Part shown: positions 1 through 64,000 of the stretch, piece by piece
Numbering within the stretch: position 1 is the stretch's first letter
How the letters are laid out: each line of letters begins with the position of its first letter
Source: Bacillota bacterium
Lineage (GTDB): Bacteria; Bacillota; Dethiobacteria; DTU022
Length of the DNA: 64,000 bases
NCBI GenBank assembly: GCA_012799185.1
Contig: JAAZLS010000021.1
Coordinates: 14,242-78,241, forward strand
Direction of reading: 5' to 3'
The notes under the pieces: generated by a model
What the model saw: the letters and a program-made list of their open reading frames with translations, nothing else
What the model was told of the DNA's origin: nothing
Databases searched by the model: none
Program-made: the position numbers and the translations under genes

Positions 1-93
1 ATCATGATCACCCACGCCCATGAGATCGCCCTGCAGGCCGACCGGATCATTACCTTGGCTGACGGGCAGATCATTAAAGACGAGGTGATCTAG
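1..93 (+). CDS. ABC transporter ATP-binding protein, C-terminal fragment (5' end lies outside the window)
   Basis: An in-frame ORF reading ...IMITHAHEIALQADRIITLADGQIIKDEVI* ends at 93. This matches the typical C-terminus of a MacB-type ABC ATPase (H-loop 'ITH'), and the next gene is the cognate FtsX permease. Confidence 0.6.
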   Translation: MMITHAHEIALQADRIITLADGQIIKDEVI

Positions 94-95
94 TC

Positions 96-2696
96 GTGAA
101 CATTTTAAACCAACTTACCTGGAGTAGCCTGAAATTAAATCGCAAGCGGACCATCGTCACCATTATCGGCATCCTGCTCTCGGCGGCGATGATCTGCGCC
201 ACCGTCTCCATCACAACCAGTTTCCAGGATCTTTTTATCGAAAGGGCAAAGGAGACCGATGGTAATTTTCATGCTACCTTTTACGAGGTGGAGCAAGAAA
301 AAAGCAAATATCTCACTGCAAATACTTATACTGAAACCGCCATGTTCAGCCGTGATTTAGGCTTTGCCCGTTTTGAACTATCTACTGTCGACCATCGACC
401 ATATTTTTTCATCAAGGAATACGACAGTACCGCCATGGGGCATATGCCGATCAAGCTCACGGCCGGCCGCTACCCGGAAAAAAGCGGTGAAATTCTCCTT
501 TCCGAGGAGATTCTCGATTACGGCGGAGAGGAATACCAGGTCGGCCAGACGATTGCCCTGGATTTGGGCGAACGGTCGGGTCCTCAAGGGGAACCTCTGC
601 CCGAATCTACTCCCTGGTCTGAAGAGGAGCAATTTTTTTCAACCGAAACCCAGGTTTACACCATAACCGGGCTGATCGCCCGGCCCCACTTTGAAAACTT
701 CAGCAGCATCCCCGGGTTTACCGCAGTAACCTACCTGGACACGAACACCCTGGGGGCTACGGAAAAAGTGAACGTTTCTATCCTGGGAAAAAAACCACGG
801 CAAATTTACGACCGGGTGCCAGAGATGGCAGCCGGCGCCGGAGACCCGGATTATGCCTACAACAATGAACTTTTGAGATACTTGGGCCTTTCGGAAAACG
901 ACCGGGCCATGGCCATGATCCATTCGGTGGCCGCAATTGTAATTTTGCTGATTGCCGTCGGCTCGGTAACAGTAATCTACAACGCCTTCGCCATCTCGGT
1001 TAGCGAGAGGAAGAAACAGTTCGGCCTCCTGGCCAGCAGCGGGGCCACCCCCGGCCAGATCCGGCGCACTGTATTTTTTGAAGGAGCAATCCTGGGATTA
1101 ATCGGCATCCCGTTGGGCCTTCTTGCCGGCTTTGGCGGCATCGGGCTCACCCTTTCCGTAGTCAATCGCCTGATGAGCGGTTCTATGTTCAACGAAGAGA
1201 TGGCGCTGCGCCTGGTGATCTCTCCTTACATAATCCCAATTACAGTAGCCGTGGTAGCCTTGATTATTTTTATCTCCGCCTATATCCCGGCCAAGAGGGC
1301 GGCCGCCATCTCACCGATCGAGGCCATCCGACTCAGCGAAGATATCCGGATCCGGGGGAAAAATGTTAAAACCTCCCGGCTGACCCGCTGGTTATTCGGG
1401 GTGGAGGGCGAGCTGGCCATGAAGAACCTGAAGCGGAACCGCCGCCGCTACCGGACCACCGTCTTTTCCCTTTTCATCAGTATCGTGCTCTTTGTCTCCT
1501 TCTCCAGCTTTATCAACTTTGCCCTGTTAGGGGGCGGCCTATATTACCAGGAGGCCCCCTTCGACTTTAGCATCATGGCCCATGGGGTCCCCCCGGAAGA
1601 ACATAAAAAAATGTACGAGCAAATTTCTGCCCTGGAGGAAGTAGAACGGTGCACCATGTACCGGGAGATAGTTACTACTTCCTGGCTGGAGGAAGCAAAA
1701 TATAGTCCGATCCTTTTAAAAAATTTCACTGAAGAGAGTAACGTTTCTAAAGACGGGGCCGGGAACTACGAATGCTACCTCCATTTGGTGGCGCTGGGCG
1801 AAAAGGAGTTTAAATTTTACACCAGTGAAAATGGGATTGACGCGGCTGATTTCCAGGATACCACGAACTTTAAGGGGATCTTAGCAAATAAAAGTGTCTC
1901 CCCGGAAGTTATGGCCGAATTTAAACCGCTTAAAATAAAAGCGGGAGAAAAATTAACGCTGGAGGGACTGGCAGCAGGTCGGGAGGAGAGGGATATTCCC
2001 AAATTTATCATGGAGGTGGGGGCCGTAACCGAAAACCTGCCTTTAGGATATTCCTCCACCGGCATCTGGTCCGCAGACATCATTGTTTCCGATGAAGTTT
2101 TTGAGACCGTCCGGTCGATGATCCATAATGAGGATGATTACCCTTACACCTCCCTAGAATTTTATCTCATTACCTCCGGCGGTGCCGGCCTGGAAGAACA
2201 ACTAAACACTATTTGCAAAAGTTATACTGACGAACGGATCTATGTTCTCGATGTGGCGGCGGCCCAGCAAGAGATGAGGCGCACCACCCTGGCCATCTCC
2301 ATTTTTCTCTATGGTTTCATTATCCTGATCACCTTGATCGGTGTCACCAATATCTTTAACACGATCAGTACCAACGTGGCCCTGCGCCGCCGGGAATTTG
2401 CCATGCTAAAATCGGTGGGCCTAACCCCAAAGGGTTTTAATAAAATTATCAATTACGAAAGTATCTTCTACGGCTTAAAAGCCCTTCTCTACGGGCTGCC
2501 AGTGAGCATTTTGATTAGCCTAGGGATGTATAACAGTTTCGGGAACTTCTTCCACTTTACATTCTTTCTTCCTTGGAAAGAGATCCTGATCTGTGTAGCC
2601 GGCGTTTTTGTTATCGTTTTTATAACCATGCTTCATGCCAGCAGCCGGATGAAACGTGAAAATATTATCGAGGCATTGAAAGAGGAGACCCTGTAA
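96..2696 (+). CDS. ABC transporter permease, FtsX/MacB family (two FtsX-like 4-TM modules, large extracytoplasmic domains)
   Basis: 866-aa ORF with a GTG start 2 nt after the upstream ATPase stop. Hydrophobic segments recur at the N-terminus, the middle and the C-terminus, consistent with a duplicated FtsX permease architecture. Confidence 0.8.
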   Translation: MNILNQLTWSSLKLNRKRTIVTIIGILLSAAMICATVSITTSFQDLFIERAKETDGNFHATFYEVEQEKSKYLTANTYTETAMFSRDLGFARFELSTVDHRPYFFIKEYDSTAMGHMPIKLTAGRYPEKSGEILLSEEILDYGGEEYQVGQTIALDLGERSGPQGEPLPESTPWSEEEQFFSTETQVYTITGLIARPHFENFSSIPGFTAVTYLDTNTLGATEKVNVSILGKKPRQIYDRVPEMAAGAGDPDYAYNNELLRYLGLSENDRAMAMIHSVAAIVILLIAVGSVTVIYNAFAISVSERKKQFGLLASSGATPGQIRRTVFFEGAILGLIGIPLGLLAGFGGIGLTLSVVNRLMSGSMFNEEMALRLVISPYIIPITVAVVALIIFISAYIPAKRAAAISPIEAIRLSEDIRIRGKNVKTSRLTRWLFGVEGELAMKNLKRNRRRYRTTVFSLFISIVLFVSFSSFINFALLGGGLYYQEAPFDFSIMAHGVPPEEHKKMYEQISALEEVERCTMYREIVTTSWLEEAKYSPILLKNFTEESNVSKDGAGNYECYLHLVALGEKEFKFYTSENGIDAADFQDTTNFKGILANKSVSPEVMAEFKPLKIKAGEKLTLEGLAAGREERDIPKFIMEVGAVTENLPLGYSSTGIWSADIIVSDEVFETVRSMIHNEDDYPYTSLEFYLITSGGAGLEEQLNTICKSYTDERIYVLDVAAAQQEMRRTTLAISIFLYGFIILITLIGVTNIFNTISTNVALRRREFAMLKSVGLTPKGFNKIINYESIFYGLKALLYGLPVSILISLGMYNSFGNFFHFTFFLPWKEILICVAGVFVIVFITMLHASSRMKRENIIEALKEETL

Positions 2697-2707
2697 GAGT
2701 GGGAGCT

Positions 2708-3259
2708 TTATTCAGTACCGGGCTCCCACTCCCCGTTCTCCTCCTCCTCTTCCGTTTCCGGGCTAGCGACCACCGGCAGGGCTATTTCGGACAACACCTG
2801 GTCTCCGGTATCTACAAACTGCCATACCGAATGGGCCCCTACCTTCTCTTTATCTACTGTCACCAGATGGTAAGCCTGGGGCTGGAGGGATACTTGGACC
2901 CGAAGTTGGGCCGGACCCTCCTCCTGCGGGAATATCCCTATATTCCTGATCTCCCCATGGAGAGAGCTGACTAGCAGCTCATAGTCAGCATTGAACGGAT
3001 AATCAGGAAATGCCGGGTATTCCTCCCGCAAATTCTGCCACTCCTCCTGGCTATCGATCACCTGGAAAGAAGTTTCCGGTACCATCTCCCCCCTCCCGGC
3101 AGTAACAAAGGTTAGAATATTTTCCAGCTCTTCTACGGGGGTAGTTACCGCTCGATCGGCCTTAAAAAAATTATCATATACTGATAGGCTAACTAGTAGA
3201 ACCAACAGAAACAGCAGAGGCAGAAGCCTGCGACTCTCAATAACAAAAAAGCGATGCAT
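2708..3259 (-). CDS. hypothetical protein with N-terminal signal anchor and acidic C-terminus
   Basis: 183-aa ORF with a hydrophobic N-terminus (LLPLLFLLVLLVSLSV) and a poly-Glu C-terminus. I do not recognise a family. Confidence 0.45.
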   Translation of the reverse strand: MHRFFVIESRRLLPLLFLLVLLVSLSVYDNFFKADRAVTTPVEELENILTFVTAGRGEMVPETSFQVIDSQEEWQNLREEYPAFPDYPFNADYELLVSSLHGEIRNIGIFPQEEGPAQLRVQVSLQPQAYHLVTVDKEKVGAHSVWQFVDTGDQVLSEIALPVVASPETEEEEENGEWEPGTE

Positions 3260-3486
3260 CCAGGTTCTCCCCTTCCCGGGACATAGTTATATGTTATTCT
3301 TATGCCCGGAGGCACTGTTTATGTCTGGGAGGCCAATCATCTAGCCCTCTTTTACCGAAAAGGGAGGATCGGGGATGGGAACCTAAGACACGGGGACGTT
3401 TCCATTGTCCGTAAAACGCAGGGATAATTCCTATGACGGGTTGCGGTGGGAATCATCTCAGGCAGTAAAAATGTCCCCGTGCCTGG

Positions 3487-4836
3487 TTAAATTTGTAGTT
3501 GTAGACCGGGGACCCCGGTAAGAGTGGAGCCCTCTTCTTTTTCCAGGAGGACCGGGATTAATTTTCCCTGCCAGCAGGAACTTTTCCCGGGAAGGGTTGT
3601 TTTTACCCGGATATAGTGGGGGGTAAAACCCTCTCCCCAGGCGGAACTCACCTTTTCAATCAAAACTTCTTCAGTAGAGCCAATAAAACTTAAACGATAA
3701 GCCTTCGCCATTTCATTCCCCAAGGCAATCATTTCACTACTACGATAATCCTTAACCTTTGCGGGAACCTGTCCTGAAAAGTTGATAGCCCGGGTTCCAG
3801 GACGAGGCGAATATTTGAAAACGTGCAGGCGGCTAAAATTTACCTGCTGGACAAACTCTAAGCTACGCCGGTGATGTTGGTCAGTTTCACCGGGAAAGCC
3901 GACCATAATATCGGTACTTATTGCCAGGTCAGGTTTAAGTTGCCTGAGCCAGTTTACTAGGTACTTATATTCCGACAGGGTGTAGCGGCGATTCATCCGT
4001 TCTAGTATCTCCTCATCACCGCTTTGAAGTGGGATATGAAAATGCGGACATACCTGGCTGGATCCCAGGACCTGCTCCACCAGTTCACCGGTTATATCGG
4101 TAGGCTCCAGCGAACTGATGCGGATCCGATCTAACCCGGGGATTTCCTCCAGCTTGGCCAGCAATCCGGCCAAGGTTATCTCACCAGCCCCCAGGTCGAC
4201 ACCGTACAGACCCAGGTGAATACCGGTTAACACTATTTCCCGGTATCCGGAGCGGACCATCCAACCAGCCCGGGCTATCGCCTCCTCCGGGGGTAGGCTA
4301 CGTAAAGGGCCTCTCGTCCGGGGGATCACACAATAAGAACATCCTGCGGTACAACCCTCCTGTATTTTAAGAAATCCCCTGGTACGCCCCCGCTGGCGAA
4401 AGGGAGGCAACATTTCAAAGGAGGCCTTTTTCGGGAAGGGCACGACTAAATTTTGGGGCCGCTGCCGGGCCAACCCCTTCACCAACCCCGGTAGCTCCTC
4501 CCGGCCATGGGTCCCAATTATTAAATCTACCCCGGTAATTTTTTTAATCTCTTCGGGGAAACCCTGGGCATAACAACCGGTTACTACAATTATCCCCTGC
4601 GGATTTTTTCGATGGGCCCGGCGGATCATTTTTCTGGATTTATGGGCACTAGGGCCGGTTACAGTGCAGGTATTTATCACCGATACTTCGGCCGGTTCTA
4701 AAAAGGAAACTATCTGATACCCGGCCCGTTCAAACTGGACCTTCATCGCCTCGGTCTCTGCAAAGTTCACCTTGCAACCTAAGGTATAGAAACCCACTCT
4801 TTTCATGGCCGGTCCCCCCCCCCTAAATCCCCCCAA
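3487..4836 (-). CDS. mtaB: radical-SAM methylthiotransferase, MiaB/RimO family; probably MtaB (tRNA ms2t6A). The true start is likely the internal Met (MKRVGFYTLGCKVN).
   Basis: Shows the MTTase N-terminal domain (GCKVN...INTCTVT), the radical-SAM motif (CTAGCSYC) and a TRAM-like C-terminus. Its position after dnaJ-rsmE mirrors B. subtilis yqeV. Confidence 0.8.
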   Translation of the reverse strand: MGGFRGGGPAMKRVGFYTLGCKVNFAETEAMKVQFERAGYQIVSFLEPAEVSVINTCTVTGPSAHKSRKMIRRAHRKNPQGIIVVTGCYAQGFPEEIKKITGVDLIIGTHGREELPGLVKGLARQRPQNLVVPFPKKASFEMLPPFRQRGRTRGFLKIQEGCTAGCSYCVIPRTRGPLRSLPPEEAIARAGWMVRSGYREIVLTGIHLGLYGVDLGAGEITLAGLLAKLEEIPGLDRIRISSLEPTDITGELVEQVLGSSQVCPHFHIPLQSGDEEILERMNRRYTLSEYKYLVNWLRQLKPDLAISTDIMVGFPGETDQHHRRSLEFVQQVNFSRLHVFKYSPRPGTRAINFSGQVPAKVKDYRSSEMIALGNEMAKAYRLSFIGSTEEVLIEKVSSAWGEGFTPHYIRVKTTLPGKSSCWQGKLIPVLLEKEEGSTLTGVPGLQLQI

Positions 4837-5570
4837 GCCGCCTGCACCAACGCCAGCGTGACTGCCGATGCGGTTTCTGTTCGCAATATACGGGGTCCCA
4901 AATGAACGCTCCGGGCACCCGTGACGGATAAGGCATTTATCTCCGATTCGTCAAATCCTCCCTCGGGGCCGATAAATAGGGAGAGAAAACCACCGGGAAA
5001 AGGAAAGGGCTGTCGGAGCAGTTCCCCCAACCCCAATTTTTTCTCCCCTTCCCAGGGTACCAGTGTTAACCCGGCTCGGGGGGCCGGCAGCGTAGCCAAG
5101 GCTTGCAAAAAATCAACCGGAGGCTTCACCTCCGGGATCCGGCTTCGGCGGCATTGGGCAGACGCGGCACGGGCAATGGTTCGCCATCGAATTACACGTC
5201 GCCGTCCTTTATCACCATCCCAGCGGGGAACGCTGCGTTCGGTTATCACCGGGATTATCCGAGAAACACCTAGCTCCACCGCCTGCCGTACAACCAGATC
5301 CATCTTCTCATTTTTGGCCAGTGATTGTAGCAAGGTTATGAAAAGGGGCGGATCGTCCAGGACTACCGGCTGTTCCAGGCGTACCTGGATTAAGCCGGGA
5401 CCGGCGGCGATAACCACCCCACTATAAACCGTTCCCTCCCCGTCACCGATATCTAGCCAGTCCCCCTTCCGCCGGCGGAGCACCCGGTAAGCATGCTTAA
5501 CATCCCCGGGGCAAAGCTCTACGATCCGCCCGGCCGCCAAGGGAACACCCTCTATAAAAAAATAGGACAC
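4803..5570 (-). CDS. rsmE: 16S rRNA (uracil1498-N3)-methyltransferase RsmE
   Basis: 255-aa product with a PUA-like N-terminus and a SPOUT C-terminus (GPEGGF motif). Sits in the dnaK-operon position of B. subtilis yqeU. Confidence 0.8.
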   Translation of the reverse strand: MSYFFIEGVPLAAGRIVELCPGDVKHAYRVLRRRKGDWLDIGDGEGTVYSGVVIAAGPGLIQVRLEQPVVLDDPPLFITLLQSLAKNEKMDLVVRQAVELGVSRIIPVITERSVPRWDGDKGRRRVIRWRTIARAASAQCRRSRIPEVKPPVDFLQALATLPAPRAGLTLVPWEGEKKLGLGELLRQPFPFPGGFLSLFIGPEGGFDESEINALSVTGARSVHLGPRILRTETASAVTLALVQAAWGDLGGGDRP

Positions 5571-5655
5571 TCCTAATCACTCCACTCCAACACCAACCGA
5601 CCCCTGGGACTGAGACAAAATGTACGCCCCCCTAACTCATGGGCCTGGTCGGGTC

Positions 5656-6792
5656 TTAGCTGCCCCCCAAGGCATCTTTCATGCGGCCAATAAACCCTTT
5701 TTCTTCTAGACCGGCCTTTTCCCCGCCCAGTCGGGCCAGCTCTGCCAAAAGTTCCTTTTGCCGTTTACCAAGCCGTTTCGGGACAACCACCCTAACCCGG
5801 ACCCGTTGATCCCCCCGTCCAGTCCCCCTTAAACGGGGCATTCCCTTACCCCGCAGCCGGAGGGTAGTCCCCGGCTGGGTCCCGGCGGGGATACGCAACT
5901 CTACTGGCCCCTCCAGGGTAGGTACTTCTATTTCTACACCCAAAGCCGCCTGGATCATCGATATGGGGAGCTCATAGCCTATATGATCACCCTCTCGGCG
6001 AAATACCCGGTGGGATTTAACCGTAATAAACACGTAGAGATCACCGGGCGGTCCTCCCCGAAGCCCGGCATCGCCACCCCCGGAAACCCTCAACCGGGAG
6101 TTGCTATCCACCCCCGGGGGGATCTGGATCTCTATTTTGCGCTCTCTGACTACCCGCCCTTGCCCTCGGCAGGTAGGACAGGGCTCTCTAATTATTTTAC
6201 CTTCACCCCGGCAGGTACTACAGGTCTGCCGGGAAATAAAACTTCCAAAGGGGGTACTGCGAGTAAATTGCTGTTGCCCGCTACCCCTACAGGTAGGACA
6301 GGTCTCCGGCTCGGTTCCCGGACGGCTACCGCTACCCTCGCATTCAGAACAGGTCTCGGTCCTGGAGACAGTTATCTCTCGGGCCCCTCCCCGAAAGGCC
6401 TCCTCCAGGGTAATATTTAAATTATAGCGCAAATCCCTACCCTGTTCCGGCCCCGGCGAGCGACGACGGGCAAATCCACCACCAAAAAAATTTTCAAATA
6501 TATCTTCCATCCCCAGGCCGGAAAAATCAAATCCAAATCCGTCCTGCCCACCCCCAAATCCAGCCCCCATCGGGCCTTCATGACCAAAACGATTATAGCT
6601 TTCCCTTTTTTGGGGGTCGCTTAGTACATCGTAAGCCTCTTTTACTTCTTTGAATTTTTGTTCAGCTTGCTTATCGTTAGGGTTAAAATCCGGGTGGTAC
6701 CGGCGGGCTAACCGGCGGTAAGCCTTCTTAATCTCTTCTGTTGTCGCATCACGGTTAACCCCCAGCACCTCGTAAAAATCCCGTTTGGGCAT
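5656..6792 (-). CDS. dnaJ: molecular chaperone DnaJ
   Basis: Contains a J-domain (HPD), a G/F-rich region and four CxxCxGxG zinc-finger repeats. Confidence 0.95.
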
Positions 6793-6825
6793 TACTGCTC
6801 ATCCTTTTTCTTCAAATTAAGCGCC

Positions 6826-8685
6826 CTAATCGTCGTTATCTTCCTTAATATCGTAATCGGCATCGACGATATCCTCGTCATCCTTAACAGTTTCGGTCGG
6901 CTCTTCTCCGGGCGCACTGCCCCCTTCATCCCCGGCCTGTTGCTGTTGTTGCTTAACCTGTTCGTAAAGCTTGGCTGAAAGCTCGTGGATAAAACCGTTT
7001 AGTTTTTCCGAAGCCTGCTTGATCTGATCAAGATCATCGCCGGCGACCGCCGAACGCAGCTCGGTCACGGCCTGCCGGATTTGATTGGCCTTTTCCTCCT
7101 CCACCTTGTCACCTAAATCTTTGAGTGATTTTTCCGCACTATAGGCCAGGGAGTCGGCCTCATTTCTTGCCTCCGCCAGCTCTTTTTGTCTACGGTCTTC
7201 CTCGGCAAATTGTTCGGATTCCTTAACCATCTCATCGATCTGCTCTTTACTTAGACCGCTGGAGGCAGTAATGGTAATATGTTGTTCTTTACCGGTACCC
7301 AAATCCTTGGCCGATACATTAACTATCCCGTTGGCATCCAGGTCGAAGCTTACCTCGATCTGGGGAATTCCCCGCGGCGCCGGCGGAATCCCATCCAGCA
7401 TGAACCGCCCCAGGGTTTTATTGTTTGCCGCCATGGGGCGCTCCCCCTGCAGCACGTGAATCTCCACGCTGGACTGATTATCGGCGGCGGTACTAAAGAT
7501 CTGCTTTTTTTCGGTAGGGATAGTAGTGTTACGATCAATGATCTTGGTGAATACTCCCCCCAGGGTCTCAATCCCTAAAGAGAGAGGGGTAACATCCAGT
7601 AATAGAACATCTTTTACCTCCCCGCTGAGAACCCCGGCCTGGTAAGCCGCCCCCAGGCAGACCACCTCATCCGGGTTTACCCCCTTGTGCGGCTCTTTGC
7701 CCAGCAACCTGCGGATCGCCTCCTGCACCGCCGGAATCCGGGTAGACCCCCCCACCAGGACAATGCGATCCACCTGTTCCACCTTTAGGCCTGCATCATC
7801 TAAAGCCCGGCGGGTGGGATCCATGGTTTTTTCAACTAGGTCGGCGGTCAACTCCTCGAATTTAGCCCTGGTTACAGTCATCTCTAAATGTTGAGGTCCC
7901 TCCTGGGTGGCGGTGATAAAGGGCAGGTTAATCGTGGACGAGGTTACCGATGAGAGCTCTACCTTAGCTTTCTCCGCTGCCTCTTTAAGCCGTTGCAAGG
8001 CCATCCGATCGGAACGTAGATCGATCCCGGTATTTTTTTTGAAATCATCAGCAATGTAATCGATCAGGCGCTGATCAAAATCGTCGCCCCCCAGCCGGTT
8101 GTTACCGCTAGTAGCCTTAACCTCCACCACCCCGTCCCCCAGCTCCAAGACGGAAACATCAAAGGTACCACCGCCTAAATCATATACGAGCACCGTGTGG
8201 TCACCGCTCTTATCTAGGCCGTAGGCCAGGGCAGCCGCCGTCGGTTCATTAATAATTCGTAGCACCTCTAGCCCGGCAATCTGCCCCGCATCCTTGGTAG
8301 CCTGGCGCTGGCTGTCGGTAAAATACGCCGGGACAGTAATTACCGCCTGGTTGATCTTTTCCCCCAGGTAACTCTCGGCATCGGTTTTAAGTTTTTGGAG
8401 AACCATCGCCGCAATCTCTTGGGGAGTGTAATCTTTATCATCAATATTAATTTTAAAATTTGTACCCATCTCTCGTTTAATAGAATGAATGGTCCGCTCC
8501 GGATTCGTAATGGCCTGGCGCTTGGCCACCTGGCCCACCAGGCGCTGCCCCTCCTTGGTAAACGCTACTACCGATGGGGTAATCCGGCTTCCTTCGGCGT
8601 TGGCAATAATTTCCGGCTCGCTGCCCATCATCACCGCTACCGCCGAATTTGTAGTCCCCAAATCAATTCCTATTACCCTGCCCAT
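6826..8685 (-). CDS. dnaK: molecular chaperone DnaK (Hsp70)
   Basis: Carries the canonical Hsp70 signatures [10 protein letters not shown] and DLGGGTFD. Confidence 0.97.
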
Positions 8686-8717
8686 TGATTTACCTCCTTT
8701 AAATCTGCGGTCTCCCG

Positions 8718-9386
8718 TTATTTATATACTTTAACCATAGAAGGCCTTAAAATCCGATCCTTAAAAGTATACCCCTTGCTAATCTCCTCTGCGACCACGC
8801 CCGCTACACCCTCCCCCGTTTTCTCCCGGCTCTCCCCCTCCGGGCCCGAAACCTCTGTCCCCGGGCCTCCCGCTCCCCCTTCACCCCCACCCGCCCCTCG
8901 CTTGCTTTCAACCTGGGCGACGGCATGATGAAAATTTGGATCAAAAAGAGAGCCCTCTGCCTCTATTTTCGTTACTCCTTCCTGGTAGAGCAGCTCCAAT
9001 AACTGCTTATAAATCATCTTTAATCCCTGGAGATGGGAGGGGGGATTCTTATCTTGGTAGGCCGATTGGAGCGCCCGCTCCAGATCATCGATTACCGGCA
9101 ACAATTTCTTAAAAAAATCAAAGAGGGCATATTCCCTATCATTTATCTGTTGCTGCCGGCTAATTCGCCGGAAGTTATCAAAATTTGCTCTCTCCCGTTG
9201 AAGCTGTTCAACCAGTTCCCGTCTTTCTTGCTCCCACCCCACAGCCCCTTCCTCCGAAACTGGGCCCGCTTTTTCGGCAGCACCCGGTTCCTCACCGGGG
9301 GAAGGTTCACCGGCCCGACTATTATCCATTTTTTTTTCTTCCATCCCTTTACCGAACTGCTTAAACTGTTGATCCTGTTCGGCCAC
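8718..9386 (-). CDS. grpE: nucleotide exchange factor GrpE
   Basis: Lies between dnaK and hrcA, about 220 aa, with a GrpE-like coiled-coil plus beta C-terminus. Confidence 0.9.
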
Positions 9387-9428
9387 GGTCTCACCTACTT
9401 ATCAGTTTTCTAATATATTCCCATCCTG

Positions 9429-10469
9429 CTACCTATTGGGGGTACTTAAAATAAGGTTCAAGTAGTCCACCAGGTAATTAATTATACCGATTACCCGGCA
9501 ATATTCCATCCGGGTCGGTCCAAGAATACCCATGGTTCCCAACATTTTATCCTGGATACTATAGGTAGCAGTAACCAGGGTACATTCATGAATATCTTGA
9601 AGCTTATTCTCCCGGCCAATATTAACCACTACCTGTTCCGCATCGGAACTATTCTCCAATAGACGGCTCAAAAGTGCCTCCTGCTCAAATAAAGAAAAAA
9701 GACTGCGCACCTTTTCCACATCCTTAAATTCAGGCTGGTTCAAAATATTGGTAGTTCCCCCCAGGTAGACCCGGACCTGTTCCTCTTCCTTTAAGCTTTC
9801 TTCCAACAATAAAAAGGCCTGTTCCAAAATTTCCAACCGCCGGAACAGATCCCGCTTAAGCTCATTGATCAGGGATGTGGTAACCTGGTCAATAGTTAGA
9901 CCATAGAGCTTATGATTAAGATAATTTACCACCTGGTGTAACTCGCTGGGAGTCAAGCTATAGGGCAGATCGATTATCTTATTTTTTATAAACCCGGTAT
10001 CGGTAATTAATACTACCAGCCCCTGTTTTTCACTCAAGGGCAAGATGCGCATCTGCTTGAAGGCAGCCTTTTGAAACTGGGGCCCCATTATTAAGGCAGT
10101 ATAATTGGTCGATAGCGATAACACCCGGGCGGCATTAAGAATTATTTTTTCGATCTCGCGTATCTTTTCCGCATTAAGCAAATTCTTGATCGCCTTTTTT
10201 TCTTCGGAGGTTAGTTGTACCCCCTCCATCAAGTGATCTACGTAGTAACGATAACCCTTATCCGAGGGGATTCTTCCCGCGGAGGTATGCGGCTGTTCTA
10301 GGTAGCCCATCTCTTCCAGGTCGGCCATCTCATTGCGGATGGTGGCAGAACTTAACCCGATCCGGTAACCGCGGGCTACTGTTCGGGAACCTACCGGTTC
10401 CGCACTCTGGGTATAGTTAACGATCACCGCTTTTAAAATTTTCTTTTTCCGTTCACTTAAGCTGCCCAT
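9429..10469 (-). CDS. hrcA: heat-inducible transcriptional repressor HrcA
   Basis: 346-aa product with an N-terminal winged helix (LSERKKKILKAVI...). A CIRCE element lies directly upstream. Confidence 0.9.
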   Translation of the reverse strand: MGSLSERKKKILKAVIVNYTQSAEPVGSRTVARGYRIGLSSATIRNEMADLEEMGYLEQPHTSAGRIPSDKGYRYYVDHLMEGVQLTSEEKKAIKNLLNAEKIREIEKIILNAARVLSLSTNYTALIMGPQFQKAAFKQMRILPLSEKQGLVVLITDTGFIKNKIIDLPYSLTPSELHQVVNYLNHKLYGLTIDQVTTSLINELKRDLFRRLEILEQAFLLLEESLKEEEQVRVYLGGTTNILNQPEFKDVEKVRSLFSLFEQEALLSRLLENSSDAEQVVVNIGRENKLQDIHECTLVTATYSIQDKMLGTMGILGPTRMEYCRVIGIINYLVDYLNLILSTPNR

Positions 10470-10493
10470 TTTATCCTCAAAACTATTTTCTGT

Positions 10494-10520
10494 TTAGCAC
10501 TCGATTAGCTTGAGTGCTAA
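10494..10520. promoter_or_regulatory. CIRCE operator (HrcA binding site) TTAGCACTC-N9-GAGTGCTAA
   Basis: Perfect 9-N9-9 inverted repeat, ttagcactc gattagctt gagtgctaa, immediately upstream of the hrcA start. Confidence 0.9.
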
Positions 10521-10527
10521 TATCAAT

Positions 10528-10836
10528 TTAAAAAATACCACCCCCCGTCGCTTTTGTCAAGACTAGGCCGGAAAAAAACTGTCTTAAAATAAAAATAAGC
10601 CTGTCCCACTTTTCTATAAGCTGGTAATACATAGCCGGAAAATTAATTACCACTCCCTTTCCTGCAAAAATAATAGTGCATTCGCCCCCGCTACCCCGCT
10701 CCCAGGCCAGAGCCCGGGAGGGCTGCCCCCAATTAACCATCTCCCCGATCCCTTTCTCCACCGCTTGCAGGCCCCCGTAGACCACGAATAGGATTAATAC
10801 CAGGGCGGCCACTACTATCCGCCTCGACACAGCCAT
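10528..10836 (-). CDS. small hypothetical membrane protein (possibly YqxA-like, by position next to spoIIP)
   Basis: 102-aa product with an N-terminal TM helix, between spoIIP and hrcA as in the B. subtilis spoIIP-yqxA arrangement. The assignment rests on synteny only. Confidence 0.4.
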   Translation of the reverse strand: MAVSRRIVVAALVLILFVVYGGLQAVEKGIGEMVNWGQPSRALAWERGSGGECTIIFAGKGVVINFPAMYYQLIEKWDRLIFILRQFFSGLVLTKATGGGIF

Positions 10837-10896
10837 CCCTCCCCCCGGGATCTTATGGTTTCGCCTATATTATAAGAATGACCCGATCCTAGACTT

Positions 10897-11997
10897 CTAT
10901 TCCTCCATTTCAAAGATTGCCAGGTAAGCCCTGGCCACCGCCTCGGCCAGGTAAGGTACCGCCCCTAATGCTTCTTCCATGCTATTTTCATGCCCGCCTA
11001 TCTCTACCAGCGTAGAGTAGGGGTGTAGATCCTGGTTATACACAAATTCCTGCTGGCGCACCCCCCGGGATAACCCGGGGATTAAAGACTCCAGCTCCTG
11101 CTGTAGATGCAGCGTAAATTCCAGGTTCCTCTCGTATTCCTTATGCCCTGAGCCGATAACAAATAAAATCTTACCCACGGTTTCCCCCCCCAGCTCGGCG
11201 GTGGTAGAGGCCCGGGCTACCCCGTCCCGATGAATATCGAGCACCAGGCTAACCTGTCCCTGCTCCTTTAACAGGCTTTCAATAGCGGGCCTGGCTTTCT
11301 CATAAGCGTAACGGCGGGGCAAATCATAAACCTGCCGGTGGTGGATAACCGTAAAACCATATTGTTCCTCCAATATCCCGGCCAGCCGGCCTCCCAGGTG
11401 GCAAACTGTTAGATCCATATTCTCGGTATAGAGCACCCGGGAGGAGGGCAAGAAAGATTCAGTAATATGGGTGTGGTAAATTAAAATTACCGGCTTCTCT
11501 CCCCCCCGGCGGGTATTTTCCCAGTTTAAGGCCGGTGGTAAAGAAAGGTAGTGGGATTCATTTTCCTGTTGTTTCCCGGAAAACGAGGAGGGGGGAGGGG
11601 GAGAAAGAACAGGCAAGGAAACCAAGGAACCGGCCCCCAGCTCAAAATTTAAAACGGTGCATAGATCACGGGGATCGGTACCGGTTAAATAATAAAACAG
11701 ATCGAAAACAGCTCGGGAAACCATCTCTTTTTTTAATACCGGTGGGCTATTTAGTCCCAGGCCCGGCACCGCCTCCCCCAGTGCTCTCTGCATGATCGCT
11801 ACCCGGCGGCTACCGGGGTGCGGCTGAACAGGTTCTGCCGCCCCACAATCGGCGGTCGATAACCATTTCCAGCCGCTAAAAAAGAGTAAGAGGATCAAGA
11901 AGACCAACCTCGGCAAGTTTGCCGGTAATATCCGACCCTTTCTTTTAAAGCGCCGGGATCTTGGTTTGTACCAGGAAATCCTTCCGCTCAAATTCAA
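10897..11997 (-). CDS. spoIIP: stage II sporulation protein P (SpoIIP), cell-wall amidase/endopeptidase
   Basis: ILIYHTHITESF matches the conserved SpoIIP IYHTHTTESY signature. Has an N-terminal signal anchor. Confidence 0.8.
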   Translation of the reverse strand: MNLSGRISWYKPRSRRFKRKGRILPANLPRLVFLILLLFFSGWKWLSTADCGAAEPVQPHPGSRRVAIMQRALGEAVPGLGLNSPPVLKKEMVSRAVFDLFYYLTGTDPRDLCTVLNFELGAGSLVSLPVLSPPPPSSFSGKQQENESHYLSLPPALNWENTRRGGEKPVILIYHTHITESFLPSSRVLYTENMDLTVCHLGGRLAGILEEQYGFTVIHHRQVYDLPRRYAYEKARPAIESLLKEQGQVSLVLDIHRDGVARASTTAELGGETVGKILFVIGSGHKEYERNLEFTLHLQQELESLIPGLSRGVRQQEFVYNQDLHPYSTLVEIGGHENSMEEALGAVPYLAEAVARAYLAIFEMEE

Positions 11998-12182
11998 TCT
12001 CCGGGAGCATAGTAATAAATATTTATATCTATGCCCACCGGTTGGTATTTATGATTAGCCGCGAATACAAGCCTACCCTGGCCCAATTACCGAACACCAG
12101 CCCAAGTATGGTATAATTTATGGGAGTTTGCAAATATTTCCCCTGGTTGGCCTAAAACGAAAAAAAGGATCTGGATCTGTCT

Positions 12183-13367
12183 ATGAATGCCCGGTCCCAT
12201 GATCGACCCCTATTTACCGTAAATTTTTTCTTACTATTCGCCCTCGTCTATCTTTCTTACTTTTCAACGGATTTTCTTGTCCCGGTACTACCCCTTTACA
12301 CGGTAGAACTAGGGGGAAGCGAATTTTGCGTTGGACTGTTGGCGGGTCTCTTCTATACCTGCTCCATCATCTTCCGGCCGCTATTAGGGAAAAAAGCTGG
12401 TCAAACCGGGTTGCGTCCGCTACTTATCTTCGGTTCGGGACTATATTGTATCGCCGGCCTGGGTCTAATTTTTTTCCCTACCCTCCCCTCCCTTTACCTG
12501 TTTCGCTCCGCCCAGGGAATCGGCTGGGGGAGTTTTTTATTGGCTTTTAACACCCTGGCCATAAATATCGCCCCCCCTACCCGGAAGGGGGAATCGGTGG
12601 GGATACTGGGAATTGCCTTTATGGGTTCCCTAGCTACAGCCCCCTGGTTGGCAGAATTTCTCCAGCCCTACCTGGTCGATTACCGCCTATTTTTCGGGCT
12701 GACTGTTCTAACCTCCCTGGCTTCCCTCCTGCTATCCCTGGCTTTTACTGAACCTCCGACGGATAAGGCCGACTTGCCAGAGATTAACCGGTTAATGTTT
12801 TCCAAGAAAGCTATTCTCCCATCGATGGCAATTTTATTCCTATCGCTTCCCTTCGGAGCAACCTTAACCTTTCTCCCGTTAATGGGCCTCGAGCGCTCCT
12901 TCGCCTCCGTAGGGCCATTCTTTACGATCTTCTCTCTAGCAGCCATGATAACCCGGCCCCTGGCTGGGGTTCTATCAGATCGTTGGGGACGGTTAGTGAT
13001 TTTCTTGCCTGGGTTGGCGATCCAGTTTTTCTCTACCCTCCTAATCGCCCGGGCGATGGCGCCCGCCCTACTTTTGCTGGGGGGATTTCTATTTAGTACG
13101 GGTATAAGCCTGGCCTATACCTCCCTCATGGCCCTAACCTCTGACCTGATTCCACCGCAGGAGAGAACGGCCGGTATTGCTACCTTTACTATCGCCTACG
13201 ACCTGGGACTCACCTCCGGCTCTATTCTCTCCGGTCTGGTATTGCTCCGGCTAAATTTTACCGGGCTCTACTACCTATTCGCTATTACCTCCCTTCTTCC
13301 GTTAGCCCTACTGCCGGCACTTAAAAAAGCAATCGGGCAAAAACCGCCCCCCCCGGTAACATTTTAA
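12183..13367 (+). CDS. MFS transporter
   Basis: 394-aa product with about 12 TM segments. An extended -10 (TGgTATAAT) lies upstream at ~12101-12110. Confidence 0.75.
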   Translation: MNARSHDRPLFTVNFFLLFALVYLSYFSTDFLVPVLPLYTVELGGSEFCVGLLAGLFYTCSIIFRPLLGKKAGQTGLRPLLIFGSGLYCIAGLGLIFFPTLPSLYLFRSAQGIGWGSFLLAFNTLAINIAPPTRKGESVGILGIAFMGSLATAPWLAEFLQPYLVDYRLFFGLTVLTSLASLLLSLAFTEPPTDKADLPEINRLMFSKKAILPSMAILFLSLPFGATLTFLPLMGLERSFASVGPFFTIFSLAAMITRPLAGVLSDRWGRLVIFLPGLAIQFFSTLLIARAMAPALLLLGGFLFSTGISLAYTSLMALTSDLIPPQERTAGIATFTIAYDLGLTSGSILSGLVLLRLNFTGLYYLFAITSLLPLALLPALKKAIGQKPPPPVTF

Positions 13368-13385
13368 TATCGGGATATTTTTGAT

Positions 13386-15362
13386 ATGATCACCATATAT
13401 TCCGGGCACCGCCCATTGGGAATCTTTTACGAGGAGGATCTAAGGATGGCTTACAGTATGACCTACCAAATATTGGCTGATCACCTGCTCACCGGCAGGC
13501 TCGAACCGGGAGAAGAGATTGGCCTGCGTATCGATCAAACTTTAACCCAGGACGCTACCGGTACCATGGCTTACCTCCAGTTGGAGGCCTTGGGAATAGA
13601 ACGGGTTAAAACCGACCTATCGGTTAGCTATATTGATCATAATACACTGCAAGGAAGTTTTGAAAACGCTGACGACCACCGTTACCTTCAATCGGTCGCC
13701 GCCCGTTACGGTATCTATTTTTCCCGGCCGGGCAATGGCATCTGTCACCAGGTCCACCTGGAATGTTTCGGGGTCCCCGGCCAGACTTTACTGGGCTCGG
13801 ATAGCCATACTCCTACCGGGGGTGGCCTGGGCATGCTGGCCATGGGAGCCGGGGGACTGGACGTGGCAGTAGCCATGGCCGGCCACCCCTTTTACCTGGC
13901 CGCCCCGGAAGTTTTGAAGGTTAACCTGGTCGGGGAACTCCCACCTTGGGTCGGAGCCAAGGATATTATTTTAGAACTTTTACGTCGCCTGTCGGTAAAG
14001 GGAGGGGTAGGCAAGGTGCTGGAGTATGGCGGCCCGGGGATAAAAGAGCTCTCCGTACCCGAGCGGGCCACGATCACCAACATGGGGGCGGAGCTGGGGG
14101 CCACCTCCTCCCTCTTCCCCAGCGACGAAATTACCCGTAGTTTTCTAAAAGAACAGGGACGGGAAGAACAGTGGAGACCCCTCAGTCCGGAACCGGGGGC
14201 TGTTTACCATGAGGAGGTAACGGTCGATCTGTCCCGGTTAGAACCGCTGATAGCCTGTCCCCATAGTCCGGATCGGGTAAAGACTGTCGCCGCACTGGAA
14301 TCGCTCCCCGTAGATCAGGTAGCCATCGGCAGCTGTACCAACTCCTCCTACCAGGATCTGTTCCTGGTCTCAAAGATTTTAGAGGGCAAAACTATTCATC
14401 CTGGGGTAAACTTGGTTGTTTCACCGGGATCGCGACAGGTTTTGTGGCAACTGGCGGAGGCCGGTGTGCTAGCCGGGCTTATCGCCTCCGGGGCGCGACT
14501 CCTGGAGGCTGCCTGCGGTCCCTGTATCGGCATGGGACAGGCCCCTCCCTCCGGGGGGGTCTCGCTACGGACATTTAATCGCAACTTTGCCGGTAGGAGC
14601 GGCACCGCCGATGCCTCTATCTACCTCTGCGGACCGGCAACAGCGGCGGCAACCGCCCTGAAAGGGGTCCTTACCGATCCCCGAAAATTGGGCCCCCCTC
14701 CTGAACTGCCCCCCCCTCCCCAATTTATGGACAAGGACCGGATGCTAATTCCTCCGCTACCTGAAAATAAAGGAGAGATCCTCCGAGGTCCCAACATTAA
14801 ACCTTTACCGCTAAACGAACCCCTACCGGAAAATTTATCGATAGAGGTGCTCTTAAAGGCCGGTGATCACATCACCACCGATCAAATCCTTCCCGCCGGA
14901 GCAAAGGTGTTACCCTTAAGATCCAATATTCCGGCCATCGCCGAATATGTCTTTGCCGCCCTTGATCCCACCTTTGCAGAACGGGCCAAACAGAGCGATG
15001 GGGGAGCGGTAGTAGGGGGGGAAAACTACGGTCAGGGTTCCAGCCGGGAGCATGCCGCCCTGGCCCCCATGTTTTTGGGGGTGAAATCAGTTCTAGCCAA
15101 ATCCTTCGCTAGAATACACCGGGCTAACCTGGTTAATTTTGGAATATTGCCCCTGGTATTCGCCGACCCCCTGGACTATGATCGGCTCACCCAGGGAGAC
15201 CGGCTGGTGATTAAAAACCTTCCCAAGCAGCTAGAACAAGATACGGTAATAGTGACTAACCTCACCGCCGGGTGGCAGTTTGAAGTAAAGCACCAGCTTT
15301 CGAGACGCCTGATAGAGGTAGTAAAGGCCGGGGGGCTACTAAATTACAACAGGAACCATTAA
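13386..15362 (+). CDS. aconitase-family hydro-lyase (short-form aconitate hydratase, fused catalytic and swivel domains)
   Basis: 658-aa product with Fe-S cluster ligand regions (GSDSHT, CGPCIGMGQ, SCTNSSY) and a C-terminal swivel domain (GENYGQGSSREHAA). Confidence 0.8.
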   Translation: MITIYSGHRPLGIFYEEDLRMAYSMTYQILADHLLTGRLEPGEEIGLRIDQTLTQDATGTMAYLQLEALGIERVKTDLSVSYIDHNTLQGSFENADDHRYLQSVAARYGIYFSRPGNGICHQVHLECFGVPGQTLLGSDSHTPTGGGLGMLAMGAGGLDVAVAMAGHPFYLAAPEVLKVNLVGELPPWVGAKDIILELLRRLSVKGGVGKVLEYGGPGIKELSVPERATITNMGAELGATSSLFPSDEITRSFLKEQGREEQWRPLSPEPGAVYHEEVTVDLSRLEPLIACPHSPDRVKTVAALESLPVDQVAIGSCTNSSYQDLFLVSKILEGKTIHPGVNLVVSPGSRQVLWQLAEAGVLAGLIASGARLLEAACGPCIGMGQAPPSGGVSLRTFNRNFAGRSGTADASIYLCGPATAAATALKGVLTDPRKLGPPPELPPPPQFMDKDRMLIPPLPENKGEILRGPNIKPLPLNEPLPENLSIEVLLKAGDHITTDQILPAGAKVLPLRSNIPAIAEYVFAALDPTFAERAKQSDGGAVVGGENYGQGSSREHAALAPMFLGVKSVLAKSFARIHRANLVNFGILPLVFADPLDYDRLTQGDRLVIKNLPKQLEQDTVIVTNLTAGWQFEVKHQLSRRLIEVVKAGGLLNYNRNH

Positions 15363-15374
15363 TAGGCCGTATGA

Positions 15375-15746
15375 TCAATGGGCAATAGCGATGGCACAGG
15401 CAAAAGGGGGATCGTGGGTTAGCGAGATCTCTATCCTGCTAATCCCCCTTCGCCTGGCCTCCAGCGCCGCTCTCCCATGCAATTTAACCCGCGGCTGTCC
15501 CCCTGGAGAAGATAACACCTCCACCTCCCCCAACCCGGCCGGCCCGATCCCACAGCCGATAGCCTTTAAAACCGCCTCCTTGGCTGCAAACCGGGCCGCC
15601 ATGGCCGCTGCCGGGTACGACTTCTTAATAATAAACCCCCTCTCCCGGGTGGTAAATATTTTTCTTAGGAACCGACGGGGATGCCGGCGGTAAACCTGTT
15701 CAATGCGCCTAATCGATATTAAATCGACCCCTGTCCCTTTAATCAA
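15375..15746 (-). CDS. acpS: holo-[acyl-carrier-protein] synthase
   Basis: N-terminus MIKGTGVDLISIRRIE is the AcpS signature. Product is 123 aa. Confidence 0.85.
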   Translation of the reverse strand: MIKGTGVDLISIRRIEQVYRRHPRRFLRKIFTTRERGFIIKKSYPAAAMAARFAAKEAVLKAIGCGIGPAGLGEVEVLSSPGGQPRVKLHGRAALEARRRGISRIEISLTHDPPFACAIAIAH

Positions 15747-15919
15747 GGAGTTTCCCTCCTTCGGCTTAATAACAATATATTACACCATATGCCAAAAATT
15801 TTGTTTAATTTTTGGTTTTTTTTGACTTACAACGGTTTGTTCTTGCTTTTATAGCCTAAATATGCTAATGTTCGTTGTAATCACCCCCGTTTTTGGGGAT
15901 TTAGGAGGTTTGTTTTTTA

Positions 15920-16117
15920 ATGCAAGGTAGGGTCAAATGGTTTAACCCTCAAAAGGGGTACGGTTTTATCGAGATGGATGACGGGCAGGATGTATTTGTT
16001 CATTACTCCGAAATCCAGGACGAGGGCTTCAAAACCCTGGAAGAAGGTCAGGAAGTCGAATTCGACGTAGTCGAAGGAAACCGCGGACCTCAGGCCACCA
16101 ACGTGGTGAAGTTATAG
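15920..16117 (+). CDS. cspA: cold-shock protein (CspA family)
   Basis: [15 protein letters not shown]...DVFVHYS are the RNP1/RNP2 motifs. Product is 65 aa with a long structured 5' UTR. Confidence 0.95.
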
Positions 16118-16160
16118 GCTTGGGAACCCCTTTAGCCATAGTTTCTCCGTTTTTGGTCAA

Positions 16161-16187
16161 AAAAGCCGGTTATGATAACCGGCTTTT
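16161..16187. terminator. bidirectional intrinsic terminator between convergent cspA and the YyaL-like gene
   Basis: Hairpin aaaagccggttatgataaccggctttt with A and T runs on either side. Confidence 0.7.
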
Positions 16188-18285
16188 ATAATTTACAGCT
16201 GTAGTTATTGCCCTCCAACACCGTTGTCAACCGGTCTAGATCCGTAATCGGCTCCCGGCAGGTAAAATTACTGCATAGATAAGCGATAGACTTATTATCC
16301 TCCGGAGGGGGCAGCCTCTTTATCATTGGCACCAGGCGCCCCAGCTCCCTCCCTGTATCACCGCCGGGGTGGAGAACCACCAGCCGGTGGGGGAGATAAT
16401 ACCTATTGATCCTTTGAATCATGGCCTTAGTCTGGCCCCCTTCCGGGGAACCGGTAATAATAATTTCTGTAGAAGGAGCGGTGGCAAAAAGCAGGGCCAT
16501 CATTAAAAATGTATGGGCAGAGGGGGCCCGGCTTATCTCTCTGCCGAAGGCAGAAAATATCTGGTCAGCTTTCTCCTTCAGCTGTTGGTCACCTGTTAAT
16601 TTAGCCAACCGCAACAGGTTATAACAGGCCACCGCATTTCCCGACGGTATAGCACCATCGTAGATCTCCTTATTACGAACGATCAACTCTTCGCCATCGG
16701 ATCCACTAAAGTATAGCCCTCCTCCTCGAGTATCCCAAAAAAGGGAGAGCAGCTGGCGAGTTAATTCTATCGCTTCGCGTAAACACCAGGGTTCAAATAT
16801 AGCCCCGTAAAGTTCCAATAGACCCCAACTTAAAAAAGCATAATCATCAACATAAGCCGGCTGATCGGCGACGCCCTCCCGGTAGACGGCCAGCAATCTC
16901 CCCCGGGCTGTCCGCAATTTTGATAATATAAAATGGGTGGCATCGGCCGCCATCCCGGCCAGCTTCTTATCCCCCAACACCTGAGAACCCCGGGCCAGGG
17001 CGGCGATCATCAATCCGTTCCAGGAGGTAAGGATCTTGTCGTCTTTACCGGGGTGAACCCTTTTCTCCCTCTCACGCCATAACCTCTCCCGATATTTTTT
17101 TAAGATCTCCCCCTTTTGCCCGGCCTCTCCCAGCTCCGCATTGAGACGGAGTATACTTTTACCCCTTAGATCCCCCCGGGAGGTAACTCCGTACGCCTGG
17201 CAAAAAACTTCCCCCTCCTCCGATCCTAATATTTCTTTGACCTGCCCGGGCGTCCACAGGTAAAATTCCCCTTCGCGGCCCTCCGAATCAGCATCTTCGG
17301 CGGTAAAAAAGGCTTTCTCGGGGGAGGTCATCTTCCTTTGTATATAGGTGAATATCTCTCTCCCAACCCGCCTATATTCCTCTTCACCCGTCGCCTGGTA
17401 GGCCTCCACATATAAAAAAGCCAGGAGGGCGTTATCATAAAGGGTCTTTTCAAAATGGGGAATAGCCCACCGGCGGTCGGTAGCATAACGATGAAAGCCA
17501 AACCCCAAGTGATCATAAAGGCCGCTTCTGGCCATTGAGTGAAGGGTCTTCTTAACAATTTCCAGAGCCCGACCCTCTCCGGATACTTTCCAATACCGCA
17601 ACAAAAACAGGAGATTATGGGGCAGGGGGAATTTCGTTGAAAACCCAAACCCACCGTACTTTTCATCAAAGCTCTCCTCCAGCTCACGGTAAGCCTCGTC
17701 CAGGATCCTCTCGTTTAATGGGCCTTCCCGTTCCCGGCCGGCATTTTGCAGATGGTATACTACCTCGGAGCCCCGGTTATTAATCTGCTCCCGTTGCTCC
17801 CCCCAGGCATTAACAACCTCCTTTAAGATGTCCATCAGACCCGGCCGGCCCCACCGCCCCGTTTTTGGGAAATAGGTACCGACAAAAAATGGTTTCTGAT
17901 CAGGGGTCATGATTACGGTTAAGGGCCAACCCCCCTGGCCGATTATCGCCTGGCAGGCCGCCATGTAGATTTGATCCACATCGGGCCGCTCCTCCCGGTC
18001 TACCTTTACTGCGATATAGTACCGGTTTAATAGCTCCGCCACCCCTTCATCTTCAAAAGATTCCCGGGCCATGACATGACACCAGTGACAGGTCGAATAA
18101 CCGATAGATAAAAAGATCGGTTTATCCTCCCTTTGGGCCCGGTCAAAGGCCTCATCACTCCAGGGATACCAGTCTATCGGATGATGGGCATGTTGCAAAA
18201 GATAGGGTGAGCTCGCCCTAATTAACCGGTTGGCATTTTTGGTCTTTATGCTTGGCATGACATCTTCCCCCTTCTGCGCATACAT
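16186..18285 (-). CDS. thioredoxin-domain protein, DUF255/YyaL family (N-terminal thioredoxin fold plus N-acylglucosamine-2-epimerase-like alpha/alpha toroid)
   Basis: 699-aa product with [13 protein letters not shown]...CHWCHVMA, the thioredoxin-like CxxC region of the YyaL family. The real start may be the internal MPSIKTKN. Confidence 0.8.
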
Positions 18286-18311
18286 TTACCCTTAGTATGC
18301 GCAGAAGGGGG
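18266..18311. repeat. 17-bp perfect inverted repeat (cccccttctgcgcatac / gtatgcgcagaaggggg) with a 12-nt spacer
   Basis: Read directly from the sequence. It spans the annotated start codon of the YyaL-like gene and has no following T-run. Confidence 0.6.
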
Positions 18312-18382
18312 AAAGAAGATAGACGGATGAAATAGGGATCCAACACAATTAACCGGTTTCCAGCCACCGGCTACCATTAACG

Positions 18383-18919
18383 CTACCACTGCTCCAAATG
18401 TATTCTTTCTGGGATAAACCGATTCGGCGCCTCTACTTTTTCCCCGGGGTAGCCGATGGCTACTATTGCCGCCGGCACAATATCGGGGGGTAGATTCAAT
18501 ATTTTTTCCACCTTTTCCACCAGGGATTTGCGGGGATAGACCCCACACCAACAGCTACCCAACCCCAAATGTTTTGCCTGCAATAACATATTTTGAATAG
18601 CCGCCGCAATACCCTGGATCCAAAACATCCCCTTATATTTTACGATACCGGTATCACAACAAGGGATTATAGCCAGCGGTGCCTCTTTAAGCATCCCGGC
18701 AAAGGGATGGCGCCGGGCTATTTCATCCAGCCGTTCCCTATCCCGCACTACCACAAAATGCCAGGGCTGCTCATTACCGGCGGAGGGGGCATACATGGCT
18801 GCCTTTAACAGTTGCTTAACTTGATCATCTGTCACCGGTTTCTTTTCGTATTTTCGGATGCTTCTCCTTGTAAAGATCTCCTTCATCGCTTCAACTCTCC
18901 TTTCCCGGATTCTAAACAA
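18383..18919 (-). CDS. nitroreductase-family flavoprotein
   Basis: RRSIRKY...AGNEQPWHF is the nitroreductase NfnB/BluB-like signature. Confidence 0.8.
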   Translation of the reverse strand: MFRIRERRVEAMKEIFTRRSIRKYEKKPVTDDQVKQLLKAAMYAPSAGNEQPWHFVVVRDRERLDEIARRHPFAGMLKEAPLAIIPCCDTGIVKYKGMFWIQGIAAAIQNMLLQAKHLGLGSCWCGVYPRKSLVEKVEKILNLPPDIVPAAIVAIGYPGEKVEAPNRFIPERIHLEQW

Positions 18920-19137
18920 CCGGATCCTTAAATTTATTTGGGCGGGGCAGGCGGTGAATTATATCCGCCGTACTGGCCCAACCAGTTTGTTACTCCCGGC
19001 CATATTATTTCCATATCCCCCTTTATTTCTCCTTTTATTTGAATTTAATTAAGATGACTCCCTTTACTACCGTTGATAGATAGTGTTTAATTAAAAGTAG
19101 GGCTACTGGATGCTATAAAAATAGGGCTGAATTTAAA

Positions 19138-20676
19138 TTGCCCGCCAGGAGAGGGAGGCTTTTTGTAATGGACCGCTACATTAGTACCCGGGGAGAGGCC
19201 GGACCAGTTTCGGCAGCAGAAGCGATATTAAAAGGGATCGCGCCCGATGGGGGACTCTTTGTTCCCTCTCATCTACCCCGGGTTGACTACATGCCACTTC
19301 TAAACCGTGAATACGGGGAACGGGCCGGAGCAATACTGCCTACCTTCCTAGGCAGGCCGGGCAAAGAACAGGAAGCACAAATCTGTTCATGGATAGATGC
19401 CGCCTACAGCCCCGCCCGTTTTGATAGCCGTGCCGTTGTTCCCTTGAAGAAGCTGGAGCGGGACCTATACCTATTAGAGCTATGGCACGGCCCCACCGGG
19501 GCATTTAAAGATATTGCCCTCCAACTGCTCCCCTACCTGCTTACCGGCGCGGTTAAGCAAGAAGAAAACCGGGGGACCGCCCCGACCATGGCCATACTGG
19601 TAGCCACCTCCGGGGATACGGGCAAGGCAGCCCTGGAGGGGTTTTGTAATGTCCCCGGAACCCGGATCATTGTTTTCTACCCGGAACAGGGGGTAAGTGA
19701 AATCCAGAAAAGACAAATGGTTACCCAACAGGGAACAAATGTGGCAGTAGTGGGAGTACGGGGTAATTTTGACGATGCCCAAACTGGGGTAAAAAAGATA
19801 TTTACCGACCAGTCTACCATCGAGGTGCTATCTCGCCGAGGGTACCGCTTCTCTTCGGCTAATTCCATCAACTGGGGACGCCTAGCACCACAAATTGTTT
19901 ACTATTTTTCGGCTTACCTGGATTTAATCCGGAGAGAAGAGATTAAAGAAGGAGAAAAAATTAATTTTGTCGTACCTACCGGGAATTTTGGCAATATACT
20001 GGCCGGTTTTTATGCCGGCCGGGCAGGACTACCGGTTAACCGCTTAATCTGCGCCTCTAACACCAACCACGTGCTTACCGACTTTATTCAAAGCGGAACC
20101 TACGATCGTAACCGGCCATTTTTGCGTACCATCTCGCCCTCGATGGATATCCTTATCTCCAGCAACCTGGAACGGCTACTGTTTGAAGTAAGCGGCCGGC
20201 AAAGCAACCGGGTCAAACAATGGATGGAGCAGCTGGCGGCCGAAGGCCGCTATCACGTCAACCGAACCACTTTTGAGCAGATTGCCGCCCTTTTCTGGTC
20301 CGGCTATAGTACCGAACAGGAAACCATGGAGGCCATCAGCCAAGTTTACCACCGCTACCGATATGTCATCGACCCCCATACCGCCGTAGCGGTAACCGTA
20401 CACCGGAAATATCGGCAGGCAACCGGGGATCCAACCAAAACTGTAATTTTATCTACCGCCAGCCCGTTCAAATTTAATGCTAGCGTAGCCCGGGCCCTCC
20501 TGGGCGAAAAGGCGGCCACGAATCGCTCCGAATTTGAACTGCTGGCCACCCTATCCGATCATACGGGTTGGAAGATTCCGGCCGGTTTAAGTGGACTAGA
20601 AGAAAAACCGGTACGCCATACAACAGTAATTGATAAAACAGAGATGAAGAAGACGGTGCTGAACTTGCTGCAGTAA
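19138..20676 (+). CDS. thrC: threonine synthase (long form); start probably at MDRYISTRGE
   Basis: Shows the PLP-lysine region FKD and long ThrC topology. Product is about 500 aa. Confidence 0.85.
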   Translation: MPARRGRLFVMDRYISTRGEAGPVSAAEAILKGIAPDGGLFVPSHLPRVDYMPLLNREYGERAGAILPTFLGRPGKEQEAQICSWIDAAYSPARFDSRAVVPLKKLERDLYLLELWHGPTGAFKDIALQLLPYLLTGAVKQEENRGTAPTMAILVATSGDTGKAALEGFCNVPGTRIIVFYPEQGVSEIQKRQMVTQQGTNVAVVGVRGNFDDAQTGVKKIFTDQSTIEVLSRRGYRFSSANSINWGRLAPQIVYYFSAYLDLIRREEIKEGEKINFVVPTGNFGNILAGFYAGRAGLPVNRLICASNTNHVLTDFIQSGTYDRNRPFLRTISPSMDILISSNLERLLFEVSGRQSNRVKQWMEQLAAEGRYHVNRTTFEQIAALFWSGYSTEQETMEAISQVYHRYRYVIDPHTAVAVTVHRKYRQATGDPTKTVILSTASPFKFNASVARALLGEKAATNRSEFELLATLSDHTGWKIPAGLSGLEEKPVRHTTVIDKTEMKKTVLNLLQ

Positions 20677-20706
20677 AGGGGCAGGCCAGCAAACAATATA
20701 AACCTC

Positions 20707-21783
20707 TTAAACATTAAACCGGAAATTGATAATATCACCATCCTCTACCGGGTAATCCTTACCCTCCAAGCGATATAGCCCCTTCTCCCGGGCCCCGGCT
20801 GCACTACCAGAACGATAAAGATCGTCAAAACTAACCGTTTCGGCCCGGATAAAACCTCGTTCCATATCGGTGTGCACCTTGCCGGCCGCCTTCCTGGCTA
20901 CCGTCCCCCGCCGGATAGGCCAGGCCCGCACCTCGTCTTCGCCAACGGTAAAGAAGGTAATTAACCCCAGGTGCCTGTAGGCAACCCGGGCCAGGCGGGA
21001 GATTCCCGGCTCCTCAATTCCCAGGTCAGCCAAGAACTCCGGCCGGTCTGCTGGAGGCAGCTCGGAAATTTCCGCTTCAATTAACGCGCAGGCTTCAATT
21101 ACCGGCCGATCCAGGCGGGAAGCGTATTCCAACACCGCCTCCCTTCCCGGGTAGCTCCCAGAGGAAAACTGGCCCTGATCCAGGTTCACAACAAAAAGCA
21201 ACGGTTTCTCACTTAGGAATTTCTGCCCGCCGATAGCCTCCCTTTCTGTTAAATCTAGTTGTAAACTGGCCACCGGTTGCTCATTTTCGAGGGCGTTTAA
21301 TATTTTTTTTAACACCGCCCTTTGAAGGGAGGCATCCTGGGGGGGCTTTCGGGCTTCCGATAACCGCCGCAGCCGATTTTCCACAACAGAAATATCAGCC
21401 AATAAAAGTTCCAGGGCCAGCTCATTGATCTCTAGAAGGGGATCCAGTTCACCGGCCACCGGTGAAACAAATTCATCGCGAAATGCGCGTACTACCTGCA
21501 CTAATACATCAGCACTCCGTACCTCTTCCCAAGTTCTTGCCGCCAGGGAGGCCCCCTGGTCGAACCGCACCCCGGGGATATCCTTAAATTGAATCTGGGC
21601 ATTCACCTTTTTGGCGGGTTGATAGCATTGAAACAGGTAATCGAGACGGGAATCGGGAACCTTTGCACTTCCCAGGTGTACCTCTCCCTTACCCCCCGGG
21701 CCGGTTTCCCGCTGTAGACCGGTCAATAGATTAAAAAAAGTAGTCTTGCCCGAATACGGCAAGCCAACCAGGCCAATTTGCAC
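20707..21783 (-). CDS. ychF: redox-regulated ATPase YchF (Obg-family GTPase)
   Basis: GLVGLPYSGKTTFFNLLT is the P-loop, with a TGS domain at the C-terminus. Confidence 0.9.
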   Translation of the reverse strand: MQIGLVGLPYSGKTTFFNLLTGLQRETGPGGKGEVHLGSAKVPDSRLDYLFQCYQPAKKVNAQIQFKDIPGVRFDQGASLAARTWEEVRSADVLVQVVRAFRDEFVSPVAGELDPLLEINELALELLLADISVVENRLRRLSEARKPPQDASLQRAVLKKILNALENEQPVASLQLDLTEREAIGGQKFLSEKPLLFVVNLDQGQFSSGSYPGREAVLEYASRLDRPVIEACALIEAEISELPPADRPEFLADLGIEEPGISRLARVAYRHLGLITFFTVGEDEVRAWPIRRGTVARKAAGKVHTDMERGFIRAETVSFDDLYRSGSAAGAREKGLYRLEGKDYPVEDGDIINFRFNV

Positions 21784-21844
21784 TGAAAATCATCTCCCAG
21801 TTAATTATCTCCCTTTTATTATAATGGAATTACTAGGGATTTGC

Positions 21845-21874
21845 ATAAAAAAAGGCCTCCCTATCAAGGAGGCC
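21845..21874 (-). terminator. intrinsic terminator downstream of the LysM gene
   Basis: Hairpin ggcctccc tatcaa ggaggcc, followed on the minus strand by a run of nine T. Confidence 0.7.
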
Positions 21875-21923
21875 ATCCCTAGCTGACTATTACCCTATTC
21901 CTTAGGATGCTGTAAACCTATAC

Positions 21924-22568
21924 CTAATCCGTCGGGTTATCGTCACCCTGTTCTTCTTCCCAGTCTTCAGCAGCATCGTCTTCATGCTCTCCGTAATCTT
22001 CAACGGTTACCGGACTTACCTCCTCATACTCCCCGTAATCCTCGTAGTCATCATGCTCCCCGTAATCTCCGTAGCTACCATAGTCCTCATGGGGTTTCTC
22101 CTTTTTCCCGGGTTTTCGATATCCCGGCACACAGAGCACATCACCGGGGAAAATCAGGGCCGGATCAGTTATATGCGGGTTGGCGGCAATCAATGCATCC
22201 AAGCTAACATGAAACTCCCGCGCAATAGAGAACATGCTATCGCCGGGCCGCACCTTGTAACGATCCTGGAAACCATGGGGACAGCGCTTCGGAACCCGAC
22301 CCTTATGGGGAGGCTTGGGAACCGGGGGACCGGGAACACAGAGCACATCACCGGGAAAGATCAGATTGGGGTTGGCAATCTGGGGGTTGGCGGCAATCAA
22401 TGCATCCAGGCTAACCCCATACCGCTTAGCTATAAAATACATGGTATCACCGGGTTGAACCGTGTAACGCCCCTGGAAACCGTGGGGGCAGCCGGCGGGA
22501 ACCCGCCCCCCCTTTACCCCCCTAGGCTCGGCCACATGTTTATGGCTGATAAACTCCTTGGGCTTCAT
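21924..22568 (-). CDS. LysM-repeat protein with acidic DYG/EDY-repeat C-terminus (candidate spore coat/cortex-associated protein)
   Basis: Two LysM domains (YTVQPGDTMYFIAKRYGVSLDALIAANP... and YKVRPGDSMFSIAREFHVSLDALIAANP...) and a Glu/Asp/Tyr-rich tail. Confidence 0.8.
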   Translation of the reverse strand: MKPKEFISHKHVAEPRGVKGGRVPAGCPHGFQGRYTVQPGDTMYFIAKRYGVSLDALIAANPQIANPNLIFPGDVLCVPGPPVPKPPHKGRVPKRCPHGFQDRYKVRPGDSMFSIAREFHVSLDALIAANPHITDPALIFPGDVLCVPGYRKPGKKEKPHEDYGSYGDYGEHDDYEDYGEYEEVSPVTVEDYGEHEDDAAEDWEEEQGDDNPTD

Positions 22569-22746
22569 CTACTTTCCTCCTTTCCAATAAAAATCAAAAC
22601 AGGGGTGGAACATCCCCTGTTCCATCGTTACATTATATGCATGGGCAAAATAATGGTTAACCCCAACCCGGCATGGAGACAGAAACGGGGAACAAGATAC
22701 GGGGAGAAAACACGGGGATGTTTCCCCAGCCTTATAGCCGGGGAAC

Positions 22747-22783
22747 TAGATAAAAATTTGCTGCCAATCATCCTGGCAGCAAA
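22747..22783 (-). terminator. intrinsic terminator of fba
   Basis: 10-bp perfect stem tttgctgcca/tggcagcaaa with a 7-nt loop, then TTTTTAT on the minus strand. Confidence 0.65.
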
Positions 22784-22852
22784 TGAATAGGAGAAACCCA
22801 ATCCCGGTCGAGGCTGGGTAAGAGCGCGAAGAAAACCGGTAGTTTTTGTCGA

Positions 22853-23707
22853 TTAAGCCTGGCCGGAGGAACCAAACACCTGGATTTTTTCCCGGATGAT
22901 TTTCTCTGCCGCCTCCCGGGCCGGCCTTAAAACATTGCGGGGATCAATCTCCCTGGGGTTCCGTTCCAATATCTCCCGGATCGCCTTCACAAAAACCTCT
23001 CGAATATTGGTATCGATATTTATTTTACGTATCCCCAATTGAACGGCCCGTTTTAAATCCCCATCGGGAACCCCCGATGAACCATGAAGCACCAGGGGAC
23101 AGGGAACCAGGCGATTTATCTTTTCCAGGCGGTTAAAATCCAACTCCGGCTCTCCCCTGTATTGGCCATGGGCAGTCCCGATGGCAATAGCCAGGGCATC
23201 TACCCCGGTCTCCTCCACAAATCGAACCGCCTCTTCCGGATCGGTTAATAAGGCCTCCGACTCCTTAACACTGATGTCATCTTCAGTGCCTCCAATTTTA
23301 CCAATTTCCGCCTCTACGGAAACCCCTACCGCCCGGGCAATCCGAACAACCCCGGCCGTTAATTTAATATTTTCCTCTAAGGTTAACCTTGACCCGTCAA
23401 TCATAACTGAAGTAAAACCGTGCCTGATACACTGCACTACCTGCTGCAGGCTGGTCCCATGATCCAGATGCAACACTACCGGCACAGAGACCTCCCGCAC
23501 CGCCTCTTCCACCAGGGAGGTAATATACTCTAACCCCGCATATTTTATTGCCCCCTGGCTGGCCTGGATAATCACCGGGGACTTTTCTTTTTCCGCAGCC
23601 CGGGCAATACTCTGGACTATCTCCATGTTATGGCAGTTGAATGCACCGACCGCATAGCCCCCCCGGGAAGCCCGGTCCAGGACCTCCGTCAAAGAAACCA
23701 ACGACAC
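22853..23707 (-). CDS. fba: class II fructose-1,6-bisphosphate aldolase
   Basis: 284-aa product with the class II FBA Zn-ligand regions HLDHG and HGSSG. Confidence 0.85.
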   Translation of the reverse strand: MSLVSLTEVLDRASRGGYAVGAFNCHNMEIVQSIARAAEKEKSPVIIQASQGAIKYAGLEYITSLVEEAVREVSVPVVLHLDHGTSLQQVVQCIRHGFTSVMIDGSRLTLEENIKLTAGVVRIARAVGVSVEAEIGKIGGTEDDISVKESEALLTDPEEAVRFVEETGVDALAIAIGTAHGQYRGEPELDFNRLEKINRLVPCPLVLHGSSGVPDGDLKRAVQLGIRKINIDTNIREVFVKAIREILERNPREIDPRNVLRPAREAAEKIIREKIQVFGSSGQA

Positions 23708-23934
23708 TGGCTTAACCCCCTTTCTACTGATTGTTTAACTACCGAAACTAAACCCGGCCTTAGGTTTACCGATTTGCCGATTAATAACAGCCCTCCCTTG
23801 CTCTCCTCTACCTGGTAGATAGTTTCCGGAAGCGGAAAGAAAACCCCTTTTATTTTTTATAATATCGTCGGTGGAAGGTTCCCAATAAATTGCCTATTGC
23901 CCATTTACTTAATATAGTTTATAATAGTTTAAAA

Positions 23935-24085
23935 ATAGTGCTTCTTACGGTCAAAGCGGTATCGGCGAAAGCCATACTTGCGGAGTAAGTCATCTAAGTC
24001 CCTTGGGATACGATGTTCTTATGTGAGATAAGACTATCAGGGTGGATAGCCATATTCTACGGCTATCCATCTTGTTTTCTGAGTT
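23935..24085 (+). promoter_or_regulatory. candidate cis-regulatory leader RNA (unclassified riboswitch/attenuator) ending in an intrinsic terminator (24044-24080)
   Basis: A TATAAT-like -10 sits near 23915-23925. It is followed by a ~110-nt GC-structured leader (GNRA hairpin gtatcggcgaaagccatac) and then the hairpin ggatagcc atattctac ggctatcc plus atcttgttttctgagtttt, immediately 5' of a small ORF with a strong RBS. Confidence 0.4.
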
Positions 24086-24125
24086 TTACTCTTATTTAAG
24101 AACCAAAGGGAGGAGGTGACAAACC

Positions 24126-24323
24126 GTGAAGAAGATTATTTTACCCATCATTGGCGCTATCGCGTTACCTATTATTTTTTCACAGGTAAACCCAGATATT
24201 GAACCGCTAATGCTTATTTTAGCAGCCGGTGTTGGCATAGGGATCGGCTCCGGTCTCAATGCGCTCATATTTAGAAAAAATAGCTCAGAAACAGATTCTG
24301 AAAAAGATATACAAGGCAATTAG
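24126..24323 (+). CDS. small (65 aa) two-TM membrane protein, hypothetical
   Basis: Strong RBS (aaagggaggaggtgacaaaccGTG), two hydrophobic helices, and its own intrinsic terminator downstream. Confidence 0.5.
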   Translation: MKKIILPIIGAIALPIIFSQVNPDIEPLMLILAAGVGIGIGSGLNALIFRKNSSETDSEKDIQGN

Positions 24324-24367
24324 CCTGTTCTCCCCCGCGGGATTTCACCAGCCGAACAAGCAAAAAA

Positions 24368-24409
24368 GGGGCCGTACCCCTTGTGCTAGGGGTTTACGGC
24401 CCCTTTTTT
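24368..24409 (+). terminator. intrinsic terminator
   Basis: ggggccgtacccc...ggggtttacggcccc followed by TTTTTT. Confidence 0.7.
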
Positions 24410-24504
24410 ATTTTACTTAAAAGGAATTTAGGGGGAAACCGGCAATGATTACTTTAAAATTCCGGCAAACATGTTATAATAGGGTTAAATTGAATAGTTT
24501 GTGG

Positions 24505-24675
24505 TTGGGGGTGCTCTTGGCGGGGCTGAGAAAAGGCATGGTGATGTCTTTAACCCTTTGAACCTGTAGTTACCCTACTATTTTTACCGTAGGGTCCTGG
24601 ATAATGCCAGCGTAGGGAAATACGGAATCGATTGTACCGGTAGAACTGCGGCCAACGTTGGCGGCAGTTTTTTCT
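24505..24675 (+). promoter_or_regulatory. TPP (thiamine pyrophosphate) riboswitch with terminator-type expression platform
   Basis: THI-box consensus ggggtgc...ggggCTGAGA...ACCCTTTGAACCTG...GGATAATGCCAGCGTAGGGAA, then the hairpin ctgcggccaacgttggcggcag plus tttttt, upstream of a thiamine-related operon. Confidence 0.85.
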
Positions 24676-24702
24676 TTCCTACCGGATCAAGGAGGTGTTT
24701 AA

Positions 24703-24984
24703 ATGCCCAAATGTAACCTTAGCTTACAGATAGTCCCAATGGTGCCAGTAGAGGATCTGTACCCCCTCGTTAATCGTGTAATCGATTTAATAAAAGGGTC
24801 GGGAGTAAAATATACAGTGGGACCGATGGAGACTACTATGGAAGGAAAATTGGAAGATTTACTACAGATTGTCGCCGATGCCCAACAGGTTTGCACAGAG
24901 GCAGGGGCGGAACGCATCTTAAGCATGGTGAAGATTGATTATAGTAACAAGGGAGTTACCATTGAAGAAAAAATCGTTAAATAA
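24703..24984 (+). CDS. MTH1187/YkoF-family (DUF77) thiamine/HMP-binding protein
   Basis: 93-aa product. It is the first gene behind the TPP riboswitch and has ferredoxin-like fold sequence features (VPMVPVEDLYP...GPMETTMEG). Confidence 0.65.
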   Translation: MPKCNLSLQIVPMVPVEDLYPLVNRVIDLIKGSGVKYTVGPMETTMEGKLEDLLQIVADAQQVCTEAGAERILSMVKIDYSNKGVTIEEKIVK

Positions 24985-25726
24985 CATTCTACCCCTGGGA
25001 ATAATCCTTGCCCTCCTAGCCCTGTGGGAAACAGTCTGCCGGGTATTTGCCATTCCCGATTTCTTTTTACCCACCCCCTCCAGTATCGCCAGGGCGCTGG
25101 CAGGTAATCTCCCGCTGCTACTTAAACATACCACCGCTACATTTTATGCCGTAGTAGCCGGCCTGGCCCTGGCCATGGTAGTAGCGGTAGCCCTGGCCCT
25201 GACCATGGATCGTTGGCCCCTGGCCAAAAGAGCACTTTACCCTCCCCTGGTCATATCCCAGGCGGTACCAATTTTTGCCCTGGCACCAATAATATTAATC
25301 TGGCTGGGGGTTGATCTTAAGCCTAAAATAGCCGTGGTCGCCCTGGTCTGTTTTTTTCCGCTGGCCATAAATTTAGTAGAAGGATTGGAACAGGTAAACC
25401 CGGAAGCATTGGATTTGATGCAGGTGATGCAGGCCGGGCCCGGATTTATCTTTCAATCGGTCCTGTTGCCGGCGGTGATGCCCTATTTCTTCTCCGGTTT
25501 AAAAATCTCCGCCACCTACAGCGTAATGGGAGCGATAATCGGAGAATGGCTCGGGGGTAGTACTGGGCTGGGGGTCTATATGACTAGGTCCATGTATTCG
25601 TTTAAAACTGACCATATGTTTGCCGCCATCTTAATCGTAGTAGTTCTTAGCCTGGCCTTGTTTAAATTAGCCGGCTTTTTAGCCTGGCTATTTATGCCCT
25701 GGGAAAGAGTACAATCAAAGGAGTGA
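24935..25726 (+). CDS. ABC transporter permease (TauC/ThiX-type), thiamine-precursor (HMP) uptake
   Basis: 263-aa product with 6 TM segments and a binding-protein-dependent EAA-like loop. Lies in a riboswitch-controlled operon with an NMT1/THI5-like binding protein. Confidence 0.8.
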   Translation: MIIVTRELPLKKKSLNNILPLGIILALLALWETVCRVFAIPDFFLPTPSSIARALAGNLPLLLKHTTATFYAVVAGLALAMVVAVALALTMDRWPLAKRALYPPLVISQAVPIFALAPIILIWLGVDLKPKIAVVALVCFFPLAINLVEGLEQVNPEALDLMQVMQAGPGFIFQSVLLPAVMPYFFSGLKISATYSVMGAIIGEWLGGSTGLGVYMTRSMYSFKTDHMFAAILIVVVLSLALFKLAGFLAWLFMPWERVQSKE

Positions 25727-26713
25727 TTGAAGATGTTACGTAAAAAATCATGGTTCCTACTTCTATCTATTATTCTTTCGTTAGCCCTGTTTGCCGGCTG
25801 TCAGCAGGGAGACGAGGCGCCTCTGGAGAAAGTGACCATTCTATTGGACTGGACGCCCAACACTAATTATAGCGGACTTTATGCCGCCAAGGATAAGGGA
25901 TATTACAGGGAAGAGGGGCTGGAGGTGGAAATTGTGCAGGCATCGGGCACTGTCCCGCAGTTACTGGCAGCCGAAAAGGGCGAATTCGGGGTAAGTTACC
26001 AGGAGGAGGTTACCTTTGCCCGCCTGGAAAATATCCCCATAGTTTCAATAGCTGCCGTAGTGCAACATAACACCTCCGGGTTTGCCTCCTTTAAAGAAAC
26101 CGGTATCTCCAGCCCGGCCGATTTCGAAGGTAAAAGGTATGGCGGCTGGGGCGCACCAAGTGAGGAGGCGACCATAAAAGCATTATCGGAACGCTTTGGG
26201 GCAGATTTTGACCAGGTAGAGATGGTTAATGCGGGCGAGGCAGACTTTTTTACTATTATTGAACGCTTGGCCGATTTTGCCTGGATTTATTACGGTTGGG
26301 ACGGGGTAGAAGCCGAACTAAAAGGCCTAGAGTTAAACTTTATTCAACTGACAGAGCTGGACCCGGCCCTTGATTATTACACTCCGGTCCTAATCACCAG
26401 TGAGTCATTGATAAGTAAGCAGCCGGAACTGGTTAAAAAATTCATGCGGGCTACCAGCCGGGGATATGAGTTGGCAATAAACAACCCGGAAGAGGCGGCG
26501 GAAATTTTGCTGGAAAACGCCCCGGAACTGGACCGGGACCTGGTTATCGCCAGCCAAAAATGGCTTGCTGATAAATTCCAGGCCGAGGCTGAAACATGGG
26601 GCCAGCAGGATCGAACGACCTGGGAAAACTATACCCGGTGGCTCTATGATAACCATCTGATCGATGAGCTGATCCAGCTGGAGCAGGCCTATACTAATGA
26701 ATTTTTACCTTAA
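25727..26713 (+). CDS. ABC transporter substrate-binding lipoprotein, NMT1/THI5-like (ThiY-type)
   Basis: Lipoprotein signal (LFAGC), about 330 aa, with NMT1/THI5-like periplasmic binding fold features. Confidence 0.8.
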   Translation: MKMLRKKSWFLLLSIILSLALFAGCQQGDEAPLEKVTILLDWTPNTNYSGLYAAKDKGYYREEGLEVEIVQASGTVPQLLAAEKGEFGVSYQEEVTFARLENIPIVSIAAVVQHNTSGFASFKETGISSPADFEGKRYGGWGAPSEEATIKALSERFGADFDQVEMVNAGEADFFTIIERLADFAWIYYGWDGVEAELKGLELNFIQLTELDPALDYYTPVLITSESLISKQPELVKKFMRATSRGYELAINNPEEAAEILLENAPELDRDLVIASQKWLADKFQAEAETWGQQDRTTWENYTRWLYDNHLIDELIQLEQAYTNEFLP

Positions 26714-26742
26714 AAAGGGGGCCAGCCTTTACAAGGAGGCGG

Positions 26743-27510
26743 ATGATCCCTATGGAACCTAAACGGCTGGTCTTGAGCAAAATCAGTTCAAGCTACTACT
26801 CGGAAGACCGGAAATTAGCTGTATTAAACCGGGTTTCACTGGACGTTAAAGCCGGGGAGTTCGTATCCCTGTTGGGGCCCAGCGGCTCGGGCAAAAGCAC
26901 AATCCTCAAAATAGCCGCCGGGCTTCTTAAACCGGATCGGGGCCGGGTATTTGCAAATGGGCGGGAGGTAACCGGAGCGGTCAAGGTGGGCTACATGCCC
27001 CAGCAGGATCTCCTCCTACCCTGGAAAACTTTGCTAGAAAATTGCGCCCTGCCCTTGTTAGCGGAGGGGAAACCCCGGGCAGAGTCCCACCGGCGGGTCG
27101 AAAAGCTACTACCAGTATTTGGCCTGGCCGGTTTCGAAGGGTACTACCCGGGGCAACTTTCAGGAGGCATGAAACAGAGGGCGGCCCTATTAAGAACGGT
27201 ATTGATCGATAGTAACCTGATGCTCTTGGACGAACCGTTCGCAGCACTTGATACCATTACCCGGGAAAACCTGCAGGAGTGGATGATGTCTATCCTGCAT
27301 AGGTTTAACCGCTCCGTCCTATTTGTAACCCATAGTATCGACGAGGCGATCTACCTTTCCGACCGGATCTACATGATCTCGGATCGTCCCGGCCGGATTG
27401 TTACGGAGTTAATGGTTGGGTTGCCCCGGCCCCGCTCCCGAACAGTGGTCACCTCTAGCCGGTTTTTAAATTACAAGCAAGAATTAATGGGGGCTCTGGC
27501 CGGGGCCTAG
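26743..27510 (+). CDS. ABC transporter ATP-binding protein (ThiZ/TauB-type)
   Basis: Walker A GPSGSGKST, signature LSGGMKQR, Walker B LLLDEP. Confidence 0.85.
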   Translation: MIPMEPKRLVLSKISSSYYSEDRKLAVLNRVSLDVKAGEFVSLLGPSGSGKSTILKIAAGLLKPDRGRVFANGREVTGAVKVGYMPQQDLLLPWKTLLENCALPLLAEGKPRAESHRRVEKLLPVFGLAGFEGYYPGQLSGGMKQRAALLRTVLIDSNLMLLDEPFAALDTITRENLQEWMMSILHRFNRSVLFVTHSIDEAIYLSDRIYMISDRPGRIVTELMVGLPRPRSRTVVTSSRFLNYKQELMGALAGA

Positions 27511-27543
27511 CCCCGGTGCATGCCCCCATTTCCCAGGGTAAAA

Positions 27544-28752
27544 TTATACAGCCCCCGGCTTTTTTAAAGCTCCGGAATAGACCAGGGCGATCTTGGCACA
27601 AGCCGGCCCAATCAATTCGTAGAGGACGGAAGAAGAGAGGATTATTGCCAGCAACATGTTCCCCACGTGAATCGGTAAAATTCTTTTACCTAAGAAAGCC
27701 AGGCCTATAGCAACCCCGGCCTGGGGAATCAAACCCAGCCCCAAATAGTTTCGGATATTCTTTGGCGCCCCGACCGCCACACCTCCTAAATAGGCACCCA
27801 GATATTTCCCGATGATCCGAATTATAAAGTAAGATGCTCCGATTATACCCAGAGTCCGAAAAGCACCCAGATCAAGGCTCATTCCCGAAACAACAAAAAA
27901 AATGGAAAGGATCGGCGGGGTAAATTTTTCGACCTGCTTGTAAAGCGCCTTATCTTTCGTCATATTGATATAGGCGGTCCCAAAAATCATGCAGGCTAAT
28001 AAGGGCGATATATCTACAGCGGCACATAAACCGGCGATACCGAGAAGTAGGGCAATGGTTAATATAAGACGGTTATCTTCACTGCGCCGGGGGGTCATCA
28101 GTTTGCTTAGCAGGGCACCGCTAATAAAACCGATCCCCAATGCACCAATATTATAAACCAGGGGCAATATAATTTCAGAAGAGGTTAGATTTACCCCGCC
28201 CCGGGCATTAATAACAGCGGTAGACAGGCTAAATACGATAAGACATACCGCATCATCAAAAGCCACAACCTGGAGTAATATATTAACAAATTCACCCCGG
28301 GCCCGGTACTGACGGATAGTAACCATTGTACTGGCCGGTGCCGTAGCGGTGGCAATTGCCCCCAACAGCAGGCTGAAATCCCAATCCAGGTGAAATATAT
28401 AGTGCATGGACAGGGTAACCAATATCCCGGCCAGTAACGATTCCAACAAAACAATCACAAAAATACCAAGCCCGGTCTCTTGGAAAGCCTCCCTTTTAAA
28501 ATAGCGCCCCACACCAAAGGCAATGAATGCCAGCGCAATATCGCTGACAAAACCCATGCCCTCAACCATTTCTAAGGGAATTATATTTAAAACATGGGGG
28601 CCAATTAAGACACCGGCAATAATATAGCCGGTTACATTAGGCAGCCGGGCCAGTTGAGTTAACCGCGTCAGAAGAAACCCGGCCAGCAGGATCGCTGATA
28701 GGGATAAGAGAATTGCCGTCGTGCTGTTTAACTGGCCCAGAAAGTTATTCAT
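27544..28752 (-). CDS. cation:proton antiporter (Na+/H+ exchanger family)
   Basis: 402-aa polytopic membrane protein with CPA-family-like repeats. Confidence 0.7.
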   Translation of the reverse strand: MNNFLGQLNSTTAILLSLSAILLAGFLLTRLTQLARLPNVTGYIIAGVLIGPHVLNIIPLEMVEGMGFVSDIALAFIAFGVGRYFKREAFQETGLGIFVIVLLESLLAGILVTLSMHYIFHLDWDFSLLLGAIATATAPASTMVTIRQYRARGEFVNILLQVVAFDDAVCLIVFSLSTAVINARGGVNLTSSEIILPLVYNIGALGIGFISGALLSKLMTPRRSEDNRLILTIALLLGIAGLCAAVDISPLLACMIFGTAYINMTKDKALYKQVEKFTPPILSIFFVVSGMSLDLGAFRTLGIIGASYFIIRIIGKYLGAYLGGVAVGAPKNIRNYLGLGLIPQAGVAIGLAFLGKRILPIHVGNMLLAIILSSSVLYELIGPACAKIALVYSGALKKPGAV

Positions 28753-29453
28753 TAGTTTATACTCTGATCGATCTTAATCACCAGCAATAATCCCGATTCG
28801 ATGGAGAGCCGGGCCAGGCTATCGGAAAATTGGTTGCTAAGCCCACGGGTAGAGGCAAAATATAGTGTCTCCCTATGTAAGGAATACTTAAGACCTTCAG
28901 TTACAACACCGGTAACCCTAGGCGTCAGGGAAAAGAGGGAGAGATAATCACCGGCCCGGCCCTCGACTTCCAGCACCCGATCCATTAACTGGATCTCTTG
29001 CCGTCCATCAATAATCCGGGCCCGGATACCCTTTTTAAGGGGAATTAACAGTAAAAGGTAATTAATAAAACCATGATCTGCCCGCTCCCCCCCCAGGGCA
29101 CCAAATATAACTATCTCCTTAAACCCTAGGGTTACTGCATGGTTTAATGCTAGTTCCAGGTCCGACTCCTCCTGATTAATCTCCGGGTATTGAAGAAACT
29201 CAGGGGATAACCTTTCCAGTTCCCGGTACAGATCGGCATCTAATGAATCCCCGTCTCCCACCACCAGGTGGGGGCGGAGACCCATGGCCAAGGCATGATG
29301 TAGCCCTCCGTCGACACAAATAAGATAGTCCCCCTTACGGATTTGCCGCCGGCAAAATTCCCTATCCCCGATCACCCCGTTGGCAATTATTACTATTTTT
29401 TGCAATTGTTCTTCCGGTGCCCCTCTCGTGACAGTTATATGTATTATAATCAT
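28752..29453 (-). CDS. thiN: thiamine pyrophosphokinase
   Basis: 233-aa product with a TPK catalytic N-domain (GDxDS-like VVGDGDSL) and a thiamine-binding C-domain. Adjacent to the thiamine-precursor transporter. Confidence 0.7.
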   Translation of the reverse strand: MIIIHITVTRGAPEEQLQKIVIIANGVIGDREFCRRQIRKGDYLICVDGGLHHALAMGLRPHLVVGDGDSLDADLYRELERLSPEFLQYPEINQEESDLELALNHAVTLGFKEIVIFGALGGERADHGFINYLLLLIPLKKGIRARIIDGRQEIQLMDRVLEVEGRAGDYLSLFSLTPRVTGVVTEGLKYSLHRETLYFASTRGLSNQFSDSLARLSIESGLLLVIKIDQSIN

Positions 29454-29483
29454 ATTTAAGAATTATTTACAGGGGGTTATAGG

Positions 29484-30068
29484 ATGAAATATCATAAATT
29501 TCGGCAACAGCTGGCCCGGGTATCAAGGGAACTCTACCGGGAAAAGTTAATTACTGCTACCGGGGGAAACCTGAGTTTGCGGCTGCCCGGGGGGGAAGGG
29601 TTCTTAATTACCCCCAGCGGTACATTTAAAGGGGAGCTACAATCCCACTCTATGGTAACCCTGGATAACCGGGGCTATCCGGCTGTAGAGGCCTCCGGGC
29701 CGCCGCCCTCCATCGAGACCTCCTTACACCTGCAAATTTATCAGTTGAGGAAGGAGATAGGGGCGGTAATTCATACCCACGCCCCCGCGGCGATCATAGC
29801 TGGCCTTTACGAAATGAATATCCCCCCGTTAACCAGGGAAATGCTCCAATTTAAAGAGCTACCCTTAATCCCATACTATCCCCCCGGTTCACCAGAATTG
29901 GCTACCGCTACCGCCGCTACCCTGGAAAAACACCCTACGGTCCGGGCGCTGCTGTTGCAAAACCACGGCCTGGTTACAATTGGTAGCAACCTACGGGAGG
30001 CGGCTAATATTGCCCTGAGCCTGGAGGAGGCCTGCCGGATATCGATCCTTTGCCGCCTGCTAAAATAA
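29484..30068 (+). CDS. class II aldolase/adducin-family protein (fuculose-phosphate-aldolase-like)
   Basis: 194-aa product with the AldolaseII N-terminal domain pattern (ITATGGNLS...HTHAP). Confidence 0.7.
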   Translation: MKYHKFRQQLARVSRELYREKLITATGGNLSLRLPGGEGFLITPSGTFKGELQSHSMVTLDNRGYPAVEASGPPPSIETSLHLQIYQLRKEIGAVIHTHAPAAIIAGLYEMNIPPLTREMLQFKELPLIPYYPPGSPELATATAATLEKHPTVRALLLQNHGLVTIGSNLREAANIALSLEEACRISILCRLLK

Positions 30069-30713
30069 TTTTATAATATCAAGGGGTGAATTTAGAATCG
30101 CCTCTGCGCCGTTATCAAGAAGTTCCCTAACCGGCCGGAAACCCCACGCCACCCCCACCGGGTAGGCACCGATTGCACCGGCGGTAAGCATATCGATGCT
30201 GGAATCACCCACGAACATCAACCGCCGAGGGGGCGCCCCCAACCGCCGGGCAATCTCTAGCGGTACCGCCGGATCGGGCTTCTTGGGAACGCCGGGCATG
30301 GCCCCCCGGACTACCTTAAATTGCCAATCGGGAAGCAACTCCCGGACCATGACCCGGGTAAATAAATCGGGCTTATTTGAAATAATAGCCTTGGGGACTT
30401 GCCGCTGCTCCAACCAGGTAAGCATCTCCGGGATGTCATCGTAGGGCCGGGTATGCTCAACCCAACGCCGGCCGTACACTTTTTCCATCATTATAATTAT
30501 CTCTTTAACCTGTTCATCGGTAGCGGCATAACCCTCTGGAAGAGCACGCCGGATCAAGGTTTCTATCCCTTCGCCTACAAAAAAGCGGTAGGCCTCCACC
30601 GGGTGTACCGGGTATCCCAGCCGGGAGAGAACTTCGTTTACTGAATGGGCCAGATCAGAAAGAGTATCAAGCAAGGTACCATCAAGATCAAACAAAATGG
30701 CTTGGCAAGTCAT
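30060..30713 (-). CDS. HAD-IA family hydrolase (phosphoglycolate-phosphatase-like)
   Basis: Motif I LFDLDGTLLDT and the C-terminal GDSxxD-like motif (VGDSSIDM). Confidence 0.75.
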   Translation of the reverse strand: MTCQAILFDLDGTLLDTLSDLAHSVNEVLSRLGYPVHPVEAYRFFVGEGIETLIRRALPEGYAATDEQVKEIIIMMEKVYGRRWVEHTRPYDDIPEMLTWLEQRQVPKAIISNKPDLFTRVMVRELLPDWQFKVVRGAMPGVPKKPDPAVPLEIARRLGAPPRRLMFVGDSSIDMLTAGAIGAYPVGVAWGFRPVRELLDNGAEAILNSPLDIIKLF

Positions 30714-30770
30714 AGATAACGCCGCCCTATCTGTTAAGAAAATAAAAGAATAATCGGTCGGGAGATAAAT

Positions 30771-31475
30771 CTAACCGCATATCGTGGCGCAAAGTTGCTT
30801 TTGATCCAGGGCTTTTCCATCTTTATATACCCGCATATTATCCCCTGAAATTTCATCGATCACCACTACCTGCCGGCCCAAGCGCCCAAATTCCAATTTG
30901 ATATCAATCAGTTCCAACCCAGCCCGGCGGCATTCCTGTTCCACCAGCCGGGTAACCTGACCGGTAAGCTCCACGGCCCGAGCAAGTTCACCAGGGGTAA
31001 TCAGCCGTAGCCGGAGCAAAGCCTCTTCGTTAATCAAGGGATCGCCCCGCTGATCATCCTTTAAGGTAACCTCTACCAGGTAGTCAAGGGGTTCCCCCTC
31101 CCGTACATACTGGCCGTACCTACGAAGAAAACTTCCAGCCGCCTTTAGGCGGCAGATAAACTCCAACCCTCGGCCAAAGGTTTCCGCCCTCTTTACCAAC
31201 ATGGTATTGGCAGACAGATCAGACTTCAAGTAATGGGTGGGAATGGCCCTCCTTTCTAGGAGCTGGAAAAAATAGCGGGACAACCTTAGTGAGGCGCCCC
31301 CCTTCCCGGCCAGCGAACCGATCACTACATTGCCGCCCGGATCGGCCACTCCCTCAGACCCGGTAACCTGATCTTTAAATTTAAGCAGGATCTCCCCGGG
31401 ACCAGCCTCGAAAACAGCCTTTGTTTTACCATCACAGAGCAGTTTCATAACTACCTCCATCAGCATTGGCAACAT
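30771..31475 (-). CDS. purC: phosphoribosylaminoimidazole-succinocarboxamide (SAICAR) synthase. The true start is probably the internal MKLLCDGKTK (~31447), which is preceded by GGAGGT.
   Basis: GKTKAVFEA...KDQVTGSEG...LIDIKLEFG pattern typical of PurC. Confidence 0.75.
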   Translation of the reverse strand: MLPMLMEVVMKLLCDGKTKAVFEAGPGEILLKFKDQVTGSEGVADPGGNVVIGSLAGKGGASLRLSRYFFQLLERRAIPTHYLKSDLSANTMLVKRAETFGRGLEFICRLKAAGSFLRRYGQYVREGEPLDYLVEVTLKDDQRGDPLINEEALLRLRLITPGELARAVELTGQVTRLVEQECRRAGLELIDIKLEFGRLGRQVVVIDEISGDNMRVYKDGKALDQKQLCATICG

Positions 31476-31517
31476 AGCAACAATAAGACAGGGAAAACAT
31501 CCCCGTGCCTGGTTTGC

Positions 31518-33359
31518 CTATTCTACGGTTACACTTTTTGCCAGGTTGCGCGGCTTATCAACCGGGCATTCCCGGGCCAGGCCGGTGTAATAAGCGATCA
31601 GTTGCAAGGGGAGGATCGCCGGCACCGGTGTCAGCAATTGATGCACCCGGGGGATATGAAAAACCCAGTCCGCCTGCCGCTCTATTCCAACAAATTCCTC
31701 GGAGGCAACTAAAAATACCGCACCCTCCCGGGCCCTTATCTCCTGGATATTGCTTAAGGTTTTTTCTAATACTTTTTCCTGGGTAGCCAGGGCCACTACC
31801 GGCATACCACCGGTAATAAGGGCCAGGGGGCCATGCTTTAGTTCCCCTGCCGGATAGGCCTCGGCATGGATGTAGGAGACCTCTTTTAGCTTGAGAGAAC
31901 CTTCAAGGGCGGTGGCATAGTCTAAGTTTCGACCGATATAAAAGATGCTATCCCAATGGGCCAGGGCGACAGCAATCTCTTTTAGCTCCGTTAGACATTC
32001 CGGTGTTAAAATTTTAACCAGCTGATCCGGCAACCCGTTTAATCCCCGGACCAGCTCCGCCCCCTGTTCCCGTGTTACCGTGCCCCGTAGCTGACCCAAA
32101 TATAGAGCCAAAAGATAGAGGAGTATTAGCTGGGTCAGGTAGGCCTTGGTAGAGGCTACCGCTATCTCCGGCCCGGCAAAAGTTAGCAGGGTCCGATCCG
32201 CCTCCCGGGCGGCGCTGCTGCCGATGGCATTAGTAATCGCTAACACCCGGATCCCTTTTTCTTTACATAATCGTAGCGCCTCTAAGGTATCAGCCGTCTC
32301 CCCCGACTGGCTGATCACTATCGCCAGGTGGTTCTGATCTAAAAGCGGATCCCGGTAACGAAACTCCGAGGCTGGATCCACCTCTACCGGCAGGGAGGCC
32401 AGCCGTTCCAGAGCATATTTACCTACATAGCCGGCATGGGAGGAGGTCCCGCAGGCAATAATATAAATTTTGCTTATCCGGCGGGCCTCTTCCGCAGTCA
32501 GATCCAGCTCCGGCAGCAAGACCCGTCCCGCCTCTAGATCAATCCGCCGGCGCAGGGTATCCCGAACTGCCTGCGGCTGCTCCATGATCTCTTTTAACAT
32601 AAAGTGGGGATAGCCGCCTTTCTCTGCCGCAGCGATATCCCACTCAACCTCGTAAATTTCCTTCACAATTTTATTACCACCCCTGTCAAAAACCTCTACC
32701 GATTCAGGGGAGAGAGAGACAAATTCCCCGTCTTCCAGGATATAGGTCCGCCGGGTATAGGGCAATAAGGCAGCAAAATCCGAGGCCACAAAATTCTCAC
32801 CCTGTCCCAGGCCAATAATTAGCGGGCTATCTTTACGGGCACAGATGATCCGTTGCGGCTCGTTACTACAAACCACCGCGATGGCATAAGAACCTTCTAC
32901 CCGGTCGGTCGCCTCCCGAACCGCCTCCAATAGATCGCCGCGGTAATATTTTTCTACCAGGTGTACCAGCACCTCGGTATCGGTCTGGGAAAGAAACCGG
33001 TGTCCCTCTTTTTCCAGGGCGGCCCGGAGTACCCGGTAATTTTCAATAATCCCGTTGTGGATCAGGGCAATGGTATGACAACAGCTCACATGGGGGTGGG
33101 CGTTTTTATCACTGGGGCGACCGTGGGTGGCCCAGCGGCTATGGCCAAGCCCCAGGTTGGAACGGGAGAGCTTGCCCCGGGTCCGCTGCTCAAGCAGGCT
33201 CGCCATCCCGGCAACCTTGGCTACCTCCAGGCAACCCTGCTCCTTATTAATCATGGCGATTCCCGCCGAGTCGCAGCCCCGGTATTCCAGGGCTTTCAAT
33301 CCCTCCAAAAGAACATCATACGCCTCCCGAAAACCGGCGTAACCCACTATTCCGCACAT
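31518..33359 (-). CDS. glmS: glutamine--fructose-6-phosphate aminotransferase (isomerizing)
   Basis: MCGIVGY N-terminal nucleophile, 613 aa, two SIS domains. Confidence 0.95.
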   Translation of the reverse strand: MCGIVGYAGFREAYDVLLEGLKALEYRGCDSAGIAMINKEQGCLEVAKVAGMASLLEQRTRGKLSRSNLGLGHSRWATHGRPSDKNAHPHVSCCHTIALIHNGIIENYRVLRAALEKEGHRFLSQTDTEVLVHLVEKYYRGDLLEAVREATDRVEGSYAIAVVCSNEPQRIICARKDSPLIIGLGQGENFVASDFAALLPYTRRTYILEDGEFVSLSPESVEVFDRGGNKIVKEIYEVEWDIAAAEKGGYPHFMLKEIMEQPQAVRDTLRRRIDLEAGRVLLPELDLTAEEARRISKIYIIACGTSSHAGYVGKYALERLASLPVEVDPASEFRYRDPLLDQNHLAIVISQSGETADTLEALRLCKEKGIRVLAITNAIGSSAAREADRTLLTFAGPEIAVASTKAYLTQLILLYLLALYLGQLRGTVTREQGAELVRGLNGLPDQLVKILTPECLTELKEIAVALAHWDSIFYIGRNLDYATALEGSLKLKEVSYIHAEAYPAGELKHGPLALITGGMPVVALATQEKVLEKTLSNIQEIRAREGAVFLVASEEFVGIERQADWVFHIPRVHQLLTPVPAILPLQLIAYYTGLARECPVDKPRNLAKSVTVE

Positions 33360-33362
33360 AGT

Positions 33363-34781
33363 TTATCCCCCATATTCATCAAGTTTAATCCGGGCCGGCT
33401 GGTCCAGCTCACGGACAATTATTTCAACCAGGGCCTGCGCCGCTTCGCGCAACTCCTCCTCCGGAAGCGGTGCCTCTAACATTACCCGGATCACCGGTTC
33501 TGTACCCGAGGGGCGCACCAGGACCTGGCCATGCCGCCCCAAGCGCTCCTTTAGCCCAGCAATCTCGGAGGCGATAATTTCATTCGACTGCCAACCGGCG
33601 GTGGAGGATACCGGCCGGCTGATCAATACCTGCGGAAAACGGGGCAAGATGCCTGTTAATTCTGAAAAAGAAGAGCCCCGCTCCTGCACTACCTTGAGCA
33701 GTTGCAAGGCGGTAAAAAGTCCGTCTCCAGTGGTAGAATAATCGGTAAAAATAATATGTCCCGACTGCTCGCCCCCTAAATTGTAACCGCCCTTCAGCAT
33801 TTTTTCCAACACAAATCGATCCCCTACCGGGGTTCTAACAACGGCAAAACCATGCTCTTGTCCCAGGAGTTCCAGGCCGCCATTGCTCATAACAGTTACA
33901 ACCAGGGTATTATGATTTAATTTCCCTTGCTTTACCATCTCCAGGGCGCAGATAGCCATAATAGTATCCCCATCCACGACTTGGCCCCGCTCATCGACGG
34001 CAATTAAGCGGTCGGCATCACCGTCAAAGGCAAGACCCAGATCCCCTCCCCATTGCACTACCTCCCGACCGAGGCGGCCCGGCCCGGTAGCTCCGCAATT
34101 AACATTGATCCGACTGCCATCGGGCGTCCCGTGTATTACCTTTAACGTGGCCCCCAGCGAAGAAAAAATCTCCGGTGCAATAGAACAGGCCGCACCGTGC
34201 CCGCAATCAACCACTAGCCGTAGGCCCCTCAAATCTGGGCCATGTTCTTTAAGATAATCCAGGTAACGGTTAACCGGTGTAACATTATCATAGACCTGTC
34301 CTACCGCCGGGCCCGTTGCCCGGGGGAATGGATCTGATTTGGAAAAATAGATTTGTTCGATCTGCCTTTCCAACCTTTGGGGGAGTTTCAAACCCCTTCG
34401 GTTAAATATTTTTAAACCGTTATCTTCAATTGGATTGTGGGAAGCGGAGATAACCACCCCGGCAATCGCCTTAAGCCGGCGAGTTAGAAAAGCTACGGCC
34501 GGGGTAGTAGCTATCCCCAACCGGTGGACATCTGTCCCCGTAGAAGCGATACCCGCTGCCAACGCCCCCTCCAGCATCCCCCCGGAAAGCCGGGTGTCGC
34601 GTCCCACCAGGATCGCCTGCCGGTGATCTTCATTTTCACCCCGAAGCAGGGAGGCAGTAATCCGTCCGATCTTAAACACCATCTCAGGGGTTAGCTCCCG
34701 GTTGGCCACCCCCCTTACTCCATCGGTACCAAAAAGTTTTGCCAATTTAGGACCCCCATTTTTATCCCGGGCGCTATTCAT
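33363..34781 (-). CDS. glmM: phosphoglucosamine mutase
   Basis: Phosphoserine loop SASHNP. Product is 472 aa. Confidence 0.9.
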   Translation of the reverse strand: MNSARDKNGGPKLAKLFGTDGVRGVANRELTPEMVFKIGRITASLLRGENEDHRQAILVGRDTRLSGGMLEGALAAGIASTGTDVHRLGIATTPAVAFLTRRLKAIAGVVISASHNPIEDNGLKIFNRRGLKLPQRLERQIEQIYFSKSDPFPRATGPAVGQVYDNVTPVNRYLDYLKEHGPDLRGLRLVVDCGHGAACSIAPEIFSSLGATLKVIHGTPDGSRINVNCGATGPGRLGREVVQWGGDLGLAFDGDADRLIAVDERGQVVDGDTIMAICALEMVKQGKLNHNTLVVTVMSNGGLELLGQEHGFAVVRTPVGDRFVLEKMLKGGYNLGGEQSGHIIFTDYSTTGDGLFTALQLLKVVQERGSSFSELTGILPRFPQVLISRPVSSTAGWQSNEIIASEIAGLKERLGRHGQVLVRPSGTEPVIRVMLEAPLPEEELREAAQALVEIIVRELDQPARIKLDEYGG

Positions 34782-35460
34782 TATTTTCTGGTTCTTCTCT
34801 ATTTAAGGTAACAGTTACCTCTACCTTGCCCGGCAGAACCTCTACCCCCAACATTTCGTTTCCCTCCCGGTCCAATACCACCGGCTCCAATTCTTGGCGG
34901 TAGAGCTCCCGGGCCCCCTTGAGATCAACCCGAACCACTATTTTCCCAATCGCCTCAAAAAGGGTGCGTGGGGCCTCTACCACCACCTCATCGGGATCAC
35001 ATTGACCGAGATGGAGAACCTCCCAACCCCGGGCCGGTTTACCCTCATGCTCGATCTCCACTTTTAGATTATCACAAATTAACTCTTCGATAATAACCTC
35101 TACCGTCTCTGGATAAAAAGCAATTACGGTTAAACCCCGGGGGGGCTTTCCCCTTACCTTTACCCGGTATTTCCCCGCATCCTTCTCAGATAGATCAATA
35201 TATGCCTCCAGCTCATTAACCGTTAATCCGTCAAAGACCCCTGATACCCCCTCCAGGGTTATATCCACGGTAGGCGGAATTTCAGTTACGATGCACCCAT
35301 CGTTTAAATTTTCAACCTGCAAGGGCACCCCCTGGAATACCTTACGAATAGGGGTAGTCCTGGTTAAGTTATCCCCAGTTACAAAAAGCCAAAGGATAAT
35401 TGCCAGGAATACGGATAGTATACGGGCCGGAGTATTGGCTTTTAGCAATTTTTTGATCAT
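34774..35460 (-). CDS. cdaR: YbbR-domain protein, CdaR-like regulator of diadenylate cyclase (short, ~2 YbbR repeats)
   Basis: N-terminal signal anchor, beta-rich repeats, and a position between cdaA and glmM. Confidence 0.6.
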   Translation of the reverse strand: MIKKLLKANTPARILSVFLAIILWLFVTGDNLTRTTPIRKVFQGVPLQVENLNDGCIVTEIPPTVDITLEGVSGVFDGLTVNELEAYIDLSEKDAGKYRVKVRGKPPRGLTVIAFYPETVEVIIEELICDNLKVEIEHEGKPARGWEVLHLGQCDPDEVVVEAPRTLFEAIGKIVVRVDLKGARELYRQELEPVVLDREGNEMLGVEVLPGKVEVTVTLNREEPENNE

Positions 35461-36341
35461 CGGCTATTCCTCCACGGCCAGATGGCCGGTCCCTCACTGC
35501 GGGCCGGTGCACAGAGGTCTGTCAATAGATTGCGCAATTTTTTTTCATCCAGGTAGCGGGTTAAAACCCCGTTATGGGCCACCGAAATAATACCGGTCTC
35601 CTCGGAAATCATTACGGCAACGGCATCAGACTGCTCGGTAATTCCGATCCCGGCCCGGTGCCTGGTGCCCAGCTCCTTGTTAAGATAGGGATCATCGGTT
35701 AGCGGAAGATAACATCCGGCGGCGGCAACGTGGTTACCCTGCATGATCAGGGCCCCATCATGAAGTGGAGTCCGGGGGAAAAATATATTAATCAGCAGCT
35801 CGGCAGAGACTGTCCCATCAATCCGTATCCCGGTCTCAATTAGCTCTTTTAGGCCGGTTTCCCGTTCTAAAACAATTAGCGCCCCGATGCGTTTCTTAAC
35901 CAGTACCGGAATCGCTTTCATCAGCTCCTCCAGCATCTGATCAAACTCCTGGGGATTCCAGTAAGAACGCCGAAAAAAACGTCCCCGTCCCAGCTGTTCT
36001 AGGGCCCGGCGGAGCTCGGGTTGAAATACAATAGGAATAGCGATCAAGCCTACGGTCATAAATTGCTTGAGCATCCAGTGCAGTGTATCCAAGCCGGCCT
36101 TATCACTAACTACCATGGCCAGCAGGAGAAGCACTAAACCCTTAACCAGTTGCTCGGCCCGGGTGCCGCGAATTATTAATATCAAGCGATAAAAAATATA
36201 GGCGATAATAATGATATCAATAATGTCACGCCATCCGATGTTAAGTTGTAGAATTGCAGCAACAATTCGATCCCAGATGGCCATTACTTTAGCCCCTTGC
36301 AGGTTTTCAAACAGTTCTCCAATAAAAAAAGTTAGTTCCAA
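35457..36341 (-). CDS. cdaA: diadenylate cyclase CdaA (c-di-AMP synthase)
   Basis: Three N-terminal TM helices plus a DAC domain (DGA...GTRHRAG motifs: HDGALIMQG, ELGTRHRAGIGITE). Confidence 0.85.
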   Translation of the reverse strand: MELTFFIGELFENLQGAKVMAIWDRIVAAILQLNIGWRDIIDIIIIAYIFYRLILIIRGTRAEQLVKGLVLLLLAMVVSDKAGLDTLHWMLKQFMTVGLIAIPIVFQPELRRALEQLGRGRFFRRSYWNPQEFDQMLEELMKAIPVLVKKRIGALIVLERETGLKELIETGIRIDGTVSAELLINIFFPRTPLHDGALIMQGNHVAAAGCYLPLTDDPYLNKELGTRHRAGIGITEQSDAVAVMISEETGIISVAHNGVLTRYLDEKKLRNLLTDLCAPARSEGPAIWPWRNSR

Positions 36342-36446
36342 AAGTACCGGTTAATGGCGAATGGATATAAAAATATAGTTGCTTATTCGCTGAACCGGGT
36401 GCGAAAACCTTCCCAAGTAGCGAAAAGATAGGATAAACCGAGGCGG

Positions 36447-37793
36447 TTAATCCTTCCAAAACTGCTGATTTAACTTATAGACCAGGGCACTTAAACCCAG
36501 TACCCCTACCAGATTAGGCAGGGCCATCAGGGCATTCAAGCCATCGGCCAGGGCCCATACCGTGTATAATTTTCCCGTAGCCCCCACGACCACTGCCCCC
36601 ACCCAGAACAGGCGGTAAACAGCCCGCCCCTTCTCACTGCCGATAAGGTATTCAAAACTTTTCTCCCCATAATAGGCCCAGGAGATAATTGTAGAAAAAG
36701 CAAACAACATTAACCCGATACTTACGATTAGCTCACCGGGGTGATGCAGGACCCGGGTAAATGCCTCCGCCGTCATGGAGGCCCCTTCCAAGGAGGTGGT
36801 CCAGGCCCCGGTGACAATCAATACCAGGCCGGTCAAGGTGCAAATCAGGTGGGTATCAATAAAGACCTCCATTATTCCCCACAATCCTTGCCGAACCGGA
36901 TGATCAGTTTTGGCGGCAGCATGGACAATGGAGGCACTTCCCAGGCCGGCCTCGTTACTAAACACGCCCCGCGCGGCACCATAGCGTAAAGCCTGTAACA
37001 GCCCGGCCCCGGCAAAGCCCCCTATTGCCGCCCGCCCTGTTACCGCCCCGGTAAATATCTCCACCAGGGCCAGGGGAACCTGCCGATATTCCAGTATTAA
37101 AATTGCCAGGGCTCCGCCAGCATAAAGGAGCGCCATAACCGGGATCAGGCGACTGGTAAAAGAACCAATCCGTTCAATACCCCCTAGAATCACAATGGCT
37201 ATAATTACTGCCATGATCACTCCGGTCACAAAAGGCGGTATTCCCCACGACGAATAGGCTACCGCCGCTGCCGAGTTGGCCTGGACCAGGTTGCCGATCC
37301 CGAAAGCCGCAAGGGAGGCAAAAAAGGCAAAAGTCAGGCCCAGCCAACGCTGTTTGAGACCCCGTTCCAACACGTACATCGGCCCCCCGGCGATATGACC
37401 GTCGGGTAGGTGGCGCCGGTAATGTACCGCCAGCACAATTTCACTGAACTTGATCGCCAGGCCGAAAAAACCGGATACCCACATCCAGAACAGGGCGCCG
37501 GGCCCGCCCAAGGTAATAGCGGTAGCTACCCCGGCAATATTACCGGTGCCGACCGTAGCTGCCAGGGCGGTAGTTAAAGCCTGGTAAGGTGAGATATCCC
37601 CTGCAGCCTGCCGTTCCCGGCGGGGCGCGAAAAGGTTACCGATCGTCAACCGGAAAGCCGTTCCAAACCGGCGGAGCGGCAGGAACCGGTAGCGAACCAT
37701 CAAGTAAATGCCGGCGGAAAGGATCAATACCGCCAGCGGCCCCCCACCGATCCAGTGAAGGCCTTGCCATAATAAAGACAAATATTTCGCCAC
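36447..37793 (-). CDS. sodium:alanine symporter (AGCS family) amino-acid carrier. The start was moved to the GTG at ~37793, downstream of a strong AAGGAGG, because the long ORF to 37979 overlaps the neighbouring gene.
   Basis: AGCS-family topology with conserved regions (GGPGALFWMW, IGNLVQ). Confidence 0.75.
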   Translation of the reverse strand: MAKYLSLLWQGLHWIGGGPLAVLILSAGIYLMVRYRFLPLRRFGTAFRLTIGNLFAPRRERQAAGDISPYQALTTALAATVGTGNIAGVATAITLGGPGALFWMWVSGFFGLAIKFSEIVLAVHYRRHLPDGHIAGGPMYVLERGLKQRWLGLTFAFFASLAAFGIGNLVQANSAAAVAYSSWGIPPFVTGVIMAVIIAIVILGGIERIGSFTSRLIPVMALLYAGGALAILILEYRQVPLALVEIFTGAVTGRAAIGGFAGAGLLQALRYGAARGVFSNEAGLGSASIVHAAAKTDHPVRQGLWGIMEVFIDTHLICTLTGLVLIVTGAWTTSLEGASMTAEAFTRVLHHPGELIVSIGLMLFAFSTIISWAYYGEKSFEYLIGSEKGRAVYRLFWVGAVVVGATGKLYTVWALADGLNALMALPNLVGVLGLSALVYKLNQQFWKD

Positions 37794-37864
37794 GTGTAAG
37801 TGTACCTCCTTTAAGTGTACCCCTACACCTAGTATGAAAATAAAAGCAGCAATAATGCTCTCAT

Positions 37865-38869
37865 TTATAAAATTAAGGGGATAGGTTGCCCACAATAACG
37901 ACAATTTGATCCATCGAGGCCGGCTATGCGAGCACGGTAGCCGGAACGCTCTATAAGCAGGCGGGAGCACCGGGGGCAATAGGTGTAAGCCGCTTTGCTA
38001 TCTCCAACGTTCCCTAAATAGACATAGTTTAATTTTTCAAGGGCCATCTCCCGGGCCCGGTAAAGGATTTCTAAGGGGGTAGGGGGGAGATTTAAACGGT
38101 GTGAAGGAAAATAACGAGAGATATGAAGGGGCAAATCGGGACTCAAGTCGGCCAGCCAGCCAAACATTTGCTCCAACTCCCAGGGATCATCATTTACAGA
38201 AGGTATAAGAAGGGAGGTTACCTCCAGGTGACACCGTTTCGCCACCTTTTCCAGTACCCTTAATACCGGCTTTCGCCGTCCCCGACAATATTCTTGATAA
38301 AAGGAGTCACTAAATCCCTTGAGATCAATATTAAACCCATCGATATAAGGCAAAAGCTCCTCCAGCGCCTCCAGGCCGATGTAACCGTTGGATACCATGA
38401 CATTGGCATAGCCATGTTCGTGAAGCAACCGGGCGGTATCATAAACAAACTCGTACCAAATGGTAGGTTCATTATAGGTAAAAGCAACGCCGGGAGTGGA
38501 ACTTCCCCGAGCCCGGACCAATTCCAGGACCCGTTCGGGACTTAGCATGGTTCCCCCCTGTTCCGGCCTCCCCTCGGCCAAGGACCAGTTCTGGCAAAAA
38601 CTACATTTTAGATTGCAGCCGTACGTACCCAGGGAAAGAACCTGGCTCCCCGGATAAAAATGATAAAGGGGTTTCTTTTCAACCGGATCCCAATTTACAG
38701 CAGCGGCCATTCCATAATTCTCTGCATATAGTTCCCCGCCGAAGACCCGGCGTACCCCGCATATCCCCACCTGCCCCTCGGCCAGTAGACAGTGCCGGGG
38801 GCAGAGGAGACAGCGGATTTGATCATTTTCCCGGATGTAAAAACGGGCCTTTTCCATTCTCCCCTCCAA
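37865..38869 (-). CDS. AmmeMemoRadiSam system radical SAM enzyme (PFL-activase-like)
   Basis: CPRHCLLAEGQVGICGVR N-terminal Cys pair plus the radical-SAM motif CNLKCSFC. Co-located with a fused Memo/AMMECR1 gene. Confidence 0.8.
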   Translation of the reverse strand: MEGRMEKARFYIRENDQIRCLLCPRHCLLAEGQVGICGVRRVFGGELYAENYGMAAAVNWDPVEKKPLYHFYPGSQVLSLGTYGCNLKCSFCQNWSLAEGRPEQGGTMLSPERVLELVRARGSSTPGVAFTYNEPTIWYEFVYDTARLLHEHGYANVMVSNGYIGLEALEELLPYIDGFNIDLKGFSDSFYQEYCRGRRKPVLRVLEKVAKRCHLEVTSLLIPSVNDDPWELEQMFGWLADLSPDLPLHISRYFPSHRLNLPPTPLEILYRAREMALEKLNYVYLGNVGDSKAAYTYCPRCSRLLIERSGYRARIAGLDGSNCRYCGQPIPLIL

Positions 38870-38929
38870 CAGCTCCCGAAGCGGCGAGCAAATTTACCTT
38901 GCATAGCAAATCGATCAATAGTAAACCGA

Positions 38930-40288
38930 TCAACTGTAGCGTATAACCTTGAACCGGTAAAGCTGGATCGTTTCTTCGGGGGCTATCCCTGCTTTACGCC
39001 GGGCGATAGATACCTGTTCTTCCACCGTATTCACACCCTTTAAATCCGGTAGAAGAAGACCGCTCCGATAACCGCTTTTAACTATTACCCCGTATCTCTT
39101 AGGATCCAGTTCCCCCATACTTTCAACTTTCTCGGGAGGTGTAAGCACATCTACGGAAAAGCTCAGCTGATCTAAATCCTCCAACCTCACCGGCTCAAAC
39201 CGGGGATCCCTTAACCCGGCACTAACTGCATTATAAGAGATCTCCTCTGCCAAATTTGGTTTTACCGGTTCGATGGTACCTATACAGCCCCGCAGTTCTC
39301 GGCCCTTTTTAATGGTCACAAAGGCCCCGGCCTTCTGTGAAAGTAACGACGGCAGCCCCCGAGGAGGGGTAAAATAGCTCCCGTGACGCAGATAGTGGGC
39401 TAACGCCTCCCGGGCCAACCCGGTAGGGGTAATTTTAGAACCCTCCCCTTCCCCCGGTTTATCCCTCTTCCCACCAGGACGAGGATGCAAGGCTGCCACC
39501 AGGTAACCGACCCCAAAGGGGCCCTCATAGGAGATAATCTCCGGCTCAAACTCTTCCCCATCCAACATACCTAGGGCAATAATAATTGGGCGGAGGCCGC
39601 ATTCACCGGCCTCTTCCACCAGGTGGGGATCTATATTTAAAATATCCTCTACCCGCCGCTCCTGCAAAAGTTTCACCAGTAGCCGATCAAATTCGGCCCC
39701 CCGGGGGCTGTACCCCGCCGGAGCATCCCTGGTCAGGCGGTGGGATAGATCGGCGCTGGCAATTACCGCTGCCGGCAGCCCCCTCTTCTCAATTGCCCGT
39801 CTTAAACTCTTGCCAAACCGGTAAAGCTCCCGGTATGGAAACAGGCTAATGGTCAGGTGCATTCCGGGAACTGAAAGCCCGGCCTGTTGCAGGTAATATA
39901 ACGGGACCGCCGCCCCATGGTCCAGCTCCCGGCAGAACCCGGGATAATCCGCGGGCTGTAGGGGAACAGGACGAACCGCCTCTCCAGTTGTCTCCCTTTC
40001 CGTAAGCAATAGCAGTTGCTGATCTATAGAAAAAGCTACCTTTGCCCCCGGCGCGCCAAAACGGCCAAAATGCCCGGTTAGCGTTTCCCCCACCGGCGTC
40101 GCTATCCCCTCCCGAAGAACCGGACCGTGAGGAGTAATAAGCACTAGGCACCGGGGCCCTAGCTCGGTCACCTGGCCGGCCAGGTACTGCAGTCCCTTTA
40201 CGGTGGAGTTCACCCGAGATAGCTCCTCCCCTCCTACCTCAGGAATAATGAGCGGGGGATGGGGGGATATCCCGATGATCCTTAACAC
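38930..40288 (-). CDS. fused AmmeMemoRadiSam system protein B (Memo-like, N-terminal) and protein A (AMMECR1 domain, C-terminal)
   Basis: The N-terminal ~270 aa are Memo/LigB-like (ISPHPP...ITPHGP). The C-terminal ~180 aa carry the AMMECR1 hallmark GAFVTIKKGRELRGCIG. Confidence 0.75.
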   Translation of the reverse strand: MLRIIGISPHPPLIIPEVGGEELSRVNSTVKGLQYLAGQVTELGPRCLVLITPHGPVLREGIATPVGETLTGHFGRFGAPGAKVAFSIDQQLLLLTERETTGEAVRPVPLQPADYPGFCRELDHGAAVPLYYLQQAGLSVPGMHLTISLFPYRELYRFGKSLRRAIEKRGLPAAVIASADLSHRLTRDAPAGYSPRGAEFDRLLVKLLQERRVEDILNIDPHLVEEAGECGLRPIIIALGMLDGEEFEPEIISYEGPFGVGYLVAALHPRPGGKRDKPGEGEGSKITPTGLAREALAHYLRHGSYFTPPRGLPSLLSQKAGAFVTIKKGRELRGCIGTIEPVKPNLAEEISYNAVSAGLRDPRFEPVRLEDLDQLSFSVDVLTPPEKVESMGELDPKRYGVIVKSGYRSGLLLPDLKGVNTVEEQVSIARRKAGIAPEETIQLYRFKVIRYS

Positions 40289-40424
40289 TTTAAATTCCTC
40301 CTCGTCTCAAGCGAACCATCAATAGGCTAATTGTCACAATATTAGTATACCAAAGACCGGGAGCACTAACAACGGAGCAAACCGGCACCCAACCGGGAAT
40401 AGTAATAATTTTACACAAACTGTT

Positions 40425-40512
40425 GAAGCAAAAAGGTACGTCCCTGGTGCTTCACTTGAAGCAAAAAGGTACGTCCCCGGTGCTTCTCGTCCCCGGTGCT
40501 TCCGGTGTTTCG
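40425..40512. repeat. 33-bp tandem direct repeat, 2 full copies plus a partial third (gaagcaaaaaggtacgtcccYggtgcttc...)
   Basis: Copies at 40425-40457, 40458-40490 and a partial 40491-40512, all read directly. Located upstream of the AmmeMemoRadiSam operon start. Confidence 0.85.
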
Positions 40513-40518
40513 AAAAGG

Positions 40519-40554
40519 AAAGGGGCCGGGGTTCATCGAACCCCGGCCCCTTTT
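40519..40554. terminator. bidirectional intrinsic terminator (ggggccgggg ttcatcgaa ccccggcccc with flanking A and T runs)
   Basis: Perfect 10-bp GC stem that ends the minus-strand molybdoenzyme operon just after the beta1 stop at 40574. Confidence 0.8.
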
Positions 40555-40573
40555 CGGTATCCTTTTGGCTTGA

Positions 40574-41380
40574 TCAGGTCAAGGGGATATCGCCTAGGTT
40601 TACATCCTTCTCCGTATCGATATTCTCAAATACCTTTTTCTTGCCATCGCTCTCTATTGTCAGGTTATAGGTGCCGGTCTCCTCTAGATCCTTGAACCAA
40701 AAATCACCGAACTCGTCGGTGGTGGCGGTAGCGGTTTTGCCGTTACCGGCCAGTGTACAGGTCGCCCCGATGATAACCTCTTTTTCCACCGGGTCGTAGA
40801 CTGTACCGGCAACAAAGCGCTTCATCCTGTTAAGGTAGTAAACCCTCGGCTTGTAGCCGCCTTCGGGGTGAACCACCTCCGCCCGGGCGATTTCGTCAGC
40901 AAACTCCGACTCCTCTCCAAATTTAATTGCCTCGGTAGGGCAGGCGTCAACACAGCGCGGTACCTCCCAACCGTCATCAAGCAAATGGGCACACCCGGTG
41001 CATTTCTGGGCGATATACAGGTTTTCATTGAAATAAATCGCCCGGTAGGGACAACGATCTACACACTCCCGGCAACCGGTACATTTTTCTGGGTCTATAA
41101 TGACTAGGCCGTCATCACGGCGATAGATGGCCCCCTCAATCGGACAGTACTCAATACAGGGTGCATTCTCACAGTGCATGCAGAGATAGGGCCGGTAATC
41201 TACCTTTACCTTGGGAACAGTGCCCCGGACCTCTTCCTGCATCTTGAGCCAGAACTGGCCGGTATCCGGCTGCGGCTTGGCATAAGGGGTCCAGTCGTTG
41301 CCTACATGCTCATCCTTGCAAACAAACTGGCAGGCATAACATCCATTGCATCGGGCCAGATCGATAACAAAAACTTTCAT
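40574..41380 (-). CDS. Fe-S (3x[4Fe-4S]) beta subunit of a DMSO-reductase-family molybdoenzyme, transhydroxylase (BthL)-like, with a C-terminal transthyretin/CarboxypepD_reg-like domain
   Basis: Cys clusters CNGCYACQFVC, CMHCENAPC and CTGCRECVDRC, and a C-terminal beta-sandwich tail (GATCTLAGNG...GDFWFKDL...YNLTIESDGK). Confidence 0.8.
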   Translation of the reverse strand: MKVFVIDLARCNGCYACQFVCKDEHVGNDWTPYAKPQPDTGQFWLKMQEEVRGTVPKVKVDYRPYLCMHCENAPCIEYCPIEGAIYRRDDGLVIIDPEKCTGCRECVDRCPYRAIYFNENLYIAQKCTGCAHLLDDGWEVPRCVDACPTEAIKFGEESEFADEIARAEVVHPEGGYKPRVYYLNRMKRFVAGTVYDPVEKEVIIGATCTLAGNGKTATATTDEFGDFWFKDLEETGTYNLTIESDGKKKVFENIDTEKDVNLGDIPLT

Positions 41381-44029
41381 CTATTCGTTCCCTCCTTCTA
41401 CCCAGCCGTTAAAGTGCAACCCGGCATCAGGACAGTATTTCCGCTCGAAGGCTGCGGGGTTCTCTTCACGCCAGCGAGCCCATTCCTTCGGCTCGATCTT
41501 CTGCACATCGACCAGGTAGCCGCTGGTAGCCTGGCCGGCTGCATTCTTGGAAGATACCCCCAGGGGGCTAATAGTATTGATCGCTCCACCGCGGCAAACA
41601 TCCTTGGCAATGGGGTCGTAACGGGCCCCGTGATCCACGTAGGCCACGCCGGGCATAACTCTTTCCCAGACCCGGGCCCCACAGAGGACAATCCCTCTCT
41701 CGTTTACTATCTTGACAATCTCCCCATCCTTGATCCCCCGTTTTTCCGCCTCCTGCGGATTAATCCAAACCGGCTCATATTTATAGCCATCGGGGCCGGT
41801 TACCTTACAGGTTGGCGTCTCCCGGGTCCAGGAGATATCATCAGCCTGAGAGTGTACGCGCCAGCGGCCGTGGTTGGACATTAACAAGAGTGGGAACATG
41901 GCCGCCCGATCGCTGGATAACCGCTCATCGTGGGTAATCCCTTTTTCAACCCACTTGGGAATAGGCGGCCTCTCGTGATCGTCGGGGAAATGTTTGGCCA
42001 ACCGCTCGGAGTAAATTTCCAGTTTCCCGGTCGGGGTAGGCAGGGGATTGTTTTCCGGATCCTCATAAAATTTACGTAGGCCCGGTGTATCCTCTTCCCA
42101 ATCCTCGGCGGTAGGAAATGCATAGTACTGCTTCTCCTTGAAATCTTCCCACGAAATAAAATTACCCAGGGCCATGCTATCGAAAACCTCTTTTTGTAGG
42201 TCCTCGATGCTTTTCTCTTCGCTAAATTCTTTTTCCTTACCAAGCTTTTTAGCTACCTCCAGAACCGCCTCGTAATCACTCTTCGACTCCCCCACCGGCT
42301 TAATAGCCTGATTCAGTAGGGTTACACTTTGGAAATGAACACCCTGCCGGGTATTGGTAACGATATCGTCTACCTCCATGTTGGTATTAACCGGTAAAAT
42401 TATATCGGCCAGCAGGCAATCGTTTTCCAACCATGGATGCTGAGCTACCACACATTCAATCGAAGGATGACGAAAAGCCTCCACCGTCTTATTACCATAA
42501 TTCCAACAGGTAATACGGCAAGGGGTATCGGTCCAAATCATATGGATCTCAGTACCGCCCTTTTCCTTCTCAATCGGATAGGTGTATTTGACAAACTGAT
42601 CCTCTGGCGGCGACTCGATTCCGCCGTCACCCCAGAAGACGATGGGCGGATTAAGTATAGCGTCTTGGATCAAGGTTTTCGGTATCAACTGTTTACCCCA
42701 GCCAAAAATAGTGGAGTCGCAAGGAACCCTTAACCTTTCACTCAACGCCGTGTTAAAGAAACGGGTATCTTGAACCCCTTTCGCTCGGGGCATCCCGATA
42801 TAGGAGATCTGCCACTGGTGCACCCCCGGGCCGCCCAGGCCCTGCATGGCCAGGAGGACACATTCCAGCCTTCCCGCTTCATGAGAGTAGGGACCCCTGA
42901 TGAAAGAACCGCCAAAGTAGTGGGCAATCGAGAAGGTTTTTTCTGCCAGGTACCGGGCAAAAGCCTTAATGGTCCAAGGCGGAACCCCACATTTTTCGGA
43001 AGCCCATTCCGGTGTCTTCGGAATATTATCTTCCTCCCCCATAACATAGGCGGCCAGCTTCTCAAGGCCCACCGTATGGGTCGCCACGTAATCCTTGTCG
43101 TAAAGTCCCTCTTTTAGCCAAATATAAATAATAGCTAGCTGGAGGGCCGCATCGGTGTTGGGCAGGACCGGGATCCATTTATCGGCATGAACCGCCGCTC
43201 CATAATTTACCTCGGGGCAGACATAAATCTGTTTAATACCCGCATCGCGCCAGAAATAGCAGATCCGAGAGGCATACTGACCGGTAAAACCCCAAACCGT
43301 GGTTTCCGGGTCACAGCCCCAGAAGAGGACTGCATCGCTATGCTCCGAAATATCCTTGAGCACATTATCTGCCGGTCGCATCATGCCCTGCGAGCCCTGG
43401 CCCCAAACATGTTTCGACCCCCAGTACCAGCCCTCCCAACTATCCGGGTTTCTCACCTGCTGGGTAAACCCGCCCATCATATCAAGAAGCCGGGCCTGGT
43501 GCCCATGGGGGGTGTGAATGGTTTTACATTCGCCATGGCCATCGCCCTGGGTAAGAATCGCCAGGGGGCCATACTTCTGATGAACCCTTTTTATTTCACT
43601 GGCAATTAAATCGGTAGCCTCATCCCAGGAGATCCGCACATACTTACTTTTACCCCTATTCTGGGGGTTACGCTCCCCCTCCGGATCCCAGTCCACCCGG
43701 CGAAGGGGGTATTTAATTCGGTTGGGCGAGTAGGTTCTTTTCTTGTAAGCCAGTGAAAATGGAGATGGTAATGCCTTAAAAAGCGGTTGTAAGGTCGCGC
43801 CGTTCCGCTCAATTTTCCAGGGGTTTAGCGCCTCCCGGTCATATTTCCAATCGTAATGGAACGGCCGAACTCGAAGAATTTTACCGTCTTTTACATCAAC
43901 TGCACATTCGCCTCCACCGCCCAGCAGGCCCCCTAATGCAAGGGACCTGATGACTGTTTTATCGCCGGCGGTATCTGGCCTGGCGGCAGTAGGCTTGTTG
44001 CCGCCCCGGTTTTTTTCCTCCAACATCAT
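41381..44029 (-). CDS. molybdopterin (bis-MGD) oxidoreductase alpha subunit, pyrogallol-phloroglucinol transhydroxylase (AthL)-like. It has no N-terminal Fe-S Cys motif and no Tat signal.
   Basis: 882-aa product with DMSO-reductase-family domain order. Translationally coupled to the beta subunit (stop/start overlap at 41380/41381). Confidence 0.8.
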   Translation of the reverse strand: MMLEEKNRGGNKPTAARPDTAGDKTVIRSLALGGLLGGGGECAVDVKDGKILRVRPFHYDWKYDREALNPWKIERNGATLQPLFKALPSPFSLAYKKRTYSPNRIKYPLRRVDWDPEGERNPQNRGKSKYVRISWDEATDLIASEIKRVHQKYGPLAILTQGDGHGECKTIHTPHGHQARLLDMMGGFTQQVRNPDSWEGWYWGSKHVWGQGSQGMMRPADNVLKDISEHSDAVLFWGCDPETTVWGFTGQYASRICYFWRDAGIKQIYVCPEVNYGAAVHADKWIPVLPNTDAALQLAIIYIWLKEGLYDKDYVATHTVGLEKLAAYVMGEEDNIPKTPEWASEKCGVPPWTIKAFARYLAEKTFSIAHYFGGSFIRGPYSHEAGRLECVLLAMQGLGGPGVHQWQISYIGMPRAKGVQDTRFFNTALSERLRVPCDSTIFGWGKQLIPKTLIQDAILNPPIVFWGDGGIESPPEDQFVKYTYPIEKEKGGTEIHMIWTDTPCRITCWNYGNKTVEAFRHPSIECVVAQHPWLENDCLLADIILPVNTNMEVDDIVTNTRQGVHFQSVTLLNQAIKPVGESKSDYEAVLEVAKKLGKEKEFSEEKSIEDLQKEVFDSMALGNFISWEDFKEKQYYAFPTAEDWEEDTPGLRKFYEDPENNPLPTPTGKLEIYSERLAKHFPDDHERPPIPKWVEKGITHDERLSSDRAAMFPLLLMSNHGRWRVHSQADDISWTRETPTCKVTGPDGYKYEPVWINPQEAEKRGIKDGEIVKIVNERGIVLCGARVWERVMPGVAYVDHGARYDPIAKDVCRGGAINTISPLGVSSKNAAGQATSGYLVDVQKIEPKEWARWREENPAAFERKYCPDAGLHFNGWVEGGNE

Positions 44030-44098
44030 CCCTCACCTTCTACATATTTTTAAACTGTTCTATTTCCCATTGCCGCTCTACTTCCAATTCACATAATA

Positions 44099-44115
44099 AT
44101 GCAATTAACATGCCA
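44099..44115 (-). promoter_or_regulatory. sigma54 (-24/-12) promoter TGGCAT-gttaa-TTGCAT for the alpha1/beta1 operon
   Basis: Minus strand reads gaTGGCATgttaaTTGCATt, about 70 nt upstream of the 44029 start. Confidence 0.65.
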
Positions 44116-44332
44116 TCATTTCCCGGGGATAAAAGGTTGTCTGTTCAAGGCTAGGCCCCCCTTGAAATAATTTATCACCATCGATGGGGGCAACCATGTA
44201 AATATTAATTAACATTGTTCCACTTTGTTTAACTCAAGGTTTACCACCCGCGCCGGGTTCGATCATTTCACCGGAGAATAAACCCTACCGGGGACGCAGT
44301 GATTTTAATTATTTATGGTATAGTATTGAATA

Positions 44333-44998
44333 TTGGTAGTAAAAATACCTAACTCTAGCCGGGCGGTGATTAAAATGGATTTTATTGAAGTTTTAAAGGG
44401 AAGGCGTAGTATCAGGAGTTTTCTCCCCCAGGAAGTCCCGGAAGAAGATATCAGAGAGATTGTTGAACTGGCCACCCTGGCTCCCAGCGCAGGAAATAAA
44501 CAGGATTGGCAAACCATCGCCATCTTTAATCGGGAGATAAAACTCCAGATGAAAAAAGTAATCCAGGATAAACTGGCAACACTGGCGAAACAAGCGGGGG
44601 TTGAGAATCCTGAGGCGGTTAGCCGAAGGCGGATTAATATCTTATTTGCCGATGCCCCGGTAGCCCTGGTCATTTTGACTAAACCCTATCGCTCACTGCA
44701 GGATGAAATCCTGGTAAAATGCGGTTACACGGATCAGGAGGTCGAACGCCTGCGGATGCGACCGGAGCTGCAGACTATCGGCGGCTTCATTCAATCCCTT
44801 TTGCTAGCCGCCTACAGTTACGGCTACGGAACCTGCTGGATGGTCGCCCCCAATGTCGCCCGACCGGAGATGGAGCAGATCCTGGGCGTTAAGAAGCCCT
44901 GGTCAATCTCCGCCCTGGTAGCCCTGGGCCGTCCGGCAAAAGAACCGGGTCGCAAAATAGTGAAGCCGGTCTCCGAGGTTCTCAAAATAATAAATTAG
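44333..44998 (+). CDS. nitroreductase-family FMN oxidoreductase
   Basis: GRRSIRSF...PSAGNKQDW is the nitroreductase fold signature. Product is 221 aa. Confidence 0.8.
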   Translation: MVVKIPNSSRAVIKMDFIEVLKGRRSIRSFLPQEVPEEDIREIVELATLAPSAGNKQDWQTIAIFNREIKLQMKKVIQDKLATLAKQAGVENPEAVSRRRINILFADAPVALVILTKPYRSLQDEILVKCGYTDQEVERLRMRPELQTIGGFIQSLLLAAYSYGYGTCWMVAPNVARPEMEQILGVKKPWSISALVALGRPAKEPGRKIVKPVSEVLKIIN

Positions 44999-45026
44999 GG
45001 GTGCCCGGCGGCACCCCAGTTTTTTG
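44998..45026 (+). terminator. intrinsic terminator of the nitroreductase gene
   Basis: ggggtgcc cggc ggcacccc followed by agttttttg. Confidence 0.75.
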
Positions 45027-45061
45027 TTCGGAACTATTTACACCCTCCCCGGCGGCAACCC

Positions 45062-45859
45062 CTATTTTCCGGTTTCAAAGCGAAATTCCTGTTCTGGATC
45101 GATGAGCGCCAGAACGCGGACAATACAACCGTCCCCGCCTTCCCATCTCCAGGGGAAAGCCATGAAAAAGCATCGTTTTCCGGTAACCTTATCCAGGTCG
45201 CCCCCTACGTTTTCAATGCCGGGTATACCGCCTTTAACCATCAGGTTCTTGTGGGCATCTTCCCAAAGGGGGAAATCTACCTTTGGGTCACGGCCATATT
45301 CTTGCTTCCATTCCTCTATTAAATGGGGGTGAGTCGGGCCGAGGCCGTGATCTACCAGCTTGGTCGCCAGGGGGTGATCATTGGCCTGGCATCCATAACC
45401 CACTAATTTTATCTTTTTTTCGACCAACCAGTCAGCACCGGCACCATTAATACCACAACCATAGGCAAAATATTCATCGGTATCGGCCCATTTATGATGG
45501 AACCCGGTATTGATCATGACAATATCGCCTTCCTGAATTTTTGGCCGGGCATTTTCTAGATCTTCCGGGGTAATGATACCCCATTTTCCCTTGGGGATGG
45601 AGACAGCCACACCGGTCCCACATAACCGCCACAGGGGATAATCGCCAATACTGGGTGTATTTTCGGTTACGTGTAGCGGGGCATCCATATGGGTGGAGCG
45701 GTGCATGATCCCTTCCCAGTTTACCTCGTACAGGCCATCCTTGGCATGAAATTTCTTTACGGTAACATTGACACTGGGAGTAGAAGGCCATTCCGGCATA
45801 AATTGATGGTAGGGGTGACTTAGATTATATATTTGCAGGCTCATGTCTTCTCCTTTCAA
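45062..45859 (-). CDS. cyclase-family protein (PF04199, kynurenine-formamidase / isatin-hydrolase-like metal hydrolase)
   Basis: HRSTHMDAPLH matches the HxGTHxDxPxH signature. Product is 265 aa. Confidence 0.8.
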   Translation of the reverse strand: MKGEDMSLQIYNLSHPYHQFMPEWPSTPSVNVTVKKFHAKDGLYEVNWEGIMHRSTHMDAPLHVTENTPSIGDYPLWRLCGTGVAVSIPKGKWGIITPEDLENARPKIQEGDIVMINTGFHHKWADTDEYFAYGCGINGAGADWLVEKKIKLVGYGCQANDHPLATKLVDHGLGPTHPHLIEEWKQEYGRDPKVDFPLWEDAHKNLMVKGGIPGIENVGGDLDKVTGKRCFFMAFPWRWEGGDGCIVRVLALIDPEQEFRFETGK

Positions 45860-45868
45860 TCAAAATAT

Positions 45869-46672
45869 TTATTTACCCGGATCGATCCGGTAGCTACCGG
45901 CCGGATCGATAATCGCTACGAACCGTACCGGACAGGCGTCACCATTTCTAAATTTCCAGGGGGCGGCAACAAAGGTGGCTCTCTTCCCTAGTAAAAGATC
46001 GATATCCCCGCCTACCTGTTCAATCGTAGGGATACCGGCCTCGAGAAGGGTTTTATGGGCGATATTCCATTCGCCATGCTCTTTTTTAGGATCCAGGCCC
46101 GTAGCCTCCCGGTATTCGTCGGCCAACCTTTTCATGGTCGGCCCCCCCCGGTGGGGCCCCAGGGAGGTTGCCAGCGGATGATCAACCTGCTGGGTATCGA
46201 CCGCCACTAGCTTACACTTCCTTTCAACCAGCCACCGGGCCGCATCCCCGGTCAGACCGGGGGATTCGCCATAATACTCCAGTGAATCGGAGTACTTATG
46301 GTGCCACCCGGTAACGATAACTACAATATCTCCCGGCTGGACCGTTGCTTCATTTGCCTCCAAGTCCCCGGCAGTCACCGTTTCGTAGCTTCCCTTGGGA
46401 ATGCTAAGAACAATACCGTTACCAAAAAAACGATCCTCCGGGATTTCAGCTAGGTCCGCACCCTTTTGAACCAGGTGCAGGGGGGCATTCATATGAGTGC
46501 CCGTATGCATAGATGTATTTGTTTTCCAGGCTAAAACGCCATGTTGGGCATGTTTTACGGCCCTAAACATTTTCACATCATCCTGCCCAGGATAGGATGG
46601 TACACCATGACCCCAGGTATGACTGAGCTCCAAAAACTGTAAACCCGAATAGGGGTCGTTCACAAATGACAC
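45869..46672 (-). CDS. cyclase-family protein (PF04199), paralog of the preceding gene
   Basis: HTGTHMNAPLH motif, 267 aa, with an 8-nt gap to its paralog. Confidence 0.8.
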   Translation of the reverse strand: MSFVNDPYSGLQFLELSHTWGHGVPSYPGQDDVKMFRAVKHAQHGVLAWKTNTSMHTGTHMNAPLHLVQKGADLAEIPEDRFFGNGIVLSIPKGSYETVTAGDLEANEATVQPGDIVVIVTGWHHKYSDSLEYYGESPGLTGDAARWLVERKCKLVAVDTQQVDHPLATSLGPHRGGPTMKRLADEYREATGLDPKKEHGEWNIAHKTLLEAGIPTIEQVGGDIDLLLGKRATFVAAPWKFRNGDACPVRFVAIIDPAGSYRIDPGK

Positions 46673-46795
46673 CGTAATCCCTCCTTTTAATGAGATGGTT
46701 ATAGTCTTTTAACCTAAAAAATAATACCCCCTTATAAATGAGATAGCCTGGCCGCTAATCCGGCCACCGGGTTGCCTGCTTCGCACCAGTTATTT

Positions 46796-46812
46796 ATGCA
46801 ACATTTATGCCA
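46796..46812 (-). promoter_or_regulatory. sigma54 promoter TGGCAT-aaatg-TTGCAT for the tandem cyclase operon
   Basis: Minus strand reads gTGGCATaaatgTTGCATa, about 125 nt upstream of the 46672 start. Confidence 0.65.
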
Positions 46813-46844
46813 CCCGGGGGGCAACATCATTTAATAAGGGTAAA

Positions 46845-46870
46845 GGGCGGTACCATAACCGGTACCGCCC
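46845..46870 (-). terminator. hairpin (gggcggtacc ataacc ggtaccgccc), probable terminator of the alpha2/beta2 operon
   Basis: 10-bp perfect stem located 40 nt after the beta2 stop. The T-tract on the minus strand is weak (tttaccctta). Confidence 0.5.
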
Positions 46871-46911
46871 CATTGCAACCCCTTTTTAAAAACCGGTTGG
46901 CCACCCCGACT

Positions 46912-47766
46912 TTATACGGGGTCCAACATAACCTCACCCACGTTAATGCTCTTATGGGTAAATAGTTCCAGTTGGCGGGGCTGATATCCCTCATGCTCAA
47001 CAGTGAGAATATAACGGGTCTTCTTGCCAAGCCCCTCAAATTCAAAATCACCGTAGATATCGGAGCGGGTCTCCATGCTCACCCCGTTGCCGGCAAGGGA
47101 TACCTTTACCCCCGCGGCACATTCCCCCTGGTTATCTTTAAATACCACCTCGCCGGCAATAAAGTATCGCGGGATCCCCGCATACTTAATTAGAGGTTCG
47201 GTCCCAAACTCCGGATAGAGTACCTCGGATTTGGTTTCGGCCACCAGCCGGGAGACCTCACTGTCAGGATCATCCAGATCCCCAAACACCAGGGCGCCGG
47301 TAGGACAGGCCTCGACACATTTCGGCTCTTTTTCTCCCTGGTCCAACATATGGGCACAGAGGGTACACTTCTGAGGTAGCTGCTTCTCTTCGTTCCAGAA
47401 TATAACCCGGTAGGGGCAGCTGTTTACAATCTGCCTTTGACCCCGGGCCTTTACCGGATCGATAATCACAATCCCGTCCTCCCGCCGGTAAACTGCACCC
47501 TCCTTGGCCATCTCGATACAGGGTGCCTCCTGGCAGTGCATACAGGGCAGCGGGATATAATCAAGCTTGGGCTTGGGATACTCTCCCCGTTCTATTTGCT
47601 TGATCTGCATCCAGTAGTGGTCCTTTAAGGGATGACCCTCAGAATAGGGGGGATAATCATTATCATAAAATTCATCCCGGCAGGCTAAAAAGCAATTATA
47701 ACAGCCGGTGCACTTGTTAACATCGATAAAAATCGTATAACGCGCTATTTTAATCACTCCTCCCAC
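46912..47766 (-). CDS. Fe-S beta subunit, transhydroxylase small-subunit (BthL)-like, with C-terminal transthyretin-like domain (paralog 2)
   Basis: CTGCYNCFLAC, CMHCQEAPC and CTLCAHMLD ferredoxin clusters, plus a C-terminal GECAAGVKVSLAGNG...GDFEFEGL...YILTVEHEGY tail. Confidence 0.85.
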   Translation of the reverse strand: MGGVIKIARYTIFIDVNKCTGCYNCFLACRDEFYDNDYPPYSEGHPLKDHYWMQIKQIERGEYPKPKLDYIPLPCMHCQEAPCIEMAKEGAVYRREDGIVIIDPVKARGQRQIVNSCPYRVIFWNEEKQLPQKCTLCAHMLDQGEKEPKCVEACPTGALVFGDLDDPDSEVSRLVAETKSEVLYPEFGTEPLIKYAGIPRYFIAGEVVFKDNQGECAAGVKVSLAGNGVSMETRSDIYGDFEFEGLGKKTRYILTVEHEGYQPRQLELFTHKSINVGEVMLDPV

Positions 47767-50294
47767 TTTTCAATTTCAATCAAACAAGAATTAGGAGTCA
47801 TCCCGGGCGCATGCCTGGAAAGCAACCGCGAAGAGGTTAACAGGTTAACGCAACCGCCCCTATCCATCGAATCGGGCTTACCGGGTATTAGGGGATCATA
47901 CTTGGCCGATGAACCGTAGCTATGGATAATCCCGGGGCGAACCCATCCGGTAACCACGGCTACACAGAGCACCCCGCCCCGGTCGTTATAGAGACGAACA
48001 ATATCACCGTTATTAATCCCCCTTACCTCCGCATCCCGGGGATTAATACGGGCCGGCCACCAGTGGTAACCATCCTTTTTTATACGGTGGACCGGGATAT
48101 CATTCAGCCAGTCGGTATGTTTATCATAATGGGTGTGGAAGGAAAACCGGGGATGGGGAGAGAGCAGCTGTAACGGATATTTTTTAAATAGATCACTATG
48201 ATGTCCCTCCCAGCTAGGAATATAGCGGGGTGAGATCGGCCGTTCCCAATCTTCCGGAAAATGTTTTTTCAAGCTCTCCGATACAAATTCAATTTTACCG
48301 CTATAGGTGCCGAGTTCGTGGCCTTTCTCCGTATTCCGTTTCGGATTGGAAGGATCGGGGGTGTCACAGGCCCGCCCCTCGGCAAACCAGCGCAAACCGG
48401 GGGTCGGTTTATAGCCTTCTTTAATATTGATTACATGGTAACCTTTTCGATTAAAGGTCTCCCAATCGACCAGCTTGGGCAGGTCGGATAGTTCAAAGAA
48501 AGCCCGACACCAATCCAGCTCGCTCTTACCGCCATCGGTAAATTCATCTTTTAATCCAAGACGCTCGGCCAACAGGGCGAAAATCTGATAATCCGACTTG
48601 GATTCCCAGAGCGGTTCGATACATTTCTGTTGCCTGACAATTACCCGGTAGTTGCTTCCACTACTGGCATGCCCAGTATAGCCCCCACAGGCACCCCACT
48701 CGGCCAGATCATCCCGTTCAAAGTTACTACAGGCCGGTAAAATAACATCGGCCATCCGGGTCTCGCTATTGAACCAGACATCCTGGTTTACAACGAATTC
48801 CAGCTTGGGGCTCTGGTACATTTTGACCCATTTGGAGGTATCGAGCATGGTACCGATAAAAGAGCCCCCGTAACGGTAGAATAGCTTGATCTCGGAGCAT
48901 CCCTCCGCCGGGTACTCAAAGTATTCAAACTGCTGCTCCAGGGAGCCGCCGCAGAATCCGGCCCCATGCCAGCTCAGGGGTGGGTCAAGGATCGCATCGG
49001 GTAAGGTAAGACGGTACAGCCGCTGCCTATTTTTATTAACCGGTATAAAATTAGCGGCCTTGGTCGCAGAAGAGATCTTGCCCTGGGGATCGGCATAGGC
49101 TGGGAAAAAGTAGTCGGTATCTGAGGGCGCCCCCATGGTGGTCCCCCATATGGACCGGCCGGGCTTACCGAGCCCCTGCATAGCCTGGAGCAGGACCATC
49201 ATGCGGGCCCACTCGGTCGCATAGGCCTGGCGACAGGCACCGCCCTCGCCACCGCGGGCACCGCCGGAAAGGATAGTCCTTTTTTCCGCCCATTCCCGGG
49301 CCAGAGCCCGAATCACCCGGGCCTTCACCCCCGATTCTTCCTCCGCCCACTCCGGGGTCTTGGGCTGCCCGTCTATCTCCCCCAATATATATTTTTTAAA
49401 CTCATCGAACCCGATAGTCCGGTTTTCAATATATTCCCGATCGTAACGCCCCTCGGTAATCCATACATAAGCAATCGCCATCGCCAGGCAGGTATCGGTA
49501 CCGATACGCGGGGCAATCCACTTGCCGCCCATAACAGCGGCGGTAAAATTATAAAAGGGATCGATAAAAACAGTCTTAACCCCTTTCTTTTTGAGCCACT
49601 CCCGCCAGAGGGCCGACTCCTGGCCGGTATAGGTCCCGCGGGTTGAATCGGGATCATTAGACCAGAGGACAATCATCTCGGCGTTCTTTAAAGCATCCTG
49701 CAACATATCGTACGGTTCCGGCATTCCCAACCGCCAATAAAAACCATAGGTATGGGTGGCCCCCCAATGCCAGCCTTCCCAACTATCCGGATTATCCAAA
49801 ACCGGGGTAAAATCCAGCAGGTTCATAAAACGCATAAAGGAGCCATGCTTATAACCCACTATCCCCCAATTATGGTGGGAAGAGGTTAACCCGCTAATCG
49901 CCGAACCACCATAACTCTCCTTAACCCGTTTCAGTTCGCCGGCAACCAGGTCCAGCGCCTCCTCCCAGGAGATACGCACATAGCCTGATTTGCCCCTATT
50001 CTGAGGGTTGCGCTCCCCCTCCGGGTTAAAATCAACCCGCTTCATCGGATATTTAATGCGTTCATCGGAGTGAATCCTCCGCCTCTCCGCGTGAACATAA
50101 GGCGCCACGGCAAATTTTTTCGGTGCAGTAAACTTATGTTCACCGGCCTCAATGGTCCATGGCTTTAAATCTTTCTCTTCGGCAACCAGGGGCCTGATCC
50201 GCACTACCTTGCCATCCCTTACGTAGACGGAGACGGGACCGGCGTTGGTGCAATTCGTAAAGACCTGTTCAGTCATTATCCATATCCTCCTCAC
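47754..50294 (-). CDS. molybdopterin oxidoreductase alpha subunit, transhydroxylase large-subunit (AthL)-like (paralog 2); start probably MTEQVFTNC
   Basis: 846-aa product with no Cys-rich N-terminus or Tat motif. Overlaps the beta2 start by 13 nt, indicating coupling. Confidence 0.85.
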   Translation of the reverse strand: MRRIWIMTEQVFTNCTNAGPVSVYVRDGKVVRIRPLVAEEKDLKPWTIEAGEHKFTAPKKFAVAPYVHAERRRIHSDERIKYPMKRVDFNPEGERNPQNRGKSGYVRISWEEALDLVAGELKRVKESYGGSAISGLTSSHHNWGIVGYKHGSFMRFMNLLDFTPVLDNPDSWEGWHWGATHTYGFYWRLGMPEPYDMLQDALKNAEMIVLWSNDPDSTRGTYTGQESALWREWLKKKGVKTVFIDPFYNFTAAVMGGKWIAPRIGTDTCLAMAIAYVWITEGRYDREYIENRTIGFDEFKKYILGEIDGQPKTPEWAEEESGVKARVIRALAREWAEKRTILSGGARGGEGGACRQAYATEWARMMVLLQAMQGLGKPGRSIWGTTMGAPSDTDYFFPAYADPQGKISSATKAANFIPVNKNRQRLYRLTLPDAILDPPLSWHGAGFCGGSLEQQFEYFEYPAEGCSEIKLFYRYGGSFIGTMLDTSKWVKMYQSPKLEFVVNQDVWFNSETRMADVILPACSNFERDDLAEWGACGGYTGHASSGSNYRVIVRQQKCIEPLWESKSDYQIFALLAERLGLKDEFTDGGKSELDWCRAFFELSDLPKLVDWETFNRKGYHVINIKEGYKPTPGLRWFAEGRACDTPDPSNPKRNTEKGHELGTYSGKIEFVSESLKKHFPEDWERPISPRYIPSWEGHHSDLFKKYPLQLLSPHPRFSFHTHYDKHTDWLNDIPVHRIKKDGYHWWPARINPRDAEVRGINNGDIVRLYNDRGGVLCVAVVTGWVRPGIIHSYGSSAKYDPLIPGKPDSMDRGGCVNLLTSSRLLSRHAPGMTPNSCLIEIEKWEE

Positions 50295-50443
50295 TCCTGA
50301 AAGTATAATCTTCCACCTGCATCTTAACTAACTTAAGTGTTACACCCCCCATTTATATTCCAGTAGATATTAAAGGATGATCAAACCGGTTATTGCTACA
50401 TCTTTCCGGCCGGGTTACCTAACTATTTGGCTAACAGTACTTG

Positions 50444-50460
50444 ATGCAAATTTTATGCCA
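50444..50460 (-). promoter_or_regulatory. sigma54 promoter TGGCAT-aaaat-TTGCAT for the alpha2/beta2 operon
   Basis: Minus strand reads gTGGCATaaaatTTGCATc, about 150 nt upstream of the 50294 start. Confidence 0.65.
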
Positions 50461-50673
50461 CCTCCCACCGGAATAAATTTAACCCGCCCCTGTTTTTTTT
50501 TAAACGACTTCCAAGTTTCTTAAAACCCGGGCCCAGCCCCCGCTACTTTTCTACCCCTTAGATATTTAACATTGCGTTAATATTTTGACACATAGAAAAG
50601 CATCGACACACTAAAACCGGCTCGGAAGTCCAGGGCATGCAACAATTCGGAATTCTAGCCCCCCTGTAAATAT

Positions 50674-50690
50674 TGGCATACATTTTGCAT
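50674..50690 (+). promoter_or_regulatory. sigma54 promoter TGGCAT-acatt-TTGCAT for dctQM
   Basis: Plus strand reads atTGGCATacattTTGCATc, about 250 nt upstream of the 50943 start. Confidence 0.65.
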
Positions 50691-50942
50691 CTTTTAGGGC
50701 AGGAGACAACCCGGCTAGTAGTAACGACATTTTTAGACAACAACAGGTAATGCTTCACTTGTACTATAATACAAAATATTGCCACTGGCTGCAAACGGCC
50801 CGCCGGGGGGAGGTGATCGGGTAACCATTGAAGACAGGCAAGGAGACCGGTTATTAAATTGTTAGCAAACTGCCCTGGAGGAAACAGGCCCGGCGAATGA
50901 AAGGGCTCCAAAATAGAATTGAAAGGGGCGAATAACTGAAAA

Positions 50943-51446
50943 GTGTGGCTAAAAATACTAACCTGGTTGGACATATTCACGGAGAAAGCAAGCAATATTT
51001 TCCATTATATTGGCTCCGTTATCTTGGCAGTAATGATGTTTTTTACATTTGCCGATGTAGCAGGACGTTATTTTCTCAAACAACCAATCAAGGGATCCTT
51101 TGAAGTTACCGAGTATATGCTGGCTATTTTGATCTCTTTCTCCATTGCCTATTGCGGGGTAAAAAAAGGTCATATTCATGTAGACGTACTAACAATGCGC
51201 CTACCGCAGCGGGTTCAGGACATCTTAAATTCTATTACCCAACCGCTGGGCTTTATCTTGATCTTCTTAACCACATGGCATACCGTCCGCTTTGCCCTTA
51301 GTTTACACGCTTCCGGTATGTCCTCTACTGTTCTTGTAATACCGAAGTACCCCTTTGTTTTTATTGCCGCCGTCGGCCTGGGGTTATATTCACTGGTGCT
51401 ACTAAAAGATTTTATGGAATCCCTTTATAAGGCGGTGAAGCGATGA
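50943..51446 (+). CDS. dctQ: TRAP transporter small permease (DctQ)
   Basis: 167-aa product with 4 TM segments and typical DctQ N-terminal context. Overlaps dctM by 4 nt. Confidence 0.85.
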   Translation: MWLKILTWLDIFTEKASNIFHYIGSVILAVMMFFTFADVAGRYFLKQPIKGSFEVTEYMLAILISFSIAYCGVKKGHIHVDVLTMRLPQRVQDILNSITQPLGFILIFLTTWHTVRFALSLHASGMSSTVLVIPKYPFVFIAAVGLGLYSLVLLKDFMESLYKAVKR

Positions 51447-52744
51447 CACCAATTGTAGTCGGTATAATCGGTATCCTCATTTTATTTGTGTTACTGTTCC
51501 TGGGCATGAATGTGGGATTGGCCTTACTTTTGATCGGCTTTGTCGGTCAGGCTTATATTGCCGGGTTTGCACCTACCTTTGGCGGGCTAAGGATGATCCC
51601 CTACTCTACCTTCGCCTCCTACAGCTTAAGTGTTATCCCATTATTCATCTTGATGGGTAATTTGGCTTTCCATTCCGGGCTAAGCCGCGATCTTTACCTT
51701 GCGGCCCGCAACTGGTTGGGACGGCTACGGGGCGGTTTAGCCATGGCCTCGGTAGCGGCATGCGCCGCTTTCGCTGCCTGCAGCGGTTCCAGTGTAGCTA
51801 CCGCGGCTACATTAGGGAAGATAGCGTTGCCGGAGATGAAAAGGTATAATTACGATGACGGGCTGGCCACCGGTACCCTGGCCGCCGGCGGCACCATGGG
51901 TATCTTGATCCCCCCCAGCGTAATCCTCATTATATATGGTATCCTGACCGAGCAGTCCATCGGGAAACTTTTTTTAGCCGGTGTTATCCCCGGCATACTG
52001 GAAGCTGTCTTCTATATAATAACAATTTATATCTTAACTACTCTCTACCCATCGTGGGGACCGCCCGGACCTAAAACTACCGTAAGAGAAAAATTTATTT
52101 CGCTAAGGGATACCTGGGGTTTTATTGCCCTGTTCCTACTGGTTATCGGCGGGATCTACATGGGTGTTTTCAGCCCCACCGAAGCCGGGGGTATCGGTGC
52201 ATTCGGTACCTTTATATTCTGCCTATTAAGGAGAAGGCTCCGTTGGGATACCTTTAAGGAGAGCCTGATTGACTCGGGCCAGACCGCAGCCATGATCTTT
52301 TTGATCATGCTGGGAGCTAACTTTTTCGGCCACTTCCTGGCGGTCACCGGTCTCCCCGCCGCCCTCACCGCCTCCCTGGCCACCCTCGCCGTTAGCCGGT
52401 ATGTGATCCTCTTGCTTGTATTTATATTCTACCTTATCCTGGGCTGCGTTATGGACTCCATGGCCATGATTCTAATTACCGTGCCCATCTTCTTCCCGTT
52501 GGCATTGGAACTAGGTTTTAACCCTATCTGGTTCGGGATCTTCATCACTCGGGTAACCGAGATTGGCATGGTTACTCCCCCGGTGGGGATGAACCTTTAC
52601 GTCATCAAGGGGGTAGCCAAGGATGTACCTATGAGCACCCTGTTCCGGGGAGTGTTCCCCTTCGTAATCGCCGATATCCTCCATGTTGCCTTAATTACAG
52701 CACTCCCCATACTAGCCACATTTTTACCCAGCATGATGAGGTAA
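51443..52744 (+). CDS. dctM: TRAP transporter large permease (DctM)
   Basis: 433-aa product with 12 TM segments and DctM-family conservation. Confidence 0.9.
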   Translation: MTPIVVGIIGILILFVLLFLGMNVGLALLLIGFVGQAYIAGFAPTFGGLRMIPYSTFASYSLSVIPLFILMGNLAFHSGLSRDLYLAARNWLGRLRGGLAMASVAACAAFAACSGSSVATAATLGKIALPEMKRYNYDDGLATGTLAAGGTMGILIPPSVILIIYGILTEQSIGKLFLAGVIPGILEAVFYIITIYILTTLYPSWGPPGPKTTVREKFISLRDTWGFIALFLLVIGGIYMGVFSPTEAGGIGAFGTFIFCLLRRRLRWDTFKESLIDSGQTAAMIFLIMLGANFFGHFLAVTGLPAALTASLATLAVSRYVILLLVFIFYLILGCVMDSMAMILITVPIFFPLALELGFNPIWFGIFITRVTEIGMVTPPVGMNLYVIKGVAKDVPMSTLFRGVFPFVIADILHVALITALPILATFLPSMMR

Positions 52745-52777
52745 AGCTAAAGATAAAATATAAAATATAAAATATAA

Positions 52778-52802
52778 GCCGGTGCAAAACCCTTGCACCG
52801 GC
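52778..52802. terminator. bidirectional terminator (gccggtgcaa aaccc ttgcaccggc) preceded by an (aaatata)x3 simple repeat
   Basis: 10-bp perfect stem lying between the convergent dctM and SDR genes. Confidence 0.7.
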
Positions 52803-52821
52803 TCATATTATCTACCAAAAA

Positions 52822-53595
52822 TTACCCGATAGCGGTCAGGCCTCCATCTACGTAGATAATTTGGCCGGTCACAAAATCGGAGGCCGCCGAGGCCAGGAAG
52901 ATAGCCGCACCAACCATATCTTCGGCTTTCCCCAGGCGGCCCAAGGGAATATTCCTCAGGTATTTTTCGGTTCGCCCCGGTTCTTTCATCTGCTTCTCTG
53001 TTAACTTGGTAGCTATTAAAGCCGGGCCGATCGCATTAACATTTACATTAAATGGTGCCCACTCCGCCGCCAGACAGCGAGTAATCATATCTACCGCCCC
53101 CTTGGTGCTGCAATAGGCACTATTCCCGCCGGCATTGGCCCGAATTCCCCGGACCGATGATAGGTTGATAACCTTACCCGAGCGCCTTTTAGTCATTATC
53201 CGGCCAAATTGTTTACAGCTGATCATTGTTCCCATGGAGTTAACATTATGTAACAGCTGCCAATCCTCCATTGATAGGTCAAGACCCTTTGCCTTCTTAT
53301 TGGCCCCATGGGCATTAACTAAAATATCTACCGTTCCGTACCGGGCAACGATTTCACCAACCAGCCGGATTACATCCTCCTCATCGGTTATATCCACCCC
53401 CATGGCTGTCGCCTCCCCACCGGTCTCCCTACCTATCGCCGCTGCCCGCAGTTTCAAGTTTTCAATATTTCTACTGGCCATGACCAGCCGGGCACCGTGC
53501 TCCACGAAACCGGTAGCGATCGCCCCCCCGATACCGCCGGCACCGCCGATTACCACCGCCACCTTACCACTTAAATCAAATCTTTTTTTCATCAA
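52822..53595 (-). CDS. SDR-family NAD(P)-dependent oxidoreductase (candidate phloroglucinol reductase)
   Basis: GGAGGIGGAIA Rossmann motif and YCSTK (YxxxK) catalytic motif. Product is 257 aa. Confidence 0.85.
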   Translation of the reverse strand: MMKKRFDLSGKVAVVIGGAGGIGGAIATGFVEHGARLVMASRNIENLKLRAAAIGRETGGEATAMGVDITDEEDVIRLVGEIVARYGTVDILVNAHGANKKAKGLDLSMEDWQLLHNVNSMGTMISCKQFGRIMTKRRSGKVINLSSVRGIRANAGGNSAYCSTKGAVDMITRCLAAEWAPFNVNVNAIGPALIATKLTEKQMKEPGRTEKYLRNIPLGRLGKAEDMVGAAIFLASAASDFVTGQIIYVDGGLTAIG

Positions 53596-53627
53596 TCCCT
53601 CACCTCTTAGTATTAAAATAACCCGGG

Positions 53628-53960
53628 TTAAGGCTCTACTATAATCACCAGGACCGTTGCCGGGTTAACACCCCGAACTTTAATCGCCCGCTCTTCACCG
53701 GGAGCAATATAGAGTAGATCCCCCTCTTCCAAGAGGTGCTCCTCTTCTGGTCCGGCTACCGTCAACGCCCCGGAGAGAAGGTAGTAGACCCGCTCCTTAG
53801 CAGAGCTCGACATTTCGGCTCCACCGTTTGGCAGGAAATGGGATATCGATACCGTCAGGCGGCTGGCCGCGGTTTCCCGATCTACCTTTTTTAGACCCCA
53901 CATATGGAAATGCCGTTTGGCCTCGTAGGGTGTACCCTTATTGGCCTTAACTGTTTTCAT
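53628..53960 (-). CDS. cupin-domain protein
   Basis: 110-aa product with a cupin beta-barrel pattern (HMWGLKK...YYLLSGALTV...LLYIAPGEERAIK). Confidence 0.7.
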   Translation of the reverse strand: MKTVKANKGTPYEAKRHFHMWGLKKVDRETAASRLTVSISHFLPNGGAEMSSSAKERVYYLLSGALTVAGPEEEHLLEEGDLLYIAPGEERAIKVRGVNPATVLVIIVEP

Positions 53961-54001
53961 TCCATCTACTCCTTTATATTTCGATTGGTCTAAAGGTTAT
54001 A

Positions 54002-54018
54002 TTGCAAGCACCGTGCCA
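54002..54018 (-). promoter_or_regulatory. sigma54 promoter TGGCAC-ggtgc-TTGCAA for the cupin-SDR operon
   Basis: Minus strand reads gTGGCACggtgcTTGCAAt, a canonical match about 45 nt upstream of the 53960 start. Confidence 0.7.
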
Positions 54019-54064
54019 CTCATATCCCCCCGCCCGCCGCAGCTCTCCTAAAACAAGAGGCCGA

Positions 54065-55351
54065 TCAGGTCACCCGGTCCCGGGAACCCGGAACGTTACC
54101 GTTATCCTTTATTTGGGAAACAATGATAGCGTTAACAACTAACAGAGCCATGATCAAGATTAGTATAAATTCGTAACGGCCCCAATAATCGTACGTGACC
54201 CCGCCTAAGTAGGAACTGGCGGCGGCCCCCAGATGATGGCATACCGTAACCAGGCCAAATACTATCCCTACCGATTCCTTGGTAAACATTTGGGTACATA
54301 AAGATCCCGTTGGGGCAATAGTAGCCATCTCTGTTATGCCGAAGGAGAGGGCAAAGATAAACAACAGAACCGGTGAGCGGGCATAGAGCAGAAGGATAAA
54401 AGTTAAACTCCTAAAACCATAGAGCAGGCGAAGTAGTTTCCCCCGATCAATCTGGTCAGCCAGGTAACCGGCCCCAACGGTTCCCAAGAGGCTACTTGCC
54501 GATAACAGGGTAAAAACAAGGGCAATCGTGTACGGTGTAAAGCCCCTCCCCTCGGCAAAGGGGATAAAGTGGGTCCCGGTAAAACCTATATCGGTAAAAC
54601 CACAAATAAAATAGGAGATTGATAACAACCAGAATACCCGGTTTCTGAAAATAACGCCCAGGGAGATCGGAACTTTTTCCTTCTGCACCCCGGCCCCGGC
54701 GGGAGTCTCTCCATCGCCATAGGGCGCCAGGTTAATATCGGCCGGTTTTGATCTGATAAATAAGGCCAGCAGGGGAGTTAAACCAAAGGTGACAATTTGC
54801 CCTAAAAGCAGCACCGCATAACGCCATCCATGGGCTTCAACGAGAAAAATGGTAGCCGGCACTAGAATTAAGGTCCCCACTGCCTGGCCCGAGGCAATTA
54901 TGCCCAGTACAAATCCCCTTTTTTTCGCAAACCAATGGGTAACCAGGGAGGCAGCCACCACGCTCGAACATCCGGCCGAGCCGCTAGGAAAAAACACCCC
55001 TAGTAAAATGATCAACTGCCAAAACCCGGTAACGGCAGAGGAAACCATTAATGAGGCCCCGATTAAAAGGGAGCCCAGGGCGAATATAATCCGTCCCCCG
55101 TATTGATCGGCAAGCTTTCCGGCCAGCGGTTGGGCAACCGCAAAAGTAATCCAACCCAGCAGGGGAATGGCGGCCGCAGCGGTACGGCTGATTAAAAATT
55201 CATTTTCCCAAGAAATAAAATAGGCCCCTAGAGCACCCCGTAGACCAAAATTTATAAGAGCTACAAATAACAAACCCACTAGAACCCAGCCGTAATGGAA
55301 CGGGAATTTATAAGAAAATAGTCTATCCCTCACCCGATATAGCCACCCCAC
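54065..55351 (-). CDS. MFS transporter
   Basis: 428-aa product with 12 TM segments. Confidence 0.8.
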   Translation of the reverse strand: MGWLYRVRDRLFSYKFPFHYGWVLVGLLFVALINFGLRGALGAYFISWENEFLISRTAAAAIPLLGWITFAVAQPLAGKLADQYGGRIIFALGSLLIGASLMVSSAVTGFWQLIILLGVFFPSGSAGCSSVVAASLVTHWFAKKRGFVLGIIASGQAVGTLILVPATIFLVEAHGWRYAVLLLGQIVTFGLTPLLALFIRSKPADINLAPYGDGETPAGAGVQKEKVPISLGVIFRNRVFWLLSISYFICGFTDIGFTGTHFIPFAEGRGFTPYTIALVFTLLSASSLLGTVGAGYLADQIDRGKLLRLLYGFRSLTFILLLYARSPVLLFIFALSFGITEMATIAPTGSLCTQMFTKESVGIVFGLVTVCHHLGAAASSYLGGVTYDYWGRYEFILILIMALLVVNAIIVSQIKDNGNVPGSRDRVT

Positions 55352-55404
55352 ACAAAAATTTGTATCCCGGTAAAGTACAGCCGCCTATAATCTACCAACA
55401 AATC

Positions 55405-55421
55405 ATGCAATTGCTATGCCA
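55405..55421 (-). promoter_or_regulatory. sigma54 promoter TGGCAT-agcaa-TTGCAT for the MFS gene
   Basis: Minus strand reads aTGGCATagcaaTTGCATg, about 55 nt upstream of the 55351 start. Confidence 0.65.
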
Positions 55422-55688
55422 TTCGTAACGTACCAGCCGGATCCCTGTAAAAGAGTATATTTACAAACAGTTTACACCATGTCAAGCTATTAACACACTC
55501 TTGGCCCAATAGGGAAGAGTCAAACAATCAAAGCCGGGCTAATAGCCAGACACCCGTGACCCGATATGATCTAATTTTGAGCATCGCCGGTTAATATTGA
55601 TAGCGATTCAAGCAAGATCCTGGGGCAACCCCTGGCCTCCCGTAGACCTTAAGACCGGGGGTAAATTACCCCCACCACTGCCCCTCAA

Positions 55689-55705
55689 TGGCATGGATAT
55701 TGCAT
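55689..55705 (+). promoter_or_regulatory. sigma54 promoter TGGCAT-ggata-TTGCAT for dctP
   Basis: Plus strand reads aaTGGCATggataTTGCATt, about 150 nt upstream of the 55857 start. Confidence 0.65.
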
Positions 55706-55856
55706 TTATTTAGCATAAGTGGGGCTTGTCAAAGGATTGGCAAATCGGAAGCTAGGGGCAAACTTCTTCCAGAGGAGGTGATCCTCAAGACAATTCGGTC
55801 TACTCCAAAAAAGAAGAGGGCTGGTAACTTATTTAAAATTTGCGTGAGGTGATAAA

Positions 55857-56951
55857 ATGAAGCGATCCCTTTTTTTAACACTGCTTGTGGTGACATTAGT
55901 CGTGTTAATGTCGGTCGTTGGCTGTACCCCCACCGTAGAGAACGGAGAGGAAAACGGAGACGCTGAACCGGTAGAGAAGATAACATTAAAATGGGTCGAC
56001 GAACATGCCACCACGGCCTGGGAGGCTAAAATGGCGGCCATCCCATTTCTACAGGAGATTGAAGATGTCACCGACGGCAGGGTCGAAGTTGATCCCTACT
56101 GGGCTAATACCCTCCTAGAGACCGTGGATATCTGGCCCGGCATCGCCGCCGGCACGGCTGATTTCGGCTGGTGTTTCATGGGTGTATACGGCGGAATGAC
56201 CACCCTGGCTGATGTGGTCACATTACCGTTCATGCCTTTCGAAAGTGCGGAACATGGCAGTGCAGTGCTCTGGACCCTTCTGAATGAGTTCCCGAACTTA
56301 GCAGAACAATTTGGTGAAAACCACATTCTCCTGACCTGGACCTCCGACCCCTATATTTTGGCAACCACCAAGAAACAGGTTAAAACCATGGAAGACATCA
56401 AGGGCCTGAAGATCAGAGCCATGGGCGGACCCCCCACCGAGATGGCCGAGTTGCTGGGGGCTGTTCCCCAAAGTATGCCCATGCCCGATACCTATACGAA
56501 CCTACAGACGGGTGTCCTAGACGGCATATTTACCCCCTGGGAAGCAATTATTAGCTGGCGGCATCACGAGGTTTGCCCTTATGTTACCACGATCCCCGCC
56601 CATAGCGTTTACTTTACCATTCCATTCAACCATGACAAGTGGAACAGCCTGCCCGATGATATTCGGGAGGCGCTGGAATCGGTAGGCGGAATGAAAGGCT
56701 CCCGGTTCTGGGGCAAACAGAAGTTTGATAGTGCCAGGCCGGAGGTGCTCCGGATGTGTGAGGAAGAGGGAATCGAGATTGAATTCTACGATCCCACCCC
56801 CGAAGAACTACTCCAGTGGAGAGAGGCAGCCGGCTTGCCCCTTTGGGACAAGTGGGTTGCCGACAGAGAGGCCGATGGATACGATGAGGCCCAGGAGATA
56901 TTGGATCGATGCCTAGAGCTGGCCGAGGCCGGACTGGCCGGGATGGAATAG
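55857..56951 (+). CDS. dctP: TRAP transporter substrate-binding lipoprotein (DctP family)
   Basis: Lipoprotein signal LMSVVGC and a 364-aa DctP fold. Confidence 0.85.
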   Translation: MKRSLFLTLLVVTLVVLMSVVGCTPTVENGEENGDAEPVEKITLKWVDEHATTAWEAKMAAIPFLQEIEDVTDGRVEVDPYWANTLLETVDIWPGIAAGTADFGWCFMGVYGGMTTLADVVTLPFMPFESAEHGSAVLWTLLNEFPNLAEQFGENHILLTWTSDPYILATTKKQVKTMEDIKGLKIRAMGGPPTEMAELLGAVPQSMPMPDTYTNLQTGVLDGIFTPWEAIISWRHHEVCPYVTTIPAHSVYFTIPFNHDKWNSLPDDIREALESVGGMKGSRFWGKQKFDSARPEVLRMCEEEGIEIEFYDPTPEELLQWREAAGLPLWDKWVADREADGYDEAQEILDRCLELAEAGLAGME

Positions 56952-57034
56952 AGCGGTCATATTGCAAGGATATACTGAACTTTATATGCTTTTTATACTA
57001 CTAAGTGCAATCGGTAACAGGCTATAAACAGGGA

Positions 57035-57085
57035 GGCCGGGTGCCCGGCAGACGGGAAAAATGCCGGGACCCGGCCTTTACTATT
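57035..57085 (+). terminator. intrinsic terminator of dctP (long GC hairpin ggccgggtgcccggca...tgccgggacccggcc plus tttactattt)
   Basis: Read directly from the sequence. Confidence 0.65.
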
Positions 57086-57145
57086 TAAATCTGTAAGAAG
57101 AAGACAAAATGCCGGTATAAATAAAGAAAGGGAGTAGAACATCAA

Positions 57146-58369
57146 ATGGATAAATTGAGATTTAAAGCCCGGCTGGTTTTATGGAGCGCTGTCGCCCTCA
57201 ATATCCTAATCGGCATACTCTACATCTGGAGCATTATAAGCAAGGCTTTGATCAACGACTTAGGCTGGACAAGCAAGCAGGCCTCCCTGCCCTATACCCT
57301 GGTAACCATCTCTTTTACCTCTTTCATGGTCGTATTTGGTCGAATCCAGGATATTAAAGGGCCTCGTATGCCGGCAACCCTTTCCGGTATTCTACTGGGG
57401 GGGGGTCTAATCCTTTGTTGTTATTTCCTGACCCCGGTGGGATTACTAATCGCCTTCGGAATAATTACCGGTGCCGGGATCGGTATTGCCTATGTTTCAA
57501 CGGCCCCGGCAGCTGTAAAATGGTTTCCCCCAGAGAAAAAGGGCATGATTACCGGGACCGTTGTCGCCGGTATCGGTATTTCGGCCATAGTCTATGCCCC
57601 CATCGCCGAGGTGTTAATCCGAAACGTGGGGATCGAAAAAACCTTTTTGTATCTGGGTATTGGCGCCCTAGTGTTAATGGTTCTCTTTGCCCAGGCCATG
57701 AACAATCCCCCCCCCGGCTATATCCCTGAAAGCACAATCGCTAACAGAGAGAAAAAAAGGGCCGCTCCCGCTACCTTTGCCCGGGACGTGGAATGGAGGG
57801 AGATGTTTAAAGATATCAGCTTTTACAAACTATGGATCATGTATGCTTTTTCAACCGCGGCCGGGCTAATGATTATCGCCCATGCGGCCAAGATCGCCGA
57901 GGTGCAAATCGGCTGGGAGGGCGGTGTCTATTTAGTAATTCTACTGGCAGTTTTCAATGCGGCTGGCCGGTTCCTGGGCGGCGCTATCTCCGATAAAATC
58001 GGGCGATTGAACCTAATGCGTATCGCATTTATGTTGCAGGCTATAAATATGCTGGTCTTCTCTTTCTATTTTAATATTCCCCTGCTTGCAATCGGGATGT
58101 CTGTCGCCGGTCTCTGTTACGGGGCCTGCTTTTCGGTCTTCCCCCCGACAGTGATCGATATGTACGGGATCAAGAATTATGGCACCAATTATGGCCTAAT
58201 CATGATGGGATGGGGAATCGGCGGTGGAATAATCGGCCCGATGATGGCAGCGGCAATTTTTGATGCTTACAAGTCGTATACCATGGCCTATTTTGTTGCC
58301 TGTGCCCTGCTGATAGCAGTTTTTATCCTTACCTTTACCTTTAAGGGGACCGCCCTTGTCCGCAAATAG
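57146..58369 (+). CDS. MFS transporter (oxalate/formate-antiporter-like subfamily)
   Basis: 407-aa product with 12 TM segments. No sigma54 motif lies upstream. Confidence 0.8.
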   Translation: MDKLRFKARLVLWSAVALNILIGILYIWSIISKALINDLGWTSKQASLPYTLVTISFTSFMVVFGRIQDIKGPRMPATLSGILLGGGLILCCYFLTPVGLLIAFGIITGAGIGIAYVSTAPAAVKWFPPEKKGMITGTVVAGIGISAIVYAPIAEVLIRNVGIEKTFLYLGIGALVLMVLFAQAMNNPPPGYIPESTIANREKKRAAPATFARDVEWREMFKDISFYKLWIMYAFSTAAGLMIIAHAAKIAEVQIGWEGGVYLVILLAVFNAAGRFLGGAISDKIGRLNLMRIAFMLQAINMLVFSFYFNIPLLAIGMSVAGLCYGACFSVFPPTVIDMYGIKNYGTNYGLIMMGWGIGGGIIGPMMAAAIFDAYKSYTMAYFVACALLIAVFILTFTFKGTALVRK

Positions 58370-58439
58370 GGGTTGCGGTTGAAAGTTTAGTTTAAAATGA
58401 TATAATAATTGTCAACCAATTCTATACTGCTCCGAACCT

Positions 58440-58608
58440 TGCCACCTAACGCCGCGTCTTATGGGCCATGGTTCAAGGTCTGGGCCGGGGGAGAAATCCC
58501 CCTGCCTCCCGCATTTGGAAAGGAGGACGCCAGTGAAACCGCGTTTTCTTAAACATGGAGGCGCGGTTGTTTTTTTGGCCCCAAAATCTAAGAAAGAAGG
58601 GATAAGAA
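58440..58608 (+). promoter_or_regulatory. structured leader with intrinsic terminator (58537-58577) upstream of moaA; candidate Moco riboswitch
   Basis: GC-rich leader gggccgggggagaaatccccctgcctcccgcatttggaaaggaggacgcc, followed by aaccgcg...cgcggtt plus gttttttttg, directly before the moaA GTG start. The class assignment comes from context (upstream of moaA), not from a verified consensus match. Confidence 0.4.
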
Positions 58609-59598
58609 GTGGAGCTAATCGATTCCCAGGGACGGGTTCACGATTACTTGCGCATCTCGGTAACCGATCGTTGCAATTTGCGCTGTCTGTACTGCATGGG
58701 GCCGGAAGGGATAACCCAAATCCCCCACCAGGAGATCCTTTCTTACGAGGAGATAATCCAGGTCATAAAAACGGCGACGCCCCTGGGCATCCGGCGAATC
58801 CGCATTACCGGGGGGGAACCGTTAACCCGCAAGGGATTGCCTCGCCTGCTGGAACAGATATCCGAGATTCCCGCAATTAAAGACCTCTCCATGACTACCA
58901 ACGGCATACTGCTCCCACGCTATGCCGCAAGCCTGAAGGCGGCCGGCCTAAAACGGGTCAATATTAGCCTGGACTCCTTAAAACCGGAAAAATACCGGGC
59001 AATTACCCGTAAGGGCGACCTCTCCCAGGCCTTACGCGGGATCGATACCGCCCTGGAGCTGGGCCTAACCCCTGTTAAGATAAACACTGTCCTGATCAAA
59101 GGATTCAATGATGATGAGGTGCCGGAGCTCATAAAACTGGTCCAGGAAAAACCGGTGCACCTGCGCTTCATCGAATATATGCCTATTGGAGACCATGATC
59201 ACAACTACAGCCAACACTATCTACCCCTAAGTTTTGTGCAGGAGGCGGCCCGGGCCGCCGGACTGCCCCTCACTCCCACCGCCCCCCGGACGGGAGCCGG
59301 CCCGGCGGAATGGTTTACTATCCCCGGGGGACAGGGCACAGTCGGGCTAATTCACCCTATTAGCCGGCATTATTGCCACCACTGTAATCGCCTCCGCCTG
59401 ACTCCCGATGGTTATATCAAGACCTGCCTCTACTGGGAGCATGAGTACCCGGTTCGCCCCTGTATTAATGACCCGGAGGCGCTAACCCGGTTACTACTAA
59501 CCGCGGTTAAGGAGAAACCGGCACGCCACCTGATGCAACAAGAGACCGGCGCCAAGACCCCCCGGGCCCGGCGCTCCATGTCTAAAACCGGAGGATAA
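58609..59598 (+). CDS. moaA: GTP 3',8-cyclase MoaA
   Basis: ISVTDRCNLRCLYCMG radical-SAM motif and C-terminal Cys motif (CHHCNRLRLTPDGYIKTC). Confidence 0.9.
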   Translation: MELIDSQGRVHDYLRISVTDRCNLRCLYCMGPEGITQIPHQEILSYEEIIQVIKTATPLGIRRIRITGGEPLTRKGLPRLLEQISEIPAIKDLSMTTNGILLPRYAASLKAAGLKRVNISLDSLKPEKYRAITRKGDLSQALRGIDTALELGLTPVKINTVLIKGFNDDEVPELIKLVQEKPVHLRFIEYMPIGDHDHNYSQHYLPLSFVQEAARAAGLPLTPTAPRTGAGPAEWFTIPGGQGTVGLIHPISRHYCHHCNRLRLTPDGYIKTCLYWEHEYPVRPCINDPEALTRLLLTAVKEKPARHLMQQETGAKTPRARRSMSKTGG

Positions 59599-59640
59599 CC
59601 GGGGGTAAACTATTGGTACCAACAAGAAGGGAGAGCAGTA

Positions 59641-60621
59641 ATGCCGCCTGTTTTAATCAATATCGTTGCCGCCTGTTCGAACAGCGGAAAAACCACCCTC
59701 ATCGAAGGATTAATCCCGGAGCTGATCGCCCGGGGATTACGGGTGGCCGCCTTAAAGGGTAACATCCACCACTATACCCTGGATCTTCCCGGCAAAGATA
59801 CCTGGCGTTTTACCCGGGCCGGGGCGGAGGCGGCCGGCATGATCTCCGATGATCGCTATATTTTAACCGGGCCGGCCCCCGGTAAAAGTGGCCTGGGGAT
59901 AGTCCGCTCCTTCCTTAAAGAGCTGGACCTGATTCTAATTGAGGGAGATAAGCAGTCGACCAACCCGAAAATTGAGGTGATCCGGGGTGCACTGCAAAAC
60001 AGGCCCGTCTCTACACAAAATCTAATTGCGGTAGTCACCGACCTACCGGATTTAACCATAGAAGTACCCCGGTTCGACCTGGACGATTACCCGGGACTGG
60101 CCACATTCTTGATGGAACAGCTATTACAGCAATCTCCTCCCCGGAGAGAACTGACCCATTTTGATCCTTCGGGGAGGCCGCGGATGGTCGATGTCTCAGC
60201 TAAGCCGGAGACTACCCGGGAGGCCTACGCCCGGGGAGAGATTATCATGGCCCCGTCAACGCTGCAGCGGATCAAGGAGGGTTCCCTGGCCAAGGGGGAT
60301 GTGCTGGGGGTAGCCCAGGTAGCGGCCATCATGGCCATTAAAGAGACCGGTCGCCTGATCCCCATGGCCCATCCCCTGCCGATCGCGGGAGCGGAGGTGG
60401 AATTTAACCTCCAACCGGAGCACAACCGGGTTGAAATAGGGGTGAAGGTCCGAGTAACCGGCCAGACCGGGGTAGAGATGGAGGCGTTAACCGGGGTCAG
60501 CGTCGCCGCATTAACCATCTACGATATGTGCAAAGCCATTGACAAAGAGATGACTATTCAAAATATCCGGCTGATAGAAAAGAGAGGAGGGCGTTCTGGC
60601 CACTGGCGCCGGGAGCCGTAA
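59641..60621 (+). CDS. fusion of MobB (molybdopterin-guanine dinucleotide biosynthesis adapter, N-terminal) and MoaC (cyclic pyranopterin monophosphate synthase, C-terminal)
   Basis: N-terminal P-loop AACSNSGKTTL (MobB). C-terminal MVDVSAKPETTREA...GDVLGVAQVAAIMA (MoaC). Confidence 0.8.
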   Translation: MPPVLINIVAACSNSGKTTLIEGLIPELIARGLRVAALKGNIHHYTLDLPGKDTWRFTRAGAEAAGMISDDRYILTGPAPGKSGLGIVRSFLKELDLILIEGDKQSTNPKIEVIRGALQNRPVSTQNLIAVVTDLPDLTIEVPRFDLDDYPGLATFLMEQLLQQSPPRRELTHFDPSGRPRMVDVSAKPETTREAYARGEIIMAPSTLQRIKEGSLAKGDVLGVAQVAAIMAIKETGRLIPMAHPLPIAGAEVEFNLQPEHNRVEIGVKVRVTGQTGVEMEALTGVSVAALTIYDMCKAIDKEMTIQNIRLIEKRGGRSGHWRREP

Positions 60622-60631
60622 TCGATAATCG

Positions 60632-61555
60632 ATGGGAAAGATAGTTGCAATCTGTACCGGTCCCCGCAAGGGGGAACGTAAAACCGATATCGGCCGGGCC
60701 CGGCTAATTAAAGAACAGGGCCTGGAAGGGGATGCCCACGCCGGCTCCGCCCACCGCCAGGTCAGCCTGCTGGCCCTGGAAAGCATAGAGAAGATGCAAC
60801 GGTTGGGGTTAGAGGTCGGCCCTGGCGATTTTGCTGAAAACCTGACTACCAGGGCGATCAATCTGGTATCGCTGCCGGTAGGAACCCGGCTCGCCGTTGG
60901 AGAGGGGGCAGTACTGCGCATAACCCAGATAGGAAAGGAATGTCATCAACGTTGCACCATCTACCACCAGGCTGGCGACTGTGTCATGCCCCGGGAGGGG
61001 GTTTTTGCCGAAGTCCTGCGGGGTGGAACCGTCGCCACCGGGGACCCAATTTCCACCAGGCCCTCCTACAACTTTGCCGTCATCACCGCCAGCGACCGGG
61101 GAGCTGCGGGAGACCGGGAGGATCAAAGCGGCCCGGCAGCCTCCGCCGCCTTAAAACCCTGGGGAGATGTAACCGCACACCAAATTGTACCCGACGAATT
61201 GGAACAGCTGGCGGCCGCCCTTCGAAGGCTCGCCGACAGCAATAAGATCGATGCCATCTTTACCACCGGTGGAACCGGCCTCTCTCCCCGCGATGTAACC
61301 CCGGAGGCCACCCGGCGGGTAGTAGAGCGCCTGGTGCCGGGAATCCCGGAGGCACTACGCCGGGAGAGCGCTAAAATTACCCCCATGGCGATGCTCTCCC
61401 GGGGAGTAGCAGGGATACGGGGCAAGACCCTAATAATCAACCTGCCGGGAAGCCCCGGGGCAGTAAAGGAATACCTGCAAATTTTAGCCCCGGCCCTGGA
61501 TCACGCCCTGGAGGTCTTGACCGGCCGGGCCCGGGAATGTGCCCGCGGCGATTAA
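60632..61555 (+). CDS. fusion of a MOSC domain (N-terminal) and MogA/MoaB-type molybdopterin-binding domain (C-terminal)
   Basis: N-terminal ~150 aa are MOSC/YiiM-like with a conserved Cys. The C-terminus, AVITASDR...IFTTGGTG, is the MogA/MoaB signature. Confidence 0.7.
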   Translation: MGKIVAICTGPRKGERKTDIGRARLIKEQGLEGDAHAGSAHRQVSLLALESIEKMQRLGLEVGPGDFAENLTTRAINLVSLPVGTRLAVGEGAVLRITQIGKECHQRCTIYHQAGDCVMPREGVFAEVLRGGTVATGDPISTRPSYNFAVITASDRGAAGDREDQSGPAASAALKPWGDVTAHQIVPDELEQLAAALRRLADSNKIDAIFTTGGTGLSPRDVTPEATRRVVERLVPGIPEALRRESAKITPMAMLSRGVAGIRGKTLIINLPGSPGAVKEYLQILAPALDHALEVLTGRARECARGD

Positions 61556-63468
61556 GGCCTACCAGAGCAATATTTTGATCTGAATTGAACCGGCGAACCG
61601 CCGGCAACCCGGTCCGAGGGGTTTAACCCCAAAAGCCGGGCCGAATTAATCACCACGAAAATGGAACCGATATTGTGTAAAATCGCCCCCTGGATCGGGT
61701 TCATCCCCCCATAGCTGGAGATAATAAGGGCCACCACGTTAAAAGCGACAGCAAATATAATATTAAGATTGATGGTCCGGATCGTAGCCTTGCTTAGTTT
61801 AAGCAGATAGGGAATACGGGAGAGATTGCTGCTCATCAAGGTCACATCCGATGCCTCCATGGCCACATCGGTTCCCATTGCCCCCATGGCAATACCGATA
61901 TCGGCCGAGGCAAGGGAGGGGGCATCGTTAATGCCATCGCCGACCATGGCTACCTTATAACCGTCTCTCTGTAACCTTTCAATATAACCTAGTTTTTCTT
62001 CCGGGAGTAGATCGCAGTAATACTCTTCGATACCTATCTCCCCCGCGATATGGGCGGCGGTAGATAGATTATCCCCTGTTAAAATCTGTATTTTTTCAAT
62101 ACCCTGTTCCTGTAAGGAGTCCACCAACCGGTAGGCATCGGGGCGGATCCGATCCCTGATTAAAATAGCCCCAATGATTTGATCGTTTAATTTTACCGCC
62201 AGCGCCTTCTCCCCTTCCCCACCCCCTTGGAACCCGGGAAAGAGCTTGGCCTCCTCCGGTAACAGGGTCCCGACAAATATTTTCTTACCCCCGGCCAGCG
62301 CCTCAATTCCCAGGCCGGGTATATTGCGGTAGGTTTCCATCTCCTCCCCCGCCAGGCCCCTCTCCTTCGCCTCTTCGCTGATTGCCCGGGCCAGAGGGTG
62401 CCGGGAGTGACCCTCCGCCGCGGCGGCCATGGATAAAACCGAGTCGACCGTATGCTCCCCCCGGACAGCAATCTTGACCACCTGGGGCTCTCCCCGGGTG
62501 AGCGTACCTGTTTTATCGAAAACCACCGCTTTAATTCTAGATATTTCTTCTAAAATAGCGCCACCCTTCACCAGGATACCGTTCCGGGAGGCGTTACCGA
62601 TAGCCGAAACCACTGCCGTTGGCGAGGCTAGGATAAATGCACAGGGGCAGCCTACAATTAAAACAGTAATCGAACGATGAAGATCCCGGGTGAAGAGGTA
62701 TACCCCCAGGCTGATTAATAGAACTACCGGTGTAAACCAGCCGGCATAACGATCAGCCACCCGGAACAGGGGAGACCCCTGGTTTTCTGCCTCCCGAACC
62801 AACTGGATCAGTTTGCCCAGGACCGTTTCCCCCCCCGTCTCCTCTGCCTCTAACTCCAGCATCCCCGAATAAACCGTGGTGCCGGCAAAACCTGGATCCC
62901 CTATATTTTTTTCCACGGGCATGGATTCTCCTGTCAAGGAAGCCTGGTTTACTGAGGCAACACCCCGCACAATTTTACCATCCACCGGTATTTTATCTCC
63001 TGAACGCACGATCACCCGGTCACCTTTTACTATCTCCCCGACCGGAATATCTACCTCTACCCCCTCCCGCACCACCGCCGCCCGTTCAGGATTCAGCTGC
63101 ATCAATTTGCCGATGGCCGAGCGAGCTTTTTGGGCGGTAAACTCCTCGATTAAAGAACCGGCAGCCATGATAAGTGATATAAGGGCCGCCGATCGATATT
63201 CACCGATCGCAAGCGAGGCAATCAGGGCAATACTTACCAGCTCATCCACGTTAAGCTCCCTCTTTATAAGCCCCTGCACCGCCCCCCTAACGATAGGACC
63301 ACCCAACAAGATTACCGCCACCAGGGCCGATAGATCCGCTAAAAAAACGGAATTTAGGATATAACTAATTAAAATAAAGATGATACCTGCGGCGAGCAGG
63401 TAAAACTCCTTGGCCTGCATCAACTCCCTGTACTTGTTCAGGTTTCTATATCGACTGATCATCGCCAC
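61552..63468 (-). CDS. heavy-metal-translocating P1B-type ATPase (Cd/Zn/Co-type) without an N-terminal HMA metal-binding domain
   Basis: CPC transmembrane metal site, DKTGTLT phosphorylation motif, GDGINDAP hinge. Product is 638 aa. Confidence 0.85.
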   Translation of the reverse strand: MAMISRYRNLNKYRELMQAKEFYLLAAGIIFILISYILNSVFLADLSALVAVILLGGPIVRGAVQGLIKRELNVDELVSIALIASLAIGEYRSAALISLIMAAGSLIEEFTAQKARSAIGKLMQLNPERAAVVREGVEVDIPVGEIVKGDRVIVRSGDKIPVDGKIVRGVASVNQASLTGESMPVEKNIGDPGFAGTTVYSGMLELEAEETGGETVLGKLIQLVREAENQGSPLFRVADRYAGWFTPVVLLISLGVYLFTRDLHRSITVLIVGCPCAFILASPTAVVSAIGNASRNGILVKGGAILEEISRIKAVVFDKTGTLTRGEPQVVKIAVRGEHTVDSVLSMAAAAEGHSRHPLARAISEEAKERGLAGEEMETYRNIPGLGIEALAGGKKIFVGTLLPEEAKLFPGFQGGGEGEKALAVKLNDQIIGAILIRDRIRPDAYRLVDSLQEQGIEKIQILTGDNLSTAAHIAGEIGIEEYYCDLLPEEKLGYIERLQRDGYKVAMVGDGINDAPSLASADIGIAMGAMGTDVAMEASDVTLMSSNLSRIPYLLKLSKATIRTINLNIIFAVAFNVVALIISSYGGMNPIQGAILHNIGSIFVVINSARLLGLNPSDRVAGGSPVQFRSKYCSGRP

Positions 63469-63508
63469 TAGCCTCCGTTAAATAATTTTAATAACTGCCT
63501 TAACTACC

Positions 63509-63976
63509 TTAGAAAACTTCTGTATTAATTTTCCGCACTATTGCCGCAAAGAGTTGGATCTCCTCATCGGTAAGAATCGAAGCCATCTGCTCGGTCAGGT
63601 GTAGATGGAACTGGTGATGTTCCCGAAAGGCCTCCCACCCTTTACCGGTAAGGCTAATTAAATTAACCCTCCGGTCTTCCTTGATCGATTCTCTGACCGC
63701 ATACTCTTTCCGTTCTAACCGGTCCACGGTAACGGTGGTGGTACCGGTAGTAACCCCTAATTTTTCGGCCAGGCTCTTCATATTCATCTTCCCGTGCTGC
63801 CCTAATACCTCCAGAGCATGGGCCTCCGAAACGGTAAGATCGCTGGAACGGATCACCGAACTCTCCCAGGAGGAAAACTTGTTAAAAAAGTCTACCAACT
63901 CATCGGTTAACTCCTCGATCAGCTTCATACCAGGCAACCCCTTTAAACTTAGATTATCAAACATCTTGATTGTCAA
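63509..63976 (-). CDS. MarR-family transcriptional regulator
   Basis: 155-aa product with a winged-HTH region (MKSLAEKLGVTTGTTTVTVDRLERKEY). Confidence 0.8.
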   Translation of the reverse strand: MTIKMFDNLSLKGLPGMKLIEELTDELVDFFNKFSSWESSVIRSSDLTVSEAHALEVLGQHGKMNMKSLAEKLGVTTGTTTVTVDRLERKEYAVRESIKEDRRVNLISLTGKGWEAFREHHQFHLHLTEQMASILTDEEIQLFAAIVRKINTEVF

Positions 63977-64000
63977 ACAACATTATAATAACCTCTCACC

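Follow-up and report, generated by a model that had tools for sequence, protein, structure and literature searches.

An uncultured Firmicute from a biogas reactor carries a gene island that most likely encodes the opening steps of a known route, via phloroglucinol, by which trihydroxybenzenes of plant origin are degraded without oxygen. The island lies within the 64 kb window, the whole stretch of DNA analysed here, and contains two molybdoenzyme pairs resembling AthL/BthL, a pair of cyclase-family genes, a cupin next to an SDR, a split TRAP system, two MFS transporters and Moco biosynthesis genes. We consider it probable that the island encodes the upper steps by which trihydroxybenzenes are degraded anaerobically via phloroglucinol, and that it is transcribed from seven sigma54 promoters whose activator is encoded elsewhere. 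It holds the upper part only: genes for TfD, TAL, thiolase and a sigma54 activator are absent from the 64 kb window, and the pathway therefore cannot be closed from it.

How phenols from tannins and flavonoids are degraded anaerobically matters for the turnover of carbon in peat, sediments, guts and digesters, and it was only in 2023 that the enzymes of the phloroglucinol route were identified, in a Clostridium (PMC10470551). Since the logic of the pathway is already known, the main reading extends existing knowledge and is not surprising. Compared with described versions, the island adds a further molybdenum enzyme that is uncharacterised, a ring-opening hydrolase made by two genes, and the seven sigma54 promoters. 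The initial annotation knew of no description of the gene combination and its sigma54 control as a unit, but the combination recurs across phyla and a sigma54-run AthL-family pathway is known from Aromatoleum anaerobium (PMC10084136).

In the proposed pathway, a phenolic substrate would be taken up by the TRAP system, the MFS carriers or both, and one molybdoenzyme pair, alpha2/beta2, would isomerise pyrogallol to phloroglucinol by hydroxyl transfer. The SDR would then reduce phloroglucinol to dihydrophloroglucinol with NADPH, and CycA and CycB, as the two subunits of a dihydrophloroglucinol cyclohydrolase, would open the ring to yield 3-hydroxy-5-oxohexanoate. Later steps, by TfD and TAL or by a CoA-dependent thiolytic route, would be encoded outside the window. 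The other pair, alpha1/beta1, could feed another phenol (hydroxyhydroquinone or hydroxybenzoate) into the route or make the 1,2,3,5-tetrahydroxybenzene co-substrate of the transhydroxylase. The adjacent moa operon, with its own Moco riboswitch, would supply the cofactor, and the seven sigma54 promoters would be controlled by an activator whose gene lies elsewhere in the genome. We infer every substrate and reaction in this scheme from homologies, residue patterns, promoters and conserved neighbourhoods, and as far as computation goes these uphold the sequence of transhydroxylase, SDR reductase and cyclohydrolase that had been proposed for the island.

The gene content is largely as initially annotated: Pfam scans recovered both alpha/beta pairs, the cyclases, the SDR with its cupin, the TRAP system, two MFS transporters and the Moco genes. 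Instead of the two nitroreductases listed, however, the island has one (44333–44998, plus strand), the sole paralogue lying 25 kb off at 18383–18919 and being 26% identical. This flavoprotein gene has no sigma54 site and is not kept with the module in the other genomes compared, and so is probably accessory or unrelated. An independent ENA assembly has an identical gene order over about 50.6–62.8 kb, so at least this part of the island is not an assembly artefact.

The two molybdoenzyme pairs

For both alpha subunits, the best solved structure is the pyrogallol hydroxytransferase 4V4C (917 bits for alpha2 and 417 bits for alpha1), and both carry the Pfam domain AhtL-like_1st (PF21423). The initial annotation had named membership in a different DMSO-reductase subfamily, for example that of acetylene hydratase, as the outcome that would speak against its reading; AthL is the best solved match of each. 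The residues His144, Asp174 and Ser175 (AthL numbering) are kept in alpha1, in alpha2 and in nearly all of about 105 aligned homologues. In AthL, Ser175 is reported to be the Mo ligand, with Asp174 and His144 neighbouring it, and the loops bearing Tyr404 and Tyr560 to form the substrate and co-substrate site (Messerschmidt et al. 2004).

Alpha2 (47754–50294, minus strand) and beta2 (46912–47766, minus strand) look like the true counterpart of AthL/BthL from Pelobacter acidigallici (PDB 4V4C/4V4D/4V4E). Alpha2 probably begins at the ATG at 50276, which gives about 840 aa (homologues have 838–840 aa), and is 49% identical to AthL (4V4C_A) over its full length. It retains His144, His145, Asp174, Ser175, Trp176, Tyr404, Phe468 and Tyr560, thus including both tyrosine loops, and differs from AthL at Arg153 and Trp354, which are Lys and Glu in alpha2. 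Among the 10 closest alpha2-type sequences, Tyr404 is present in all 10 and Tyr560 in nine. Like AthL, alpha2 is cytoplasmic and has no FS0 cluster motif. Beta2 matches BthL with 215 bits; its 12 cysteines correspond to three 4Fe-4S clusters as in BthL, the same four cysteines are missing from both proteins, and the C-terminal Ig-like domain (CarboxypepD_reg) is present. An identity of 49% to AthL does not fix the substrate specificity of alpha2. Resorcinol hydroxylase is likewise an AthL relative.

The second pair departs from this pattern. Alpha1 (41381–44029, minus strand) is only 34% identical to AthL; it keeps His144, Asp174 and Ser175, but is changed at Arg153, Trp354 and Phe468, and neither it nor the 85 nearest members of its clade in the alignment have residues at the positions of Tyr404 and Tyr560, which fall in deletions. 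Beta1 (40574–41380, minus strand; Pfam Fer4_11 and CarboxypepD_reg) has BthL in 4V4C as its best PDB match (198 bits), but carries 16 rather than 12 cysteines, forming four complete 4Fe-4S motifs ahead of the C-terminal Ig-like domain. This 16-cysteine pattern is kept in about 58 orthologues. Because alpha1/beta1 belong to a clade of their own and do not share two features of AthL, the claim of two transhydroxylase pairs is supported for alpha2/beta2 and is not established for alpha1/beta1.

Judged by sequence, alpha1/beta1 form a distinct and widespread clade, not previously described as far as our literature search went, with thousands of database members at 55–78% identity in Dehalococcoidia, Thermoleophilia, Desulfobacterales and Firmicutes. 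The pair most likely performs a different hydroxylation, dehydroxylation or hydroxyl-transfer reaction, and undescribed candidates may include net hydroxylation, reductive dehydroxylation and isomerisation of hydroxyhydroquinone. Any specific role is a guess, since in 80 loci alpha1 had no conserved neighbour except the beta subunit gene; in the island, no gene for a membrane anchor or cytochrome partner adjoins the pair. If its activity does differ, the metagenomic annotation "pyrogallol hydroxytransferase" needs splitting, and metagenome studies that count alpha1/beta1 genes as "pyrogallol transhydroxylase" would mis-assign them. With features that argue against a simple transhydroxylase and a wide distribution in Dehalococcoidia genomes from sediments, the clade offers a handle for experiments.

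Proposed ring reduction and ring opening

The candidate NADPH-dependent phloroglucinol reductase is an SDR (52822–53595, minus strand) encoded beside a small cupin (53628–53960, minus strand), which is conserved directly next to the SDR in related clusters and is a further handle for experiments. The SDR matches adh_short_C2 with 202 bits, and its translation contains the YxxxK motif (AYCSTK) and an upstream Ser; its best PDB and NCBIfam matches are generic SDRs of the gluconate or glucose dehydrogenase type. In phloroglucinol reductases (PGRs), a TR(S/N) motif selects NADPH (PMC10470551). The island SDR has S-R-N after the second beta strand (MASRN), as located by eye. The candidate assignment draws additionally on the neighbourhoods of its homologues. 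Those 60–73% identical (loci L084–L087) sit among BKACE, 3HCDH, thiolase, CoA-transferase, cupin, TRAP and AthL-like genes, and more distant ones (54% in L088, 42% in L053) also lie within pathway-type clusters.

Ring opening would fall to two cyclase-family genes, cycB (45062–45859, minus strand) and cycA (45869–46672, minus strand). Both belong to PF04199 and resemble over their full length the Mn-dependent dihydrophloroglucinol cyclohydrolase CsDPGC, as the initial annotation had led one to expect: cycB is 32% identical (E 2e-44) and cycA 30% (E 2e-36). The CsDPGC reference was rebuilt from the supplement of PMC10470551, with minor OCR gaps. The best matches to generic PDB cyclases reach about 1e-10 for cycA and about 1e-6 for cycB, and on these scores the two genes are specifically related to the characterised enzyme. 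An identity of 30–32% does not fix their substrate specificity.

The two proteins are paralogues, 43% identical, that differ in the metal motif. CycB and all its orthologues have H-x3-H-x-D, with a downstream His and Glu conserved. In cycA, the Asp is replaced by Asn, as in all seven orthologues aligned and in two further representative sequences. The same arrangement occurs in a natural cycA-cycB fusion of 524 aa, in which the Asn half comes first and the Asp half second. The genes are adjacent in eight related loci, L053, L086 and L088 among them, with the Asn and Asp motifs staying on separate genes. Both lack a CsDPGC insertion of roughly 30–45 residues; the CsDPGC substrate contacts Trp20 and Tyr22 are Trp and Ser in cycB, and Tyr (Trp in some orthologues) and Gly in cycA. 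By these patterns the cyclases constitute an obligate pair with one Asp-to-Asn member, a type not previously described as far as the literature search went, and the proposed two-subunit cyclohydrolase is a concrete experimental handle. The missing Asp metal ligand of cycA is a point against the main model.

We suggest tentatively, as a possibility somewhat short of probable, that the island contains unrecognised enzyme types: alpha1/beta1 as a redox-active, four-cluster relative of transhydroxylase with an undescribed polyphenol reaction, and the cyclases as an obligate Asp/Asn cyclohydrolase heteromer outside the Clostridium type.

Related loci and other readings of the island

A search for co-occurrence across genomes, as originally proposed, found the gene sets of the island in at least three phyla. 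A Desulfobacter sp. (CP054837.1; L088) carries orthologues of 12 island genes in a single locus (moaA, cycA, cycB, beta1, alpha1, alpha2, beta2, cupin, SDR and dctPQM; 38–83% identity), and an Actinobacteria MAG (JAAYJE01; L089) has alpha1-beta1 divergent from alpha2-beta2. Alpha1, beta1, cycA, cycB, cupin, SDR and 3HCDH occur together in L053. In a Desulfitobacteriia MAG (L086), the cyclase pair (85% and 84% identical) is found with a cupin, 3HCDH, SDR (63%), AhtL-like protein, BKACE and thiolase. The Moorella sulfitireducens locus (L085) has TRAP genes, cupin, 3HCDH, BKACE, SDR (66%) and an AhtL-like alpha with its beta, and also an acyl-CoA dehydrogenase, thiolase and CoA-transferase; that of PH28_bin88 (L084) has a sigma54 activator, TRAP genes, cupin, BKACE, SDR (73%), AhtL-like protein and thiolase. 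Unlike the island, L088, L089, L086 and L085 are compact operons that include downstream CoA-dependent or TfD/TAL genes, and the Firmicute loci lack alpha1/beta1, carrying instead an extra enzyme with a Molybdop_Fe4S4 domain. Together with its relatives, the island would be a cross-phylum version of the route in which the transhydroxylase step is physically joined to ring reduction and opening.

We take BKACE to be the TAL-like family and 3HCDH the TfD-like family. The Clostridium scatologenes phloroglucinol cluster encodes PGR, DPGC, TfD and TAL (Zhou et al. 2023, PMC10470551) and, like the island, places an SDR by a cyclase-family hydrolase of DPGC kin; in close relatives of the island, these genes are accompanied by 3HCDH and BKACE, and by thiolase and CoA-transferase. 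In contrast, the island has two cyclase genes, one of them Asp-to-Asn and both without the 30–45 residue insertion, a cupin by the SDR, transhydroxylase genes and sigma54 regulation, and its TfD and TAL are not in the window.

In another reading, phloroglucinol is not central: the SDR, cupin and CycAB would act on another reduced ring, such as dihydro-hydroxyhydroquinone, and the molybdoenzymes would interconvert other polyphenols. A reductive hydroxyhydroquinone route has reportedly been found in Desulfovibrio inopinatus. The divergence of the obligate cyclase pair from single-gene DPGC (Asp-to-Asn, no insertion, 30–32% identity) would fit such a route, as would an SDR whose best PDB and NCBIfam matches are generic and the co-occurrence of the cyclase pair with the non-canonical alpha1 clade in Desulfobulbaceae-type loci. 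However, alpha2 keeps the AthL residues checked, and the SDR, cupin and cyclase genes adjoin BKACE and 3HCDH, the families of TAL and TfD. TAL and TfD act on triacetate and 3-hydroxy-5-oxohexanoate, which are products of the phloroglucinol route. Moreover, Zhou et al. (PMC10470551, data sets S3 and S4) had already assigned cyclases of this kind, about 260 aa long, in the phloroglucinol clusters of Desulfopila aestuarii and PH28_bin88 to DPGC, an assignment that also goes against this reading, which we regard as unlikely.

Quite unlikely, in our judgement, is a sigma54-run oxidative resorcinol or alpha-resorcylate pathway, in which either or both of the alpha/beta pairs would hydroxylate with water, as do RehLS and DbhLS in Aromatoleum and Thauera. 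The Aromatoleum (Azoarcus) anaerobium resorcinol cluster, with RehLS, three sigma54 promoters and the activators RedR1 and RedR2 (PMC10084136), documents that a pathway of this enzyme family, acting on a polyphenol degraded anaerobically, is under sigma54 control, with several promoters in a cluster of 25 kb; RehLS belongs to the AthL family. Additionally, the complete four-cluster cysteine set of beta1 would suit net electron transfer, and a substrate with a carboxyl group, for instance 3,5-dihydroxybenzoate, would fit uptake by TRAP transporters. Yet the pathway of this nitrate reducer is oxidative, proceeding by hydroxyhydroquinone dehydrogenase and then hydroxybenzoquinone cleavage, whereas in the island and its relatives the molybdoenzymes are accompanied by genes of the reductive phloroglucinol route. 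Across the open reading frames of the window, Pfam scans found no genes for hydroxyhydroquinone dehydrogenase or for a hydroxybenzoquinone-cleaving (pyruvate-dehydrogenase-like) enzyme, and the lack of an anchor or cytochrome partner next to alpha1/beta1 likewise argues against this pathway. The A. anaerobium cluster has recognisable upstream activator sites and encodes its activators, whereas the island has seven promoters and no activator gene in 64 kb.

That the pairs are ordinary S-oxide or N-oxide reductases clustered by coincidence with the cyclases and SDR is highly improbable. In favour of this idea, NCBIfam ranks BisC, DmsA and TorA as the best models, each with a score far under its cut-off, and many database homologues are so named (JGI label "TMAO reductase"). 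Against it, TMAO/DMSO reductases score 281 bits with alpha2 and 249 bits with alpha1, where AthL reaches 917 and 417; both alphas have the AhtL-like first domain and, by inspection, neither a Tat signal nor an FS0 cysteine motif; both betas resemble BthL in having an Ig-like domain; and synteny with phloroglucinol-route genes is kept across at least three phyla.

Promoters, transporters and Moco genes

The phloroglucinol reading includes regulation by sigma54. A search of the 64 kb window for TGGCAC-N5-TTGCW with at most one mismatch gave seven matches against 1.28 expected, a number reached in none of 100 shuffles. All seven (TGGCAY-N5-TTGCA) are intergenic within 44100–55704, face the downstream gene and stand 43–254 bp from its start codon. 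On the minus strand they precede alpha1-beta1 (44100–44115, TGGCATGTTAATTGCA), cycA-cycB (46797–46812), alpha2-beta2 (50445–50460), cupin-SDR (54003–54018, the exact consensus TGGCACGGTGCTTGCA) and MFS1 (55406–55421); on the plus strand, they precede dctQM (50674–50689, divergent from the alpha2 promoter) and dctP (55689–55704). The claim that every catabolic and transport unit has such a promoter goes too far, as the nitroreductase and MFS2 are without a site; the moa operon also has none.

No Sigma54_activat gene was detected in the 64 kb window, either by Pfam scans or by tblastn with the L084 activator, and no significant motif is shared upstream of the seven promoters. In L084, a gene with PrpR_N-PAS-Sigma54_activat architecture heads the related cluster. 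L084 and L085 have one sigma54 site each, ahead of the TRAP genes that lead the cluster, compared with seven in the island and none in L086. By the pattern used, L088 and L089 also lack a site, and have GntR and IclR genes, respectively.

All three TRAP components are present, split over two units: DctQ (50943–51446, plus strand; PF04290) and DctM (51443–52744, plus strand; PF06808) in one, and the solute-binding lipoprotein DctP (55857–56951, plus strand; PF03480), with a lipobox-like N-terminus in its translation, in the other. Pfam also identifies MFS1 (54065–55351, minus strand) and MFS2 (57146–58369, plus strand), the latter of which may be transcribed by readthrough from dctP. The usual substrates of TRAP systems are carboxylates, but the island has no gene for a gallate decarboxylase, a further observation that counts against the main model.

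Directly downstream, as initially annotated, lies a Moco biosynthesis operon (58609–61555, plus strand) encoding, by Pfam, MoaA, a MobB-MoaC fusion and a MOSC-MoaB fusion. A Moco riboswitch (RF01055; 58418–58541, plus strand) matches the covariance model over its full length, with 62.7 bits against an Rfam gathering threshold of 36, and lies 68 nt upstream of moaA. It is preceded by a sigma70-like promoter (58379–58406, plus strand), and a terminator-like hairpin (58537–58568) overlaps its 3' end.

The phloroglucinol reading of the island

The window was mapped by ORF listing together with Pfam and NCBIfam scans. Its island (40574-61555) probably encodes a phloroglucinol route, for which all substrates and activities are predicted. 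The logic of this pathway is already established: AthL/BthL, the pyrogallol-phloroglucinol transhydroxylase, is followed by phloroglucinol reductase (PGR), dihydrophloroglucinol cyclohydrolase (DPGC), TfD and TAL (PMC10470551). In the island, the substrate would be taken up via TRAP carriers (dctQ, 50943-51446; dctM, 51443-52744; dctP, 55857-56951; all on the plus strand) and/or MFS carriers (MFS1, 54065-55351, minus strand; MFS2, 57146-58369, plus strand). Pyrogallol would then be isomerized to phloroglucinol by the molybdoenzyme alpha2/beta2, phloroglucinol reduced by the SDR with NADPH, and the ring opened by CycAB, with later steps presumably encoded elsewhere in the genome.

The first step is assigned to alpha2 (47754-50294, minus strand), which matches AthL of Pelobacter acidigallici (PDB 4V4C) over its full length with 917 bits and 49% identity. 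It retains AthL residues H144, H145, D174, S175, W176, Y404, F468 and Y560 and differs in carrying Lys for R153 and Glu for W354. We take S175 of AthL to be the Mo ligand, and the residue roles assumed here are those that Messerschmidt et al. reportedly described in 2004. The small subunit beta2 (46912-47766, minus strand) matches BthL with 215 bits; the same four cysteines are missing in both, and the 12 Cys of beta2 are enough for three clusters.

Ring opening is assigned to two cyclase-family hydrolases, cycA (45869-46672) and cycB (45062-45859), both on the minus strand and 43% identical to each other. Against the characterized DPGC of Clostridium scatologenes, whose sequence was rebuilt from the supplement of PMC10470551, cycA is 30% identical (E 2e-36) and cycB 32% (E 2e-44) over the full length, compared with only about 1e-10 and about 1e-6, respectively, for the best generic cyclase matches in the PDB. 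Their orthologues are adjacent in seven other loci from Firmicutes, Desulfobulbaceae-type deltaproteobacteria and other Proteobacteria, where every cycA orthologue carries HxxxHxN and every cycB orthologue HxxxHxD; a Desulfobacter locus (L088) is an eighth with an adjacent pair. A search of 1.84 billion representatives returned 71 cyclase relatives at E<=1e-30, the best of which (P0361, 524 aa) is a putative fusion in which an Asn-type, cycA-like half precedes an Asp-type, cycB-like one. Strict adjacency, subfamily-specific motifs and this apparent natural fusion argue for CycA and CycB forming a two-subunit enzyme. Among the DPGC homologues that Zhou et al. counted in phloroglucinol clusters are cyclases, roughly 260 aa long, of Desulfopila aestuarii and 'Clostridiales bacterium PH28_bin88'; that paper does not appear to mention a cyclase pair (PMC10470551).

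By sequence alone, the SDR (52822-53595, minus strand) is a generic classical SDR. It matches the SDR of PDB entry 5G4K/5G4L with 134.6 bits; we suspect this entry to be a crystallized phloroglucinol reductase, and it plays no part in the present reading. The cupin (53628-53960, minus strand) has a full-length but sub-threshold match to an NCBIfam mycobacterial cupin model. Unlike its sequence, the gene context of the SDR is informative on its role. TAL and TfD, which act after DPGC, belong to the BKACE and 3HCDH families, respectively (PMC10470551). In PH28_bin88 (L084, SDR 73% identical), the locus comprises PrpR_N-PAS-Sigma54_activat, DctM, DctP, DctQ, cupin, BKACE, SDR, a Mo enzyme, AhtL-like alpha and beta, another Mo enzyme and thiolase. 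In Moorella sulfitireducens (L085, SDR 66%), it comprises AhtL-like alpha and beta, TRAP, cupin, 3HCDH, BKACE, SDR, a further AhtL-like alpha and beta, acyl-CoA dehydrogenase, thiolase and CoA-transferase. A Desulfitobacteriia MAG (L086, SDR 63%) carries a cyclase pair (85% to cycA, 84% to cycB), cupin, 3HCDH, SDR, AhtL-like alpha and beta, BKACE and thiolase. Two further loci contain BKACE, SDR, thiolase and 3HCDH (L087, SDR 60%) and alpha1, beta1, LuxR, cycA, cycB, cupin, SDR and 3HCDH (L053).

Genes for a sigma54 activator, 3HCDH, BKACE, thiolase and CoA-transferase were not found across the 64 kb window, nor were the activator, TfD or TAL found on contigs matching MOSC-MoaB that reach about 5 kb past the island (about 3 kb past the window end). 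Pfam scans of the window ORFs detected no gallate decarboxylase. A reductive route of the hydroxyhydroquinone type is unlikely, and an oxidative, resorcinol-type route is likewise improbable.

An extra molybdoenzyme, about 746 aa long and with an Fe4S4 domain at its N-terminus, occurs repeatedly in Firmicute phloroglucinol-type clusters (L084, 10796-13376 and 16839-19073; L085, 16577-19156; L086, 10822-13397). In three of four cases, the next gene downstream is ferredoxin-like and about 110 aa long. The molybdoenzyme shares just 23-25% identity with alpha1 and alpha2 and is absent from the window.

The alpha1/beta1 molybdoenzyme

The pairs alpha1/beta1 and alpha2/beta2 are different kinds of molybdoenzyme. 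alpha1 (41381-44029, minus strand) shares 34% identity with AthL and 35% with alpha2. It retains AthL H144, D174, S175 and W176 and differs from AthL by deletions at the Y404 and Y560 loops and by changes at positions 153, 354 and 468. The complete set of 16 cysteines that a four-cluster ferredoxin carries is kept in beta1 (40574-41380, minus strand) and about 58 orthologues. Given this four-cluster beta subunit and the missing tyrosine loops, alpha1/beta1 probably catalyzes a separate reaction, different from that of alpha2/beta2, that would feed the same route; any specific role proposed for it would be doubtful.

Both alpha clades are very large, with 4,596 database proteins related to alpha1 at E<=1e-50 and 5,693 related to alpha2 at E<=1e-100. 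The top alpha1 matches (70-78% identical) come from Dehalococcoidia, Thermoleophilia and Desulfobacterales MAGs, and the top alpha2 matches (72-80%) from Desulfobacter, Actinobacteria and Acidobacteria. Among the matches listed for either subunit, no functional name goes beyond generic terms or 'TMAO reductase'; it is nevertheless very unlikely that these molybdoenzymes are ordinary S- or N-oxide reductases. Two 'transhydroxylase' operons per Chloroflexi genome were described by Hug et al. in 2013 (PMC3971608).

When ORFs within 6 kb were clustered across 80 loci, the beta subunit was the only general neighbor of alpha1; TRAP, Usp, MFS, GntR, thiolase and Moco genes each occurred in about 12% of the loci or fewer. 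The island nitroreductase (44333-44998, plus strand) was ruled out as a redox partner of alpha1/beta1, with one weak match in 80 related loci. The initial annotation had placed two nitroreductases in the island, which holds one; the sole paralogue, at 18383-18919, lies outside it, is 26% identical to the island copy and probably explains that count. In a Peptococcaceae MAG (L065, about 1621-7700), alpha1-type (57%) and beta1-type (64%) genes precede an MFS gene that shares 62% identity with MFS2, and MFS2 may thus belong with alpha1/beta1 and not with the phloroglucinol core.

Recurrence of the module and its surroundings

The module recurs across phyla. One 22 kb stretch of Desulfobacter CP054837.1 (L088) carries moaA, cycA (75%), cycB (83%), GntR, beta1 (64%), alpha1 (66%), alpha2 (78%), beta2 (62%), cupin (50%), SDR (54%), CoA-ligase, enoyl-CoA hydratase, thiolase and dctPQM. 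In the part of this locus at 14599-19309, ADP-forming acyl-CoA synthetase-type genes, enoyl-CoA hydratase, an OB-fold protein and thiolase come after the SDR in place of TfD and TAL, which suggests a CoA-dependent downstream branch. Such a branch was long ago proposed for Pelobacter acidigallici. In an Actinobacteria MAG (L089), alpha1-beta1 is divergent from alpha2-beta2 and accompanied by IclR, BKACE and thiolase genes. Among the 80 alpha1-centered loci, an alpha2-type gene (at least 59% identity) is present in 9, the cyclase pair in 6 and TRAP genes in 10-15. No published description was found of a module that joins transhydroxylase, PGR, paired cyclases and cupin, of the split between the three-cluster AthL type and the four-cluster alpha1 type, or of the Asn/Asp cyclase pair, in a search that covered few subscription journals; an earlier report of any of these is possible.

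Outside the island lie the housekeeping genes of a spore-forming Firmicute, including hrcA-grpE-dnaK-dnaJ, spoIIP, glmS, glmM and cdaA. The island SDR is 100% the same as an NCBI database protein labeled 'MAG: Firmicutes bacterium'. Contigs matching the island come from biogas-fermenter metagenomes, and one (L081) carries dctQ through the moa operon in the same order. The genes immediately upstream of the island encode a radical SAM protein (37865-38869) and a fusion of LigB/MEMO-like and AMMECR1 domains (38930-40288). This domain trio resembles the 'AmmeMemoRadiSam' system, and no evidence ties these genes at 37865-40288 to the island.

Transcription units and the Moco riboswitch

The sigma54 pattern TGGCAC-N5-TTGCW, with at most one mismatch, has seven matches in the window against 1.28 expected, a number reached by none of 100 shuffles. 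All seven are intergenic, lie within 44100-55704 and are oriented toward the downstream unit: alpha1-beta1, cycA-cycB, alpha2-beta2, dctQM, cupin-SDR, MFS1 and dctP. The distance to the start codon is 43-254 bp, and two pairs of sites are divergent. The initial annotation had put every catabolic and transport unit under this promoter; no site matching the pattern precedes the nitroreductase, MFS2 or the moa genes. Strong bidirectional terminator-like hairpins between the convergent genes nitroreductase/cycB (44998-45017) and dctM/SDR (52771-52809) fit a split into separate transcription units.

Regulation of the module is seen to vary by lineage, and the seven sigma54 sites are found in this window only. 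The Firmicute loci L084 and L085 have one site ahead of a TRAP-led cluster; the pattern finds none in L088, which has a GntR gene, or in L089, which has IclR genes. In Aromatoleum anaerobium, an AthL-family pathway is under sigma54 control, with three promoters and RedR1/RedR2 (PMC10084136). Enumeration of k-mers with one mismatch in five promoter regions revealed no shared upstream activator motif above shuffled controls, and adding the L084 and L085 promoter regions gave only AT-rich or weak matches. Words resembling GTTAATA/TATTAAC, such as TGTTAATTAATATTTACA and TTAACATTGCGTTAATATT, occur in three of five sigma54 upstream regions (44116-44332, 50461-50673 and 55422-55688), a frequency not significant against shuffles; they could be candidate activator or IHF sites.

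The Moco genes (moaA, mobB-moaC and MOSC-moaB; 58609-61555, plus strand) are preceded by a near-consensus sigma70 promoter (58379-58406, TTGAAA-16-TATAAT with a TG extension). A Moco riboswitch (RF01055, 58418-58541; 62.7 bits, gathering score 36) is flanked by this promoter and a terminator-like hairpin; the whole spans 58379-58568, a short way upstream of moaA. With their own sigma70 promoter and riboswitch, the Moco genes would be regulated apart from the sigma54 units. An ORF at 58461-58880 that overlaps the riboswitch is probably spurious.

Follow-up and report, generated by a model that had tools for sequence, protein, structure and literature searches.

The window analysed here, a 64-kb stretch of DNA, carries two gene pairs, each encoding a molybdoenzyme large subunit (alpha) and an iron-sulfur small subunit (beta). 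Their point of reference is AthL/BthL, the transhydroxylase of Pelobacter acidigallici (PDB 4V4C, EC 1.97.1.2), which converts pyrogallol to phloroglucinol with 1,2,3,5-tetrahydroxybenzene as cosubstrate. The four ORFs occupy the positions originally predicted for them, all on the minus strand, among the following features.

40517..40555, no strand assigned: strong GC-rich hairpin with an 18 bp stem, just 3' of beta1; probable terminator of the alpha1-beta1 unit
40574..41380, minus strand: beta1, 268 aa; Fe-S subunit with 16 Cys, equal to four [4Fe-4S] sites, and a C-terminal transthyretin-like domain
41381..44029, minus strand: alpha1, 882 aa; divergent AthL-like bis-MGD subunit of the clade here called A1; Ser ligand; pocket signature DGHGECK
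44333..44998, plus strand: nitroreductase-family flavoprotein gene, divergent from alpha1; the real gene of the alpha1-cycB gap
44998..45017, no strand assigned: bidirectional terminator-like hairpin between the nitroreductase gene and cycB
45062..45859, minus strand: cycB, cyclase-family protein
45869..46672, minus strand: cycA, cyclase-family paralogue of cycB
46912..47766, minus strand: beta2, 284 aa; BthL-type Fe-S subunit with 12 Cys and a transthyretin-like domain
47754..50294, minus strand: alpha2, 846 aa; AthL-type large subunit of the clade here called A2
50943..52744, plus strand: TRAP transporter membrane components DctQ and DctM
52822..53595, minus strand: SDR, candidate phloroglucinol reductase
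53628..53960, minus strand: cupin, 110 aa; orthologue of the cupin between beta and SDR in alpha2-type operons
54065..55351, minus strand: MFS transporter, 5' of the cupin and SDR on the same strand
55857..56951, plus strand: TRAP solute-binding protein DctP
58418..58541, plus strand: molybdenum-cofactor riboswitch preceding the Moco genes
58609..61555, plus strand: Moco biosynthesis genes, namely moaA, a mobB-moaC fusion and a MOSC + MoCF_biosynth protein

The probable start of alpha2 is Met7, at position 50276. The ATG of beta1 abuts the alpha1 stop codon, and beta2 has a non-ATG start and overlaps the end of alpha2. Terminator-like hairpins split the locus into two predicted units, with the hairpin at 44998..45017 as the boundary between the alpha2 operon and that of alpha1. 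A tie between alpha1/beta1 and the adjoining AmmeMemoRadiSam genes was rejected, as a terminator lies in between and the two co-occurred at 0 of 80 loci. Two further minus-strand ORFs were dismissed as genes, neither having a family match: 44305-44673 (122 aa) overlaps the called nitroreductase gene, and 50558-50995 has a low-complexity translation. The nitroreductase gene itself was not conserved near alpha1 homologues in other genomes. Neither the lower phloroglucinol pathway (BKACE, HADH, thiolase) nor a gallate decarboxylase-type gene was found across the 64-kb window. We interpret the locus as the upper portion of an island for anaerobic polyphenol metabolism along the phloroglucinol pathway, and its host as a spore-forming Firmicute from biogas reactors. 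Exact sequence matches were confined to short contigs from biogas fermenters, and the best match among GTDB representatives was 75%.

Family placement and molybdenum site of the large subunits

Among relatives of solved structure, AthL and BthL match all four proteins best, in agreement with the architecture originally predicted for both pairs. Matches to AthL (4v4c_A) had E-values of 1e-274 for alpha2 and 2e-123 for alpha1, those to BthL (4v4c_B) were 2e-62 for beta2 and 2e-57 for beta1, with both beta alignments reaching the last residues, and the Pfam AhtL-like_1st domain is present in both alphas. Identity with AthL is 49% for alpha2 and 34% for alpha1, and the two alphas are 35% identical to each other. 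Alpha1/beta1 and alpha2/beta2 are distant, non-equivalent paralogues within the AthL/BthL family. A1, as delimited by its sequences, is a large, widespread and well-conserved cytoplasmic clade, within which alpha1 shows 65-78% identity across phyla. The phylogeny places A1 amid clades that are mostly Tat-exported, whereas AthL, RhL (see below) and A2 lie on a separate cytoplasmic branch.

Both alphas had been predicted to lack the N-terminal FS0 cluster motif and a twin-arginine signal, and this was borne out. Neither a CxxCx(2-4)C motif nor an RRxFL-type Tat motif was found in their N-termini or in those of 120 clade relatives of each; the ORFs are already the longest possible. The Mo-ligand motif Asp174-Ser175-Trp176 (NPDSWEGW) and the aligned His144 occur in both alphas and are invariant in 207 A1 and 127 A2 sequences, which upholds Ser as the predicted Mo ligand. 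Both pairs thus resemble AthL in having a cytoplasmic bis-MGD alpha without FS0 or Tat, with the Asp-Ser-Trp motif and His144.

A Ser-ligated bis-MGD center without FS0 is also found in the DMSO, TMAO and biotin-sulfoxide reductases (DorA, TorA, BisC), the next-best solved relatives at ~230-280 bits; these are, however, single-subunit enzymes with no Fe-S partner. Their likeness bears on a reading in which alpha1/beta1 is unrelated to polyphenols and works in the cytoplasm as, for instance, a reductase of S-oxides or N-oxides or another oxo-transfer reductase, brought next to alpha2/beta2 by horizontal transfer or shared cofactor needs. The best NCBIfam matches, to bisC, dmsA and torA models, agree with such a reading. 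Their scores do not: with the best model, TIGR00509, alpha1 reached 364 bits and alpha2 377 bits against a curated cut-off of 1017, far too low for either to be assigned to these S-/N-oxide reductase models, and AthL is much the best solved relative of alpha1 (417 bits vs 249 for TorA).

The resorcinol hydroxylase RhLS (RehLS) of Aromatoleum (Azoarcus) anaerobium is a member of the same family, and RhL is likewise cytoplasmic with a Ser ligand. A resorcinol-hydroxylase-like second enzyme had been suggested, and in kind this suggestion fits alpha1/beta1 better, since RhLS is a redox enzyme whose net oxidative hydroxylation of a phenol with water is the type of chemistry that we propose for this pair. 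As a statement of kinship it failed: over RhL residues 1-400 identity is 58% for AthL, 52% for alpha2 and only 38% for alpha1, RhL groups with AthL and alpha2 rather than with alpha1, and the neighbours of RhLS from the oxidative hydroxyhydroquinone pathway, the hydroxyhydroquinone dehydrogenase genes btdLS and the bqdLMS genes, were not found in the window. Because the identity of alpha2 with AthL (49%) does not exceed that with RhL (52% over 400 aa), its assignment as a transhydroxylase rests on pocket residues and gene context.

Substrate pockets and iron-sulfur clusters

Roles in the transhydroxylase pocket have reportedly been given to Tyr152, Arg153, Trp354, Tyr404, Phe468 and Tyr560 by Messerschmidt et al. 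in 2004, and these residue types all agree with the reconstructed AthL sequence at those numbers. Conservation of the pocket had been put forward as a check on both large subunits, and they differed: the set is largely present in alpha2 and missing from alpha1. The A2 clade (127 sequences) retains H144, Y152, D174, S175, W176, C358, R359, Y404, F468 and Y560, and its only pocket changes from AthL are R153K and W354E. The A1 clade (207 sequences) retains only H144, D174, S175, W176 and R359. The segments bearing Y404 and C557/Y560 are deleted from A1, and alpha1 has T at 152, P at 153, G at 354 and G/A at 468, so that it differs from AthL in lacking Tyr152, Arg153, Trp354, Phe468, Tyr404 and the Cys557/Tyr560 loop. 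The missing residues reportedly line the second-phenol side of the transhydroxylase pocket.

Three Cys clusters had been predicted for each small subunit. That count held for beta2, which has the BthL pattern of 12 Cys in three clusters with the distal cluster site missing; the same four Cys are missing from BthL, beta2 and 5 other A2-partner betas. It did not hold for beta1, in which all four CxxCxxCxxxCP groups are present (16 Cys), as are 16 Cys in all 38 A1-partner betas examined. A beta with three clusters could still serve redox turnover, just as four clusters are no proof of it. Alpha2/beta2 thus shares with AthL/BthL, beyond the features common to both pairs, Tyr152, Tyr404, Phe468, Tyr560 and the three-cluster pattern.

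Both betas end in a transthyretin-like domain, as predicted, and a ferredoxin-type small subunit that ends in this beta-sandwich is a further likeness of both pairs to BthL. Pfam PF13620 matched both. For beta1 we used an AF2 model of residues 186-268 only (pLDDT 91.7), the full-length model from a two-sequence alignment having a pLDDT of 51. Foldseek with the domain model returned 4v4c_B first (TM 0.83), followed by the transthyretin-like domain of carboxypeptidase D (TM 0.72).

These patterns bear on the reading that alpha1/beta1 has no role of its own and simply duplicates the transhydroxylase, as a redundant isoenzyme or a copy in decay. Several genomes do carry multiple AthL-like operons, as in Chloroflexi with two per genome (Hug et al. 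2013). Against redundancy, alpha1 and alpha2 share so little identity, and the cross-phylum identity within A1, its invariant Mo-ligand motif and the 16 Cys kept in its betas point to purifying selection on a distinct design. We therefore regard redundancy as very improbable.

Gene neighborhoods of A1- and A2-type genes

In many genomes alpha2-type genes head operons with a small cupin, an SDR and two cyclases, which continue either with HADH/BKACE or with CoA-ligase/ECH/DUF35/thiolase genes. The cupin, SDR, cycA and cycB of the window are orthologous to these counterparts (50-83% identity); the SDR, 50-54% identical to those that follow alpha2-type genes in other genomes, is a candidate phloroglucinol reductase.

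The dihydrophloroglucinol cyclohydrolase characterized from Clostridium scatologenes, CsDPGC (Zhou et al. 2023, PMC10470551), belongs to the same cyclase family as CycA and CycB. Homology is full-length (E=1e-36 to 1e-44), and elsewhere the family members share the pathway neighborhood with SDR, HADH and BKACE. CycB is 32% identical to CsDPGC over its full length and keeps the HxxTHxDAPxH metal motif. CycA is 30% identical to CsDPGC and 43% to CycB, and has Asn in place of the metal-binding Asp. The Trp-Pro-Tyr substrate motif (Trp-x-Tyr) of CsDPGC is only partly kept: Trp is retained in CycB, and Tyr in neither. CsDPGC is one protein of 312 aa, whereas the cycA/cycB type always consists of two adjacent paralogues of ~265 aa. 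A DPGC-type neighborhood (PGR, TfD, TAL) is present at related loci and absent inside the 64-kb window. These loci hint that dihydrophloroglucinol cyclohydrolase also exists in a two-subunit form and that the lower phloroglucinol pathway has a CoA-dependent version; to our knowledge, no genes have been assigned to either before.

A1- and A2-type genes are co-located in at least three phyla, namely Desulfobacterota, Actinomycetota and the present Firmicute. An A1 gene lies in the flank of 14 of 80 metagenomic A2 loci, and of 8 of the 29 that span at least 13 kb. The usual layout is divergent, with a gap of ~1.1 kb that holds an IclR gene, and the two types are apparently co-regulated. Some gene clusters combine three A1-type paralogues with one A2-type gene. 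At four loci whose flanks hold no A2 gene, A1 stands beside the two cyclases, the cupin and the SDR. The retrieved flanks contained no gene of the opposite type at ~70 of 80 A1 loci and at most A2 loci, and no conserved electron partner adjoins the A1 genes. A1 is an uncharacterized clade; our literature search found no characterized A1-type enzyme, tetrahydroxybenzene enzyme or hydroxyhydroquinone isomerase.

The neighborhoods also bear on the oxo-transfer reading of alpha1/beta1. Its closest Dehalococcoidales relatives form a gene pair amid housekeeping genes with no aromatic-pathway neighbors, as would be expected of an enzyme unrelated to polyphenols. However, co-location with A2, the cyclase pair, cupin and SDR in several phyla is far above expectation for unrelated families within 10 kb, and we consider this reading quite unlikely.

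Proposed roles of the two pairs

We favor, with a probability of roughly 0.55, a reading in which alpha2/beta2 is a transhydroxylase-type enzyme and alpha1/beta1 a separate, redox-coupled enzyme of polyhydroxy-aromatics, both within a phloroglucinol-pathway island. The pocket residues and gene context of alpha2/beta2 suggest that it is likely a pyrogallol-to-phloroglucinol transhydroxylase; it would be co-transcribed with cycA/cycB and work with the nearby SDR and cupin. Alpha1/beta1 would form its own transcription unit. In A1 the Mo-Ser/Asp/His core may bind a phenolic oxygen, the Tyr404/Tyr560 side of the pocket having been lost. From these features we infer that alpha1/beta1 hydroxylates or dehydroxylates a related polyhydroxy-benzene or -benzoate in a net two-electron reaction; hydroxyhydroquinone, a tetrahydroxybenzene and a gallate-type acid are possible substrates. 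The complete four-cluster wire of beta1 would conduct the electrons to or from an external carrier, and the reaction would feed or support the transhydroxylase/phloroglucinol route.

The original prediction had two like-for-like transhydroxylases, which in that form is not supported, given the lost pocket residues of alpha1, the four clusters of beta1 and the branching of A1 with mostly Tat-exported enzymes. Spelled out, this model has both pairs as genuine cosubstrate-dependent transhydroxylases of differing isomer specificity that act in the sequence hydroxyhydroquinone to tetrahydroxybenzenes to phloroglucinol; such transfers have been described for extracts of Pelobacter massiliensis. The common architecture, the Ser/Asp/His core kept in both pairs and the repeated co-location with probable co-regulation are consistent with it, and clusters with three A1-type genes and one A2-type gene would fit substrate specialization. 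Brune, Schnell and Schink are said to have seen, in 1992, an additional transhydroxylating activity only in hydroxyhydroquinone-grown cells, which would count in the same direction; we know of no gene assigned to it. Even so, alpha1 is without Tyr404, Tyr560, Arg153, Trp354 and Phe468, a redox-neutral transferase has no evident need of the fourth cluster that A1 betas strictly conserve, and the Tat-exported enzymes with which A1 branches are presumably redox enzymes. On balance a second transhydroxylase appears doubtful.

A more specific version of the redox-coupled reading would make alpha1/beta1 a 'primer' or 'recycler' of the transhydroxylase system, producing or using up 1,2,3,5-tetrahydroxybenzene as a water-dependent, redox-coupled hydroxylase or dehydroxylase. 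The reaction would be pyrogallol + H2O <-> tetrahydroxybenzene + 2[H], or tetrahydroxybenzene + 2[H] -> phloroglucinol, with electrons flowing through the four-cluster beta. We hold this to be unlikely. If true, it would account for the origin in vivo of the obligatory tetrahydroxybenzene cosubstrate and for A1-type genes alone preceding phloroglucinol-pathway genes. In a variant, alpha1/beta1 could be the unassigned hydroxyhydroquinone-specific activity of P. massiliensis.

The pairing of A1 with a transhydroxylase-type operon offers a concrete candidate for the in-vivo source of the tetrahydroxybenzene cosubstrate, and also for enzymes that turn hydroxyhydroquinone into phloroglucinol. In anoxic soils, sediments, guts and digesters, the metabolism of gallate, tannins and flavonoids converges on phloroglucinol. 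Metagenomic AthL-like genes, especially those of Dehalococcoidia, routinely receive the annotation 'pyrogallol hydroxytransferase' and are taken as a sign of pyrogallol fermentation. A large share of these genes are of the other design, with four clusters and a remodelled pocket that lacks Tyr404 and Tyr560, and such annotations therefore probably over-call transhydroxylase.

Gene organization and family placement

The two transhydroxylase-like pairs, each made up of a large (alpha) and an Fe-S small (beta) subunit, were found at exactly the predicted coordinates, all on the minus strand:

40574-41380, minus strand, beta1 ORF
41381-44029, minus strand, alpha1 ORF
46912-47766, minus strand, beta2 ORF
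47754-50294, minus strand, alpha2 ORF

The alpha1 stop codon directly adjoins the beta1 ATG, and the non-ATG start of beta2 is overlapped by the end of alpha2, so that each pair looks translationally coupled. The top solved-structure match for all four proteins was the Pelobacter acidigallici pyrogallol-phloroglucinol transhydroxylase (AthL/BthL), aligned end to end (alpha2, E=1e-274, and alpha1, E=2e-123, with AthL; beta2, E=2e-62, and beta1, E=2e-57, with BthL), in agreement with the proposed family. By Pfam, each alpha contains an AhtL-like first domain and each beta ends in a CarboxypepD_reg domain. An N-terminal CxxCx(2-4)C or twin-arginine motif was found in neither alpha1, alpha2 nor 120 clade relatives of each, as had been predicted; the window ORFs were taken at maximal length, which covers start-site misassignment. 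The Mo-ligand motif Asp174-Ser175-Trp176 (AthL numbering throughout) and His144 were invariant in the large-subunit alignment. The AlphaFold model of beta1 residues 186-268 (pLDDT 91.7, seven strands) matched BthL best (TM 0.83, rmsd 2.1 Å), followed by the transthyretin-like domain of human carboxypeptidase D and 5-hydroxyisourate hydrolases. The predicted transthyretin-like beta domain is thus supported, and neither a different fold, an overlooked FS0 motif nor a Cys/Sec ligand was found.

Pocket residues, cluster counts and the A1 family

The original prediction had treated the pairs as alike, but they differ in large-subunit sequence (35% identity between the alphas), pocket and Cys count. 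Identity to AthL was 49% for alpha2 and 34% for alpha1. We aligned 338 large subunits, comprising 120 database relatives per window alpha, homologues taken from the retrieved loci, and AthL, whose sequence was reconstructed from its structure-search alignment with alpha2. Messerschmidt and colleagues (2004) reportedly assigned the AthL pocket residues roles in pyrogallol binding, cosubstrate binding and acid/base catalysis; the reconstructed sequence has the expected residue type at every one of these positions. The alpha2-type clade (A2, n=127) retains H144, H145, W147, Y152, D174, S175, W176, C358, R359, Y404, F468 and Y560, with two fixed substitutions, R153K and W354E. Pocket conservation did not extend to the alpha1-type clade (A1, n=207), which keeps only H144, D174, S175, W176 and R359 of these positions. 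In A1, positions 152/153 are Thr/Pro, 354 is Gly and 468 is Gly or Ala; the segments bearing Tyr404 and the Cys557-Tyr560 loop are absent, and the clade carries its own signature, D-G-H-G-E-C-K, adjoining the conserved His.

The small subunits divide in the same way. Three Cys clusters had been predicted for each beta; this holds for beta2, which shares the 12-Cys pattern of BthL, but beta1 has four complete groups (16 Cys). In beta2 and BthL the missing residues are the final Cys of group II and Cys one to three of group III. Sixteen Cys were present in all 38 betas encoded beside A1-type alphas, and 12 in all six examined beside A2-type alphas. Cluster positions are established in NarH and DmsB, and by analogy the site absent from beta2 and BthL would be the one furthest from Mo, in contact with an external partner. 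The electron wire would then be truncated in the transhydroxylase type and complete in the A1 type.

Relatives of alpha1 at 65-78% identity are numerous and come entirely from metagenome-assembled genomes (Dehalococcoidia, Thermoleophilia and other Actinomycetota, Desulfobacterota, Acidobacteriota and a few Firmicutes); no characterised enzyme was found among them. The A2 clade is equally large (72-80% identity to alpha2). A search of 1.84 billion cluster representatives returned 701 clusters at E<1e-30. A Tat signal, in many cases accompanied by a lipobox and a linker rich in Thr/Val, is present in most of those closest to alpha1 outside A1 (41-48% identity). Neighbour-joining nests A1 among these exported clades and puts AthL and A2 together on a cytoplasmic branch of their own. 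That alpha1/beta1 is an unrelated oxo-transfer reductase seems improbable; every score of these proteins against curated S-/N-oxide reductase models was far under cut-off. To our knowledge the sole redox hydroxylase of the AthL family is RhL, the resorcinol hydroxylase large subunit. Its first 400 residues, taken from the supplement of PMC7327174, are 58% identical to AthL and 52% to alpha2 but only 38% to alpha1. The known redox hydroxylase thus falls on the AthL/A2 side, which calls for caution in inferring function from identity alone.

Alpha1/beta1 retains the scaffold and the phenolate-binding Mo-Ser/Asp/His core, with the second-phenol side of the pocket gone and the exit cluster of beta1 either regained or never lost. 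With a probability of roughly 0.55, we read it as a net two-electron hydroxylase/dehydroxylase of a related polyhydroxy-aromatic, tied to the transhydroxylase through regulation and pathway. This is the simplest reading because the second-phenol side is missing, the exit cluster is present and the kin are exported redox enzymes. The sequential-transhydroxylase model of the original prediction keeps a small chance of being right; plain redundancy is unlikely. Improbable, though compatible with the evidence, is a role of alpha1/beta1 in making or consuming 1,2,3,5-tetrahydroxybenzene, by which the cosubstrate-dependent enzyme would be primed or bypassed.

Genomic context and the alpha2-type operon

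Two cyclase-family paralogues, cycA and cycB, sit between the pairs. The features around them were as follows:

18383-18919, minus strand, second nitroreductase-family flavoprotein gene
37865-40288, minus strand, AmmeMemoRadiSam system: AMMECR1 + LigB/Memo fusion (452 aa) and radical SAM partner (TIGR04337)
44333-44998, plus strand, nitroreductase-family flavoprotein gene, between the pairs and divergent from alpha1
45062-46672, minus strand, cycA and cycB
53628-53960, minus strand, cupin of 110 aa (also at L087 13366-13698 and L088 13530-13862, homologous loci elsewhere)
58418-58541, plus strand, molybdenum-cofactor riboswitch (RF01055, 62.7 bits)
58609-61555, plus strand, moaA, mobB-moaC fusion and MOSC+MoCF_biosynth gene, after the riboswitch and beside the molybdoenzyme island

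The positions of terminator-like hairpins (44998-45017 and 40517-40555) point to two separate transcription units, alpha2-beta2-cycA-cycB and alpha1-beta1. The nitroreductase at 44333-44998 could be a species-specific electron partner; the gene is not conserved beside alpha1 homologues elsewhere. The AmmeMemoRadiSam genes lie directly downstream of beta1, past a strong hairpin. This adjacency is probably coincidental, because none occur near alpha1 homologues in 80 other loci. The region upstream of the pairs holds TRAP transporter genes, a unit of MFS, cupin and SDR genes, another MFS gene, and the riboswitch with its Moco genes. The rest of the window is spore-former housekeeping DNA, including SpoIIP, HrcA-GrpE-DnaK-DnaJ and CdaA-GlmM-GlmS. 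Biogas-fermenter contigs carry identical proteins.

The island (40574-58369) looks horizontally assembled: the nearest relatives of alpha1 are from Dehalococcoidia and Thermoleophilia (75-78%), those of alpha2, cycA and cycB from Desulfobacterota (75-83%). Alpha1-type proteins of the other Firmicutes scanned reach just 55-63% identity to alpha1.

Alpha2-type genes stand first in the operon alpha-beta-cupin-SDR-(cyclase-cyclase)-ATP-grasp/CoA-ligase-ECH-DUF35-thiolase, seen on a Desulfobacter chromosome and on a metagenome contig of 630 kb. Such pathway neighbours occurred in 24 of 80 metagenomic alpha2-type loci, where the lower pathway was either a CoA-dependent or a HADH/BKACE set. The two kinds were contrasted at L087 13366-19309, L088 13530-21485, L091, L092, L094 and L098 versus L124, L129, L140, L153 and L160. 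HADH/BKACE are the counterparts of TfD and TAL in the phloroglucinol pathway characterised from Clostridium scatologenes (PMC10470551). The CoA-type set, an ATP-grasp/ADP-forming CoA ligase, enoyl-CoA hydratase, DUF35 protein and thiolase, would fit the CoA-dependent route known biochemically in P. acidigallici, for whose genes a 2021 review had 'no information available'. The window's cupin, SDR, cycA and cycB have orthologues in the Desulfobacter cluster (50-83% identity), and alpha2-type operons conserve the 110-aa cupin between beta and SDR. These clusters showed no decarboxylase gene, although TRAP (carboxylate-type) transporters occur there.

The characterised dihydrophloroglucinol cyclohydrolase is a full-length homologue of cycA (30%) and cycB (32%). 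Its metal motif is intact in cycB, but in cycA an Asn replaces one Asp ligand. Such genes were always paired side by side at about 43% identity (window; L087 3169-4810; L088 14728-16344). The constant pairing and the altered ligand suggest a heteromer of one catalytic and one altered subunit. From its pocket residues, operon orthology and the cyclohydrolase homology, we infer that alpha2/beta2 is a phloroglucinol-forming transhydroxylase; it probably belongs to the transhydroxylase group.

Loci carrying both types

An alpha2-type or AthL-like gene lay within 10 kb in 9 of 80 genomic alpha1-type loci, and an alpha1-type gene was present in 14 of 80 metagenomic alpha2-type loci (8/29 among those of at least 13 kb), frequencies that are lower bounds because the locus flanks are short. 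In six of the latter the two were divergent, across roughly 1.1 kb containing an IclR gene. Of three alpha2-type contigs inspected closely, two had an alpha1-type pair next door. Hosts of both types were Desulfobacterota, Actinomycetota and this Firmicute. At four further loci (L036, L053, L049 and L067) the cyclase pair, cupin and SDR accompany an alpha1-type gene whose flank lacks an alpha2-type one. TRAP transporters adjoin alpha1-type genes in about 15 of 80 loci, and tandem alpha1-type sets reach three paralogues. The closest Dehalococcoidales relatives are flanked by housekeeping genes and a gene for an HD-GYP protein.

Chloroflexi genomes with two AthL-like operons each had been described before (PMC3971608), so duplication as such is not new. 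Our literature search returned no description of one type as a distinct design (four-cluster beta, remodelled pocket), of its repeated pairing with a transhydroxylase-type operon, or of the associated cyclohydrolase as two paralogous subunits.

In three Desulfobulbales-type loci (L035, L049 and L067; presumed strict anaerobes) a GntR gene divides two divergent units. One unit starts with an IscA-like/Cys-rich gene, after which come the alpha1-type gene and the beta gene; the other comprises FAH-family, SnoaL-like, LigB-like and BKACE genes, the families being named from by-eye sequence reading. Two Desulfospira MAG chromosomes (L055 and L059) carry three alpha1-type and one alpha2-type large subunits within about 20 kb, interspersed with genes for a TRAP binding protein and a universal stress protein; the multiple alpha1-type copies point to diversification of the family inside one cluster.

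Follow-up and report, generated by a model that had tools for sequence, protein, structure and literature searches.

Results

Gene content and transcription units

We analysed a 64-kb stretch (the window) of one 79.5-kb contig of the MAG, and this contig is the DNA covered here. The window carries a cluster whose products are two molybdoenzymes resembling pyrogallol-phloroglucinol transhydroxylase, two putative ring hydrolases of the cyclase family, a cupin together with an SDR reductase, and two transporters, one a split TRAP system and the other of the MFS type. Its 12 genes form seven short transcription units that are functionally coherent and bounded by terminator-like hairpins, each behind one predicted promoter (P1 to P7). 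A search of the whole 64 kb with TGGCAYNNNNNTTGCW returned exactly seven matches, and each of the promoters is one of these exact matches.

The transhydroxylase-like enzymes are encoded by two units on the minus strand. Operon 1 (40574–44026) consists of alpha1 (41381–44026), an AthL-like molybdopterin subunit, and beta1 (40574–41380), with Fer4_11 and CarboxypepD_reg domains (Pfam), and is followed by a terminator-like hairpin at 40517–40555. P1 (TGGCATGTTAATTGCAT; 44099–44115, minus) lies upstream, with a predicted leader of ~64 nt to the ATG at 44026 (RBS GGTGAGG). A 2.4-Mb record that also carries beta1 is a chimera. Operon 3 (46912–50276) consists of alpha2 (47754–50276; Pfam AthL-like_1st, Molybdopterin and Molydop_binding) and beta2 (46912–47766). 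It is preceded by P3 (TGGCATAAAATTTGCAT; 50444–50460, minus), whose leader of ~159 nt runs to the ATG at 50276, a start consistent with the 840-aa homolog P0001, and it ends at a perfect 10-bp hairpin (46845–46870) just upstream of P2. In the comparison with P. acidigallici pyrogallol hydroxytransferase (4v4c_A), alpha1 matched with E=2.3e-123 and alpha2 matched at full length with E=1.2e-274, the latter being a close homolog of pyrogallol-phloroglucinol transhydroxylase; alpha1 and alpha2 are 35% identical. Both large subunits, which have an AhtL-like N-terminal domain, are homologous to P. acidigallici AthL, and both small subunits have Fe-S clusters plus a CarboxypepD_reg-like domain (Pfam). 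Judged from their sequences, both alpha-beta pairs belong to the pyrogallol-phloroglucinol transhydroxylase (AthL/BthL) family, with predicted substrates.

Operon 2 (45062–46672, minus) comprises two genes of the Pfam 'cyclase' family PF04199 (45869–46672 and 45062–45859) and is followed by a terminator-like hairpin at 44998–45017. Its promoter P2 (TGGCATAAATGTTGCAT; 46796–46812, minus) has a leader of ~115 nt to the GTG at 46672 (RBS AGGAGG). Operon 5 (52822–53960, minus), behind P5 (TGGCACGGTGCTTGCAA; 54002–54018, minus) and a leader of ~33 nt to the ATG at 53960, encodes the cupin (53628–53960; Cupin_2) and the SDR oxidoreductase (52822–53595; adh_short_C2). Comparison with NCBIfam and PDB showed the SDR to be a generic one, and only its context suggests a role as phloroglucinol reductase. 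The anaerobic phloroglucinol pathway consists of PGR, DPGC, HOHDH and TAL; the four enzymes are an SDR reductase, a cyclase-family cyclohydrolase, a 3-hydroxy-5-oxohexanoate dehydrogenase and a BKACE-type lyase, and the PF04199 family takes in dihydrophloroglucinol cyclohydrolase (PMC10470551). Only SDR and cyclase-family genes of this pathway were found in the window, at family level. No BKACE or hydroxyacyl dehydrogenase gene was present among its ORFs, and the complete four-enzyme pathway does not appear to be encoded there.

The remaining units encode transporters. P4 (TGGCATACATTTTGCAT; 50674–50690, plus) is divergent from P3, with 215 bp between their -24 elements, and has a leader of ~244 nt to the GTG at 50943. 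The unit behind it, operon 4 (50943–52744, plus), encodes the TRAP membrane subunits dctQ (50943–51446) and dctM (51443–52744; Pfam DctQ and DctM), and is followed by a bidirectional terminator-like hairpin at 52771–52809. Operon 6 is the MFS transporter gene (54065–55333, minus; Pfam MFS_1, E=3e-49), behind P6 (TGGCATAGCAATTGCAT; 55405–55421, minus) and a leader of ~63 nt to the GTG at 55333, the start that is also called on L086. P7 (TGGCATGGATATTGCAT; 55689–55705, plus), divergent from P6 with 269 bp between the -24 elements, has a leader of ~143 nt to the ATG at 55857 and precedes operon 7, the TRAP solute-binding protein gene dctP (55857–56951, plus; Pfam DctP, NCBIfam TRAP_S1).

A sigma-54-type motif upstream of each unit

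For the 16-nt pattern TGGCAY-N5-TTGCW, seven matches were observed in the 64 kb versus 0.04 expected (shuffle mean; shuffle maximum, 1), and none of 100 shuffles contained two or more. Five matches are on the minus strand (44100–44115, 46797–46812, 50445–50460, 54003–54018 and 55406–55421) and two on the plus strand (50674–50689 and 55689–55704). The relaxed pattern TGGC-N7-TTGC returned the same seven sites from the window and no others. When up to two mismatches were allowed, the window gave 47 matches versus 39.25 expected; the 40 imperfect ones are thus at chance level, and none of them was in promoter position. Seven perfect sites beside imperfect ones at chance level make the distribution bimodal: the perfect sites span 11.6 kb, and elsewhere in the window there is noise. 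A chance origin of the motif set is excluded.

All seven sites are intergenic and aimed at the adjacent gene, with predicted leaders of 33–244 nt from the expected start site to start codons preceded by a Shine-Dalgarno sequence. The GG and GC doublets are invariant and exactly 10 nt apart, the base directly 3' of TGGCAY is always a purine, and the 17th base is T in six sites and A in one. Each site matches every specified position of the general consensus TGGCACG-N4-TTGCW. The sites also agree with the Clostridiales sigma-54 consensus, TTGGCATNNNNNTTGCT (PMC6615313). Across the seven promoter-plus-leader sequences, the only invariant columns were those of the sigma-54 core, so that similarity is limited to 16–17 nt and the flanks are unrelated. 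The sites are therefore independently maintained and are not duplicated DNA. The original prediction, which had named seven motifs with exact -24 GG/-12 GC spacing, in promoter position and correct orientation and far beyond chance number, was borne out on each of these points, and its gene assignments were right at the family level (Pfam, 4v4c_A comparison).

It had also named three neighbouring genes that lack the motif, and this was confirmed: no sigma-54 motif precedes the nitroreductase gene (44375–44998, plus), the second MFS gene (57146–58369, plus) or moaA. Sigma-70-like sites in the region were at chance level (24 versus 22.6 expected), and the sole strong one lies before moaA. The neighbouring molybdenum-cofactor operon, with this sigma-70-like promoter and a Moco riboswitch, is controlled differently from the sigma-54 units.

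Activator genes and upstream sites

We found no gene for an enhancer-binding protein (EBP) in the 64-kb window, either with a GAFTGA regex or by tblastn with three EBPs, and none in the flanking 10 kb on the left (L082) or ~4.7 kb on the right (L087). An rpoN gene was likewise absent from the window and its flanks.

A palindrome shared by the regions upstream of the promoters was not found, and a Gibbs motif search of these regions gave an information content close to, and no better than, that of shuffles. A tentative shared activator-binding region, TTAACATTGCGTTAA (50566–50581), lies between P3 and P4 and contains the imperfect dyad TTAAC-N5-GTTAA. Similar TTAAY..ATTG elements occur at 44205–44217, 54121–54135 and 55591–55599. 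The elements (TTAAY-N0-6-ATTG) are 94–122 nt upstream of the -24 of P1, P3/P4, P5 and P7, but P2 and P6 have none at a suitable spacing. P5 is just 46 nt from the stop of the MFS gene, and any activator site must therefore fall within the MFS coding sequence. The best gapped pattern occurred in four of five upstream windows and was equalled by 6 of 300 shuffles (unbiased control, p ~0.02). An upstream activator site common to the promoters is thus only weakly suggested.

Occurrence at homologous loci

The promoters are lineage-specific, as the closest relatives of both enzyme pairs are without them. In L081, whose alpha2 is 91% identical, the 195 nt that precede the gene contain no P3, and P2 is lacking as well; L092 and L093 (alpha1 76–78%) and four other Bacillota loci have no motif in promoter position. 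With the promoters missing from the nearest relatives, phylogenetic footprinting gives no support. The closest relatives of alpha1 and of alpha2 belong to different phyla.

A sigma-54 promoter precedes the homologous alpha-beta operon at 4 of the 80 loci examined (L055, L057, L060 and L070), and sigma-54 control is thus sporadic in the family. These loci come from SAR324/Desulfobacterales MAGs, with alpha2 homologs of 67–72% identity behind the motif. In L055, L057 and L070, TGGCATATCTGTTGCT or TGGCATATCTTTTGCT is found ~100–135 nt upstream of the start of the alpha2 homolog, and in L060 a near-exact copy, AGGCACATCTGTTGCT, is found ~310 nt upstream. Unlike the Bacillota cluster, where none is local, L057, L060 and L070 have a GAFTGA activator gene immediately upstream; in the EBPs of L057 and L060, the AAA+ core is preceded by a long N-terminal region. 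The SAR324/Desulfobacterales loci also differ in having one promoter each and in belonging to Gram-negative lineages.

Discussion

The seven sites are probably functional sigma-54 (RpoN/SigL) promoters of a seven-unit cluster for the catabolism and uptake of hydroxylated aromatics, an interpretation well ahead of the others considered. It is sigma-54 that binds the -24/-12 element directly, and the near-identity of the sites therefore argues for sigma-54 dependence, not for co-regulation, which requires a common EBP and common upstream sites. With no local EBP gene and an upstream site that is weakly suggested, a regulon under one activator is therefore presumed. Hence, of the tight sigma-54 regulon originally predicted, the match to sigma-54 stands (sequence, spacing, position and orientation) and co-regulation is a possibility. 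The regulatory prediction as a whole is solid but fairly ordinary.

Following established sigma-54 biology, sigma-54 RNA polymerase would bind the GG(-24)/GC(-12) element and form a closed complex unable to open alone. An AAA+ EBP whose gene would lie in another part of the genome, and which the aromatic substrate or a pathway intermediate presumably activates, would bind ~100 bp upstream, loop to the polymerase and use ATP to open the promoter. One central activator site per divergent pair could serve both promoters of P3/P4 and of P6/P7; for P2 and P5, the site would fall within the 3' end of the upstream gene. The motif with its statistics, positions and orientations, the gene families and the lack of a local activator gene are direct observations; from these we infer that sigma-54 binds, whether and how many activators act here, and which inducer and exact substrates are involved.

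The sites could be real sigma-54 promoters that do not form one regulon, at least two EBPs sensing different compounds and each controlling some of the units, for example the transporters, the two transhydroxylase paralogs or the lower pathway. This arrangement, which we consider unlikely, would account for the lack of a single upstream motif common to all five upstream regions and for the missing TTAAY..ATTG elements of P2 and P6. It would also suit the mosaic look of the cluster, with its divergent alpha1 and alpha2 and their relatives in different phyla, and the A. anaerobium cluster uses two activators (PMC10084136). Against it, the seven coherent units are packed within 11.6 kb, the divergent pairs have short control regions in common, and no activator gene nearby gives positive evidence for more than one.

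Far less probable is that TKGCAT-N5-TKGCAT is the operator of another DNA-binding protein, for instance a repressor or activator recognising direct repeats one helical turn apart, with transcription starting from unrecognised sigma-70-type promoters. The half-sites TGGCAT and TTGCAT do form a near-direct repeat with 11-bp periodicity, and neither an EBP gene nor rpoN was found in the window or flanks. But the sites fit the sigma-54 consensus wherever it is specified, down to the purine after TGGCAY, and all seven are strictly oriented to the downstream gene, something not required of an operator that is symmetric or works in either orientation. No good sigma-70 promoters lie beside the sites, and in L057 and L070 the same motif precedes homologous operons that adjoin genuine EBP genes. 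Finally, that the motifs are chance matches, or copies of one duplicated segment without regulatory meaning, has a negligible probability: only the general caution that a consensus match does not equal function speaks for it, and the shuffle statistics, the unrelated flanks beyond the 16–17-nt core and the intergenic, correctly oriented position of every site effectively refute it.

By analogy, the resorcinol cluster of Aromatoleum (Azoarcus) anaerobium offers a proven parallel for the sigma-54 control proposed here. Its first enzyme, the resorcinol hydroxylase RehLS, shares its Mo-enzyme family with the alpha/beta pairs of the window. Both are multi-operon systems for anaerobic hydroxy-aromatic degradation with one sigma-54 promoter per operon and a divergent pair. 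The A. anaerobium cluster has three sigma-54 promoters (PrehL1, PbqdL and Porf14), two of them divergent, the activators RedR1/RedR2, and activator sites ~100–130 bp upstream (PMC10084136). Unlike the Firmicute host here, A. anaerobium is a betaproteobacterium, which encodes both activators inside the cluster and has an IHF site, whereas the activator here would be unlinked. Its three promoters lie in 25 kb, compared with seven in 11.6 kb here, and the cyclase and SDR genes point to a phloroglucinol-type route instead of one via hydroxyhydroquinone or benzoquinone.

Among Gram-positive bacteria, the SigL operons of B. subtilis are lev, roc, bkd and aco, and in the Clostridiales survey most activators are reportedly encoded beside their target operons. 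Clostridia commonly place catabolic operons and transporters in sigma-54 regulons, some genomes having 59–67 activators (PMC6615313, PMC12316311), and the original description of such control as unusual in Gram-positive anaerobes was overstated. The cluster resembles the Clostridiales regulons of Nie et al. 2019 in its consensus, its catabolic operon and transporter targets and its Gram-positive host; however, the word 'aromatic' is absent from the main text of that paper, and none of its listed regulons is described as aromatic, transhydroxylase or TRAP (PMC6615313). Those regulons usually have one promoter per regulated locus, and here there are seven in a row.

In enzyme content, and at family-level similarity only, the cluster resembles the phloroglucinol cluster of Clostridium scatologenes: both combine an MFS transporter with an SDR-type reductase and a ring-opening hydrolase of the 'cyclase' family, and the Mo transhydroxylase is the upstream feeder enzyme (PMC10470551). 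The C. scatologenes cluster differs in having an adjacent transcriptional regulator, with sigma-54 unmentioned in that context, and dehydrogenase and triacetate acetoacetate-lyase genes that have no counterpart in the window (PMC10470551).

What is new is the target pathway, not sigma-54 control of catabolic operons in Clostridia, and in our literature search no publication connected sigma-54 with transhydroxylase or gallate-type genes of Firmicutes. One possibility, which we put forward tentatively and hold to be somewhat short of probable, is that a distant orphan EBP commands an unusually dense, recently assembled array of seven promoters in an uncultured Bacillota lineage. A sigma-54 promoter, in one case together with a terminator, would have been inserted before each horizontally acquired gene pair, a wholesale 'promoter capture' by which a patchwork of imported polyphenol-degradation genes came under a single switch. 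If so, this would be the first Gram-positive sigma-54 regulon for trihydroxybenzene or hydroxybenzoate catabolism.

Knowledge of the sigma-54 mechanism and of the enzymes is unchanged by the finding. The promoters would mark genes that belong together, among them the second transhydroxylase paralog, the split TRAP system and the MFS carrier. They also lead one to expect an all-or-none switch that depends on an inducer, and its activator and ligand could be identified. The relatives without promoters may show how fast sigma-54 control can arise before transferred catabolic genes. If confirmed, the finding would provide a clean regulatory handle on how polyphenols of the tannin, gallate and pyrogallol type are broken down anaerobically by an uncultured Firmicute from a biogas reactor that has no cultured relative.

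Sequence and frequency of the sigma-54 motif

We searched the 64-kb window for the pattern TGGCAY-N5-TTGCW and obtained exactly seven matches, the same seven sites as in the original prediction; dinucleotide-preserving shuffles of the window gave a mean of 0.04 matches and a maximum of 1. Relaxing the pattern to TGGC-N7-TTGC returned these seven sites and none in addition. When two mismatches were allowed, 40 additional matches occurred in the 64 kb (39 expected), which were dispersed in coding sequence and never in promoter position. With seven perfect sites in 11.6 kb and imperfect matches at chance level, the signal is therefore bimodal.

The general sigma-54 consensus is TGGCACG-N4-TTGCW. 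The base directly 3' of TGGCAY, a position outside the searched pattern, was a purine at all seven sites, and TTGCA was followed by T at six sites and by A at one. These bases agree with the general consensus and with the Clostridiales consensus TTGGCATNNNNNTTGCT of a published reconstruction (PMC6615313). We regard the seven sites, with high confidence, as genuine sigma-54 promoters.

In 6/7 promoters, the 30 nt preceding the -24 element (for example 44116-44145, 46813-46842 and 50644-50673) contain four or more consecutive G or C, namely CCCC to CCCCCC, or GGGGGG; this was a post hoc observation, and such runs occur in 31.5% of all 30-nt windows.

Transcription units and neighbouring genes

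All seven sites were located in non-coding gaps and oriented toward the adjacent gene, and in each case 33-244 nt separate the expected start site from an RBS-preceded start codon downstream. Using gene families assigned by comparison with Pfam, NCBIfam and PDB, we predict that P1 (44099-44115, minus strand) drives alpha1-beta1 and P3 (50444-50460, minus) alpha2-beta2, the large and small subunit genes of two transhydroxylase-like Mo enzymes. Likewise, P2 (46796-46812, minus) is predicted to drive two cyclase-family genes, P4 (50674-50690, plus) the TRAP genes dctQ-dctM, P5 (54002-54018, minus) cupin-SDR, P6 (55405-55421, minus) an MFS transporter gene and P7 (55689-55705, plus) dctP. P3/P4 and P6/P7 are divergent pairs, with 215 and 269 bp between their -24 elements, respectively. 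The units are set apart by terminator-like hairpins, and a hairpin with a perfect 10-bp stem (46845-46870) lies between beta2 and P2. Sigma-70-like sites were at chance level in the region (24 versus 22.6 expected), and no known RNA elements were found in the long leaders. The 11-mer AGRYAACCCGG was seen in the predicted leaders of P2 (46767-46777, minus), P3 (50410-50420, minus) and P4 (50704-50714, plus), 15-25 nt past the -12 element. These are three of only four exact matches in 64 kb; the 11-mer is absent after P1 and P5-P7 and has no Rfam match.

That moaA is not preceded by a sigma-54 motif, as originally stated, fits what we found at this locus. A strong sigma-70-like promoter (58379-58406, plus; 11/12 matches, extended TG), the only strong one found in the region, is followed on the same strand by a Moco riboswitch (RF01055, 58418-58541; 62.7 bits), a terminator-like hairpin (58537-58568) and then moaA / mobB-moaC / MOSC-MoCF. 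The regulatory layout of this cofactor operon, which adjoins the Mo-enzyme cluster, therefore differs: it is under riboswitch control and not under that of sigma-54. On the minus strand at 37865-40288, a LigB/Memo-AMMECR1 fusion comes after a radical SAM gene, and neither has a sigma-54 motif. This pair looks like the AmmeMemoRadiSam type rather than an aromatic ring-cleavage dioxygenase and is probably not related to the cluster.

Source organism and predicted pathway

By exact protein matches, the window lies on a 79,483-bp contig (proteins NMA91866-NMA91912) of an uncultured Firmicutes/Bacillota MAG. Near-identical contigs (99.4-100% identity) have repeatedly been recovered from biogas-fermenter metagenomes; at this degree of identity, they are uninformative on population variation. 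The window carries sporulation genes and hrcA-grpE-dnaK-dnaJ, consistent with a spore-forming Firmicute. The closest named relatives of its DnaK are from Dethiobacter and Dethiobacteria (78-80% identity), and no nearer named taxon was found. Beta1 is carried by a single record of megabase scale, FZPS01000013.1 (2.4 Mb), which was rejected as the genome of the organism. It is a chimeric scaffold that joins SusC/SusD genes, EF-Ts, an alpha1 fragment with beta1, and phage portal genes.

Over its full length, alpha2 is closely homologous to the large subunit of pyrogallol hydroxytransferase from Pelobacter acidigallici (E=1.2e-274), and alpha1 is a paralog of alpha2 (35% identical; E=2.3e-123 against the P. 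acidigallici enzyme). Phloroglucinol reductase is an SDR. The members of the cyclase family include dihydrophloroglucinol cyclohydrolase, and Mo transhydroxylase is a feeder enzyme of the phloroglucinol pathway (PMC10470551). Given this cyclase family together with an SDR and a Mo transhydroxylase, it is thus reasonable to read the cluster, from its gene content, as serving the degradation and uptake of a trihydroxybenzene or hydroxybenzoate. We rejected an assignment of the SDR and the cyclases to characterised enzymes because they gave matches at the family level only, and two further enzymes of the published phloroglucinol pathway, the dehydrogenase and the BKACE lyase, were not found in the window; the substrates named here are therefore presumptive.

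Activation of the promoters

Sigma-54 promoters are inactive without an AAA+ enhancer-binding protein (EBP). A regex search for the EBP motif GAFTGA had no hit in any of the six frames of the window, and tblastn with the EBPs of three homologous loci (L057, L060 and L070) did not match an EBP gene there. The ORF used for L070 extended into an antisense frame of the alpha gene, and the spurious hits that this caused were disregarded. Neither an EBP gene nor rpoN was present in the flanks, covering 10 kb to the left (L082) and ~4.7 kb to the right (L087) of the window.

The resorcinol hydroxylase of Aromatoleum anaerobium belongs to the same Mo-enzyme family as the alpha/beta pairs of the window. 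The resorcinol cluster of this organism is the closest proven system; its three sigma-54 promoters, of which two are divergent, drive operons that include resorcinol hydroxylase (PMC10084136). Control is by RedR1/RedR2, whose genes lie within that cluster (PMC10084136), whereas no linked activator was found for the cluster studied here. The statement that such control is unusual in Gram-positive anaerobes went too far, as Firmicutes commonly have sigma-54 regulons made up of catabolic operons and transporters, and some Clostridia have 59-67 EBPs (PMC6615313, PMC12316311). In the Clostridiales reconstruction (PMC6615313), the main text does not use the word 'aromatic', and literature searches that combined sigma-54 with transhydroxylase, with gallate or with Peptococcaceae found nothing relevant. 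What is mildly unusual is the promoter density, seven in 11.6 kb with one or two genes each, and the lack of a linked activator.

A single regulon would be defined by a common upstream activating sequence. Searches for a shared activator site by mismatch-tolerant k-mers, palindromic half-sites, a Gibbs sampler and inverted repeats performed no better than on shuffled controls. At P1, P3/P4, P5 and P7, a hand-derived, post hoc pattern, TTAAY-N0-6-ATTG, precedes the -24 element by 94-122 nt; P2 and P6 do not fit it. An unbiased search of this pattern class reached equal coverage in 6/300 shuffles (~2%), and we treat the pattern as a candidate activator element and a lead only. Of the proposed tight regulon, the sigma-54 promoters stand; the regulon itself is a plausible hypothesis.

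Among homologous loci, sigma-54 motifs do occur beside EBP genes. We inspected 80 loci with alpha2 homologs and found the exact motif (TGGCATATCTGTTGCT or TGGCATATCTTTTGCT) only in L055 (416-546), L057 (SAR324; 7104-10001) and L070 (Desulfobacterales; ~8171-10001), ~100-135 nt upstream of alpha. A near-exact copy lies ~310 nt upstream of alpha in L060 (~7032-10001). An EBP gene with GAFTGA is adjacent in L057, L060 and L070. In operons of this type, sigma-54 control is therefore recurrent but sporadic.

We propose that one unlinked, effector-sensing EBP would activate all seven promoters. It would bind ~100 bp upstream of them, and each divergent pair would share central EBP sites. That the sites are functional sigma-54 promoters which are also co-regulated as a cluster is, as a whole statement, probable. 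The main rival, in which several activators each control a subset of the units, has a small chance of being correct. It is very improbable that the seven sites are the operator of a protein other than sigma-54, as this is disfavoured by their strict orientation toward genes, the full consensus match and the identical motif beside EBP genes in other lineages. Both chance and duplication are excluded. In an alignment of the seven promoters and leaders (A1), invariant columns were confined to the 16-nt core, so the sites are independently maintained and not copies of one duplicated segment.

Distribution and evolution

Homologs of alpha1 and alpha2 with 70-80% identity were found in Desulfobacterota, Actinomycetota, Chloroflexota, Acidobacteriota, SAR324 and one Methanoperedens MAG. 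This high conservation of both alpha subunits between phyla suggests that their genes (41381-44029 and 47754-50294) have spread horizontally. Paralogous alpha-beta pairs often adjoin one another, as do four in L093, a locus with alpha1 relatives. The transhydroxylase-like enzymes thus belong to a family that is very widespread, highly conserved and apparently mobile.

In the closest relative, L081 (1-5329, corresponding to 45061-50305 of the window), alpha2 is 91% identical at the amino acid level and the DNA 82% identical. There, alpha2-beta2-cyclase-cyclase are contiguous and their spacer measures 95 nt, compared with 239 nt in the window, where the spacer holds a terminator hairpin and P2. 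No sigma-54 motif was found in the 95-nt spacer of L081 or in the 195 nt at hand upstream of its alpha2. The DNA alignment is broken exactly at the intergenic regions bearing P3 and P2, so the promoter was acquired or lost recently. A motif in promoter position was also absent from the alpha1 relatives L092 and L093 and from four other Bacillota loci. The apparent motif TGGGAC...TTGCA of L074 and L077, both Bacillota loci, was rejected as a promoter on the strength of L077, in which the copy lies inside a coding region. As these relatives have no motif in promoter position, the seven promoters are particular to this lineage, and P2 together with its terminator, at the least, is a recent gain or loss.
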